From: Squalus acanthias
Lineage: Eukaryota
Direction of reading: 5' to 3'
Assembly: GCA_030390025.1 (NCBI GenBank)
Contig: CM059428.1
Span: 33,356,001 to 33,420,000, forward strand
DNA length: 64,000 bases
The position numbers and the translations under genes are program-made. The stretch's first letter is position 1. Every line of letters starts with the position of its first letter. Below are positions 1 through 64,000 of the stretch, in pieces. The notes beneath the pieces were generated by a model that had not been told where the DNA came from, searched no databases, and was given only the letters and a program-made list of their open reading frames with translations.

Positions 1-1430
1 TTTAGCACGGTGGTAGTGCCACACAACATGATGGAGGGTGTCCTCAGTGTGAAGACTTCGTCTCCACAAGGACTGTGCGGTGGTCACTCCTACCAATACT
101 GTTATGGACAGATGCATCTGCAACAGGTAGATTGGTGAGGACGAGGTCAAGTAGGACTTTCCCTCGTGTTCTCTCACCACCTGCCACAGGCCCATCAGGA
201 CTCTGCCAGCTATGGTACTACCGAGCACTCTTGGTGATGGACATTGAAGTCCTCCACCCAGAGTACATTCTGTGCCCTTGCTACCCTCAGTGCTTCTTCC
301 AAGTGATGTTCAACATGGAGGAGTACTGATTTATCAGCTGAGGGAGGGCAGTAGATGGTAATCAGCAGGAGGTTTCCTTGCCCATGTTTGACCTGATGCC
401 ATGAGACTTCATGGGGTCCGGAGTCAATGGGCTGGATATTCCCATCCCTACGGGTGGGTACGCACTGTGTACCCACCTGTAGGGACATTGGAAATGCCGG
501 TTTCAGGCATGCACTGCGCATGCGCTGGAAACCAGCATTTCCGATCTGTCAAGAAAGCTCTTGACAGATCCTCCGGCTGCCCGGGAGAAGGGCCTCTGCA
601 GGCGGACAGTTCCGCTTTTTGGAGACCCTCCGCCCGCAGAAAACACTTACAATTCTTGTGCCTGGTAAAAGCAGGCGTAAGGCCTGCTTTTACCAGGATA
701 AGAGTTGAAAAAAGTAAAAAGAGAAAATATTTTTCCACTGATTTATCATTTAAAAATACTTTAAAGAAAAGTAAGTTTATTTTTAGCCCTGTTAAAAACT
801 TTAATTATTTTTTTCAAAAATTTAAATTTTTGTTTAAAAGTTAATTTATGTAATTTCAAGTCATTTTAAAAATGTGATTTTTAAAAAAAAAATTATTTGA
901 AGTTTTACTATGTTTTGGGGGTGATCTCCATTCATATATTTGACAAGTCTTCCTGTCAAATGTATGAAGGGAGATTCCCTTCTCCGATTGGCTCCCCATG
1001 GCCCATGTGATCCCAGGGACACTGCGATCTACCTGTGCCTCTGGGATACGTGGGCCCTGCACACCCGCAGTTTGGAGAGGCCCAGCAGCAGAACTGTGCG
1101 CTTCCCGGGAGCCCTCAGGTAAGGGCGCAAATTTTTCCAGATCGCAGCCCTCCGCCCGCAGGAGGCCTGCGATCGGAATATCTGGGCCAATGTTGAGGAC
1201 TCTCAGGACCACTCCCTCACGACTGTATACCACTGTGCCGGTGGGACAGGATATACCCAGCGATGGTGATGGAGGAGTCTGGGACATTAGCTGAAAGGCA
1301 TGATTCTGTGAACATGACTATGTCAGGCTTGGCTAGTCTGAATGTCAGCTCTCCCAATTTTGGCCCAGACGTTACTTAGTTTATCGTGGCCGAATCCAGC
1401 GCCTAGGTCGATGTCGGGTGGTCCATCCAG
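1..1430 (-). mobile_element. Non-LTR retrotransposon fragment, apurinic endonuclease (APE) domain, split by a MITE at 429-1188
   Basis: Minus-strand ORFs 856-1287 and 210-521 join across the MITE to give ...GTVVYSREGVVLRVLNIDSGPHEVSW...LLLITIYCPPS...NVLWVEDFNVHHQE, a degenerate YxPP/GDFN APE signature. Clade not determined; boundaries approximate. Confidence 0.75.
429..1188. mobile_element. PIF/Harbinger-type MITE, family A
   Basis: Imperfect TIRs GGGCTGGATATTCC / GGAATATCTGGGCC; 3-bp TSD AAT (426-428, 1189-1191); the host LINE frame resumes across it; homologous to 38456-39199. Confidence 0.85.
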
Positions 1431-1555
1431 TTTTATTATCATTGATTTTCCACTACGAAGTTAAGAGTCAACCACACTGCTGTGGGTCTTGAGTCACTGG
1501 GTGAGGATGCCAGATTTCCTTCACTAAAAGACTTTAGTGACTGATATCAGCTTTT

Positions 1556-1685
1556 TATTTTAAATTAATGAACTGAATTTAAATTCCCCAGCTGTCGTGG
1601 TGGGATTTGAACTCATGCCTCTGGATCATTAGTCCAGGCCTCTGGCTTACTAGTCCAGTAATATAACCACTATGCTACCATACTC
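1556..1685 (-). mobile_element. tRNA-derived SINE head (related pieces ~17905-18060 + and ~27410-27500 -)
   Basis: Minus strand reads GGTAGCATAGTGGTTAT...GAGTTCAAATCCCACCACG, i.e. pol III A- and B-box-like motifs, repeated elsewhere in the window. Confidence 0.6.
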
Positions 1686-1688
1686 CTG

Positions 1689-2665
1689 TCTGGCTCCTTC
1701 CAGGCTGCTGCTGGAGATATAAGCAACATCTCACAGTTTGCAGTACATTGCTTCATAAAGGGAGGTCACTGAAGCTATATACACACAGAGACACAGCTTC
1801 ATCTCATTCCCTCTTGCCAGAGACAAGCAGGCAGAGTGAGCACAAGGGTTTGCACAGATTGCAGGCTTCCCCATGGTACAGGGTGCCATTGACTGCACGC
1901 ACATTGCCTTTTGTGTGCCTCATGTAAACTCAGCCATTTTCATAATCCGAAAGGGATTCCACGCCCTCAATGTGCAGCTGGTGTGTGACTGCAGGCAGCT
2001 CATGATGCAGGTGAATGCCCGTTATCCTGGCAGTAGTCATAATTTCTTCATTCTGCGGCAGTCCTCTGTGCCACCCGTATTTGACCCACCACGGCAAGTC
2101 AAAGGCTAGCTGCTGGGTAACTATTACTCTGGTCCAGAACCCACACACACACGTGCACAGCAGGTCTACAATGAGCGCCATATTGCCACAAGGAACATTA
2201 TAGAGCACACCATTGGCATTCGCAAACAATGCTTCTGCTGCCTGGACCGCTCTGGAGGAGCCCTGCAATACTCAGCTGAGTGGATATCTAGATCTGTGGT
2301 AGTATGTTGAATGCTGCACAACCTGGCCATCATGAGGGAACAGCCCTTGCCACCACCTATCAGGCGGGAAGCTGAGGAGCAGGAGCATGAGGAGGAGGAG
2401 GAGGAGGAAGTGGAGGAGGAAGTTCAACAGGAAGTGGAGGAACATGAAGAAGAAATGGTGCAGTGGGTAAAATATGGCATTTGAAGATTCATTCACTGAC
2501 CTTGACCACTCGTGCAAACTGTATCCACGTCCTCAGGGCTAGACTGCTGACATTGACCTCTGCAGCTATCTGCTCCCACTGCCTTTTCACAGTGTGTCTG
2601 GAGGGCCTCCTGCGGATACAAGTTGGCTCTCCTCATTTCCACCTTCTCCACCAAGACCCTCCAGG
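1689..2665 (+). pseudogene. Decayed Harbinger element: DDE transposase fragment (+, 1689-2460) abutting a Myb/SANT exon-1 fragment (-, ~2465-2665)
   Basis: SGSFQ...GAIDCTHIAF...KGFHALNVQLVCD...[10 protein letters not shown] motifs typical of Harbinger/HARBI1-type transposases, with an acidic tail, stops and frameshifts. Confidence 0.9.
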
Positions 2666-2669
2666 AAAC

Positions 2670-2694
2670 GAGAGAGAGAGAGAGAGAGAGAGAG
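2670..2694. repeat. (GA)n microsatellite
   Basis: About 12 GA units seen directly. Confidence 0.9.
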
Positions 2695-3862
2695 TTTGTG
2701 GGAGCTTGCTGTGCGTAAACTGGCTGCCGCGTTGTAAGCGGTTTTTGATCCTAGCCCAATTGCTAGACAGACAGTTCGAATCGCCCCCGCCTTACGAAAG
2801 TTCTATACCCGGGAATTATTATTCAGAGTATAAATGAAATAAGTCACGGACAGGAATACTTCAGTGAAAAATCAAACTTATATTTATTTGGTCTAACATA
2901 CACTGGCTAAAACATGCACTACTAAATGAAATCACTGTCTCTGTGGAGAATAAAATCCAGATTACAAACAACATACATAGAGTACCCAACTGGGGACTAT
3001 GACAAGCAGTAATTCCCTTGTTGCTATGGTGGACTCAAATTCCACCCCTACCAACGAATTACCCAGTCACATAAGCCCCTTTCGCCTGGCTGAACCGAAC
3101 GAAGCTCCCACCCTCGGAATAGCCCAAAAGCTTCACTTCTGAGATAAACGCTGAGCCCTCTGGTTACGGGCTTGGGACACTCGAGACCATGCTTACCCCC
3201 ACACACACAGTCGGTCTCGATCGCTCCGCTTAGCTGCTTCTTCCTCTGATCGTCTTGTTAGGTTGATCTTGGTGGGGCGAGAGAGAGAGAGATGGTGGGA
3301 AAGGGTCTATCTTTATAGGAGTCTCGCTACCCCTATCTTTCCCGCCAATCTTTAAAATCCTTTTGTTTCTAAGCACTCCGGTGCTTAATCAGTGATGTGT
3401 CATCATCAGACCCATGTGTACTCCGTGATTGGACTAATGGCCCTAAGTCTGGGACATCTCTCGGTCTTTGTGTTGGGAAAAACTGGTTCCTCTCTGGCTG
3501 GCGAGGCCAGTGGGTTCATTGTTCTGCTTCTCTTCTGAGATGGAGGTGAGAAGTGCTTTTGCATATTCTGGATGACTGACAGTTCTTTTGTCACAGCCAA
3601 CTGCCATGCGTTCTCTGGAGTTTTAACAAACCAGTTTTTCACATATCTGCACAGGGTGATCCCATCACAGGGAAAATACCCTCAGAAAAATCCCATAAAG
3701 TCCATAAAATATTCTCGACTGAGTCCATTCTTCAAACAGAGACTTTGCGATCTCTTCAGCGTTTCCTACATTACAACTGTGACTACACTTCAAAAATAAT
3801 TAATTGGCTGTAAAGCTCTTTGAGACATCCTGGCGTAGTGAAAGGTGTAGTTAAATGCAATT
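2695..3862 (+). mobile_element. 3' part of a SacSINE1/DeuSINE-like SINE, interrupted by a solo LTR
   Basis: GTTTGTGGGAGCTTGCTGTGCG...GCTGCCGCGT resumes as GCGTTTCCTACATTACAAC...CACTTCAAAA after 3758, colinear with the uninterrupted copy at 32137-32545. Confidence 0.85.
2733..3758 (-). mobile_element. Solo LTR (ERV-like or Gypsy), 1026 bp
   Basis: TG...CA termini; perfect 4-bp TSD GCGT (2729-2732, 3759-3762); on the minus strand, CCAAT (3428-3432), TATAAA (3312-3317) and AATAAA (2883-2888) in U3-R-U5 order. Confidence 0.85.
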
Positions 3863-4459
3863 TATGCTGGCGTAGTATAAATGCAAATCTTTTTTTTAAC
3901 CTGCACATATTTTCCAACAGGGATCTTTGGATGGCAATCAGGAAGAAGCACCCTATCTGATTTTGCTCCTAATGAGCTGAGACTAACTGCAGCACTCCTG
4001 CTGCTGGCCCAGTGAGATCAGCTAACTCATCACATGCCAGTGAGCCAACCTGGGATATTCCTGGGAATTACGGTTCAGTACCACACTGGGCAGTTGTGCC
4101 ATGCAATAGAAAACACAACAACTATCAAAGTTTACTAATTATAACCTACAGCTGGTTACAATTTAATAATTCTCTGAAATCATTTTTATTCAAATCACTT
4201 CAGACCCATTAAAGGGCTCTGTCTTCACCAGGAGGAGGGAGAATAACCATACCAATCATCGGTCATATTTATCTTGGCATCAGCTGCATCAAGAAGATAT
4301 TTTTGTGAGGCAATTAGATGTTTTGTGCAAATTGCATCACTGTGTCGAGTGTTTTGCAAACAATCAAAAAGCGTTCCAACCACTTTTTGAAAAAGACTGC
4401 CCCTTTAATATGCATGTGACAGTATAATTTTATTGTATGCTTTATGTTTTAAAGAAAAA

Positions 4460-4912
4460 AGAACTTGCATTTATATAGCGCTTTTTACATCTACTGGAGG
4501 TCCAAAAGCTCTTTACGGCCAATGAAGTACTTTTGAAGTGTAGTCACTGTTGTAATGTAGGAAATGCGGCAAACAATTTGCGCACAGCAAGGTCCCACAC
4601 ACAAACAGCAATGCGATAAATGACCAAATACTCTATTTTTATGATGTTGGTTGATGGATAAATATTGGCCACGACACCAAGGAGAGCTTCCTTGCTCTTC
4701 TTCGAATAGCGCCATGGGACCTTTTACGCCCACCTGAGAGAGTAGTTGTGGCATCAGTTTAATGTCTCATCCAAAAACTGGGAACTCTGACAGTGCAGCA
4801 CTCCCTCAGTACTTCACTGAAATGTCAGCCTAGATAATGTGCTCTTCTCTGGAGTGGGATTTAACTCAAATCCATCTGACTTCGAGGCGAAAGTGCTACC
4901 ACTGAGCCGTGG
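4460..4912 (-). mobile_element. SacSINE1/DeuSINE-like SINE, near full length
   Basis: Reverse complement of the 32137-32545 copy, with tRNA-like head, conserved core and GCGCTATATAAATGCAAG tail. Confidence 0.85.
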
Positions 4913-5212
4913 CAGATATGGTTTATACAGAACCATGCAAAGTAACATTGTTATGAATACCCCAGTATATAGCTGTTTGTGCTATTCTTTGTTATCACAT
5001 ACTATTTATTCTTTATCCATGTGGCTTTGTTGTACACATCAGTCGGTGGCTGAATTTGGCTCTTGACCGGTGTCAATAGATTTTGTGGTATACCAGCAGC
5101 AATTTACTGATTTCAAGATATTAATGGTGACAAGAAGTTTTTAGGGGGAGCGGAATGTGTATATATTGAATAGGTGTACTCCAGACGAGGGTTATTAGTG
5201 CTGGGGAACACT

Positions 5213-7594
5213 GGAAGAGAAATTGGCTAATTCCCGAAAAAGGGTGTGGGGATCACGGTACGTGATTAACCCGTGTCCGTTCATTGCCTTGCAGGCAGCA
5301 CATTAAATTGGTGCTGCCTGCTCTTTTAAATGATTGCTGCATGCACCCAGCACTCCCCACACTGTTCATTGGTTGCATGCATCAGCAGGAGGCCCAATAT
5401 TGTGAGGGGCTAGCATTACTTAAAGGCAACCTGCACTTCTTAAAGGGGAGGTGCATTGTGACTGCAAGAAGTGGTGGGAATTTTTCCAAAAGTCAATGGT
5501 TGAACATACGAGAGAGCGAGAACCAAGGTTTTCAGACAATGCACTGGAGGTCTTGCTGGAAGAGGTGGAAAGAAGGAAAGATGTCCTGTATCTGTAGGGG
5601 GATAGGAGGCCCTCCAGACGTATGCTCAGGAGGCAGTGGGAACAAGTAGCGGTGGAGGTCAATGCCAGGAGTGTTTCTCCAAGAACATGGATGAAGTGCA
5701 GTAAGAAGTTTAACGATCTGGCACGAGTTGTCAAGGTGAGTGAGTTCATCTTCAAATGGCATATCCTTCCAACTGTACCACTGGCCTCATCCACTGCTCA
5801 ATTCACTAGCCCCCATCACCCACATACCAACAATCTCTACCATTCAGTACTCATGCCTTCAATTCATATGCTTTACCTCAGTGGTTCTCAAATTGGGGTC
5901 TATGAACCCCAGGGGTTCGCGCAAAAACCCCAATCGGTGCGGAGCGGCCAGACGCTGCTGAACAGGGCGGTGAATGGTTACCTTAGCAGCGGCAGCAGCT
6001 GTCCACTGCAGGAAGAAGAGGCGGAGGAGGGCGGGAAAAAGACTGCAGGTCAGCAGCGGCTGCAATACCACTGCCAGCAACAGGAGTCGGAGACGGAAAA
6101 GCGCAGGGCCAGCTGTTCGGAGAGGAACCGACCATCTTTAAACAAAACTCCCGTCCGGACTACCAGTGGCTGCAGCAGTGCCGGGATACAGCCAAAAAGA
6201 ACAGGCCCCATACGTCGGACATATATTACATTAGATCTGTCTGTCCACGGTCAAGGGCTAGTCAAGGAGCAAATCTGACATCATAATCTGGTCAGCACTT
6301 GAATACACTGAATAACCAATGCATTTGTAATATTAAAAAAATCAATGCTTTAAAATCACTATCATTTTATACATACATACTTGAGGGATTCCCATTCTGT
6401 AAATGTCATCATAGTCACATTGCAAGTCACTGTCAGAAGATCCTGGTAGTGTGAAGACATTATCACTGCTGCCAGGATACCAGGCTTGACCTGCATGATG
6501 CGCTGCCTATGGTCACACACCAGCTGGACGTTGAGGGAGTGGAATCCATTCCGGTTTCGGTACATGGCAGAGTTGACATGCAGTGCCCGCAAAGCAAGGT
6601 GCGTGCAATCAATGGCACCCTGCACCGTGGGGAAGCCTGCAATCTGAGCAAACCCTTGTGCTCACTCTGCCTGCTTGTCTCTGGCAAGAGGGAATGAAAT
6701 GAAGTTAGTTCTCTTTGAATAGAGAGCGTCAGTGACCTCCCTTATGCAACATTGGACGGCAAACTGAGATGTTGCTAATATCTCCAGTACCAGCCTGAAA
6801 GGAGCCAGATGCATAAAAGTTCATAGCCACGGTCACCTTCACAGCCACTAGCAATGCTGTCCTTGCCCTGCTCTGAGTTGGAGTTGTGGTTGCAGCAGTT
6901 GGCAGATTTCAGTGAGGACCTCCTTTAGTGAAGCGCAGACGTCTCACACATTGTTCCTCGCTGATGTTCAGGTAGGAGAATTGCTCCCTGAATACCCTGG
7001 ACAGATAAGGCCTCCTGCTGAGAGTCTTTCTCCTCCTCCTCCTCCTCCCTCTTCTAGCAACTGGTCCTGCTCTGCGTGGCCTCTGCCCATTCTCCCAGTC
7101 ATGCTCTATTCCAAGAGGAAGGCCTACTAGTGAACCCATGTCTGGGAGCAACTAGTTTGTGCAGAAGCCTTGAAGTCAGCAAAAAGTACTTTAGCACCTG
7201 CCACCCCACTCCCTGTAGACTTTTGAAACAACTATGGAAAGCAGCAAAAATGTGTAGAATTGTAGCAACAGCCAGAAGCAATCAACCAGCAACTAACCTG
7301 TAAGTAGTTGATGATCCCTTTAAATAGCACTGGTGGGGTGGTGCTTCCTGCTGCTTAACGCATATTCAGCTGTGCGAGCTTAAGAAAGGCTATCGGCAGG
7401 ACCATTGAGTTGCAAACTGGCAGTGTTGGCATCAAATCAGCGTTGCACACTGATTGATATCATCATCTGCCTGCTCTGCATACTTCTGGCGGACATTTAC
7501 TGCGCGCGCGCGAACGCCTGCACCAAGATTTTTTTCTGGTGCGCTTCGCTTCACGCGCCATTTTGATACTCTAAGGGCACTCGTAGCACCCAAT
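5213..7594. mobile_element. Internally deleted Harbinger element: Myb/SANT exon 1 (+, ~5496-5735, donor GTGAGT at 5736) and transposase N-terminal half (-, ~6445-7140)
   Basis: RRQWEQVAVEVNARSVSPRTWMKCSKKFNDL (Myb/SANT-like trihelix). Minus strand gives RVFREQFSYLNISEEQCVRRLRFTK...GAIDCTHL...[12 protein letters not shown]. The left end aligns with the reverse complement of 15600-15846. Confidence 0.9.
5879..6440 (+). mobile_element. Left end of a hAT (Charlie-like) element inside the Harbinger copy
   Basis: Starts CAGTGGTTCTCAAATTGGGGTC, matching the right-end type GACCCCAGTTTGAGAACCACTG at ~22340-22361. Right boundary uncertain; no TSD pair found. Confidence 0.55.
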
Positions 7595-7838
7595 CTGTTT
7601 TGGTGATAGAGAACTCCCCTGCTCTTCTTCGAAATAGTGCCATGGGATCTTTTACGTCCACCTGAGGGCGCTTCGGACTAACGCCTCATCCAAAGGATGG
7701 CACCTCCGACAGTGCAGCACTCCCTCAGTACTGTACCAGAGTATCAGCCTAGATTTTATGCTCAAGTCTCTGGAGTGGGACTTGAACCCACAACTTTCTG
7801 ACTCAGAGGTGAAAGTGCTACCACTGAGCCACAGATGT
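7595..7838 (-). mobile_element. SacSINE1-like SINE, 5' half
   Basis: Homologous to the other copies; B-box GGGTTCAAGTCCC on the minus strand. Confidence 0.8.
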
Positions 7839-8819
7839 CAAGTAAGGACAGGATTGGACAATACTTATGCTCACACATGAGGAGTAATCACTTGGGTGGT
7901 GGTGCGGAACTGCATCTTAACCGAGTTGCAGCTATTGCTTCCCGTAATACGTGAAACAATGGCACTGCTTCTTAAAAAGGTAGTAACAAAATGTCAAACA
8001 GCATGAAATCTCATTTCCTACATCACAACAAACGATTATTTTTGCTCATGGACAAAGGTCACAGATTACCACTCTGTCGGTGTAAACTGCATAATGCATG
8101 TGACTTTTTAAAATGAGAGAAATATCCTTTCACTGCAGTGAATCCAGATATAGTGTTAGTCCATGAACACCTTATCTCAAAGAGTACCACAGTCATACTG
8201 TTTACACATGCCAGGTTGCCATAACAACGAGGATGGAAACTCTCAGCATTTCCACCTGCATCATAAATAATTCATTAAAGCTTAATCCGCTACAGTGGAT
8301 AATTTTTTTTATCATTATCTATTATCAATAAATTTCCTATTCAATTATGTAGAAACCTCAGGCATTTCTAAATTGGAGTAAACCGCTCCAGTAAGTTTTT
8401 TTTAAATGGCAATCAGGCATTAAAATGAAGGCACAGCAGGAGACCTTGCATGTGCAGTATCATTTTCTGACTTTGAGATAGGAACATAGGATTTGCTAAA
8501 TGCAAAAAGACCACGGCCCATCTAGTTCGCCTTCTACCATCCTGGTAGTCAGTCGCATGATACACCAATTATGATGTAGTTGACTGATCATAGCAATCAA
8601 TCTTTATCAATTAGTCTACAACAGACCCAAACATGATACGAGGAAAACTCCAGTGGTGGAGAGCTTTGGGAACCATAGGTCCAAAGTCACTTGTTCCTCC
8701 CAAGCAATACTCCCTAGGGAGCCTGTACCATAGATTGACCGCTCGGTCACTGAAATATTGTTTCCGCATGATGTATCAGAACAGGATTGAAATAGATGGG
8801 CATGTTTTTTAAAGTTAGA

Positions 8820-9712
8820 GGGGGAAAAATTAGGTCGCGCCCCATTTGGGGCGCAAATATCGTCTGGACGCAAATATTAGCGCCTGGCGCTAATTATCGG
8901 CACTGACTGGAAACTTCACTTTTACCGCCCCGGGAGGTGAGTGGAGCGCTAAATCAGGCGCTGCACACCTGTCTTAAGGCGCAAAGGCCAAGGAGTGAGG
9001 CGCTAACTCAGAGCGCTGGCGAAGCTCATGTAATGTCAGTCAGCAATGGAACACACACACAATGGCACGGGCCAGTTCTTAAAGGGGATGGTTAATCTTG
9101 CTTTCCATCCACATCCTGTTCATTGCAGCCTTGAATCTCGGCCTGGAGAGACTTGCACATCAAATGTGCTGGAAAGAACAATGGAGAGTACCAGGCAAAG
9201 AGCTCAGAGTGCAGCTCCCACAGTCTCTGCTAAATCGATACAAGGAATGGCAAATCAAAATGAACCTGCAAAGTGCTGCTCAGTACCCAAAACTCCTTCA
9301 CACAACGTTGAATCTCTCCAGAAGTTTCTCCCTCTCTCTCTCAGAATGCGTAGTTCAAAAATGCCACCAACAATAAAAGACAGGAAGAGGCCCCCTTTAA
9401 ATAGCGCCCCCCCCAGCCCCACAGCGATTGATAGCGTTCCAGTCTTCTGGTCGTTGGATGCGCCAGGCGGTAAGGCAGGGGGCACCACTCAATTTCCGCT
9501 CCGGGGCGCCACAAGGGCGTTGCACCATGGAATGACGTCACAATCTGCGCGCGCAGGTGGTCGCAGCGGTAAAGTTTAGCGCCGCCGCACAATCTCTAGT
9601 TAAGTTCCCGAGCGGCGCAAACATCGCTGTGCCCGGGCGTTAGCATCTTTGCGCCCCATTAGCGCCCTCTTAAGGCGTTAACGGGAGGCGCAACCAACTG
9701 AATTTTTACCCC
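8820..9712. mobile_element. Non-autonomous Harbinger derivative, family B
   Basis: TIRs GGGGGAAAAATT / AATTTTTACCCC; 3-bp TSD AGA (8817-8819, 9713-9715); CpG-rich subterminal repeats; the right end is shared with 12520-12891. Confidence 0.8.
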
Positions 9713-10009
9713 AGAAACCCCTAGGAGAAGGGCAAGTGCAGAACAACATCAAGGTTGAAAAGAGGAGAGGAACAAGATGAATTCAGAAGGTAGTGATTAG
9801 GTGTCACAACAGTTGTGTTTTAACAGACTGTAGGAAAAAGGGATGTCTGAGAGAGGTAGGGGGTTCCAGGGCTTTGAGGTCCTGGGGAAGCTTGAAATCG
9901 ATTCTAGGGTGGTGAAATGCACCTTGATGTCAACACAGTCAGGATGCTGGAAATAGGTTGGTGTATATGGAGCTTAGGAAGAATAAGGGAAGAAGCTTCA
10001 GAAGAACAA

Positions 10010-11852
10010 TTGATGCAATTGTTAACATAAAAGGGAACCCCAAAATCTTCTACCAGCATGTAAACAGTAAGCAGGTAGTAAGAGGTGGGGTGGGGCCTAT
10101 TGGGGACAAAGAAGGTGATATATGCTTAGAGGTGCAGGGCAAGGCTAGAATACTCAATGAGTACTTTTTTACTAAGGAGGTGGATGCTGACAAAATATCG
10201 GTAGAAGTGGAAAAGGTAGAAGCAATGGAAGGGGTGAAAATTGATAGACAGGATTTACTAGAAAGGCTGGGTATGCTTAGAGTAGATAAACTGCCTGGTC
10301 CAGATGGCCTGCATCCCAGGTTGCTAAGGGAATTGGGGGAGGAGATAGTGGAAGGGCTTGCCATAATTTTCCAATCTTCCCTAAATGCGGGGGAGGTGCC
10401 TGAGGATTGGAAAGTGGCAAATGTGACACCATTGTTCAAGAAAGGGTGTAAGGACAATTCTAGTAACTACAGGCCGGTCAGTTTAACATCAGTGGTGGGT
10501 AAAGTTTTAGAAACAATAATCAAGGAAAAAATTAACAGGCACTTGGAGAGGTTTAAGCTAATTAAGGAGAGCCAACTCGGATTTGTAAAAGGCAGATCGT
10601 GTTTGATTAATCTAATTGAATTTTTTGATGAAGTAACAGGGAGGATTGATGAAGGGAATGCAGTGGATGCTGTCTACATGGATTTTAGGAAGGCATTTGA
10701 CAAAGTACCACATAGAAGGCTGGTTAACAAAATTGAGGCTCATGGAATAGGTGGGTCAGTGGCAGCTTGGATAAGGAATTGGCTTAAGGACAGAAAACAG
10801 CAAGTTGTGGTAAATGGCTGTTTTTCAGACTGGAGGATGGTAGACAGTGGTGTTCCCCAAGGGTTAATGCTGAGGCCACTGCTTTTTTGATATATATATC
10901 TCCTGGATATTGGAATACAAAGTAGAATTTCTAAATTTGCCGATGACACCAAACTTGGGGGTGTGGCAAACAGTGAGGATGATACCAATTGACTGCAACA
11001 GGACATAGAAAGGCCAACAGAATGGGCAGACAAGTGGCAGATGGAATTTAATACAGAGAAGTGTGAGGTGATGCATTTTGGCAGAAGGAACAGGGAGAGG
11101 CAATATACACTTAATGGCACAGTTTTAAAGAGTATGCAGGGACAGAGGGACCTGGGAACTAATGTGCATAGGTCCCTGAAGGTGGCAGGACATATTGAGG
11201 AGGTGGTTAGCAAAGCAGATGGGATCTTGGGCTTCATAAATAGAGGTATTGAGTATAAAAGTAGAGAAGTTATGCTAAACCTTTATAAAGCGCTGGTTAG
11301 GCCACAATTGGAGTATTGCGTCCAGTTCTGATCACCACACTTTAGAAAGGATGTGAAGGCCCTTGAGAGGGTGCAGAGGAGATTTACCAGAATGGTTCCG
11401 GGGATGGGGGATCTTAGCTACAAGGACAGGTTGGAGAAGCTGGATTTGTTTTCATTAGAGCAAAGGAGGTTGAGGGGTGATTTGATAGAGGTGTACAAGA
11501 TTATAATGGGTTTGAATAGGCTAGACGGGGAAAGACTGTTCCCATTAGTTGATGGTACAAGGAATAGGGGACACAGATTTAAGGTTTTGGGCAAGAGATA
11601 CAGGAGGGATGTGAGGAAAAACTTTTTTACGCAGCGAGTGGTGAGGGCCTGGAACTCGCTGCCGACGGAAGTGGTGGAAGCGGAGACACTCAATGTTTTC
11701 AAGGGGAGATTGGATAGGCACTTGAGGGATATAAACTTGCAGGGCTACGGGGATAGAGAGGGGGAATGGGACTGACTGGATTGCTCTACAGAGAGCCGGC
11801 ACGGACTCGATGGGCTGAATGGCCTCCTTCTGTGCCGTTATGACTCTATGAC
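10010..11852 (+). mobile_element. 5'-truncated CR1 LINE (ORF2 reverse transcriptase pseudogene plus 3' UTR)
   Basis: PGPDGLHPRLL, NYRPVSLTS, DFRKAFDKVPH, SGVPQG, KFADD and LVRPQLEYCVQF motifs; tail TGACTCTATGAC; stops and frameshifts. Confidence 0.95.
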
Positions 11853-12519
11853 AATAAAGGGACAAGAATGATCAGAATGGAGAGATAATTTGGAGGCTGG
11901 AGGTGAGTGAAAAGTCATTTGATAATTTTTCCTAATATCCTGTCTGCATGTGGAAGGCATGTAAAAGTATTGTCCCAGATATGGAAACAATATTCAAGAG
12001 TTGGACTGACTGGGACTTTTATAGAGAGTTAAGAGCTATTGTAGCAAAGTTTAAATTGTTTATTTTCTTTACTTCAAGATCAATTTGATCAAAATGATTA
12101 ATTTCCTGAATATAATTAGCAGCATTGTTCCTTTTATGCGAGCAAATTATTTTTTTCCACGTATAGATATGTACATTTGATGCAGACATGCAAAGTATTC
12201 ATATTTTATAGAATATCCGCCATGTTGGACGGAGATATCAATGATCTGGTACATCTTATACAAAACACAAGCTAAGCAGGCTGAATGGGCTTTGCTTCTT
12301 CTTACATTACATGTGTTTAGGAGGTGAGTCAAAGCAGGTTTGTTACTGATTGAAAGGAACTACAATATGATTATCTTTTTTCTGAAACACAGCTCTGAAA
12401 ATGTTTCTTTACCCATTGCCCCATTGTTTTTGTGTCACCTTTACGCCTTTTTATGAATTTTATTGCTGATGTTATTACTTGTAAAAACACCCACATTTTA
12501 AATCAGCAAAGTGTGCACG

Positions 12520-12891
12520 GCCTGTTTCTGTGCACCGGGGGGCAGGTGCTGGCAGGCGGCCAGCAACAAAAATGGCCGCCCGGCATCTCCCCTTTAATTT
12601 GCGCCGCCCTGGCCGCAGGTAGCCCCCCTGACCCTGTCGAACATAGCGTCTGGCAGTAAGTCAGGGGGCGCTACCGAAGATCGCAGTCAGGGTGCGAGCG
12701 GGGCGCTGCGCACGGCAATGACGTCATCGCTGGAGGCGCAGCCCCACAGGGTGCTAATGGTTGCCGCCGCCGCTAACCTCCCGCTGAATTTCGCGGGAGG
12801 CGTTGGCAGCGCCCAGGCGCTAGTTGCTTTGCGCCCTGTTAGCGCCCTCGGGCGCTAACGGGAGGCGCAAATCAACCGAGTTTTTCCCCCC
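12520..12891. mobile_element. Right-end fragment of Harbinger family B abutting a transposase fragment
   Basis: Aligns with ~9480-9712 (TTTGCGCCC...TTAGCGCCCT...AACGGGAGGCGCAA...CCCC). Confidence 0.75.
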
Positions 12892-13623
12892 ATGGCTCTT
12901 AACTTTTATGCATCTGGCTCCTTCCAGGCTACTGCTGGACATATAAGCAACATCTCACAGTTTGCAGTACACTGCTGTAGAGAGACAGCTTCATCTCACT
13001 CCCTCTTGCCAGACACAAGCAGGCAGAGTGAGCACGAGAATTTGCTCAGATTGCAGGCATCTCCATGGTACAGGGTGCCACTGACTTCACGCACATTGCT
13101 TTGCATGCGCCGCATGTCAACTCTGACAATTTCCTGAACTGAAAGGGATTCCACTCCCTCAATGTGCAGCTGGCAGCGCATCATGCAGGTGAATGCTCGG
13201 TATCCTGGCAGTAGTCACGATTTGTTCATCCTGTGGCAGTCCACTGTGCCAGCTGTATTTGAACCTCCACGAAAAGTCAAAGGTTGGCTACTGGGTAACA
13301 AGGGTTATCCACTCATGACATGGCTCATGATTCCACCTGGAACTCGTGCACAGCAGGCATACAATGGTGGACACCATCAGCATCCTCAAGCAATGCTTCC
13401 GCTGCCTGGACCACTCTGGAGGAGCCCTGCAGTACTCAGCTGAATGGTATCAAGATTTGTGGTGGTCTGCTGCATGCTGCACAACCTGGCCATTATGAGG
13501 GAGCAGTCCTTGCCACCACCTATCAGGCGAGAAGCTGAGGAGCAGGAGCACAGGGAAGTGGGGGAGGAGATAGTGGAAGAGAAGGAAGACAACACAGACA
13601 GCCCCCTTCTGCCCAGGCAGTAG
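12892..13623 (+). pseudogene. Harbinger transposase pseudogene (5'-truncated)
   Basis: [27 protein letters not shown] and [16 protein letters not shown] motifs, ...CCMLHNLA, acidic tail; frameshifted. Confidence 0.9.
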
Positions 13624-13885
13624 GTGATCAAATAATTCAAGAGCGATACCAGTAACCTCAACCACAACTCCCCATTAAACAACAGTCCCACACTTCTTAT
13701 CGTTCCTCTATCACTGACCATCACATCGTCCTCTTTCCGACAGCACAAAATACACATTCTAATCCAAATTTATAAATTAAATCAATATGTAATGCATACA
13801 AAAATAAACAAATCCCCCTTGTGCATTCGCTTACTGCCTCTTCCGTGTGCCTTTGCCTCTCCTAGTGCTCCTATGAGGTGCTTTC

Positions 13886-15552
13886 CTAGTGGCTGCAGCA
13901 TAGCTGATGGAAGACTGCAGATGGCCTTGGAGGGCTACCTCGAGCAGCTCTGGGCCTGGAAGACCCAGCTTCAGACTGCACCATCTCAGCCTGGGTTGCA
14001 GCAGTCTGGGCTGACTGGCTGACAGGCAACTGCAAAAGCACTGGCGGAGTGGCAGGTGTGGGAGCACGAATGCTGTCATCCTGAAAGAGGACAGCAGGTT
14101 CGTACTCCACGGAGCCACAACCACTCACCTGGGGCGGTGCCTCTGCAATCCTAGTAATCTTTTGGAGAACAGATTGCTGGAATGCTGTGACACCCTGGAA
14201 CCCTTTTGAACACTGATATCTAGAAGTCTGAGCTTCCATTACAGCACTCAGACTTTTGGTGGAAGCTGCTTGTGCTGCAATGGAAGCGGAGACATCGGCC
14301 AACAGATGCTGCATCATGGTGTGCTGATGGAGGTGACCACCAGTTGCATGTTGGAAAGGATGGGCTCCAAGCTTTGCGCAAAGCCGTGCCAACTTGGTGC
14401 TGGACTCCTCCATGCTCCTTGGCATTGAGCACAGGCTTTCTGGCAGGCTTTTCAGAGCACCAAGCTTTTGGATGTGTGCACCCATCAGCCTTTATCTGTA
14501 GCCTGGCCCATCGAGTCCTCTGCAGCAGAACTAGTGTGCGACCTTGCCCTCCGGTGAGCTGGCACTTGCGCTATTCTTTCCCCACACCACACCGGCACCT
14601 GTGCCCAGCGTCTCACCACGTGCAGATCCCTCCTCTATCCTATCCTCTAAAATACGCACAGTGTCAGTATCTGAGCTAGTGACTGTGACTGAGATCGAGT
14701 GATGGTGTCTCTTCAGCTTCACTTTCTTCTTCCACGCCTTCCACTGACTTGGCAGGTTCCAGTTCCTGGATATCTGAAATGAAAAAGGGACAAGGGTTGT
14801 GTTGTGGTGATAGGAGAGAAGTGCATGCTTACACCATCTGCAGCTTGTGAGCCAGAAGCAATTGAAGAAAGAGGAGAGGGAGAAGTGGGATGAGAGAAGG
14901 AGGATTAGGTATGCGGATAGCCTCATCTTCAATCGCTTCAGCCCCGCCACAGGCCACGGCCTCAGCGATGCCCCTTCCCATGATGGCCAGCACGGTCTCC
15001 TCCATGGGGGTTAAAACATGCAGACATGCTTGTCCCCCTCCAGTTAATGAATGCTGCCTTCTGTTATGCGCCACCTTCTCCTGCAAGATGAGGGAGTCGT
15101 GCAATATGTTTGGGTGATGTGGCTATCATTGTTGAATAGCTGTCAGTGTGTGCGAGCTGAGTATGAGCTTGCAAAATGCTAAGTGTGTGAGGTTTGAGTC
15201 CTGATTGATAGAGATTGTTGGTAGGTGAATGATGGGGGTATAGCGAATTGAGCAGTGGCTGAGGCTAGTGGTGCAGTTGGTAGGATATGGCATTTGAAGA
15301 TGAACTCAGTGACCTTGACAACTCATGTGAGATCATTGAACTTCTTCCTGCATTGCATCCATGTTCAACGAGCATGTTCCTGGCATTGACCTCTGCTGCT
15401 GTTTCTTCCCATTGCCTCCTGAACATGTGTATGGAGGCCCTTCTGCCCCCCCAGAGAATATAGGACATCTCTCCTCCATTCTCCTCATCCACCAAGACCT
15501 CCAGTGAAGTGTCTGAAAACCTTGGTGCATGCTGTCTACCATGGTCAGCCAT
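13886..15552 (-). pseudogene. Harbinger Myb/SANT-like partner gene, three predicted exons (~15552-15314; 15080-~14920; 14773-~13886); element terminus at 15846
   Basis: APRFSDTSLEVLV...RRQWEETAAEVNAR...KKFND in exon 1; acceptor cttgcag then EKVAHNRRQHSLTGGG; acceptor tttcatttcag then acidic EEESEAEETPSLDL. Convergent with the transposase, and disrupted. Confidence 0.8.
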
Positions 15553-16502
15553 TGGTCAAAGCATCAGAGCACAGATTCAGTTTTCAAATGGCTCCCACCA
15601 GTTCTTACAGCCACAATGCACCTCTCCGTTAAGAGGTGCAGGCTGCCTTTAAGTAGCGCAAGGCACTCGCACCATCGGGCCCCCTGCTGATGTGTGCAGC
15701 CAATCAACAGCGCAGGGAATACTGGCTGCACACAGCAATCACGGAAAACAGCAAGCAGCACAAATTTGACGTGCTGCCTGTATCGCGGGTTAATCGCGCA
15801 TCACGATCCATGCTCCCGTTTTCGGGGGTTATCGAATTTGAACCCCTATGTAATTGTTGGCCAATGTGTTGAGTACAGGGTTGTTTGAAGTTGAAAAGAA
15901 CAGCTATGAATAGTAAACAGGCAATGCTTCTTTTGTAGGTAACCTCTAGAGGATGTAAAAATGCCACAGAGCAGGGAGATTGGGAAAGGGCGAGGGGGGG
16001 AGGGAAGATGAGAGAAAAGATTCTTAACTAACAAACATCACAAATCCTGCCTGGTTTTGGTTCATTGAGAAATCTGCGTGTTAAAAAAATACAAAGGATC
16101 ATCAGAACAGAAGAGGTCAATAATGCATTTTCCAAGATTTGCTCCAGGTTTCATTAGGGAGCCCAGTGTTAACCCAGGGTTCAGAATTCTGAAGATCAGC
16201 CCTACCCTTTTTTAAATGACTGTCTGTCTGTGTTTTGTAAGATTAACCCTAAAATCTAAAAGTTGTGTGATTCTTTTTCTGTTACTCTGTTTATTTTTAT
16301 CCTGTAATATGTTTGTTATAAACTCTTCAAGTAACAAGATATTTGTTGTTATCTCTTCTCAAAAAAAGTTTCTTTCTCTTTATCTGTCATTATCTTGAGA
16401 ACTTACGGTTGTAGTTATCTTTTTCCAGAAAGCTTCATACTGAGGGTATCCCTGTACATATGATTCTGGTAATGTGCCACTAGAAATGCTGAATATCATT
16501 TT

Positions 16503-16680
16503 TATTATTCATTCTTGGGATGTGGGCGTTGCTGGAAAGGCCGGCATTTATTCCCCATCCCTTGTTGCCCTTGAGAAGGTGGTGGTGGGCCGCCTTCTTG
16601 AACCACTGCAGTCCCTGTGGTGAAGGTGATCCTTCAGTGCTGTTAGGTAGGGAAGATTTTGGGCCACCAACAATGAAGGG
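16503..16680 (-). mobile_element. Retroposon 3'-tail fragment (similar pieces ~18253-18330 and ~19700-19760 on +)
   Basis: GGACTGCAGTGGTTCAAGAAGGCGGCCCACCACCACCTTCTCAAGGGCAAC...AATAAATG type sequence recurs in the window. Confidence 0.55.
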
Positions 16681-18347
16681 ATATTTATTGAAGATGTAGC
16701 CATTAATCTAACTGCTAGGGTTAAAGATTCAAAGTAACAGTCAGATAGGGAGGTATTATGGGGGAGTGTCTATTTAAGAGCCCATTGACTCACCCTATTA
16801 TGTGATATTGCTCATTGTGTAACACTTCTCTTTCCCACATTCTAAAAGTGTAAAATTCTAAATCTTCAGTGCATACACTAGAGCATCACATCAGAAAGTA
16901 TGAAATAAGAAAAGCCATTCATCCCATTAAATTCACTCTTCTGTACAATGTGCACTGTCTGTGACTCTTTTAAAATGACATAAGTAACCAAAAGTTTTTC
17001 CAAATCCACAGTGGCCTAACCAACGGTCCTTAAAGAGCCACCGAAGAAATCATCAGGTAAGTATTTTTATACTTTTATATAGAGTTTACACCACAGCAAC
17101 AGGCCACTCAGCCCAAATGGTCTATGCCGGCGTTTCTGCTCCACGCAAACCTCCTTCAACCCCTCTTCATCTCACCCTATCGGCATATCCTTCTATTCCT
17201 TTCTCCCTCATGTGCTTATCTAATGCTATTCGCCTCAACTACTCCTTGTGATGACGAGTTCCCCATTCTTACCTCTCTGAGTGAAGAGATTTTTCCTGAA
17301 TTCCCAATTATTATTTCCTCAATGTGGAGCCTAGAGGAGCCCCCTGCCTGATCATTTCTCCCCTCCCAGGACTTGCCTGAGCACCACGGCCGGTTCTGAG
17401 CCAGCTGAAATTTGGCAGGCCTTGACCGACGAGCTGCATCAGTGCACCCAATTTGCGCCCGCAGCTCACCAATCTGAAGATAAGGAGGCCCAAGGACCAA
17501 TTTAGGTCGGACCATAGCCTGCCTCTTCTGGCACGTGATTGCAGCGCACCACTGGTTCGTGCGCACTGAATTTGAGTCAAGGGTTGACCTTCCCCCCTCC
17601 TCCAGGGCCATGACCCCATTCCCTACAGTCACAGTCTAACTTGACTAATGGATTTAGGTTTGTCACCACCATTTTGCTTGGGTTACAAAAAAAAAAAATC
17701 GCTTTGCACAGAAAAGAGCCACATTCTGTGCACTTATGAAAATATTTCTCCAAGCCATTGCTAGATGGCAGTGTTCCTGTTTTTTTCACAATGTTTGTTA
17801 ATGGGTACAGTTAGTTCTATCCAGATTTCACCTCGTCACTCATTCTACTACACTTTCACATAAGGGCAAGTGATACTATGAGCCCCAATAGGTAATTGAA
17901 GGAGTAATGTGGTTGTGGTGGACTATGAATCCAGAAGTTACAAGTTCAGATCCCATCATGATAATTTGTGAAATTGAATTCAGTTAAATGTGTCTTTTAT
18001 GGTTCATTAATCCCCTTCAGGAAAGGGAATCTGGCCTACATTCAAAACGAGGTTTACTTTTAATATCCTAAATTAATTAAAACAATTTTCACGCATTAGA
18101 ACATAAGAAATAGGAGCAGGAGTAGGCCAATCGGCCCCTCGAGCCTGCTCCGCCATTCAATAAGATCATGGCTGATCTGATCCTAACCGCCAATCTACTA
18201 TCTATCACAGAACCATCTCCTGCATCTAACAGAATTAATAGGGATTCACAGGGATTGCAGCAGTTCAAGGAGAAGGCCCACCACCTTCTCGGGGAAACTA
18301 AGCAATAAATCATGTCACCCGCACCTCGAGTTGAAATTTTAAAAATG

Positions 18348-18665
18348 CAGTGTCAGCTTGGCTCAGTTGGCAGCACTCGGGCTTCTGAATCAGAAATTCA
18401 TGAATTCAAGCCACACTCCAGAAGATCCTGTGATATTATTTGAAGACCACCAGGGAGTTTTCCCAGTCAATACTCTTCCCTGAGCCAACACTGCCAAATT
18501 CAGATTCATGTCATTCATCTCATTTACTATTTGTGGGACTTTGTTGTACACAAATTAATTTCCACATTTACCTATGTAACAGTGACCGCACTTCAAAAGT
18601 AATTCATTGGATTTAAGCACTTTGGGACGTCCGGAGGATGTGATGAGGTGTTATATAAATGCGAG
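18348..18665 (+). mobile_element. Diverged SacSINE1-like SINE with internal deletion
   Basis: Head TGGCTCAGTTGGCAGCACTC and tail TATATAAATGCGAGT match the other copies. Confidence 0.7.
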
Positions 18666-19479
18666 TATCTACCCTTTCTTTCTGAGCAAGTTACAATTGT
18701 ATTAATGTAATCCATAAGGCTAGAAGGATCACACATTGTCTTAATTTACCAGTTTAACAACTTGAGGTTTAATTTGTCCTTCCCCAGGGGATGGCACGTG
18801 TTAGATCTCACCTCTATTCTACCACAACTTGCCAGTTCGTTAATCAGCAAGTTGATGAGAGTGGACGAGCACAGGGCAGCCAACTCCACCACTGGGGGTT
18901 TTGGAACAAAACTGAGCTGGGGTCAGGGAGTAAGTTGGGGGTACCACATCTTCTCTGTAAAATGATTTCACCGTATAACGTCAAACTGTCTCTGAATTTA
19001 CTCATGTAGCAGGGTCAATGTGTAAGTAGCTGAGACTTTTGTTGGCTTAAGTTTAGACTATCTACCAGCTGGATTAAAAGGGATTCAATATGGAATTATT
19101 TCAGTTCAATTGTAGGACATACATAGTAGTTTAATTGTCAATCAAGACCCACAATTGGTTGGGGGAACCAAGGTTTTATTTTAACTGTATGAGTATGCAG
19201 TACCATACTACTTCAGTAGGTGTCCTACCAGCATGAGGTGTTCCCATCATACTTCTACATCTAATCCAGGGTTGGGCAATTATTTGGGCTGGAGAGCCAC
19301 TTAACAAGTTTTGGTGAGCTGTTGAGAGCCACACACATAAAATGAATTGTGTTAACAACAGCTACCATTAAAATTTGTTATGGCATTTATTGAATAAAGA
19401 ACGCTTCATGTCATTTCCACACTTAATAAAAAATAACAATTAACATGCTAACAAACACAATACAGGTTTAACTTATCTT

Positions 19480-19565
19480 CACCTGACGAAGGAGCAGCGC
19501 TCCGAAAGCTTGTGATTTCAAATAAAACTGTTGGACTATAACCTGGTGTTGTGCGACTTCTTACA
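19480..19565 (+). mobile_element. 86-bp retroposed insertion with a minimal hammerhead ribozyme motif (19479-19515)
   Basis: 13-bp TSD TTTAACTTATCTT (19467-19479, 19566-19578); motif TCAC-CTGACGA-A-GGAGC-agc-GCTCC-GAAA-GC-TT-GTGA. Confidence 0.75.
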
Positions 19566-19883
19566 TTTAACTTATCTTGACTAATGACTAACTTATCTCA
19601 GTCATTGATATTATGCCATAATTAAAACTGTAAAACTAGTTGCTTGACAAGTACATGTGACTCCAGTCCCATACTATGTTATTGACTTTTAATGTCCTCA
19701 TGGCAACTAGGAATGGGCAATAAATGTTTTCTTACCAATGTTGCCCACATCCCAAGAATTTTTTTTTTAAACATTTCCGATTGTCAAATTTTGGACCCTG
19801 TATTCACCCAGAGGGCTTAAAAGTGACACTTGGGATTATCACAGACTTCAGAAACTAGGCACAAGTATTTGGTGAAACAATAG

Positions 19884-21489
19884 TTCTTCTTCTTCTTAGG
19901 CAGTTCTCAGGTGACTGATGAGTCCAATACGGGACCTACAGTCTCTGTCACAGGTGGGGCAGACGGTGGTTGAAGGGGCGGTGGGTGGGGTGCTTGGGTT
20001 GACATGCGCTCGGCTTCCGCTTGCTCCCGGCGAAGAGACTCGAGGTGTTCGGCGCCTTCCCGGATGCTTCTCCTCCACTTTGTGCGGTCTTGGGCCAGGG
20101 ATTCCCGGGTGTCAGTGGGGATGTTGCACTTTTTCAAGGAGGCTTTGAGGGTGTCCTTGAAGCGTTTCCTCTGCCCACCTGGGCCTCTCTTGCCGTGCCT
20201 GAGCTCCAAGTAGAGCGCTTGTTTTGGGAGTCTCGTATCGGGCATGCGGACGATGTGACCCATCCATCGGAGCTGATCGAGCGTGGTCAAAGCTTCGATG
20301 CTGGGGATGTTGGCCTGAGCGAGAACACTGACGTTGGTGCGCCTATCCTGCCAATGGATTTGCAGGATCTTGCGGAGGCAGCGTTGGTGGTACCTCTCCA
20401 GTGCTTTGAGGTGCCTGCTGTACATGGTCCATGTCTCTGAGGCATACAGCAGGGCGGGTATCACTGCTGCTCTGTAGACCATGAGCTTAGTGCCGGGTTT
20501 GAGGTCCTGGTCTTCAAACACTCTCTTCCTCAGGTGACCGAAGGCTGCACTGGCACACTGAAGGCAGTGTTGGACTTCGTCATCGACGTCTGCGCTGTTG
20601 ACAGTAGGCTCCCGAGGTATGGAAAGTGGTCCACGTTGTCCAAGGCCTTGTCGTGGATTTTGATAATCGGGGGGCAGTACTGTGTGGCGGGGGCAGGTTG
20701 GTAGAGGACCTTTGTCTTACGGATGTTTAATGTAAGGTCCATGCTCTCATACGCTTCGGTGAAGGTGTTGACGATGGTTTGGAGTTCGACCTCTGAGTGA
20801 GCGCAGATGCAAGCATCGTCTGCATACTGTAATTCGACGTCAGAGGATGGGACGACCTTGGATCTGGACTGGAGGCGACGGAGGTTGAACAGTTTCCCGT
20901 TTGTTCTGTAAATTAGCTCCACTCCAGCGGGGAGCTTACTGAGGGTGAGATGGAGCATTGCAGCAAGGAAGATCGAGAAGAGTGTTGGTGCGATGACACA
21001 GCCTTGCTTGACCTCGGTCTGTACGTGAATTGGGTCTGTGGTGGAACCACTGGTCAGGATCACGGCTTGCATGTCGTCGTGAAGCAGGCAGAGGATGGTG
21101 ACAAACTTTTAAGGGCAGCCGAATTTGAGGAGGACACTCCATAATCCCTCATGGTTGACAGTGTCGAAGGCCTTTGTGAGATCAAAGAAGGCCATGTACA
21201 GTGGTTGGTGCTGTTCCCTGCATTTCTTTTGTAATTGACGTGCGGTGAAGATCATGTCCATTGCACCCCTTAGTGGGCAGAATCCGCATTGAGACTCTGG
21301 GTGGAGCTCTTCGGCCACTGGGAGAAGGCGATTGAGGAGGATTCTTGTGATGACTTTCCCTGTGGCAAACAGCAGGAAAACTCCTCTGTAATTATCGCAA
21401 TCGGATTTGTGACCTTTCTTGAAGATGGTCACAATTACGGCGTCTCTGAGATCCCCTGCCATGCTCTCCTCCTTCCAGATAAGAGAAAT
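19884..21489 (-). mobile_element. 5'-truncated RTE-clade (BovB-like) LINE
   Basis: ESQCGFCPLRGAMDMIFTARQLQ, FFDLTKAFDTV, VKQGCVIAPTLF, LQYADD and LLYASETWT motifs; (AAG)n 3' tail at 19884. Confidence 0.92.
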
Positions 21490-23379
21490 GTATAATTTAC
21501 ATGTCAGTGAAAATAATCAGGTAGGAAATGAAGATTCCTACACAATTTATATATTAGACTATGGCAACTTATAGACAAGAGTTTTGATTGACTAGGAGCC
21601 CAAAAGATAAATGCAGAGTGTCGTTAAACATGTCACTGGTTTTCCTTGGGGATGACTCCACAATTCGGCTCTCCCCACTTGATCGTGGAATCAACCCTTA
21701 GAAATGCTGCTGTGATGTAAGGATCTCAGCAATGAGGGAACTTGGGAAGAGGAGAGAGAAAATATCTTACTTAACTTCTGCCAAAATTAAACTATATTTG
21801 AATCAGAATAAATAGACTCTGCAACGATTAATCCGTAATGGATGCATGATACAGACAAATGATTTACTAAGAAAACCACAAATTATATCAAGCCCAGCAT
21901 CATAGGTACAAATGACACACTGACTTGGTTTTTCCATTTAAAAGCCAGCTGCATGGGACCTTCAGAGCGCTGTGTAGCCGCGCAGCTTAAAGGGAACATT
22001 GGTTAGTGTATCTTGATAAAGCCTATCTTTTATTGTGTTTCGTTATAGATGCAATTTAGAATAGCATCCTCTGAACCCACTCGATTGAGTTTTACAATTA
22101 CAACTCAGTACATGAATTAACCACTCAGGTAAATAATACTGCAGTCTAACTCTGCTTAAGTCAGGGACGGTGTGTAAACAGGAAATAATGTCCAGCCAAA
22201 TGTGCAAAATGTTGTCATGTTTGTCCATGATTCAAGAGCTAGAATAGCAACTCAAGGCAATCTATTTATCTTGTGAATTCAGAAACGTCTAAATCTCAGA
22301 ATTTCCCCCCCCCCCCCAAAAAAAAATTCCAGGATTTAGGACCCCAGTTTGAGAACCACTGTGCGGGCCGGATAGAAACCATTGGTGGGCCGGATAGAGC
22401 CCGTGGGCTGTATTTTGCCCACCTCTGATCTAATCCCACTTCCAATACACAGTATGTCAGGTCTGCCTGAATTATCAGGTCAGTTATCTGCTGGTCTCGC
22501 CAAGATACTTGTCCATATGAGTTTGCCTTTGGACAAAGCCAAAACAGGTGGAGTTGGGAGCCTCTTTCAGGAAGAAGATGTGACTCAGTAGAGTTGAAAA
22601 CTGATTAACTCAGTGTACAATCAGAATGATGTCTGCTATATTCCAAGTCTTAGGTTCCTCACCTCACTCCTGCGCTCTGCCACCAAAACAATGACGCTGC
22701 TATACAGAGCTGCAGTGGGACACAGTTATTTACTTCAACTGGGTCTGTTGATCTTAATTTGGAGAACAACACAGAGCAGCTGCTGCTGTTTAAGGACATG
22801 GGCAAATAATCACCCAGTTTTTATCCTCTTGTGCATCATGTGTGCTCTTGTAAATCTCAACCCCTTTTTCTGCTTTATTGGTGGTGTGCTGTTATCTGTG
22901 GGAGCTATTTTGCAGAGACTTGTTTAAATGTTTCCTGCAAATCTTCTTCTAAAATTTCCAGGCTTAATTGATGGGAAATACCTTGCTATCTTCTCTCCAG
23001 GAGATAATAAATCATCAGGGTATGGCCTTGACTCACTTTCACATTATAGTTGCAAGGCTCAGTTGCTGACAGTTAAGCAATCTAAACAATTTTGCATCAT
23101 AGTAATAAAATTTGGGATGTTCAGTCTTTTGTGCTGAGATGGAAGAATCAATTTCAGAATAAGTGCTGGGGCTGCAGAGAGTGAAAGGAGAGAAGGCATT
23201 ATTTATTCCCTCCTAGAATTGATACTGCATTGACATTGCCAAATCATATAAATTGTCTGTAGTAGCTGTGATTTATTTCCTTGCTTGGATCCAAAGATCT
23301 AAACTCTCTAATAGAGCTTCCCTGATAGCCCAGTGCAAGGCAGCTTTAATTTGGTGCCTGATAAGGTTTTTTAGTATAG

Positions 23380-23730
23380 GTCCTATAATAGAAATCTAGT
23401 GGAGTGTACTGGTATTGGGGACTTAGTTGTATCTGGCAGTGAGACTGACTTTTTCAATTTTCTCTTTTCTCCTGGGCTATTCTATAAGTATTGGTGACTT
23501 CTTGGTGGGTCTGCTCCTGAGCTTGGCTAAAACAGCTATTTATAGCTCGAGGGCACGATGGATCTTTGGGGAGGGTCACTCCAATTACTTGCCTCTCACC
23601 CGCGGGCTTGTGAGTGACTCTAGAGAGAGATCACACGGTATGCTCAAAGCCTTCCACGACCAGTGAGAATTACAGGACATCAACGAAAGGAACCAGATCA
23701 TGATTTCATTCTATTTTTATTTGTAATATT
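23380..23730 (+). mobile_element. Probable L1/Tx1-clade ORF2 C-terminal fragment
   Basis: ORF 23427-23666 contains LVGLLLSLAKTAIYSSR, resembling Tx1-type C-termini; heavily decayed. Confidence 0.45.
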
Positions 23731-24138
23731 TTAGTTTGAATGGTTCATGTGACCTCCTGAGGAGGGCACTTTTAGTGATATTTGGCCCTGGTGGCATTGG
23801 GTAGCCCTAGTGCCACTCTATTGGTCCATTTCAAAAGGGTGCGCTGCACTCTGGTACCCCACCAAGTGGCCAATCTTCACATATTGGCCTAGATAGAAAA
23901 GGTTCTCAGGCTGTTGGATCACGGAAGACCAGGCTTGATCCTATTTTCACCTGACATCCACTCATGTACACTTTCCATTAGGAGTCATTACTTTACCAAT
24001 CAAAAGAAAGAACTTGCATTTCTATAGCGGCTTTCTTCACCGTAGGATGTCCTAAAGCGCTTTACAGCCAATGAAGTGTAGTCACTGTTGTAATGTAGAT
24101 AAAGGTTAAGTAATCATGATGTAATCAGGTAAGTACTT

Positions 24139-25479
24139 CACATGGTCCATCTCCGACTCTTCCCTTCCCTTCCTCGACTTCTCCATCTCCATCTCTGGGG
24201 ATAGGTTATTGACTAACATTCACTACAAGCCCACTGACTCCCACAGCTACCTGGACTACACTTCCTCCCACCCCGCCTCCTGTAAGGACTCTATTCCATT
24301 CTCCCAGTTTCTCCGTCTCCGCCGCATCTGCTCTGATGATGCCACCTTCCATACCAGTGCTTCCGACATGTCTTCCTTTTTCCTCAACCGAGGATTCCCC
24401 TCTACCGTGGTCGACACGGCCCTCGACCGTGTCCATTCTATCTCCCGCACTTCTGCCCTCACCCCTGCCCCTCCCTCCCGGAACCACGATAGAGTTCCCC
24501 TTGTCCTCACCTTTCACCCCACCAGCCTCCACATTCAACGGATCATCCTCCGCCATTTCCGCCACCTCCAGCGTGATCCCACCACCAAACGCATCTTCCC
24601 CTCACCTCCCCTTTCAGCATTCGCAGGGACCGCTCCCTCCGCAACACCCTAGTCCACTCCTCTACCACCCCCAGCACCCCTTCCCCTTCGCCCGGCACCT
24701 TCCCGTGCAAGCGCAGGAGATGCAACACATGCCCTTATACCTCCCCTCTTCCCACTGTCCAGGGCCCCAAACACCCCTTCCAGGTAAAACAGCGATTTAC
24801 TTGTACTTCCTGCAATTTAGTATACTGTATTCGCTGCTCACGATGTGGTCTCCTCTACATTGGGGAGACCAAACGCAGATTGGGTGACCGCTTTGCGGAA
24901 CACCTCCGTTCAGTCCGTAAGGGGGACCCCGAGCTCCCAGTCGCCTGTCACTTTAATTCTCCGCTCCACTCCCACTCTGACCTCACCGTCCTCGGCCTAT
25001 TACACTGTTCCACAGAAGCGCAGCGTAAGCTCGAGGAACAGCACCTCATCTTTCGTTTAGGCACGCTACAGCCCTCTGGACTCAATATCGAGTTCAACAA
25101 TTTTAGATCATAACCTCAGCCCCTATCACATTTATATTTTATTTTTTCATCCACCCTTTTGTTTGCCCCCCCCCTTTTTTCCCTCCTAGAAGCTGGCAGC
25201 TGTCCTTCATTCTGCCAGTGCATTTCACACTTCTTTTAACCTCAACCTGTCACATTAACACCACCTCTTGCCTTGATCATCTCTTAATGTCTCTTAATCT
25301 CTCCTTTTGTTCTTTCATCCCCTCCCCATTTTCCCAGCTTTATCCTTGCCTTAAATCTATTTCATTTCCTGCTATTTCCAGTTCTGACGAAAGGTCTTCG
25401 ACCTGAAATGTTAACTCTGTTTCTCTCTCCACGGATGCTGCCTGGCCTGCTGAGTTTTTCCAGCGTTTTCTGTTGTTAT
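24139..25479 (+). mobile_element. 5'-truncated Penelope-like element (RT C-terminus, GIY-YIG endonuclease, 3' hammerhead motif at 25380-25416)
   Basis: FLDFSI...YKPTDSHSYLDYTSSHP; CKRRRCNTC; LVYCIRCSRCGLLYIGETKRRLGDRFAEH; 9-bp TSD TAAGTACTT (24130-24138, 25480-25488); one frameshift near 24620. Confidence 0.92.
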
Positions 25480-25721
25480 TAAGTACTTGTACCAACTCTG
25501 TATGGAGTTATGCTACACTGGACAGCAGTTCCATCCACAAGGTCTTTGGAGCTTGAGATAGGTCGCTGTCTTCCAGGGGATGCTATGACTTCCATTTTGT
25601 GTACATTTTCTGAGTCATTTATGAATACATCATCAAAATGAGCATTGCCTCTCATAGCTACCTTGGTGGACTGGGTCAAGGAGCAATCATGCATTACATT
25701 TACCAATAATCATTCTAAACC

Positions 25722-26549
25722 AGAAAATGCTGGAAACACTCAGCAGGTTAGGCAGCAGCTGTGGAGAGAGAAACAGAGTTAACTTTTCACTGAGGTGCTG
25801 TTCCTCAAGCTTGCGTTGAGCTTCATTGGAACAGTGTAGGAAGCCAAGGACAGGGAGGTTACAGTGGGAGTGGGATGGAGAATTAAAGTGGCAAGCGACC
25901 GGAAGCTCAGGGTCACACAAGCTCGAGGAACAGCACCTCCTCTTTCTACTAGGCACTTTACAGCCTCCGGTCTTAACATTGAGTTTAACGACTATAGACC
26001 TTAACCACCACTCCCATTTTCTCTCAGCACTAGAGCCACTGGAAGTGGAGAAGGTGTGGGGTGGTACTTGGAGGGTCCCCTATCGGTACATGGCCAGTGG
26101 GCTGGTCCGCATCCCTGGGGCCTACCTACCTTTCTCCTGCCATATTCCTGTGCCATGGGGCCTTCCTATCTTTGCCACATTTTCCATGCTTCCCTTCTCC
26201 TCTGCTATTCTGCTGTAACCATTTACACTTCCTCTGAACCTATCTTTTGTTTCTTTATTTGTCTCATTATCACCTCATTTTGTCTGACTTTTATCATTTA
26301 ATCACTCCTGCCCTTCGCAGACCTTTCCCTTTTGTTCTTTTCCTGCCCCATTTTCCCTGGCTCTACGTTTGCTTAAAAGTTGTTCATCGCTAACATCTTC
26401 CAGTTCTGGTGAAAGGTCATCTACCTGAAACAAAATGACTCTGTTTCTCTCTCCACAGATTCTGTCTGACCTGCTGAGTATTTCCAGCATTTTCTGTTTG
26501 TTTGTTTCAGATTTCCAGCATCTGCAGAATATTTTTCTTTTGTTTTGTG
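25722..26549 (+). mobile_element. Penelope-like 3' fragment with an inverted 5' segment (25722-~25915 on -)
   Basis: 10-bp TSD ATTCTAAACC (25712-25721, 26550-26559); KLEEQHL occurs on both strands; degenerate hammerhead motif at ~26402-26430. Confidence 0.85.
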
Positions 26550-28224
26550 ATTCTAAACCTATTCGGTTAATTGAAGTCTCCCATTAAAATAACTTTCCTG
26601 TTCTTGTATATCCTTTCTATAACAAATTGTCTTCCTTCTGATGCGGACCTGATGGTCTATAGTTCACCATCCTGTAGGTATTGCCCTTATAACACGCATG
26701 GATATCTATTTCACTGAGTAAAATCCCCATTGACTACAATCTATGAGCTGCAAACTGCATCTTAGTCCAGGCTGTCCTCTCCAGCTTTCGAACTACTTTT
26801 TCTTCTGGGACCTTTTTTCCTTCTGTAATGTTAGTCAGTGCCTGGTATCTATTCGCTAATGTAATTTCTTGAGTAGCCTCACTGGGTTTCCTACCTTTCT
26901 TGCTTCTTTTACCAACCTTAATCTATCCAGTATCCCAATTTCTTTGTCTCCTCTCAGCACTTGTCTCTGCATCATGACAACCCTATTCCTGATTGTACAA
27001 CTCTCCAGCTCCAATCCCTGAAGATTTTCTCCCGAGGGCTAATTCTAGCCTGAGATGACGCACTTAACAGAATACTGTCCATTTGGCCTCAATAATCGCT
27101 CACTTGTAAGCCCTTTATAAGTTCCTGTACTTTGCTCTCTAAGGCCATAACTCTTTCTTTAAGCTTATTGATTAACAGACAGTTTTTTTTCTATTGGAGA
27201 TGGCTTTTTCATTTCTGAACATCCTACAGTAAACACACCCTATAGTCTACATTGTAGCTACACTTCTCTTGGCTGTGTCCCCCCCCCCCCCCCCATTAGT
27301 TTTATTTTAAAAAATGTTCTCCATTGACTTTACTTACTTGCCACATTTTAATTTTTGCTTTTCTCACAGGCTCCTTTTTACTACCCTTGAGGACATTATC
27401 AGATTTGTTGAATTCAATTTCAAAAATTTTCCATGGTGAGATTTGAACTCATGACCTGTGGGTTGCTAGTCCATGCACTGTAACCACTACACTACTGTAC
27501 CCATTCATTCTATAGTGGTCAGTTGCAAATACAAGGAATCCCAGCTGGTTTGTTTTAGAAAGGAAGATTGTGTTAAATAATCTATCCAGGCAGAATCTTT
27601 TTCATGTCCTACAGATTGACCTAAAACTGAAGTCTGAAATTCTTCTAACACCCTACAGGTATCTTACTACAGCAAAAAGTATAACGTAGTTAGGCATCTT
27701 CCAGCTAGAGGGAGATTCAGTAATGGGAAATCCAAATTATAGAGTGGATTGAAGAACCTACAAGGCTGCGGACCAAGAGCTGGAACGTGGGATTAGGCTG
27801 GATAGCTCTTTTTCGGCCGGCACAGACATCATGGATCGAATGGCCTCCTTCTGTGCTGTAAATTTCTATGATTCTATTTAAGGAAATGGGAAGAAAAGTG
27901 TTTAAGAAAATTTTGTACAAATATATTGATGTTAAGACTATGCATAATGCTCCCAGTGCTAACTTAAATAAATATAACCTAAAGGGCCATTATTTGACCC
28001 ATTTCCCTAGAGAACTACTTCTAGAAAGAGTTGGAGGGAAAACCTATATTCAAAATTTTTATAGCATCAATTAATGGATGTACTTGTTCAACCAAGACAG
28101 CCAACAGGGATTTGAACATTCTGTCTACAGCCTTTAAATGGTAGACAATCTGGCTTATGTCTGTCTTGGTCTAGTACAAGAATGATGTACATACAACTAG
28201 AAGATCTGCACATCCTCGTGAAGA

Positions 28225-28740
28225 CCTGATCAAGATCTATAAAATAATTAAAGGGCTGTATAATGTGCCATTCCAGTTTAACAGATTGGGGAGGACCAGG
28301 GGACACAACTTTAAACTATGCAACAGTAGGAATAGACTGGATGTTAAGGCAGTTCTTCTTTTCCCAGAGAGTAGTGAGCCTCTGAATACACTGCCAGCTG
28401 GTGTGGTGAGTGCTGCCTCTCTGTATGCCTCCAAGAGGGAGCAGGACTGGTTCTTGACTGGGGCAGAGATCGCATCATATATAAGGTAAGTGGCTTTATA
28501 GATAACACATGGTCCATGTGATCTCCTGGACTGGTTTTGATCGGCAGAGGGGGGCGAAGAGGAATTTTCCAGAGTATTTTTTACCTTATTGGCCCTAGGT
28601 TTTTTCGGCTCTCCCAGAAGATTACATGGCTACGGGGTGCTGGGGGGAGTATTTAGGCAAGGTGGTCCAGCCATCATGGTGTGGGGCAAGCTTGATGGAC
28701 CAGCTGGTCTTTTCCTGCTAGTCAATTTTGTATGTTCATA
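28225..28740 (+). mobile_element. CR1-like LINE 3' end
   Basis: RTRGHNFKL...RLDV...FPES decayed ORF2 C-terminus followed by a 3' UTR. Confidence 0.65.
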
Positions 28741-29129
28741 ATGTTGCTGAACGTAGACCATTTGTCACATGACAAATGCTTGTGCTGACAATTGAGCTGA
28801 GATGTTACTACATGTCCTCTGGAAATCTTCTGGGATGGTTCCACTTTGGACTGAGGTTTTATAACCAGGCTACTGCATCTGTTAAAGTGAGAGCACTGTA
28901 ACCTAATGCTGCAACTTTCTTCACTCATTAGAAATGACAGCCACGAGTATACACGCCCAAAATCATCCTGCCCTCATGTGTACCTTTTGTTAAACATGCC
29001 TCCTACTTCAGGGGCAGGATGCTTTACTCCGGTTTGTCCGGCAGTGGATTAATGTATAAAAACACAAGATTTCCTAGGTCGTGGATAATTTTTGTTGTTG
29101 AGCTAATTCATATCTATATAGTTAAAAGT

Positions 29130-29264
29130 TCTGATGAAAGGTCGTCGACCTGAAACATTAACTCTGTTTCTCTCTCCACAGATGCTGCCTGACCTGCTGA
29201 GTATTTCCAGCATTTTCTGTTTTTATTTCAGATTTCCAGCATCTGCAGTATTTTACTTTTGTTT
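29130..29264 (+). mobile_element. 135-bp Penelope-derived insertion starting at a hammerhead core (motif 29127-29163)
   Basis: 11-bp TSD TAGTTAAAAGT (29119-29129, 29265-29275); AGTT-CTGATGA-A-AGGTC-gtc-GACCT-GAAA-CA-TT-AACT; the remainder matches the PLE tails at 25380-25479 and 26400-26549. Confidence 0.85.
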
Positions 29265-29479
29265 TAGTTAAAAGTCTTGGTTGAACGTGAATAAGCCAAC
29301 AGCAGCTTCTTATCCAGCCCTATATTCTATTGTGGATTCCTATGGCTATTAGTTGAAATAGAAATCCTTTGTGGGAAATTTGTCAAATGTTAGCCAAGAT
29401 CTTCCCTTCTCCTGGCTATTTTATATTAAGTTATTGCTATACAGGTACTCCTCCAACCTGTTTTTTTCAAACTCCATCC

Positions 29480-29935
29480 CAGTAAAACTAGATAATAAGC
29501 TGGACTCCCCGTATCAATCCTCCACAAGTTACAATTCATTCAAAAACCTGCAGCCCGCACCCTCACCTATATCCCCATCACCCCCATACTCTCACTGGCT
29601 CCCTATGCCCCAATGAGTTAACTTCAAAATTCTTGTCCTCACTTTCAAATCCCTCCATGGTCTCGCCCTACCCCAACTTACTGATCTCCATTTTTACATG
29701 TCTGCATACCCTGAACTGCTCTAACACTAGGTTAATCCTTGTCCCCTGCTCCACCATTTAGCCACTATGCTTTTGTCCCCCACAGCTCCCTGCCTAGTTT
29801 CCTATGATGCGTCACCTCCCAAGGTGTTTTCAAAAACCCTTCCCTTCAACCCAGCCTTAGTTTCGCCCCACCTTAGCACTCTACATTTTCCTTCTTGCTT
29901 AGCAGTCACTGTTTTACTTCTTTAAAGTGCTTTGA
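29480..29935 (+). mobile_element. L2-clade LINE 3' fragment
   Basis: Decayed ITPIL..HWLPM..FKILVLTFKSLHGLA motif. Confidence 0.65.
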
Positions 29936-29941
29936 GATATC

Positions 29942-30654
29942 GGCCTGGAATTTGTGGTCAGTGGCGAAGTGATGATGCTTGCTGCTGACCTCGAAGAAAG
30001 CTGCCCACAAAGATCTAGCGATCTCTGTGGCGCGAATTTCACCTGTCCCCACGTTAGTTTGATTCTGGCGCAGGAGATCTCCAGCGTCCAGCTGACTAAG
30101 CAGCCAATCACATTGAAGAATTCTCACAGACAGCAAACCAGGAAGTAAAATGCACTGATTTTCCTTCACTTAATCAATCATTTTACAGAGAGTGAAATAA
30201 AGATTGGGGCATGCACATGGGATTACGGTAGAAGCTCAAATATCAAACAAACTTTAAAAATTATATTAAAATCCATGTAATTCTTTTCATATTAATAGAA
30301 AAATTTGGCATTCCACAAAAACAATTCGTTTTTCAGGGCCAGAACGGTTGTTCAGCAGTCAGTACGCCTCTTTCAACAAGGCTCAATTTTTTTTGGGGGG
30401 GTGGGGTGGTTAACAGTGATATTCCAGCGTAAAAGGGGAAGTTTTCGTCAGTTCTGGGTGATTTGAATTGATTTCGGGATCGGGGGAGTTCCACAGCGCA
30501 GCCTGTGGAGGAGCAGGGAATGACTGACAGCAACGTCTGGATTTCCGTGTTTATCGGTGCATGTGCGGACTCCAGAAGTTGCTGTCAGTTTCAGAGGAGT
30601 AATGATGGCGAATGCTGACAGTTTCACCATCATTACTACAGCAAAATCTGGGCC
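29942..30654. mobile_element. Harbinger-type MITE, family C
   Basis: Ends GGCCTGGAATTTG / CAAAATCTGGGCC; flanks ATC/ATT; colinear with 37560-38187. Confidence 0.8.
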
Positions 30655-30789
30655 ATTATTCTGCATGTGAGCAGTACTATCAAAATGTCTTTGTGGTTCA
30701 TATAATACGAGGGGTTACGTTTGGCATATATAATGCCACATGAACAATCAATAGTCCTGACGACCCGGGAAATCTAGCAATTCTGAAAA

Positions 30790-31775
30790 ATCTGACATGC
30801 CCTCTCAGTCACCTAAGTGGAAGCACTTGTATAAATTGGGCTGCCCCAGCAAAGAGGGCATCGGCGATTTGCATTTATAGAGGAGTGCATAGCAAATTGG
30901 CAGATCTGGCAAAAGTTCCCTGTTGCTCCCTGAAATGAGCCTGTGGAATACAAGTCGAGTGCCGTGGTCACTTTCTCTGCCAGAGAGAGCCAGATGTGCT
31001 GTGGACATCGGTTGCAGATCTGGCTGCAGCAGCGAACAGAGTTTCTTCAAAGAATGGCCTGTTTCTGTGCTGTAAATTCTAAATGTAAAGCTTCATGATT
31101 GAAGTGCAGCCTCCTGAAACAGAATTCCTGGGAAAGGTCTTAAAAAGTGTGCCTGGGTCTAAAGATCCTGCCATATGGGTAGTGCTGAAATGGCCTGACT
31201 CTTCCGTGGTGCTGCCAGATTAATCTGGCATCACTTACGGCCTTCTGCTGCTCCTCTTCCTCCAGCAAAGAGATCATGTAAAGTAGGATTCCCATTGGGA
31301 AGCACATTCTGCAGCCCTTAGATCCCAGCTCAGTAATTATCTTGAAATAGAATGCTATCCAAGGATATTGCAGAACTTAGGGAAAAGCTTCCCGAGTATA
31401 AGAGTGAAAAAAAGTTTTGAAATACCTGCAGTCAATTCCAAGATATGGTCAAAAGTCTCCATATGCAATCTCAGTGAGCAGTGTCACTTTAATGAAGTAC
31501 CTCAGTCTTGATAAACAGGTCCTGGCAAACTACACCTTTTAAACTGTGGTGCACAAAGTTAATGGCAGATAGGAAGGTGGAAGTCCTGAAATTTTAAGAT
31601 GAGTGACATCATTCACCAATTGGATATGGCTGCCACCGTGAAGGCAGGCACTTCTTCAGCCTGCCCTGAAACTGAACGGAATTTCTGCTGGGGCAATTCT
31701 CAAGTAAATTGGCCCCAACAGAAATTCCTGACCTCGCAAAGGCACGCACTCCCACAGCACAGAAATTTCAGGGTC
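30790..31775 (-). mobile_element. Old Harbinger fragment (transposase N-terminal region plus upstream end)
   Basis: LCSLLQPDLQP...KVTTALDLYSTGSFQG on the minus strand; subterminal hairpin 31678-31728; terminus-like AAATTTCAGGGTC. Confidence 0.65.
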
Positions 31776-32136
31776 AGTATGTCTGGGAGAAGGTACTGAA
31801 AGCCTGTATTCAGAAACCAATATAGCCAATGTTGCTTTGATGACTGGAACAGCTCATTTGAAATGTTAATATATGCAGATTGACAGACAATAATGTCTCT
31901 CTGAATACTGAACCACTAGGGAAATTCACAATAAGGGGCGAAACACCATCAAGGAGAAATGCATGAAGAGAACAGCAATTTTCAGACTTTTAACACCTCA
32001 CCTCACCGGATTTAAAGTCTGTTAAACACACAGTTCATTTGCATACTTGAAAGAAATGGCTGTAATTGAAAGAAGTTCCACGGCATAAATCGCGCCTTGG
32101 ACTGCGCGTTTTTAGTTCTATATAAAAGCATGCGGA

Positions 32137-32545
32137 CTCTGAAGTCAGAAGGTTGTGGGTTCAAGTCCCACTCCAGAGCTTGAGCACAAAAATCTAGGCT
32201 GACACTCCAGTGCAGTGCTGAGGGAGTGCTGCACTGTCAGAGGTGCCGTCTTTCAGATGAGACGTTAATCCGAGCTCTCTCAGGTGGACGTAAAAGATCC
32301 CATGGCACTATTTCGAAGAAGAGCAGGGGAGTTCTCCCCTGGCCAATATTTTTCACTCAATCAACATCACAAAACAGATTATCTGGTCATTATCATATTG
32401 CTGTTTGTGGGAGCTTGCTGTGCGCAATTGGCTGCTGCATTTCCTACATTACAACAGTGACTACACTTCAAAAGTACTTCATTGGCTGTAACACACTTTG
32501 GGACGTTCGGTGGTCATGAAAGGCGCTATATAAATGCAAGTATTT
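32137..32545 (+). mobile_element. SacSINE1/DeuSINE-like SINE
   Basis: B-box GGGTTCAAGTCCC, core GGACGTAAAAGATCCCATGGCACTATTTCGAAGAAGAGCAGGGG, tail GAAAGGCGCTATATAAATGCAAG. Confidence 0.85.
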
Positions 32546-33510
32546 CTTTTCCTGTGGGCGAACTGGATCTGGCATTATCTATAGATTATCTTCAAGACCA
32601 ACCCAAAATCACATTGCCTGGCAGAGTGTAATGGTTGATTTTAGTTTTATTGTTTGCAAGTACTGTGCTGTTTGAGCTTGTACGTTAGTCAACCTGAAAA
32701 TAAATCTGAGCAAACACCTTTAGCTTTTACACATTGACGAGATGACGTTATTTTCTGTCTACCGAAGTGACAGATGAACGTGGTTGGCATCTCACATATT
32801 CTCCATGGAGCAATATACCGCAGTTACGGGTTGATTGTTAAACAGCAGCCCAAACATGGCTTGAAGAAGGATGCTTATGGAAACTGATGTCTAGCTGTGA
32901 AGACAGAGCAAGCGTTAGGAATGAAAAAACAAAACAAAAACAAATTCCAGGCACCTCTCCACATTAAGATAGTTTTCTGAGAGCTGAAAGGGAGCAGCTG
33001 TGCACCTTTTTATAACTTTTTGCGCAATTAGCTCATGCTTATCATGTTGAGGTCCGTGCACATGTAAGTGAGATGGCACCTTTACTGGAGAGATGCAGTT
33101 TTAAAAGTGGATCTGATCCAGGAATAATTGAAGGCATAGTCAACATGCAAGTAGACAGTGTGTTTGAGGTGATGGGGTCATGTAGAACTAGGGGCCAGCT
33201 ATATACACATAGAAACAGGAGTGAACTTAGATTTCTAGAAGTTTTACTTTTCTCAGAAGGGGAACAAATTATGGAAGAGGATTCTGGAAGTGGCAGTGAA
33301 GAAGGACTCTTTACAATCCTTCAAGTCAGTGTTAAGACATATTTATTTGAGAAAATGAGGTGATCACGTGTGGAACTAATTATTCTGAAAAATAGCTAAT
33401 GAGTGTCAGCCGTGACTCAGTTGGTAGCACTCTCGCCTCTAAGTCAAAAGGTTGTTGGTTCAAGTCCCACTCCAGAGACTTGAGCACAAAAACATCTAGG
33501 CTGACACTCC

Positions 33511-34568
33511 TTCTTCTTAGGCAGTCCCTCGGAACCGAGGATGACTTGCTTCCACATTAAAAATGGGTTCTCAGGTGACTGATGAGTCCAATGCGGGACC
33601 TACAGTCTCTGTCACAGGTGGGGCAGACGGTGGTTGAAGGGGCGGGGTGCTTGGGTTGACGTGTGCTCCTTCCGCTGTTTGCGCTTGACTTCCGCTTGCT
33701 CCCGGCAAAGAGACTCGAGGTGTTCGGCGCCTTCCCGGATGCTTCTCCTCCACTTTGTGCGGTCTTGGGCCAGGGATTCCTGGGTGTCAGTGGGGATGTT
33801 GCACTTTTTCAAGGAGGCTTTGAGGGTGTCCTTGAAGTGTTTCCTCTGCCCACCTGGGGCTCTCTTGCCATGTCGGAGCTCCGAGTAGAGCGCTTGTTTT
33901 GGGAGTCTCGTATCGGGCATGCGGACGATGTGGCCCGTCCATCAAAGCTGATAGAGTGTGGTCAAAGCTTCGATGCTCGGGATGTTGGCCTGAGCAAGAA
34001 CACTGACGTTGGTGCGCCTATCCTGCCAATGGATTTGCAGGATCTTGTGGAGGCAGCGTTGGTGGTACCTCTTCAGTGCTTTGAGGTGCCTGCTGTACAT
34101 GGTCCATGTCTCTGAAGCATACAGGAGGGCGGGTATCACTATTGCTCTGCAGACCATAAGCTTGGTGTTGGATTTAAGGTCCTGGTCTTCAAACACTCTC
34201 TTCCTCAGGCTGCACTGGCATACTGAAGGCGGTGTTGGACTTCATCATCGACGTCTGCCCTTGTTGACAATAGGCTCCCGAGGTATGGAAAGTGGACCAC
34301 GTTGTCCAAGGCCTCGTCATGGATTTTGATAATCAGGGTGCAGTACTGTGTGGCGGGGGCAGGTTGGTAGAGGACCTTTGTCTTACGGATGTTTAGTGTA
34401 AGGCCTATGCTCTCGTACGCTTCAGTGAAGGCGTTGACGATGGTTTGGAGTTCGACCTCAGAGTGTGCACAGACGCAAGCGCTGTCTGCATACTGTAATT
34501 CGATGACACAGGATGGGCTGGAGGTGATGGAGGTTGAAGAGTTTCCTGTTTGTTCTGTAGATTAGCTC
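33511..34568 (-). mobile_element. 5'-truncated RTE LINE, same family as 19884-21489
   Basis: Closely similar peptide (LLYASETWTMYSRHLKAL...RLPKQALY); flanked by CACTCC (33505-33510, 34569-34574). Confidence 0.92.
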
Positions 34569-34835
34569 CACTCCAGTACAGTGCTGAGGGAGTGCTGCAC
34601 TGTTGGAGGTGCCGTCTTTGTGAGACATTAAACCGAGGCCTCATCTGCTCTCTCAGGTGGCCGTAAAAGATCCCATGACACTATTTCGAAGAGCAGGGGA
34701 GTTATCCCTGGTGTCAAGGCTAATATTTATCCCTCAATGAACATCAGTAAAAAAAAAAAATTATCTGGTAATTATCTGTTTGTGAAAGCTTACTGTGTAC
34801 AAATTGGCTGCCGCGTTTCCCACATTAGTCACTAC

Positions 34836-34984
34836 CAATGTTCCCTTTAATTTTTTTTATGGGGCTGCACGGCCCATTCAAAATACCGTGCATGCGTGGT
34901 TTTTCCCATTTAAAAGCTGGTGAGTCGGCTGCGCGGGAGCTCCAGAGCGCTGCGACGTGGCCGCTCAGCTTAAGGGGGACATTG
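34836..34984. mobile_element. 149-bp hAT MITE (partial second copy ~21925-22001)
   Basis: TIRs CAATGTTCCCTTTAA / TTAAGGGGGACATTG; 8-bp TSD GTCACTAC/GTGACTAC. Confidence 0.85.
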
Positions 34985-35421
34985 GTGACTACACTTCAAA
35001 AGTACTTCATTCGCTGTAAAGCGCTTTGGGATGTCCTGAGGTCATAAAAGGCACTATATAAATGCAAGTCTTTCTTCTACTGAGCCATGGCTGACACCTT
35101 GGAAGCAACACCTTCAGGGCAGGTGAGCGGAGTAGATTGCAGAGAAAAATAAATACATGAGGCCTGCTAAGTGTATAAATCCAGTCTTGAGCAATTGTAC
35201 ATTTTTTTCTTCCTCTTGGTGGATGTCACCAGAGTTGTGCACCAGAGTCTTGGGGTACCCCTTGTAAAAAAGGTTTTTAAAAAATTGGTATTTTAACAAC
35301 GAAAGGAGACATTGAATGAAAAAAGTCCATTTGGTCCATCAAGCCTGTTCCTGCTGTGAACCACATTACAATTAGAGTTTCTGGATTTTGGGTTAAACTG
35401 ATAAAACTCACCCTACTGGAT

Positions 35422-35983
35422 TAGGAACATAGTTGCAGAAGTAGGCCATTCAGTCCCTCGAGCCTGTTCCACCATTCAATTACATCATGGCTAGTCTGTA
35501 TCTTAACTCCATCTACCTGCCTTGGTTCTGTAACCCTTAACACCCTTGCCTAAGAAAAAAAATGATCAATTAAAGTTTTGAAATTTGCAATTGACCCGCA
35601 GTCTCAACCATTTTTTTTGGGAGAGTTCCAAATTTCCACTACCCTTTGTGTGAAGAAGTGCTTCCTGACATCACCCTATAACAACTTCGCTCTAATTTTA
35701 AGATTATGTTCCCTTGTTTTGAACTTCCCCACTGGTGAAAAGAGTTTCTCTCTATCTACCCCATCAAATCCTTTAATCATCTTAAACACCTCAATTAGAT
35801 CACCCCTTAATCTTGTATACTCATTGGAATATAAGCCTAGTCTATGCAATTTGACTTCATAAATTAACCCTTTTAGCCTGGTATCATTCTGGTGAATCTG
35901 TGCTGCACCCCCTCCAAGGCCAATATATCCTTCCTGAGGTGTGGTGCCCAGAACTGAACGCAGTACTGTAAATGGGGTCTAAA
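35422..35983 (-). mobile_element. CR1 LINE 3' fragment (shorter tails at ~17083-17310 -, ~18098-18190 -, ~27745-27875 +, ~8485-8800 -)
   Basis: Reverse complement resembles the 3' end of the CR1 at 55727-57749. Confidence 0.8.
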
Positions 35984-36419
35984 TGTGATTATTTTATTTA
36001 TTAACACTGAAAAAAGTAGAATAAATTTTAGGACTCAAGGCAGAAACAGAATTCAAGCTTCCATCCCCAACACTCTATTAATGACCCTTTTCTCATTTTA
36101 CTGTCTGCTTTCCCAGGCTGTATCGTGTGCGGATCATTATTATGCTTTCTGGTTTTCATCAGATTTTACTCTGATTTTTGCTGTTTTAAAAATACAAAAA
36201 CTAAAGCACCTATAAAGCATTAAATTTGTTGCAAATGTAGAATTGCTAAAAAAAAACTTCAGCAACATTCTACCAAAAATATGAGCACTTAAAACCAGAA
36301 TCTTGATACACAATCCACTCCACCCCACACATTCAATCTCCAAAGAAAAGTTTCTGGAAAGCTCCCTCTAGCCCCCCCAAAAAATAAATCAAGCAAAACT
36401 CCAGAATACCAATCTTCTG

Positions 36420-36832
36420 GATCAGCCTTGGCATGTGGTAGCACTCTCACCTCTGAGTCAGAAGATCGTAGGTTCAAGTCCCACTCCAGAGCCTTCAGCA
36501 CATAATCTAGGTTGACATTTCAGTGCAGTGCTGAGGGAGCAATGCATTGTTAGAGGAGCTGTCTTTCGAATGAGAGGTTAATCCGAGACCCCGTCTGTCC
36601 TCTCAGGTGGAAGTAAAAGATCCCATGGTATTATTCGAAGAAGAGTAGGGAGTTCTCCCCAGTGTCCTGGCCAACATTTCTCCCTCAGCCAACACCAGCA
36701 AAAGCACATTATCTGGTCATTTATCTCATTGGCTGCCATATTTCCCAAATCACAACCATAGTAACTACACTTCAAAAGTACTTCATTGGATGTGAAGCGA
36801 TCGGAGGTCGTGAAAGGTGCTATATAAATGCA
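36420..36832 (+). mobile_element. SacSINE1-like SINE
   Basis: Same head, core and tail as the other copies. Confidence 0.85.
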
Positions 36833-37559
36833 TTACATTAGTCATCCTTCTTCCCTTGGTCCCAACATCAAGTTACATATAGCATTTGATCAGTTCTGTC
36901 TTTAGCACCAAAGTTTGCAAATTTAGCCTGCTACATGAATAGAAAGAAAGAAAAGAAAGACTTGAATTTATAGCCAAGGGTTGGTATTTTATATTCAAAG
37001 AACTCTCCACTGTTTCCTTCCTCTAACTTGAACTCTACTTTGAACAGGTAGTGCCATCCACTACTTTGATCCATGGGGAGCAGCATACGTTTTCACTGCT
37101 GGTGTCTCATTCAGTGGTATGTGGACTTGGCATGAGGTATCGGCAAGGGGAAAAGATTAGGAAAAGGGAGCAAGGGACCAGGCATGGGCTGGAGGACTGA
37201 GGAAGGGTCTAGGGCATAGGAAGCAGACAACTGGCAAGCAGATTGCACTGCATCAACTGAAATGTATTATACCACAGCAAGTTGTTTTTCTTATTTCATA
37301 TAAAGAGCACACAACTACATTATCAAATTTGATACAGCTTCTCATGTATGTTTTCACACTAATTAAGCTCAGATCATTGCCAACAATGAGGTTTTAACTA
37401 ATAGAATTGGACTTTATAATATAATATAAACAACAGCAAAACGCACAGAAAAACACTATTTATTTATTAAAAAATCCAGGGCTGTAAATTCAGGCCTCAG
37501 CCCTCCCCACATCATCTCCTGGCCTCATGTCTTTTCCATGTTCCAGCAGACCAGGTAAT

Positions 37560-38187
37560 CGCCCGGAATTTGCGGTAAGTGGCGAAGCGACGGTGCTCGC
37601 TGCTGGCCTCGAAGAAAGCAGCCCACAAAGACTTTGTGAAGAATTCTCACAGACAGTAAACCAGGAAGTAAAATGCACAGAATATAATTTACTTTTTATA
37701 AATTTTACAGAGAGCAAAATAAAGATTGGGACATACACATAGGATTAAGGTAGAAGCTGAAATATCATAAACAAGCTTAAAAAGAATTGAAAACCATGTA
37801 ATTCTTATCATAATGCAAAAAATTTGACATTCCACAAATATAAAATTAGTTTTTCAGGGCCAGAATGATTGTTCAGCAGTCAATACGCTATTAAAAACCC
37901 AGTTACACCTCTTTTAATAAGGCTTAACCTTTTTGCGGGAGGGTGGGGGGGGGGGAACTTCCAGCGTAATAGGGGAAGTTTTTGTCCTTCAGGGTGATTT
38001 GAATTGATTGGCTCTGGGGAGTTCCACAGCGCAACCTGTGGAGGAGCAGGGAATGACTGACAGCAACTTCTGGATTTCTGTGTTTATCTGCACATGCGCT
38101 GACTCCAGAAGTTGCTGTCACTTTCAGAGGAGCAATGACGGCGAACGCTGACAGTTTCGCTGTCATTACCACCACATAATCCCAGTC
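37560..38187. mobile_element. Harbinger-type MITE, family C, second copy
   Basis: Colinear with 29942-30654 apart from an internal deletion; AAT on both flanks (37557-37559, 38188-38190). Confidence 0.8.
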
Positions 38188-38389
38188 AATAGCCTCCCCA
38201 CGCCACCCGCCCCGATCTTAATATCCACCTCTGACCCAATTATTGTAGGCTAGCAACTTACTGCGTAGCCAGAGCTTTCAAAAAGGTGTGCATCAGCAAA
38301 GGAACATGAGTGAGCACAAAATGGATTGATTGGGAGACAAATAGAGAACAAATCAGAGTGAAGGATATAGTTAGACAGTCAAAGGAAAA

Positions 38390-39500
38390 AAAAACTTGAA
38401 TTTATCTAACACCTTATCATGTCCTCAGGATATCGACTTTTACAACCAATGTATTGGCCCTGAATTTCTGATCGAAGGCTTCCTGCGGGCGGATGCCTCC
38501 AATCGGAAAAAAATCTACGAACTTACCTGCTGGTACCGTGGCTTGCGATCCTGGGCCTCTCCTCTTTGAAATACGTAGAGGCTCAGGTATCCCAGGGGCG
38601 CATGTGGTTCGCAAGCGCCCCTGGGAATCACGTAGGCCAGGCGAACCAATGAAAGAAGGGAATCCCCCTTCGTCCTTTTGACAGTTCTGTACGGACAGAA
38701 CTGTCAAAAGTATGAATGGGGGATCACATTTAAATACACACTAAAACATTAAATAATTTTTTAAATTACATATTTAAAATGAATTAAAATGCCATTTAAT
38801 TAAATATTTTAAACAAAAATGTAATTTTTTGAAAAAAATAATTAAATGTTTTTATGGGGCTAAAAATAAACGTACCTTTTTTAAAGAGTATTTTTAATTT
38901 ATAAATTAGTGATCAAATTTTATTTTTCTATTTTTTAAAACTCATATGGTGGTAAAAGCAGGCCTTACGCCTGCTTTTACCAGGCGTAAGAATTTGACAG
39001 GTTCTCAGCAGGCGGAAGTTGTGCAGAAAGCGCAACTCTCCACCCGCGGAGGCACTTTTCTTGGGCATGTGGATGATGTCAAGAGAATTCTTGAGAGATC
39101 GCAAGTGCCAGGTTTCAGCGCATGCACTTCGCACTTGCGCGGCCCCTATGGGCACGTACGCACCTCGTATGCACCCGTGGGGGTCGGAAAATCCAGCCCA
39201 TTATTTTTGAAATGTAGTCACTGTTCTTAGGTAGGTAAACATGGCAGCCAATTTGCAAATAGGAAGGTTCAACATTCACTAAAGATCAGATAATCTGTTT
39301 TGGTGACTAGTAGAGAAGGAATGTTAGCCAAGACACTGGGAGAACTCCCTGCTCTTCTTTGCACAGTGCCATGGGACATTTTACATCCACCTGAACAGGC
39401 AGGCAAGACCTCAGATTAACAACTTTAACAACACAACACCCTCTCAGTACTGGAATTAACTGTCAACCGAGATTATGTGCTTAAATCTGTAATGGAGCTT
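38390..39500 (-). mobile_element. Diverged SacSINE1-like SINE interrupted by a MITE
   Basis: Tail at ~38390-38455; body resumes at 39200 (TTTTGAAATGTAGTCACTG...GAACTCCCTGCTCTTC). Confidence 0.7.
38456..39199. mobile_element. Harbinger-type MITE, family A, second copy (inverted relative to 429-1188)
   Basis: Ends GGCCCTGAATTT / AAAATCCAGCCC; TSD ATT (38453-38455, 39200-39202); same internal hairpin as the first copy. Confidence 0.85.
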
Positions 39501-40039
39501 GTCGAAAAAAAGTCACAAACAAAGAGAAATATAACAAGGAAAGTGCGTGACAGTGGAGCATTGAAAAAAGAGTTGAATACAAGCAGAAAAATGGGCTGGG
39601 GCACAAGAATTAAACACGAGGAAAGAATGAGAGACATCACTGCAGGATGACAAAAAAGGTTCCAGAGTTGTTAATCAGGAGATATTAGAAATGAACAGTG
39701 ATCAAAAGGAGGGCGACCCACTTAAATGCCTGTTTTTTTCCAGAACAAGATACACTAGGTTAAATTAGGTTACATTATTTAAACCAAAACTGGCGAGTCC
39801 GCTCCAAATGTGTGGCACACGACAAGCTTGCAAAACTAAACCATTCGATTCCCTGTGGAGGGAATAAATCACAGGCAACTTGTGAATGATCATTTGTAAA
39901 AGTGGTGCAGGTGATGCAGCAGCAAGGGATCTGGGGTGCACAGAGAATGTTCAGAACAATGGCAACCTTGACAACTAGTGGCTGAGTGACAGGTGCCACG
40001 GGACCATCCCATTAGCTGACACTCTCCACTTCCTCTCCC

Positions 40040-40678
40040 GCTGAGACACACACACACCCAATGTGACCCATGCGTAATACCTCACCAGCTCCGACTCGTT
40101 CGTTCGCTCACTCTTCTCCTCGAACCTTTCCCTCCCCTATCTCCGGCTCCAATGATCAGCCTCCACGCCGTCCCCGCCGCTGCTCCCAAGACGTCTTCGC
40201 GGATTGGACCAAAGGCTCCGCTGCTGCTGAACGCCCCCCCCCATCGCACAGCGACGGCATAGTAAGCCTCTCGCCGATTGGTTGACAAGTAAGCCAAACC
40301 AACTGTCAAGGGAGGGGGGAAGGAAATCGAAATCGGCGGCGGTTTTTCCTGCCGCTTCCGCTCGCGGTGGGTGTCACCGCCCTGTTTCTTCCCCCCCCTA
40401 CTTTTCGGCTGGTTCCGCTACCGCGGTTGCAGCCGATTGGTTCCCACCCCTGCGAGAGGGAAGGCGATTGGCGAGGCACACGCGGCCCGGACCGAGCGCC
40501 GCCGCTGTGTGAGTGATGTTGGTGCGGGGCTGAGACCCTGACCACCCCCCTCCCCTCCCCCCGGCTCGGCCCCTTCCCCACTCACTTCGGTTATTATTTA
40601 AAATATATATTTAAATATTCCAGGCCGCTGCGCTTGTGGTTTTCTTTTTAAACCCCTTCTTCCGTTTACTGCTGTAAA
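40040..40678 (+). promoter_or_regulatory. CpG-island promoter / 5' UTR of STT3B with six CCAAT boxes
   Basis: CpG-dense. CCAAT at 40058 and 40149 (+); ATTGG at 40203, 40277, 40436 and 40467. Lies immediately upstream of the ATG. Confidence 0.85.
40149..40167 (+). promoter_or_regulatory. ER stress response element (ERSE), exact consensus
   Basis: CCAAT-gatcagcct-CCACG matches CCAAT-N9-CCACG (NF-Y plus ATF6 site). Confidence 0.75.
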
Positions 40679-40845
40679 ATGGCGGAGCGTTCTGCGCTGG
40701 AGGTGAGGAGCCTGGTGTCTCACCCGGCCGGCTGGCAGTCCCTCCTCTCCTTCACTGTCCTCTTTCTAGCTTGGCTGGCTGGCTTCAGCTCCAGGTTATT
40801 CGCCGTCATCCGCTTCGAGAGCATCATCCATGAGTTTGACCCGTG
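40679..40845 (+). CDS. STT3B: STT3B (dolichyl-diphosphooligosaccharide-protein glycosyltransferase catalytic subunit), first coding exon
   Basis: Translates MAERSALEVRSLVSHPAGWQSLLSFTVLFLAWLAGFSSRLFAVIRFESIIHEFDP(W), matching the STT3B N-terminal TM1 region. Strong Kozak context AAAATGG, in-frame upstream TAA at 40649, phase-2 donor GTGAGT at 40846. Too short to appear in the ORF track. Confidence 0.96.
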
Positions 40846-40910
40846 GTGAGTAGCACGCGCGCCGCCGGAACCCCAACTCACCGACGGGAACCTCAGCTGG
40901 GGGAGAGCTG

Positions 40911-43900
40911 AGGGCATGGATGGGGGGAGGAGAGAGGGGGCATGGATGGTGTGCAGGAGAGAGGGGGCATGGATGGTGTGCAGGAGAGAGGGGGCATGGA
41001 TGGGGGGAGGAGAGAGGGGGCATGGATGGTGTGCAGGATTAAGGGGGCATGGATGGTGTGCAGGAGAGAGGGGGCATGGATGGTGTGCAGGAGAGAGGGG
41101 GCATGGATGGGGGGAGGAGAGAGGGGGCATGGATGGTGTGCAGGAGAGAGGGGGCATGGATGGTGTGCAGGAGAGAGGGGGCATGGATGGTGTGCAGGAG
41201 AGAGGGGGCATGGATGGTGTGCAGGAGAGAGGGGGCATGGATGGTGTGCAGGAGAGAGGGGGCATGGATGGTGTGCAGGATTAAGGGGGCATGGATGGTG
41301 TGCAGGAGAGAGGGGGCATGGATGGGGGGAGGAGAGAGGGGGCATGGATGGTGTGCAGGATTAAGGGGCATGGATGGTGTGCAGGAGAGAGGGGGCATGG
41401 ATGGTGTGCAGGAGAGAGGGGGCATGGATGGTGTGCAGGAGAGAGGGGGCATGGATGGTGTGCAGGAGAGAGGGGGCATGGATGGTGTGCAGGAGAGAGG
41501 GGGCATGGATGGTGTGCAGGAGAGAGGGGGCATGGATGGGGGGGAGGAGAGAGGGGGCATGGATGGTGTGCAGGAGAGAGGGGGCATGGATGGTGTGCAG
41601 GAGAGAGGGGGCATGGATGGGGGGGAGGAGAGAGGGGGGGCATGGATGGGGGGGAGGAGAGAGGGGGGGCATGGATGGGGGGGAGGAGAGAGGGGGGGCA
41701 TGGATGGGGGGGAGGAGAGAGGGGGGGCATGGATGGGGGGGAGGAGAGAGGGGGGCATGGATGGGGGGGAGGAGAGAGGGGGGGCATGGATGGGGGGGAG
41801 GAGAGAGGGGGGGCATGGATGGGGGGGAGGAGAGAGGGGGGGCATGGATGGGGGGGCATGGATGGGGGGGGAGGAGAGAGGGGGGGCATGGATGGGGGGG
41901 AGGAGAGAGGGGGCATGGATGGGGGGAGGAGTGAGGGGGGGCATGATGGGGGGAGGAGAAGGGGGGGGCATGGATGGGGGGGAGGAGTGGAGGGGGGGGC
42001 ATGGATGGGGGGGAGGAGAGAGGGGGGGCATGGATGGGGGGAGGAGAGGGGGCATGATGGGGGGGAGGAGAGAGGGGGCATGGATGGGGGGGAGGAGAGA
42101 GGGGGGGCATGGATGGGGGGGAGGAGAGAGGGGGGGGCATGGATGGGGGGGAGGAGAGAGGGGGGGCATGGATGGGGGGGGAGGAGAGAGGGGGGGCATG
42201 GATGGGGGGGCAGAGAGAGGGGGGGCATGGATGGGGGGGAGGAGAGAGGGGGGGCATGGATGGGGGGGAGGAGAGAGGGGGGGCATGGATGGGGGGGAGA
42301 GAGAGGGGGCATGGATGGGGGGAGGAGAGAGGGGGCATGGATGGTGTGCAGAGAGAGGGGCATGGATGGTGTGCAGGAGAGGGGGCATGGATGGTGTGCA
42401 GGAGAGAGGGGGCATGGATGGGGGGGGAGGAGAGAGGGGGCATGGATGGTGTGCAGGAGAGAGGGGGCATGGATGGGGGGGAGGAGAGAGGGGGGGCATG
42501 GATGGGGGGGAGGAGAGAGGGGGGGCATGGATGGGGGGGAGGAGAGAGGGGGGGCATGGATGGGGGGAGGAGAGAGGGGGGGCATGGATGGGGGGGAGGA
42601 GAGAGGGGGGGCATGGATGGGGGGGAGGAGAGAGGGGGGGCATGGATGGGGGGGAGGAGAGAGGGGGGGCATGGATGGGGGGGGAGGAGAGAGGGGGCAT
42701 GGATGGGGGGAGGAGAGAGGGGGCATGGATGGTGTGCAGGAGAGAGGGGGCATGGATGGGGGGGGAGGAGAGAGGGGGGCATGGATGGTGTGCAGGAGAG
42801 AGGGGGCATGGATGGGGGGGAGGAGAGAGGGGGGCATGGATGGTGTGCAGGAGAGAGGGGGCATGGATGGTGTGCAGGAGAGAGGGCATGGATGGGGGGA
42901 GGAGAGAGGGGGCATGGATGGTGTGCAGGAGAGAGGGGGCATGGATGGTGTGCAGGAGAGAGGGGGCATGGATGGTGTGCAGGAGAGAGGGCATGGATGG
43001 GGGGAGGAGAGAGGGGGCATGGATGGTGTGCAGGAGAGAGGGGGCATGGATGGTGTGCAGGAGAGAGGGGGCATGGATGGTGTGCAGGAGAGAGGGGGCA
43101 TGGATGGTGTGCAGGAGAGAGGGGGCATGGATGGTGTGCAGGAGAGAGGGCATGGATGGGGGGAGGAGAGAGGGGGCATGGATGGTGTGCAGGAGAGAGG
43201 GGGCATGGATGGTGTGCAGGAGAGAGGGGGCATGGATGGTGTGCAGGAGAGAGGGGGCATGGATGGTGTGCAGGAGAGAGGGGGCATGGATGGGGGGAGG
43301 AGAGGGGGGCATGGATGGTGTGCAGGAGAGAGGGGGCATGGATGGTGTGCAGGAGAGAGGGGGGCATGGATGGTGTGCAGGAGAGAGGGGGCATGGATGG
43401 TGTGCAGGAGAGAGGGGGCATGGATGGGGGGAGGAGAGAGGGGGCATGGATGGGGGGAGGAGAGAGGGGGCATGGATGGTGTGCAGGAGAGAGGGGGGGC
43501 ATGGATGGTGTGCAGGAGAGAGGGGGGGCATGGAGGAGGGGGCGGAGAGGGGGGGCATGGATGAGGGGGAGGAGAGAGGGGGCATGGATGAGGGGGAGGA
43601 GAGAGGGGGGGGGCATGGATGAGGGGGAGGAGAGGGGGGGGCATGGATGAGGGGGAGGAGAGAGGGGGGGGCATGGATGAGGGGGAGGAGAGAGGGGGGG
43701 CATGGATGAGGGGGAGGAGAGAGGGGGGGCATGGATGAGGGGGAGGAGAGAGGGGAGGCATGGATGAGGGGGAGGAGAGAGGGGGGGGCATGGATGAGGG
43801 GGAGGAGAGAGGGGGGGCATGGATGAGGGGGAGGAGAGGGGGGGCATGGATGAGGGAGGAGAGAGGGGGGGGCATGGATGAGGGAGGAGAGAGGGGGGGG

Positions 43901-46900
43901 CATGGATGAGGGGGAGGAGAGAGGGGGGGGCATGGATGAGGGGGAGGAGAGAGGGGGGGCATGGATGAGGGGGAGGAGAGGGGGGGGCATGGATGAGGGG
44001 GAGGAGAGGGGGAGCATGGATGAGGGGGAGGAGAGGGGGGCATGGATGAGGGGGAGGAGAGAGGGGGGGCATGGATGAGGGGGAGGAGAGAGGGGGGGGC
44101 ATGGATGAGGGGGAGGAGAGAGGGGGGGGCATGGATGAGGGGGAGGAGAGAGGGGGGGGCATGGATGAGGGGGAGGAGAGAGGGGGGGGCATGGATGAGG
44201 GGGAGGAGAGAGGGGGGGGCATGGATGAGGGGGAGGAGAGAGGGGGGGCATGGATGAGGGGGAGGAGAGAGGGGGGGCATGGATGAGGGGGAGGAGAGAG
44301 GGGGGGGCATGGATGAGGGGGAGGAGAGAGGGGGGGGCATGGATGAGGGGGGAGGCATGGATGAGGGGGAGGAGAGGGGGGGGCATGGATGAGGGGGAGG
44401 AGAGAGGGGGGGGCATAGATGAGGGGGAGGAGAGAGGGGGGGGCATGGATGAGGGGGAGGAGAGAGGGGGGGGCATGGATGAGGGGGAGGAGAGAGGGGG
44501 GGCATGGATGAGGGGGAGGAGAGAGGGGGGAGGAGAGGGGGGGCATGGATGAGGGGGAGGAGAGAGGGGGGCATGGATGAGGGGGAGGAGAGAGGGGGGC
44601 ATGGATGAGGGGGCGGAGAGAGGGGGGGCATGGATGAGGGGGAGGAGAGAGGGGGGCATGGACGAGGGGGAGGAGAGAGGGGTGGCATGGACGAGGGGGA
44701 GGAGAGAGGGGTGGCATGGACGAGGGGGAGGAGAGAGGGGGGGCATGGATGAGGGGGAGGAGAGAGGGGGGGCATGGATGAGGGGGAGGAGAGAGGGGGG
44801 GCATGGATGAGGGGGAGGAGAGAGGGGGGCATGGAGATGGGGGAGGGGGAGGAGAGGGGGGGATGGATGGGGGGAGGAGAGGGGGGGATGGATGGGGGGG
44901 AGGAGAGGGGGGGATGGATGGGGGAGGAAAGGGACGCGGGGAGAGAGCGGGGGGGAGGTGGCAGGAAAGGGACATGAGAGCGGGGGGGCAGGAAAGGGAC
45001 ATGGGGAGAGAGCGGGGGGGTGTCAGGAAAGGGACGCGGGGAGAGCGAGGGGCAGGAAAGGGACATGGGGAGGGGGCAGGAAAGGGACATGAGAGCGGGG
45101 GGGCAGGAAAGGGACATCGGGAGAGAGCGGGGGGGTGGTGCAGGAAAGGGACATGGGGAGAGAGCGGGGGGAGGGGGCAGGAAAGGGACATGGGGAGAGA
45201 GCGGGGGGCAGGAAAGGGACATGGGGCGAGAGCGGGGGGGGAGGGGGCAGGAAAGGGACATGGGGAGAGAGCGAGGGGCAGGAAAGGGACATGGGGAGAG
45301 AGCGAGGGGCAGGAAAGGGACATGGGGAGAGGGAGAGGGAGGGGGCAGGAAAGGGACGCGGGGAGAGAGCAGGGGGGCAGGAAAGGGATGCGGGGAGAGA
45401 GCGGGGGGGCAGGAAAGGGACATGGGGAGAGAGCGGGGGGAGGGGGCAGGAAAGGGACATGGAGCGGGGGGGGAGGGGGCAGGAAAGGGACATGGGGAGA
45501 GAGCGGGGGGAGGGGGCAGGAAAGGGACATGGAGCGGGGGGGAGGGGGCAGGAAAGGGACGCGGGGAGAGAGCGAGGGGCAGGAAAGAGACGCGGGGGGG
45601 CAGGAAAGGGACGCGGGGAGAGAGCGGGGGGGCAGGAAAGGGACGCGGGGAGAGAGCGGGGGGGCAGGAAAGGGACGCGGGGAGAGAGCGGGGGGGCAGG
45701 AAAGGGACGCGGGGAGAGAGCGGGGGGGGCAGGAAAGGGACGCGGGGAGAGAGCGGGGGGGGCAGGAAAGGGACGCGGGGAGAGTGCGGGGGGGCAGGAA
45801 AGGGACATGGGGCGAGAGCAGGGGGGCAGGAGAAGGACATGGGGCGAGAGCGGGGGAGGCAGGAAAGGGACATGGGGCGAGAGCGGGGGGCGAGAGCGGG
45901 GAGCGGGGGGGCAGGAAAGCGACATGGGGCGAGAGCGGCGGGGAGGGGGGCAGAAAAGGGACATGGGGCGAGAGAGGGGGGATGGGGCAAGAAAGGGACA
46001 TGGGGCGAGAGAGAGGGGCAAGAAAGGGACATGGGGCGAGAGAGGGGGTAGGGGGGCAAAAAAAGACATGGGGCGAGAGCGGGGGGGGAGCGGGCAGGAA
46101 AGGGACATGGGGCGAGAGCGGGGGGGAGCGGGCAGGAAAGGGACATGGGGCATGAGCGGGGGGGGCAGGAAAGGGACATGGGGCGAGAGCGGGGGGTGGA
46201 GGGGGGCAGGAGAAGGACATGGGGCGAGAGCGGGGGAGGCAGGAAAGGGACATGGGGAGAGAGCGGGGGGGGGCAGGAGAGGGACATGGGGCGAGAGCGG
46301 GGGGGAGGGGGGCAGGAAAAGGACATGGGGCGAGAGTGGGGGAGGCAGGAAAGAGACATGGGGCGAGAGCGGGGGAGGCAGGAAAGGGACATGGGGAGAG
46401 AGCGGGGGGGCAGGAGAGGGACATGGGGCGAGAGTGGGGGGCAGGAGAAGGACATGGGGCGAGAGCGGGGGAGGCAGGAAAGGGACATGGGGCGAGAGCG
46501 GGGGGCGAGAGCGGGGAGCGGGGGGGCAGGAAAGCGACATGGGGCGAGAGCGGGGGGGAGGGGGGCAGAAAAGGGACATGGGGCGAGAGAGGGGGGATGG
46601 GGCAAGAAAGGGACATGGGGCGAGAGAGAGGGGCAAGAAAGGGACATGGGGCGAGAGAGGGGGTAGGGGCGCAAAAAAAGACATGGGGCGAGAGCGGGGG
46701 GGGAGCGGGCAGGAAAGGGACATGGGGCGAGAGCGGGGGGGAGCGGGCAGGAAAGGGACATGGGGCATGAGCGGGGGGGGCAGGAAAGGGACATGGGGCG
46801 AGAGCGGGGGGTGGAGGGGGGCAGGAGAAGGACATGGGGCGAGAGCGGGGGAGGCAGGAAAGGGACATGGGGAGAGAGCGGGGGGGGGCAGGAGAGGGAC

Positions 46901-48740
46901 ATGGGGCGAGAGCGGGGGGGAGGGGGGCAGGAAAAGGACATGGGGCGAGAGTGGGGGAGGCAGGAAAGAGACATGGGGCGAGAGCGGGGGAGGCAGGAAA
47001 GGGACATGGGGAGAGAGCGGGGGGGCAGGAGAGGGACATGGGGCGAGAGTGGGGGGCGAGAGCGGGGAGCGGGGGGGCAGGAAAGCGACATGGGGCGAGA
47101 GCGGCGGGGAGGGGGGCAGAAAAGGGACATGGGGCGAGAGAGGGGGGATGGGGCAAGAAAGGACATGGGGCGAGAGGGGGGATGGGGCAAGAAAGGGACA
47201 TGGGGCAAGAAAGGGACATGGGGCGAGAGAGGGGGTAGGGGGGCAAAAAAAGGGACATGGGGCGAGAGCGGGGGGGGAGCGGGCAGGAAAGGGACATGGG
47301 GCGAGAGCGGGGGGGAGCGGGCAGGAAAGGGACATGGGGCATGAGCGGGGGGGGCAGGAAAGGGACATGGGGCGAGAGCGGGGGGGCAGGAAAGGGACAT
47401 GGAGAGAGAGTGGGGGGGCAGGAAAGGGACATGGGGAGAGAGTGGGGGGCAGGAAAGGGACATGGGGCGAGAGCGGGGGAGGGCGGCAGAAAAGGGACAT
47501 GGGGCGGGGGTGAGGGGCCGAAAAGGGACATGGGGCGAGAGCGGTGGGGGAGTGGGCATGAAAGGGACATGGGGCGAGAGCGGGGGGTGAGGGGGCAGAA
47601 AAGGGACATGGGGTGAGAGAGGGGGAGGGGGGCAGAAAAGGGACATGGGGCGAGAGGGGGGAGGCGGGCAGAAAAGGGACATGGGGCGAGAGCGGGGGGC
47701 GAGGGGGGCAGGAAAGGGACATGGGGCGGGGGAGGGGGGCAAGAAAGGGACATGGGGTGAGAGGGGAGGGGGGCAAGAAAGGGACATGGGGCGAGAGCGG
47801 AGGGGTGGCAGGAGAGGGACATTGGGCGAGAGCGGGGGGGCAGGAGAGGGACATGGGGCGAGAGTGGGGGGGGCAGGAGAGGGACATGGGGAGAGCGGGG
47901 GGAGCAGGAGAGGGACATGGGCGAGAGGGAGCAGGAGAGGGACATGGGGTGAGAGCGGGGGGGCAGGAGAGGGACATGGGACGGGGGCAGGCGAGGGACA
48001 TGGGCGAGAGGGGGGCAGGAGAGGGACATGGGGCAAGAGCGGGGGGGGCAGGAGAGGGACATGGGGCAAGAGCGGGGGGGGCAGGAGAGGGACATGGGGC
48101 GAGAGCGGGGGGGCAGGAGAGGGACATGGGGAGAGAGCGGGGGGAGCAGGAGAGGGACATGGGACGGGGGCAGGCGAGGGACATGGGCGAGAGGGGGGCA
48201 GGAGAGGGACATGGGGCGAGAGCGGGGGGGGGTACGAGAGGGACATGGGACGGGGGCAGGCGAGGGACATGGGCGAGAGGGGTGCAGGAGAGGGACATGG
48301 GGCGAGAGGGGCAGGAGAGGGACATGGGGCGAGAGCGGGGGGTCAGGCGAGGGACATGGGGTGAGAGGGACATGGGGCGAGAGCGGGGGGTCAGGCGAGG
48401 GACATGGGGCGAGAGGGGGGCAGGCGAGGGACATGGGGTAAGGGGGGGGCGGGAGAGGGACATGGGACGAGAGGGGGGGCAGGCGAGGGACATGGGGCGA
48501 GAGCGGGGGGTCAGGCGAGGGACATGGGGCGAGAGGGGGGGCAGGCGAGGGACATGTGGCGAGGGGGGGCAGGAGAGGGACATGGGGTGAGGGGGGCGGG
48601 AGAGGGACATGGGGCGGGGGCGGGAGAGGGACATGGGGCGGGGGCAGGAGAGGGACATGGGGCGGGGGCAGGAGAGGGACATGGGGCGAGGGGGGGCAGG
48701 AGAGGGACATGGGGCGAGAGTGGGGGGGGGTGCAGGAAAG
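40911..48740 (+). repeat. ~7.8 kb G/purine-rich compound minisatellite (~27-31 bp units)
   Basis: Units GGGGGCATGGATGGTGTGCAGGAGAGA, then GnCATGGATGAGGGGGAGGAGAGA, then GnCAGGAAAGGGACATGGGGCGAGAGC, decaying into purine-rich sequence to ~49900. Confidence 0.97.
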
Positions 48741-50952
48741 GAATGTGGGGGCGAGAGCTGGTGGCAGGAGAGGGGGTCATGGGAAGATCTGGAGACAGGA
48801 GAATGGGGACATGGGCAGAATCTGGAGACAGGACAGTGGAGACCTGGGGGTTCTGGAGAGTGGGGACATTCGGAGCTGGGGATAAGGGAGTAGCATGGGG
48901 GATCGAGAGGGGACATGGGATCTAGGCAAGAGAGTGAGGCATTGGGTGATTTGGAAACAGAAGAGTGGGGACGAGTGAGAGGGGACATGGGTAGGATCTA
49001 GAGACAGGAAAGTAGCACTGGGGGGGGGGGGGTGGGATTTGGAGAATGGGGGCATGCGGTGGTAGGGATGGGAGAGAGGGACTTGGGGGATCTGGAGACA
49101 GGAGAGTGGGGACTTCTGGAGCTGAGGACAGCACAGTGGGTTAGGGTGATTTGGAGACAGGATAGTAGGGACATGCGGAGCTGGGGCAGGAGAGGGGGCA
49201 TCTGGAGACGGGTAAGTTGGAACAGGACAGGAGAGTAGAGGCTGGTGACTGGGAATTTGAGTCATGGGGAATTTGTTTGCAAGGAAGCTGGGGGTTGGGT
49301 GATCTGGGGACAAGAAAGGTACCACAGGGGATGTAAAGACGAGTGTGGGGACATGGAAGGCTGGGGACCGGAGCGTAGAGGCAGGCTATAGGGAAGAGTC
49401 ATGGAGGATCCGGGCGTATGAGGTCAGGGATGGGAGATCTGGGGACAGGAGGCATAGGAGAACTGGTGCCTGGGAGGGCAGCAGATTGAGGAGAACAGGA
49501 GACTGGGGCATGCAGGGAATAGGAGATGAGGGGTGGGTGGGTGGAGGGGTTGGGGAGGCTGAGACATGGATAGAACAGGGAATTCACTCATGGTGGAGGG
49601 TGATGGGGGTTGCAGGCGGTTGGGGAATTCAGAGAACAGGACATGGCGGGGGGAGCAGGGAAGACAAGAGTGGGGGCTTGAAGTACAACAGGAGGTAAAG
49701 GAGGAACCAGGAAAGTGTGGGCATATGGGAGTAAGTAGGATAACTAAGGGTCTGGCCTGATGGGAGGCTAGAGATTGGAGATGGGGGCAAGATTAGGCAA
49801 AGGACAAGACATTGAGCATGTGACGCAGGAGACTGGGAAAGGAGTCAGGGAAGAGATGCATTGTTTAGTATGGACTGGTCATACAGAGCAGAAGATGGAG
49901 GAGATAGGCATACAGTATATTGGGAAGACTTGGGCAGGATCCTTTCCCTCTTGTACCTGATGTAAGGCTCCTGGTGTGAAACCATGTTAATGGGCAGTGT
50001 TAATAAATGAGTGGATTTGGGAAAATTTTCATTCAAGCTCTCTTGGGATCTGTGAAAATGAGCACATTTGAACATGAGCACATGATCAGGCGGATGTCAG
50101 GACGCTGACTATTCATTGGGCTCGGAGAGTACAGGAAATATGGCAGTTTAACTGCTGTGGTCTGCTGCATTTGCACAATGTTCCTCTTTTTAAAAAAAAA
50201 ATTGCCAGGATTACTTAACTATGTAAACTCAGCAGAGCAAAGATCATTATCATTATCCCTATCTCTGCTTGTGGATCACTTAACAATAGTTGGCAGCTTG
50301 ATTTGATTCAAATATAAAAATTTAGAAAAAAAATGCCTGTGAAAAATGAGAGGCGTGATTACAGTAACGTGTTAGGATTTTAAGGGTATGCGAGAGAGCT
50401 TTGTTCTGCAGAGGGCAAAGTTGGTTGATATAAATTGAGAAAACAGGCTGAGATTGATTTTGCAGTTGGTAGGTTTCCATCTGTAGCTTGTAGAACTGTT
50501 GATGGTTTGACAGTTATTGTCTTTGACCTAAGGTTTTACTTCAAAAATATGTTATTAAAATATTGCAAAAGTGTTTGTTCATGTCTTTCATATCTGACAC
50601 TTGTATAAAAGTTACATACTAGTAAGTTTAATGGTTGAGAAGAACTTGTCTCATATGTGTGTTATGGTGCTGCTATTCATATCTGACAGCAAATTATATA
50701 AAAAGATGTATACTGTTGAGCAGTGGAGCCTAATGGTTGAGAAAAAGTTGGGGCAGTATATCCATGTTTGATAGTAACATGCCCAATGACTGATTTAAGG
50801 CTCCAAATAGACACCTTGGAGAGGATCCAAGGTGTCCAAATTGAATGATTTGCTAATTATAATAGCATGAATACATGAAGGGTAATTCATTCAAATGCAT
50901 ATAGTGAGGACCATGTAATTATCAGATGTTTGCAAAACATGTTAATGACCTT

Positions 50953-51057
50953 TGGTAATAAAAACAGAAAATGCTGGAAATACTCAGCAGGGCAGGCAGC
51001 ATATGTGGAGCGAGAAACCATTAACGTTTCAGGTCAATGACCTTTCAGTCTTTTGTA
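50953..51057 (-). mobile_element. 105-bp Penelope-derived insertion truncated within the hammerhead core
   Basis: 11-bp TSD TTAATGACCTT (50942-50952, 51058-51068); minus strand reads TGAAAGGTCattGACCTGAAACGTTAA followed by the PLE tail. Confidence 0.75.
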
Positions 51058-54000
51058 TTAATGACCTTCGGGGCAGGTCAATCTCACTGCACCAACCTTT
51101 TCTCCATTTTGGCTTTTTGAATCCAGTATTGGACCCCTAAAAATTGAATACAGATCTCTGAATGGATGGCTTATAGTTCTAGAATTTTTATGATGATAAA
51201 GCAACCAATGATGTTTCAAAAATATGGTATATATTTGAACTTTATATTCAAGAAAATTTGCAATGGTTGCAGTTGTTATCCACATAAGAGACATAACAGA
51301 AATAGGGCCGTGGCACTTCAATGGGATGACTAGCAACTTGAGATATTTCACTAAAGTGCAAATGTAATGACAGAATTGTTTTTTTTTAAACAGTAGAATG
51401 GTGTACATACAACCTTTCATTTACTAGTTTGACATTTCATAGGGTTAATAATATAACATAGTATGTGCTGGGGGTAGGGTCTATATAATATGAATATGAG
51501 ATGCTGTATACCCTCAGCTATTGCATTACTATCACCTTTATTGCCCCTTTCCCTACATCAACTCCACTGTGTTAAACGTACAAATACGCTATTAAACGAT
51601 CATATGGGCCACCCCTGCTTATGTACTGAATCCCAAACTTGAGCCCTCCCCCCACCCCACCCTGGAACAATAATTGGCTCACATGTAGGCTGCACCCCCA
51701 ATGAAATACCTTTTTTCTTGCTTTAAGAAAATGCAGCCTATATGTGAGTCAACAGGATATTTATTAAAAAGAATAGCCAGAATCTGGCACTTGGACTGAC
51801 CATAACTCAGTCTCTGGGTTCTCTGCTGGTGTTATTAAACTCTAGTTTTCTTGTGGTTTATGACATTGCAACCGTTTCACTGAATTATGCCTTGGGTCCC
51901 TGTGTCAACTATTTATCATATATTTCCCGCTCCATATAGGGTCATATGGTAATTTTCACTCCTTTAAGAAATGCTTGCATTTTAAATTATTACTTCTACT
52001 TTTATTTGTCTAAAGCCCTTTTTAATTTATATATGCGTTAAGGTGTCTTGTCTATTACTAGTGAAATTTTGTTTAAAGCCCTTTATTTCTTTGAATGTAT
52101 ACGTATGCTAAGGGTGTCTTATTGATTTACTGCTGGTGAAATTTTAATAATGCTTATCCTGTATCTAACTCACAGTATCCCCATAAATAATCATGAGGGG
52201 CTGATCTTAACCCTCTTGGTTTCAGTGTAAGATCTGCCGTGTAAAATTGACTAACTTGCATCTACCACTCCATTCCTGGGTGTACTAATTGAATTGTTCT
52301 GTTAGAAAGGCAATGTGTAGTGATAATTATGTTTCCCTATTAGCATATCTGCCAATTTAGTTACCCCTCTGTGGTGCACTGGAAGATGATGAGCTGTTTG
52401 GCAGAACTGTCTCTGTTGGTTTCCATTTTAGAATCTAGAACCAGTACTGTTCTGAGGGTAGATTGACATGCAAGTTCCAAATTCCAGAATTATAAAGTGC
52501 TGAGTTAACCAGTGACGAGCCCTCTCTCTTGACCCATAGAAAGCGAGAGTGGTTGCCTTCTTGCATGAGGAACATCCTGTACAAATGGGGAATCCAGACA
52601 CTGTTTTAGTTTGGATCTGTTACTGCCACTGTAGAAAAGGATATATTTAGTCAGAAATAGGTAAAATTAAATAGGTACAATAATGTGATCAGATGCATTT
52701 TCATTGTTTGATAATGGTCTGGCATTTAATAATTGTTTAAATGTATTAAACACCCCTTAAATTATCAGTCATCAACTATCTGCTCTTGTTTGTATTTATA
52801 CAGTAGAGAGCAACGATGCAAATCTAATTTATGGGACGTGCTTGTGCATCTTATCGATTGATAATTGTAACAAGTTTACATGCTTCATTGTTGTCTGCAG
52901 TTGAAATACTGTAAATGTCTTCTGTTTATCAATGTCAAACTGGTCAGGATCATTTACTAGTCTCAACACATTCCTGTAAAAGAACAAGGTGCAGCCATTT
53001 GTTGGCAGATATTTATTAGCTGGGTTTAATGTTCTTTATCTCTACGCCAGTTAATACAATTTTTGCATACCGGTTAGTAAATTTTTATCATTGTGGGGAA
53101 GCTAACCTGTTCATATTGCATCATTTTTTATAATATGTGAATTTATATAGTGTCTTATCACATCTCCGTGTTTCACAAAATGAATTACTTTTGGAGTGCA
53201 ATGACTGTTATGTAGGCTCATTTTTTGTCGTCATCTTTGCCCTCCCAGCCCTGCCTTGCAATAACACAACCGAGTCCTGTCGTTTTCTGTGCATATTGGA
53301 TTGCTCTTCATACCTCCTGAAAATAAAGTTTGACTCTTGAGCAACGGTCTTTATTAATGATTTGAGTGCACTGCTAGTAAAATATTACTCTTCATATTTA
53401 TTTTAAAGGCAAGAGAAGCTCTGGGTATTGATTTTAAGTATAGTCATTTATAACCTGATTATACTGTTGAAGTGTGCGTGAATGTATGCACTTTGGTAAG
53501 CTGCCAGTTAAAGATTTTATTTATGTTGGCCCCGGTCATTTCTTTCTTTTTCACCAGTGTTATCACAAGTGAAAGTAGGACTGCAATCATTGCTTCCCCA
53601 CAGTCAGGTTTGTGCTGTATTTTAAGTGGAAACCTGGGAATTTGTACAGCAAGCTTAGTTATGGTTGTGACTACAATTTTAACTGCTAAATGTGTTGCAA
53701 GCAAGGCCAGAAAAGAGAATTATAGCAATCTGCAGCAAAGATGCTGGTGGGGTGAGCGAAGTGATGCAGAGAGGAAAACAAATCAAAACAAGACAGTAAC
53801 TTGTCATACTATTGTATATCAACAACAACTTGCATTTATATAGCCCCTTTAACATAGTAAAATGTCCATGCCTTTAAGGAGCATCTTAAAGGAGGAGCGA
53901 GAGGCAGAGGGAGGGAATCCCAGAGCTTGGGGCCTAGACATCTGAAGGCACAGCCAATGATAGTGTGAAGGAAATCAGTGTTTCAGAGCTTTGTTGCAAT

Positions 54001-55726
54001 ATTTAAAAAAAAAATTCCCCACTTTAATAGAACGCGAGTATCAAAAATGTTGAATCTTTTTTAGTTTTCAGATTTAGATTATGTTGAATCCGACTGATCC
54101 ACTTTTTTTCACAGGAGTATTGGTGATCCAAGTAAATACACAGGAGAATAAAACTGCATTGATGTGTGTTGATTGCAGATTGTGGAGTATTGAAGTTTGC
54201 ACATGTTTTGTAACAGTGGGAACTTGTAACAGTGGACTCCATGCCGAGTGTTGCCAGCTTACTCTTTGTGTGCGAGCTTTGGATCCTGAGCAAATGCATT
54301 GAGAGTATTGAGTTACATTTCTGCTATGTTTGCATACAAGAATAGATTGCATAATATAAGAACATAATAAAAGTCAGGGATGAGAAAAAGCGTTTGGACC
54401 ATCAAAGCAAATCTCTTTAGCACAATGGCATTTCATTGTATTTAATATAATCGCAATTTTTTTAGTCTCTATTTCCTTGCTGTTTAAATTATTCCAAACA
54501 TTTATGACTCTCAGTAAGGAAGTTTTTTCCTGATATCTGTTCAAAATTTACATTGCAAATTTTCATTTTTGGTTCTAATTTGTTTCCCCATTGTCGCCAA
54601 TTTTCATAACCCCCCCCCCTCCAAAGACATTGGCTCTTGTTGAGTTACTGCTTAACAAGCATTGATTACGCTCCAGAGGCCATTAATCCCGTGTGAGCCT
54701 TGTCTGTGGAAGACTTCACATACAAGCAAATGCTGTCCACTCACACACACACTCTAACCTGGGACGCTGAGGTCAGTTGTTAGCACCAAGCTTGATTCTG
54801 TCTTTACCTGACCTCCACGTGCATGTACTTTCCAGCCGTATCACTGTTTATTAGTCAAGAGCAGGAACCTTGGCCAAAATTGCACAAAAATATTGGAGGC
54901 CTCGTATTGTGCCCCACTGCTGCCCAGCTGAGATTTCTTTTTCTTTTTCCTCTAATCTCTCTTTTTCCCTTCACTCCCACTCCAAGTTGATGATTCTTGT
55001 TGGGACATGGTTCCATGAGCACTTACAGCCCTCTTATCTCCGTTCTCACCCAGTGTCCATTCACACATACCTGCCATTAGAGGTCACTGGATAACTATCT
55101 GCAATGGGAACAGTGGCTAATTTTGTTCCCCCTTGCTAGCCCATGGATGTTTAGGCCATTTGCAGATTCCCAATTGTTACCTTGGCTGAGATCAACTAAC
55201 TCACTACAGACCAAGAATCAAACTTTGGAGCTTTTGGTCTGTATTGCTTAGTAGTACACTATCCAGAGCCATAACCAACTGGGGAAACTTGGAGCAAAGG
55301 TTTTAAAACTTGGGGCTTTTGTGGAAATAGTAACACGCTCCCACTCTAGGGATCCTCTGTGCTAACATCCAAAAGACACTGTCAGCTACTCAAAGGAACT
55401 GGTGCTAGGAATGTAGCATATGTTTATTAGTATAGAAATGATGTGCTAGTAAGTCAACAAATACAGAATATGAGCATGTGCCATTTTCAAGCTGAGATAG
55501 ACTGGAATCTGAGCTGCTCACAAACCCCCAGATGGTCTGTCTTTAAAAAATGGTTTTAACAGAGTCTCACCAACAAAATCCCCTTTTTAATAACCCAACC
55601 ATTATAATAAATTACCAACTGGATTTTATTTTCCATTCTGTATCTTAAAAATGAATACTCCTGATTTATCTCATCGGGGAAGCTGCCTTGGAGGACTTGC
55701 TGAGCTGACAGCATGAATAAAACTAA

Positions 55727-57749
55727 GGAGTTCAAAGGTAAGATTCCCTTGAGGAATAAAAACTCCACGGGAAAAGTGGTCCAACCGTGGCTAACTAGAA
55801 ATGTTATGGATAGTATTAAATTAAAAGAAGGCACTTACAATGCAAGCCTGAGGATTGGGAAGGTTTTAGAAATCAGCAAAGGGTGACCAAGAAATTGATA
55901 GAGGAAGAAACTAGAATGAGAGTAAACTAGCAAGAAATATAAAAACAGATTGTGAGAGCTTCTACAAGTGTGTAAAATGGAAGAGTTTAGAAAAGAAAAT
56001 GTGTCCCGCAGAGGCAGGAGAAATTATAGGGAATAAGGAAATAGCAGAGACATTGAACAAATATTTTGTATCTGTCTTCACAGTAGAAGACACAAAAAAC
56101 TTACTGGAAATAGTGGGGAACCAAGGGTCCAATGAAAGTGAGGAACTTAAAGTAATATTAGTAAGGAAAAAGTAGTGGAGAAATTAATGGGACTAAAATC
56201 TGACATCTCCTGGACCTGACCTGATGGCCTACATCCTAGGGTTTTAGAAGAGGTAGATGCATTGGTTTTCATCATCCAGAAATCCCTAGATTCTGGGACG
56301 GTCTCTGTGGATTGGAAGGTAGCGAATGTAACCCCACTATTCAAGAAAGGAGGGAGAGAGAAAACGGGGAACTATGGGCCAGTTAGCCTGCCATCACTAG
56401 TAAGGAAAATGCTAGAATCTATCATTAGGGATAAGGTAAGAGGGCACTTAGAAAATCATAATATAATTAGGCACAGTCAACATGGTTTTATGAAAGGAAA
56501 ATTGGGTTTGATAAATTTATTTGAGTTTTTTGAGGGCGTAACAAGCAGGGTAGATAAAGGGGAACCAGTAGATGTAATATATTTGGATTTCCAAAAGGCA
56601 TTCGATAAGGTGCCACAGGAGGTGGTTACACAAGATTAGGGTTCATGGGATTGGGGGTAGTATATTAGCATGGATTGAGGATTGGTTAACGGACAAAAAG
56701 CAGAGAATAGGAATAAATGGATTATTTTCGAGTTGGCAGGTCACTAGTGGGGTGCTGCACAGATCAGTGCTTGGGTATCAACTATTTACAATCTATATCA
56801 ATGACTAGATGAGGGGAGCGCGTTTAATGTATCCAAGTTTGCTGACGATACAAAGCTAGGTGGGAAAGTAAGCTGTGAGGAGGATGCAAAGAGGCTGCAA
56901 AGCGATAGAGACAGCTTAATTGGGCAAGGAGGTAGCAGATAGAGTATAAAATGGGGAAATGTGAAATTATCCACTTTAGTAGGAAGAATAGAAAAGCAGA
57001 ATATTTTTAAAAGGTGAAAGAGTAGTAAATGTTGATATCCAGAGGGATTTGGGGGTCCTTGTGTACGAATCACAGAAAGTTAGCATGCAGGTACAACAAG
57101 CAATGAGGAAGGCAAATGACATGTTGGCCTTTATTGCAAGGGGATTAGAGTATAAAAGTAAGGAAGTTTTGCTGCAATTATATAGGGCTTTGGTAAGACC
57201 ACACCTGGAGTACTGTGTGCAGTTTTGGTCTCCTTACCTAATGAAGGATATACTTGCCTTGGAGGGGGTGCAACGAAGGTTCACTAGATTGATTCCTGGG
57301 GTGAGGGGGCTGTCCTACGAGGAGCGATTGAGTTGAATGGGCCTATATTCTCTGGAGTTTAGAAGAATGAGAGGTGATCTCACTGAAATGTATAAAATTC
57401 TTAGAGGGCTTGACCAGGTAGATGCTGAGAGGCTGTTTCCCCTGGCTGGAGAATCTAGAAATAGGGGGCATAGTCTCGGAATGAGGCATCGGCCATTTAG
57501 GACTGAGATGAGGAGAAATTTCTTCACTTAGGGTTGTGAATCTTTGGAATTCTCTACGCAGAGGGCTGTGGCTGCTCAGTTGATAAGTATATTCAGGACT
57601 GAGATGGATAGATTTTTGGACACTAAGGGTATGGCAATAGGGCGGGAAAGTGGAGTTGAAGTAGAAGATCAGCCATGATCTTATTGAATGGTGGAGTCGG
57701 CTCGATGTGCCGTATGGCCTACACCTGCTCCTATTTCTTATGTTCTTAT
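55727..57749 (+). mobile_element. 5'-truncated CR1 LINE in STT3B intron 1
   Basis: DWKVANVTPLFKKG, YLDFQKAFDKVP, KFADD and LVRPHLEYCVQFWSP motifs; tail TTCTTATGTTCTTAT; many disruptions. Confidence 0.95.
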
Positions 57750-60700
57750 AACCGATAACCCACCCCAGCTCTCTATCTTTTCTCCCCACCGGAACAAACT
57801 ACAAGACATGGTGAGTATGGGGTAGCTACAATCCTTCGAAAGGGAACATGACAATTTCATGAGAGAAGACGACACTTCTAGGTATAAGGAGTAAGTAACT
57901 AGTTTAAATTATGAGTCTTGGCATTCTGTAATCTTCTCGAACTTGTTTGATTGCCTTCAGGAGTTAGATAAATTTCCTCGAATTTTTCCTGAATTTGCTA
58001 GGGTTAAATTTTGCCTCTCCCCAGGAGACACCATTGCTAGGGAGGGGTTGATAGAGTGTGAGGTTGAACTGACAACTAGATGGGGTGGTCTTGATGGGCC
58101 AGAAGATTTGTTCATACCCTCCTTTACTTGTGCATCTTTATTCAGTTACTTTATGTTGGGGTCAAGAACCGTTCTAAGTCAGTTAAACCCAAAAACATCA
58201 TCAGCACAAACCTATCTATAATGCATTAAGAAAGCTTGCGTCTGCATGCCCTTCCTGTCTACAAAACCTTTTTTCGTCTCACTTTTGTGTCAACTTTTAC
58301 ATATAAATTCCTATGTCCACGTTTAGAATGAAACTACTTATGTAAACTTGTCACATTGTATTAAATCCCCCTCCTACCTACCTACCAGTGGTGGCAACAT
58401 AGTACCTCAGTTCTGCTCCTCAGCCTATACTTAAGAGAAACTCACAAAAGGGTTGCTGAATTACATTTGCTCACCCTGGTCCAATTATACAATGCCACCG
58501 GAGATCAATTGTATTTTTTAAAAAAGACAGAATTAATTGATATATTCTAATTTTGTTTCAATGTATATGGTTGCTAATTTCTTGGGAAATTATGTTCGAA
58601 GAATAGAACAAGCATGTAAATAGAATTAACATTTTCTATCAGTGTCAGGAATTTCTCCTTTTCAGTGGGTATTCATAATTGATTTAGGATGACTATGCTA
58701 AGCACACTTAATATGCAAATTTAACTGAATCCTGTGAATGCAAGGCAAAGTGATTCAATTCAAATGGACTTTGATATTGTACAGATGCAATAATAGAAAT
58801 TGCTGGTGGGGAAAGAGTGAGATTGGGATGTACAGATTCTGCCATGATTTACTATGTTAATGATTGCTTTGGCAACCTCAATATCAAACTTTAAATTGGA
58901 GAAAAAACAATGTAGACTTGCATCTTGCAGGATAAATATTTAAACATTTGATTCATACATATCTGGTTCGTGTGCTAATTGTGTGGCTTGAGAGGTCCAT
59001 TAACATACTTTCAAGAAGGATTTTTTTTGTTTTGTTCAGTACATCACCACAAAATTAATTGTTCAACAGTTTTATTGGTGTTCCTCAGCTAATCCATTAA
59101 GCTGCAGCAATGCTGCAACTTTTCATTAAATTTTTTAAAAATCTGTCACGGAAATTCAATACCAAGCTTCCTGGGTGATTCCTATTTGATTTCTGAGAGG
59201 GACTTCTGCTGCTCTTCATTCTGTGTCTAATTTTGTATTATATTTCCACTTGAGACCCATAATGTTAGTAACACTATAACCGTTTGCTGTGGTAACAGAG
59301 GGTACAAATAGATATATTATGCCAGTTTCACAACAATCAATGGTTCCATTTATGTGTATTTCACGTCATTCCTTTTTATCAGGAAGTTCTCTGCAGTTGT
59401 TGCTTCAGTTGATCGTCAAACAGCATGGACAAGATGTTCTATCACAGGACTGAATTGTCCTTTGATTTTTCTCCTCTTGATGCAAAGTGCTCACTGCTCC
59501 ATAGTACTTCATCTAATGGTCAGGCAGAGAACTAGTGAAACTCGCCTGGGAAGGACAGGGAGTTTGAATGGCAGCCCAGTCTTGAGTTCAATTTAAAATT
59601 CTCTGGGCTAGGAATCTATTTGTATCATGAGGGACATGGAGTAATTTTTATGACCTGTTCTCCTTTACAATAGGTAATGTAACTTTTGGGAAAAATGGAA
59701 AGAGTTGTTAGCAGTTTAAAAATAAATTATTCACCCCTCCATTCCAATTAGCATTAGAGTTTTAAACTGCTGTACAGCTAGTTATGCCAATCTGAAGCAA
59801 CACCATAGTGGTTATTTTTAAGTGCTTGATGCTCCATTAGACCAAGAAATCATAATGGTAGTTTTCATTATTTTGTCACAATTGCTTTTAATTCAGTTGA
59901 CAACATGTATCTTAAATGGAAACAGCACATTTGTGGTGTTGCACTTGTGCTATGGCATTTGGAAAGGATCCAGCAGAAACCTGTCTACACTGGGTAATGG
60001 CTACATTTAGGTTTGGGCAGTTTTCTTCATCCTCACTAAAATTGGTTTAGTACATTAAGAGCAATAATTTATATCACACACACAATTTAGAACAGTACAT
60101 CTTTGAACTCGGGGTTGTAATAGAAACAAAGCACTTCAAATCATAAGGCCATTGTATGGAGCATGAGTTGAGCAATGTGGTTCATATACTCGGGACGAGT
60201 GATGAATTAGTTAAGTAGAAGTTTTGCAGGGGTAGATTTGGAAAAGCACAACTTGTTCTGAGAACATTGCACTTTTAATTTTGGGAGAATAAAGCCAACT
60301 CTTTGAAATCTGTACTTAATGCAGCAATTTTTCAGTTTTGTTTTGAAGTAATTTTCCTTTAAAAATGCTTTTATAGAGCCTGCCAACATAGCTGGTAGTA
60401 TTTATCAAGGCAGGCAAGGACTTTTTTTTATATACACACCCACACACTTGCCCATGTAAGGCTTTAAACACTAAGACCGTGCTACTCACTGCTGTTCAGG
60501 ATCCACTTCAACAGGCTCACCTGTGACCCTCAGCAGAGCTACTGCTTTGTATGTCTTTTTTGCTTCAATTCAGTGCTGGAGGCACAGGTGGGAAGATCAA
60601 GAACTATACTTGAAAGAAGAATAATGTAAAAGCTTTGGGGGGGAAAAAGTGACCCCCCTGAGCAAGTGACTGCTCAGGGTTGTGACACCTGATAAATTTG

Positions 60701-61159
60701 AGTATCTTCGTAATAACTGTTTGAATTGACTTTTATTTTCCCTACAAGTTGAACCTAGTATAAATTACTCCTCCAAGCTTAGTAGGACACAGTCTTGCTA
60801 GGTTTTACAATACTTATCTTATACTATGCCTAGTGCACATTTGTCAGTCACATCACAGTCCTGTCCATTGCATTTAATCATATTGAAAATCCTAGGAAAA
60901 TTTTCTGTCGCACTTGAAACCCATTGGGTCGTATCCAATTTTTTCTCCAACCGATTGGCCCATATGTACATTTCCTACTTATCACGACGCAGCAAGGCAT
61001 CACGGCACTAGCAGAAATTATGCATTATTTTATAATTACATAGCTTTGATGCTTTATAATTATAGATCATATGTAGCTTTATCATATTCTCCCTCCCTCC
61101 TAATTTTTGGGTTCTCGAGGTAATTCATACCCTGGATACTTTTGTGTTTATCTGGTTTA

Positions 61160-61570
61160 ACCCAGGCCTCAGGAAATCCGTCAGCTGAAGGGAGGCAATG
61201 ACTGCTCCGTGGAAAATGTAAGTGTCTTTACAGAACTTCTTGTGGGCCAAGCGGAGCAGAAGTGCTTCCTCCCAGCCCAACAAGCTTGCCTTCTTCCCTG
61301 CCTGCCATCAGACACCCCTCCTCCCCCCCACCCCATCCAAAGACTCTGGCATTAGATCCCCCCTCCCCCATGCTAACAGTAGCTTAGCTGAAGGCTCCCT
61401 ACCTGCTCCTGGGGCTGCAGCCTCCTCCAGACCATTCCCCGCCCGACAGGGAGCCAAGCCTGTCAATCAGGCTGGTTTCCGGGTGGGGAACCTGCTAGAA
61501 AAAAAAGACGCATGCTGTGGAGTCAAAATTTAAACTCCTCCCCGCCCCTACCCCATTAAATATTGGGCCC
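61160..61570. mobile_element. Probable Harbinger-type MITE fragment
   Basis: GC-rich island ending AAATATTGGGCCC followed by ATT, like the other MITE termini; the other end was not found. Confidence 0.45.
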
Positions 61571-63627
61571 ATTGTTTCCACTGCCCTGATACCGAAGGTA
61601 ACACATCATCGGGCACCCAGGGTAACTAACAGAGGACACTTTTTTTAGATTACTTCAAGTATCTAGTGACTCCATGGGATCATCCTCTGTCTTCAGAAGC
61701 TACAGGTCAGCGCAACACTGGACCATGTTTTAGGTTTTATATGCCAAACAAATTTATTAATAAAACACGCGAATAGTAGCAGTAACACTATGTATTTACA
61801 GTTGTAATGAAACTTTTCTAGCTTCTCATTAAGTAGAAAACAATAAATATTTTGCAATTTATGTCCTAAATCTCTCATACCTTTTTTACATAATGGTTCT
61901 TTTAGTCCTTTCCTTGCCAACTTGGTTGGCAAAGGCAGAGGTTGGCTGGCTAATCTAATTTTCTTCAACTCCGAGCAAACCATTTGCAAACCCCACAATC
62001 CTGCATACTAACATTCTGTTAAACTCTGAAACCTCGCCCCCCCGACCACCACCACCCCCGTCCATGCTTCTAAACTCTGACCCCTCCCAATAATGCCACA
62101 ACCCATCATTTCCCCCTCTCTCCAATACTGTGACTCCTGATCCCCTCACCCCAACTCTTCCCATAATCCACTACCCTCCAATACTGCTGAGATGGGTTGT
62201 GAATGCAATTCATGACTATATAAGCATACCTGACATGGCAAAAATATTCCTAGTTATTTTTTTAATGATTACGATGTACTTTGCAAATATGTTTACTGTG
62301 ATGTCTCCCTTCCACCCACTTGTTACTTGTTCCAGCATGTAGTGCCTGTCCCAGAAGGGCAGATGTGTAATTATTTTGATTCCTGTGACCGATCAGAGGT
62401 TGGATAGCTGCTGCTTTTTACCAGTTAATTCTGTGTTCTTGGAGACGTAGGTACCCACTTACTTGAAGCAATAAATTCTGGATGAGAACTTGCTATAGTC
62501 TATTTTTAAGAGGTGCCAGTAAATTTTTCTGCTGCTCTCCATGGTAGTGCCTTTTTTAACTGACATGTTCCCATGTGATTTGTACTTTCAGACTGCGAAA
62601 GCATTTAGGCTCTAATTGAATGCTAGTAATATTTTTGGACTATGACATTTTTGTATCGTAAGCATATTTAGGTTGATAATACATGCAAGAGTTGTGGGTC
62701 ATGCTGTACATTTTAAAGCAAAAGATACACTATTCCATTGTCTCATTCTATCCAGTATACCTGTTAAAACAGTAACTGCAGAGATTTGAATACAGTTTTA
62801 TAAAAAATAGTAAATTGTTTATTACTTACAAGGAATAACGAAGTTTGTAAGAGAAACTGAAATGGTTATGACATGTGATACTTATTGACTGAGCTGGTCT
62901 AGAAATTATTTTTCATGTTTATGTACTGGAAATCAGCTGAATTCTTGTGGAGTGACTGAGTTTGAAGAATCTTGTGGACAGGGAGGTGGTTGAAACAGGG
63001 AAAGCAGGTGATCACAGGGCAAATGAGTGGACAGTTGGTTCGGGAGGCATGGGGCAAGCTGTGGTAGGAAGTGGAAAAATTAAAGGATGCAGAGAAAGGC
63101 ATTACAGAGGCTGGTTTAGGATCACCTGTTCATTTCTAATTTCCATTACTCTAACATCAGGTGACATTCTGAAGATATGGTCAAAAGTACAAATAGTAAC
63201 TCTTTCTACTGTAGTGTCATGTCATCGATTAAAACAATGCTTATTAACGCAACGTTTATATCCCACCGTGTGCGCTTTTTGCATGACAAAACTAGCATCC
63301 CTGCTGGTAAACTTCAGAAAATGGAGCTGTAATGAATTAATTTTAAGTTGGTAGGTGCAATTAAGGGCTGACTCGTACTATACTTGATAGCGAGCCAAAG
63401 TGACCTACACTTGTACTGAAGTATTTGGGATTTGTATACCGTGAGGTGCAGTTTAAAGAGCAAATGTTGCCATCAATAAGCCCCTTTTTCCATAAAAGAA
63501 TGAAATGGTTACAAATTTAGGTTTCAGCAAAAGCTTGTCTAACATGGCTGATTGTTGGCTTATACAGATCTGAACCATGCTGACATGTGAGGAAGCAGAT
63601 ATGCTCCAAGGGCATCTACTTGGCTGA

Positions 63628-64000
63628 AGAGGGGGCATGAAAAAATACTGGCGGGCAAAATAAAGGAAAATCCCAAGGTGTTTTATAAGTATATTAAGGG
63701 CAAGAGGATAACCAGGGAAAGAGTAGGGCCCATTAGGGACCAAAGTGGCAATCTGTGTGTAGAGCCGGAAGATGTAGGTGAGGTTTTAAATGAATATTTT
63801 GCATCTGTGTTCACTATGGAGAAGGACGATGTAGGCATAGAAATCAGGCAGGGGGATTGTGATATACTTGAACAAATTAGTATTGAGAGGGAGGAGGTAC
63901 TAGCGGTTTTAGCGGGCTTAAAAGTGGATAAATCCCCAGGCCCTAACGGGATGTATCCCAGGCTGCTGTGTGAGGCAAGGGAGGAGATTGCAGGGGCTCT
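63628..64000 (+). mobile_element. CR1 LINE ORF2 fragment running off the window
   Basis: IKENPKVFYKYIKGKR...VLNEYFASVFT...LKVDKSPGPNGMYPRLL. Confidence 0.9.

Follow-up and report, generated by a model that had tools for sequence, protein, structure and literature searches.

Short insertions of two Penelope-like elements in Squalus acanthias share a 5'-end peak at the likely capped start of the element mRNA

The short insertions that we analyse here are most closely matched, among described systems, by the EN+ Neptune-type Penelope-like elements (PLEs). In the available text of two accounts (PMC8557442, PMC3846280), such elements combine a reverse transcriptase (RT) with a C-terminal GIY-YIG endonuclease (EN), and between them lies a CX2-5CxxC linker that forms part of the definition of the Neptune clade (PMC8557442); they carry hammerhead-bearing direct repeats (pLTRs), optionally with a tail of 30-40 bp, and they show short target-site duplications (TSDs) and head-to-head inversions, in which one partner is an inverted, 5'-truncated copy. 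The elements of Squalus acanthias are alike in each of these respects. The 5' ends are described in that text as variable truncations, whereas those reported here form a one-base peak with an extra G; likewise, palindromes are attributed there to antisense self-priming, whereas a capped sense template is indicated here. The same text notes a TATA box and an Inr-like TCACT in a rotifer pLTR. On the other hand, the Penelope element of D. virilis has an internal promoter that lacks TATA and is accompanied by an intron (PMC2377424), in contrast to the TATA-like box found here, so that the TATA-like layout is not universal.

A further point of reference is PAc, an element of the Poseidon clade from Anolis carolinensis. 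As far as its available text goes (PMC11167929), the anole protein has two internal priming sites, which define the tail, nicks and extends both strands, and uses mainly uncleaved RNA as template, with no reads ending at the cleavage site; our elements resemble it in all these features, and the anole product also shortens when the RNA is truncated at its 5' end. In PAc the ORF starts inside the hammerhead, whereas the ATG of our family A lies 120 nt behind the core, at the end of the tail. That text contains no mapping of the transcription start or of genomic 5' ends.

Metazoan PLE minimal type I hammerheads (PMC4209133) share with ours the core, the extra base before stem II, G10.1-C11.1, a palindromic loopless stem III and a short stem I, and they too are mostly solitary or lie close together on opposite strands; the motif itself is no different here, and what we add is that it lies where the mRNA is predicted to begin. 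The non-LTR retrozymes (10.64898/2026.07.22.740005) are likewise small and non-coding, bear a type I hammerhead and are related to PLE repeats. They form tandem arrays with a hammerhead in each unit, whereas we see single or head-to-head stubs flanked by TSDs.

Retroviral minus-strand strong-stop DNA is a short cDNA that runs from an internal primer to the cap, and in L1 twin priming two primers serve one insertion. In contrast to both, and to L1 and SVA insertions, nicked target DNA would here prime at fixed internal sites, with neither poly(A) nor tRNA. Full-length L1 and SVA insertions (PMC3287187) resemble ours in an extra, untemplated G at the start of the RNA, attributed in that study to copying of the cap, and in joints with 1-3 nt of microhomology; there, however, the full-length copies reach the cap, whereas here stubs of 85-140 nt would do so.

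Our analysis concerns a window of 64,000 nucleotides (assembly GCA_030390025.1, contig CM059428.1, positions 33,356,001 to 33,420,000), whose first letter is position 1 of the coordinates below. A preliminary description had placed three tiny insertions at 19480-19565 (13-bp TSD), 29130-29264 (11-bp TSD) and 50953-51057 (minus strand, 11-bp TSD), and all three were confirmed, the first and third TSDs as exact. Insertion A (19480..19565, plus strand, 86 bp) is a family-A terminal-repeat stub that spans the interval between the predicted region of transcription start and priming site 1, without a tail, between exact 13-bp TSDs at 19467..19479 and 19566..19578 (plus strand). Insertion B (29130..29264, plus strand, 135 bp) is a family-B stub with a tail (priming site 2), between exact 11-bp TSDs at 29119..29129 and 29265..29275 (plus strand). 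These two had been said to start shortly ahead of the CTGAnGA core; they do, by 3 nt in A and 1 nt in B, but microhomology blurs the exact boundary. The final 3 nt of the left TSD of A double as element positions -6 to -4 (counted from the C of CTGA), and those of B as positions -4 to -2, the three bases with which the RNA is predicted to begin; A is thereby extendable to -6, and B to -4. In insertion C, the direct arm (50956..51047, minus strand, family B) ends at priming site 1 and starts inside the core (at +4, or at 0 with a 3-nt loss). The break within the core was therefore correctly described, whereas the accompanying 'filler' corresponds, as reverse complement, to the end of the family-B tail and, on that match, is the stub of an inverted second arm (51050..51060, plus strand), with a 3-nt overlap with the TSD. 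The TSD of C (3' side 50942..50955, 5' side 51058..51071, minus strand) is exact over 11 bp, and a fuller reading gives 14 bp with one CpG-type mismatch.

Both families have parent elements. That of family A (locus L211) is a unit of 3107 nt with a hammerhead in both direct repeats and with RT and GIY-YIG frames (RVT_1 match, E 3e-10); that of family B (locus L120) is a unit of 3198 nt whose direct repeats flank the ORF. The RT and C-terminal GIY-YIG endonuclease domains are found in both loci, in broken frames in each, together with the direct pseudo-LTRs around the ORF, each with a hammerhead, and the tail classes, 108 inverted pairs and TSDs of 11-14 bp that characterise EN+ PLEs. The linker reads C-x4-C-x2-C in both families and fits the Neptune pattern, and no named reference was among the 120 homologues listed. 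Judged from these sequence features, families A and B are autonomous PLEs, Neptune-type by linker, which bears out the suspected Penelope RT/GIY-YIG origin of the insertions. Other parts of the preliminary description fared less well: insertions B and C are of one family (family B); the two families, taken to be unrelated, have ORFs that are 31-37% identical; and the insertions are pieces of the terminal repeats of autonomous elements of 3.1-3.2 kb, not non-autonomous ribozyme-headed mini-elements.

Three family-B copies in the window had been omitted. A 5'-truncated element (24136..25481, plus strand) contains the RT thumb, a CxxxxCxxC linker, GIY-YIG (domain match 24577-25110, E 1e-4) and the 3' UTR, and runs through the hammerhead core (25384-90), ahead of which lie a TATA-like box (25351-55) and an initiator-like A (25380). 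Another copy, with tail (26315..26546, plus strand), crosses a mutated core to about -91; these two crossings are at 25383 and 26405. The remaining copy is an arm (25717..25789, minus strand) that is joined to inverted family-B coding sequence and breaks at +20. Counting these additions, core-associated 5' ends are present in three of the six copies in the window.

The minimal type I hammerhead of insertion A (19480..19515, plus strand), recognised by sequence, fold and descriptor, comprises stem I (19480-82/19512-14), the core (19483-89), stem II (19491-95/19499-503), GAAA (19504-07) and a palindromic AGCU stem III, with the predicted cut after 19511. In insertion B the core (29131-37), stem II (29139-43/29147-51) and GAAA (29152-55) are retained and a single change disrupts the stem III palindrome; in insertion C the core is broken. 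Judged with a custom descriptor on long copies, the motif, with its palindromic loopless stem III, is present in 64/65 family-A and 38/41 family-B copies, in agreement with the minimal type I hammerhead with palindromic stem III proposed earlier. Stems I and II pair in 95% and 99%, respectively, and family A has a compensatory change in stem I (TCAC/GTGA to TTAC/GTAA). An Rfam scan returned no hammerhead (six matches at E up to 5, all far below the gathering score), CTGANGA occurs no more often in the window than chance predicts (40 times, against 41.8 expected), and the ribozyme regions, folded as single strands, show no more stability than shuffled sequences (z -0.05 to -1.3; the fold of the whole insertion B stub gives z -2.1). 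Bearing in mind that weak single-strand stability is expected for a dimer-type motif, we left it out as evidence. There is no retrozyme-like tandem array in the window, and sampled copies are single or head-to-head.

A key observation is that 5' breakpoints peak near the core genome-wide in both families, as the preliminary description had predicted. Break rates were derived from 141 family-A and 158 family-B arms, mostly from the first 22 Mb of one chromosome, after 2 of 143 A matches and 1 of 159 B matches had been dropped for short flanks; the 30 best BLAST loci and the junction-pattern loci (L151-L211, L271-L340) were excluded because they had been selected on 5' features. In family A, 23/141 arms end at -9 to -6, where the break rate per base at risk is 0.064 (upstream 0.0046, downstream 0.0062; 14 times upstream), and in family B 26/158 arms end at -5 to -2, with a rate of 0.080 (upstream 0.0041, downstream 0.010; 20 times upstream); binomial p is < 1e-14 in each family, in a sample whose twin arms are not independent. 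CUGA follows the peak by 7 nt in A and by 3-4 nt in B, and the peak is seen in non-inverted arms also (A 5/77, B 17/106). Since as many as 37/88 short arms of A and 42/112 of B end between -9 and +4, the three window cases are weak by themselves, and we agree that they were only suggestive. Among short arms, ends downstream of the peak (A 39, B 67) outnumber those within it (A 23, B 26), so trimming or premature stops are common. Of the sampled arms, 98/299 extend >100 nt past the start, which implies that another template is also used, and ORF-bearing copies show no stop at the start (0/15). We rejected the notion that an arm with a tail never extends beyond the start: both end classes are represented in the peak and among long copies. 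The predicted cleavage site, at +28/+29, lies 32-35 nt downstream of the peak and has no peak of 5' ends, and the earlier view that simple self-cleavage does not explain the 5' boundary holds.

In both families, a TATA-like box begins 30-32 nt before the peak base (in family B it is TTAAAA, a non-canonical TATA), and the peak base, which is initiator-like, is A in 61/65 family-A and 40/41 family-B long copies. Among family-A genomic arms, a purine precedes -7 in 3,071 cases (81 G to 19 A in the first 100) and -8 in 457 (55 G to 45 A); before -6, there are 2,485 arms, with G in 20/100. Ends preceded by G thus number about 2,500 copies at the family-A peak, against 250 and 500 at the bases on either side. 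We resolved the junction base in 71 junctions from 70 loci: it is untemplated in 19 G and 5 A cases, templated by the partner arm in 31 G and 5 A, and could not be assigned in 11, so that 31/57 G junctions are explicable by the partner arm too; at one locus (L340) both arms carry the extra base. In family B, among the first 100 of 6,227, tallied by hand, G stands before 13/22 ends at -4 and 13/28 at -3, an excess that is weaker than in A and split over two positions. A sharp end at a promoter-like start with an untemplated G is accordingly strong in A and weaker in B; none of the window insertions A, B and C has the extra G. The sequencing runs consulted (24, all contigs, one on record as RNA) include four in which contig depth was examined: it rises at the predicted start in 4/4, one of them of unknown kind, and these runs, being contigs only, report no site where many molecules begin; we give them no weight in either direction. 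Our literature search, which covered texts other than the PAc supplementary sequences, found no description of a cap signature on Penelope-like 5' ends. Taken together, the extra G and the constant offset from the TATA-like box point to the capped start of the RNA; the hammerhead falls at the 5' boundary because, of all structures in the mRNA, it would come first.

At the 3' side, there are two fixed end classes (site 1 and site 2), about 35-40 nt apart, and 97/108 inverted pairs join a short-site (site 1) arm to a tail-site (site 2) arm. A 55:45 polymorphism is shared by the two arms in 81/86 pairs; linked sites lend no support to an origin of twin arms from two random RNAs, with 5/86 pairs discordant against the 52% expected.

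It is likely, in our judgement, that the insertions are terminal-repeat stubs of two autonomous PLEs, that the 5'-end peak marks the capped mRNA start, and that the stubs are internally primed run-off cDNAs. The RT/GIY-YIG protein would nick both target strands, 11-14 bp apart, and, with capped sense mRNA as template, would prime from site 1, site 2 or both in the repeat's 5' copy, 80-140 nt behind the start. The RT would cross the uncleaved hammerhead up to the cap, opposite which it would often add C, then A. The cDNA end would be joined through 1-3 nt of microhomology either to the target, which would yield simple stubs such as A and B, or to a second cDNA, which would yield head-to-head pairs; insertion C would be such a pair with a tiny second arm, and the annealing step would trim a few bases. 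The stubs, which have no TATA box, are probably dead ends.

Stalling or jumping of the RT at the hammerhead fold (or at a bound protein) while it copies the 3' repeat of a long RNA would instead make the stubs 5' truncations at a structural hotspot. The closeness of the peak to the core (no more than 7 nt in either family) would suit this idea, as would break rates slightly higher in the ribozyme region than upstream (A 0.0062 versus 0.0046, B 0.010 versus 0.0041) and the frequent difference in loop II between arms of one insertion (20/57 pairs). However, a polymerase that travels 3' to 5' should halt where it first meets a stem, at the 3' foot, rather than past the whole of it, and the A peak lies 3 nt beyond stem I; furthermore, the core offset differs between families (-7 versus -4/-3) and that of the TATA-like box does not, the extra G is not predicted, and ORF-bearing copies cross the same fold without a stop. 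We consider this explanation unlikely, and the earlier suggestion that the fold sets the 5' end is not sustained. Copying from separate non-autonomous mini-elements (SINE-like or retrozyme-like, ribozyme-headed, each with its own short transcript) seems decidedly unlikely: the numbers are in its favour (100,586 and 20,227 exact tail words for the two families, versus 108 exact matches to one family-A ORF-start word), and non-autonomous PLE derivatives are known from the available text of two sources (10.64898/2026.07.22.740005; PMC8557442), but the stubs agree in sequence with the repeats of full-length elements, long copies contain the same loop variants, both ends of the stubs differ from copy to copy, and the stubs have neither the upstream box nor the downstream ORF region (first 172 nt of the ORF) that the anole protein requires according to the available text of PMC11167929. 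In addition, some short copies reach about 50 nt into the ORF, and tandem arrays are absent from the window.

If the 5' boundary were a 3' splice site, the stubs would be copies of spliced RNA. A pyrimidine tract followed by CAG ahead of the B core, acceptor-like sequence at -2, and the D. virilis intron end, which maps to helix I (PMC4209133), would accord with splicing; yet no constant upstream exon is seen in 30 B junction loci or in the 100 words listed, and the A peak has no AG. Antisense self-priming, which the available text of PMC3846280 proposes for PLE palindromes, would have to accommodate an extra G that sits on the sense 5' end, and fold-back copying gives no reason to expect fixed priming sites at the ends of the two paired arms (97/108). 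That either splicing or such self-priming accounts for the data is, we think, very unlikely. It is more improbable still that hammerhead self-cleavage, or the resulting circle or multimer, sets the 5' ends, even though the motif is conserved with covariation in stem I, the anole hammerhead cleaves with protein help (available text of PMC11167929) and circles have been proposed as PLE templates (PMC4209133). Apart from the distance between peak and predicted cut, only 712 arms genome-wide depart from the family sequence at +26 to +28, point mutations included, and a purine directly precedes the cut in 25 of the first 100 of these; scaled by word frequency, ends are about 25-30 times fewer at the cut than at -7. 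A circle, moreover, offers no end to stop at, and the circular or multimeric template that had been offered as an alternative is countered by the peak and the extra G, which point to a capped RNA start. Self-cleavage is thus already contradicted for the stubs, a verdict that does not extend to long copies.

The run-off of stubs from capped mRNA might, tentatively, be extended into a scheme with two templates, which we hold to be possible although somewhat doubtful: most genomic copies would record a strong-stop-like start of PLE replication on capped mRNA, and ORF-bearing copies would be made on a continuous template of another kind, without a cap. A protein dimer would prime twice on the 5' repeat of a single capped sense mRNA and run off at the cap, so that palindromes would arise without need for antisense RNA. 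The cap-free template would be a hammerhead-cut, ligated circle or a read-through multimer, and the hammerhead at the front of the mRNA would serve as a switch from the dead-end to the replicative template. A circle closed at the cleavage site would look like the genomic repeat, and back-junction reads would therefore be uninformative.

The elements and their ribozymes are themselves of known kinds. The available text of three accounts (PMC3846280, PMC8557442, PMC11167929) leaves open which polarity the template of the PLE cycle has, how head-to-head palindromes arise and what role the hammerhead plays, and a genome with >100,000 young PLE copies is a record of replication intermediates. A second template is suggested by the absence of the stop from ORF-bearing copies. 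A cap mark placed at a TATA/initiator start favours a capped sense template with two-site priming on one RNA and counts against antisense self-priming; and with a 5'-end peak that carries an extra G, PLE transcription starts would be mappable from DNA alone.

The three small insertions reported in the preliminary description are present in the window at 19480–19565 (insertion A), 29130–29264 (insertion B) and, on the minus strand, 50953–51057 (insertion C), with exact target-site duplications (TSDs) of 13, 11 and 11 bp. Insertions B and C belong to a single family, B, and the two families are not unrelated, as had been supposed: the family-B protein is 31–37% identical to that of family A. With element positions numbered from the C of CTGA in the hammerhead core (CTGANGA), set at 0, microhomology with the TSD allows the 5' end of insertion A to be extended to −6 and that of insertion B to −4. 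The TSD of insertion C is 14 bp long if one CpG-type mismatch is counted. What was called its 'filler' corresponds to the family-B tail end in reverse-complement orientation, for which reason we read it as a tiny inverted second arm (an arm being one element copy, or half of an inverted pair). The target site of this insertion (51058–51068) is identical at 10 of 11 bases to the element's own stem II region. Three additional family-B copies in the window had been overlooked, two of which pass through the core; CTGANGA itself occurs there at chance frequency. Family-B pieces cluster within 2.4 kb (24136–26546): a 3' end of 1.35 kb, a fragment in inverted orientation and one more copy, which has a tail. 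An 8-kb purine-rich minisatellite (40900–48860; 27- and 33-bp units) has a GC skew of up to 0.85; the long frames free of stops that it shows on either strand are probably a composition effect.

Both families have full-length Penelope-like element (PLE) parents: L211 for family A (unit of 3107 nt, with the start codon at the end of the tail, 120 nt past the core) and L120 for family B (3198 nt). Each contains RT and GIY-YIG in broken frames and a C-x4-C-x2-C linker, a type that passages of PMC8557442 give as the mark of Neptune; judged by this motif, both families would be of Neptune type. Among the matches listed, the named proteins nearest to the family-A ORF are from shark (up to 92% identity over 70% of the query). 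In the 3.7-Gb genome, exact matches number 100,586 for a 22-nt tail word of family A and 20,227 for a 29-nt word of family B. The minimal type I hammerhead descriptor matches 64/65 A and 38/41 B long copies, with a compensatory change in stem I of family A; elements and hammerheads are of the kind described in passages of PMC4209133. Within the L211 3' UTR, ~270–330 nt ahead of the core, lies a degenerate stretch that resembles the family-B repeat (80% over 44 nt) and is preceded by a hammerhead-like hairpin.

A peak of breakpoints near the core had been predicted, and a genome sample reveals it in both families. A tail word was the sole criterion for sampling arms. The 1.2 Mb covered comprised successive tail-pattern hits along one chromosome, 21 arbitrarily chosen 10-kb stretches and the window itself; each 5' end was placed by comparison with long copies. 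In this sample, in which twin arms are non-independent, peak windows were picked from the data and most loci lie within 22 Mb of one chromosome, 23/141 family-A arms terminate at −9 to −6 (13 of them at −7) and 26/158 family-B arms at −5 to −2. Break rates per base at risk are 0.064 in the A peak versus 0.0046 upstream and 0.0062 downstream, and 0.080 in the B peak versus 0.0041 and 0.010. The peak is also present among non-inverted arms (A, 5/77; B, 17/106); short arms that end downstream of it outnumber those that end in it.

The peak base has a setting like that of a transcription start. In long copies of both families a TATA-like box begins 30–32 nt ahead of it, and the base is an A in initiator-like context (61/65 A, 40/41 B); TATA boxes are typically spaced at −30, and initiators have a consensus of their own. 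The offset from peak to core differs by family (−7 in A versus −4/−3 in B). By genome-wide junction counts based on one A-subfamily word, a purine precedes −7 in 3,071 arms (81 G and 19 A in the first 100) and −8 in 457 (55 G, 45 A), while C, G or T precedes −6 in 2,485 (20 G in the first 100), which gives about 2,500 G-preceded arms at −7 versus 250 at −8 and 500 at −6. Partner-arm composition predicts 45% G, and the excess has p = 2e-13. The first 100 loci gave 71 such junctions, at 70 loci: 19 G and 5 A have no template (p = 0.003), 31 G and 5 A are templated by the partner arm, and 11 are ambiguous; where at least two bases are untemplated, T lies ahead of G in 12/17. At locus L340 both arms reach −7, each with a G. 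Family-B ends, tallied by hand in the first 100 of 6,227 hits, fall at −2 (19), −3 (28), −4 (22), −5 (18), −6 (9) and −7 (4), with G preceding 13/22 at −4 and 13/28 at −3; a constant exon upstream of family-B junctions was looked for in 30 loci and in the 100 tallied hits and not found. Untemplated 5' G is likewise found at L1 and SVA insertions, where passages of PMC3287187 ascribe it to cap copying. In two loci (L302, L103) a cap-ended arm is directly preceded by same-orientation element sequence, from the ORF start region and the 3' UTR respectively, with a G between; these junctions look like template jumps from the cap.

The predicted cleavage site has no corresponding peak: just 712 arms diverge from the family sequence at +26 to +28, a figure that takes in mutations, and a purine lies right before the cut in 25 of the first 100. 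Scaled by word frequency (23/95 versus 70/134 arms), ends there are ~25–30 times fewer than at −7.

At the other end, both families show two 3' end classes ~35–40 nt apart, short arms without the tail (site 1) and arms with it (site 2), which we read as internal priming sites and which resemble the two internal starts described for an anole element in passages of PMC11167929. Ends at the start that carry a G occur in both classes (17 and 37 arms). Passages of PMC3846280 propose that PLE palindromes arise by fold-back on an antisense template. This is disfavoured here by the joining of a site-1 to a site-2 arm in 97/108 inverted A pairs (all loci collected, including some selected on 5' features). 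The two arms agree at a polymorphism in 81/86 pairs, where random templates would differ in 52%. The pair structure is consistent with priming at two points on a single capped sense RNA, or on RNAs of one source. Hammerhead loop II differs between arms in 20/57 inverted A pairs despite agreement at linked polymorphisms, in a sample biased toward one loop allele; most differences are one recurrent 1-nt indel, with an added A in the tail arm of 6 pairs and an added C in the short arm of 5. They would reflect either an RT error hotspot or the use of two RNAs whose sources are closely related; the former, if true, could explain the minimal-hammerhead variability remarked on in PMC4209133. Four short inverted copies have 3' ends 49–59 nt beyond the ORF-start word, past the tail, and were possibly primed at a third site, within the ORF, to which only the 5' repeat or a tandem would give access.

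Copies that bear the ORF behave differently. Of 108 loci with the ORF-start word, 30 were examined: 21 continue through 390 nt or more of the ORF and 9 stop 49–106 nt past the word. In this small set, with two pairs of possibly related copies and one locus ending at a gap, 15 of the 21 reach −6 and none of these ends at −9 to −6, versus 23/102 among the arms sampled by tail word (p = 0.04, Fisher's test), which suggests that ORF-bearing copies use a template continuous across the start, either circle or read-through.

The feature is real and its elements are of known kind; the mechanism first proposed, ribozyme-headed mini-retroelements, gives way to cap run-off from internal priming, which on sequence grounds probably explains the stub 5' ends and predicts an RNA start and cap at the peak. 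Promoter activity, the cap and the order of steps are what we infer. Titles, abstract openings and passages of the open literature, subscription journals being outside the search, yielded no report of a start-site peak or cap G at PLE insertions, and an earlier description may exist. A TATA and initiator pair like the one seen here is noted in the pLTR of a rotifer PLE in passages of PMC3846280. With this start-site signature, questions about how PLEs replicate that are still open can be put to the test.
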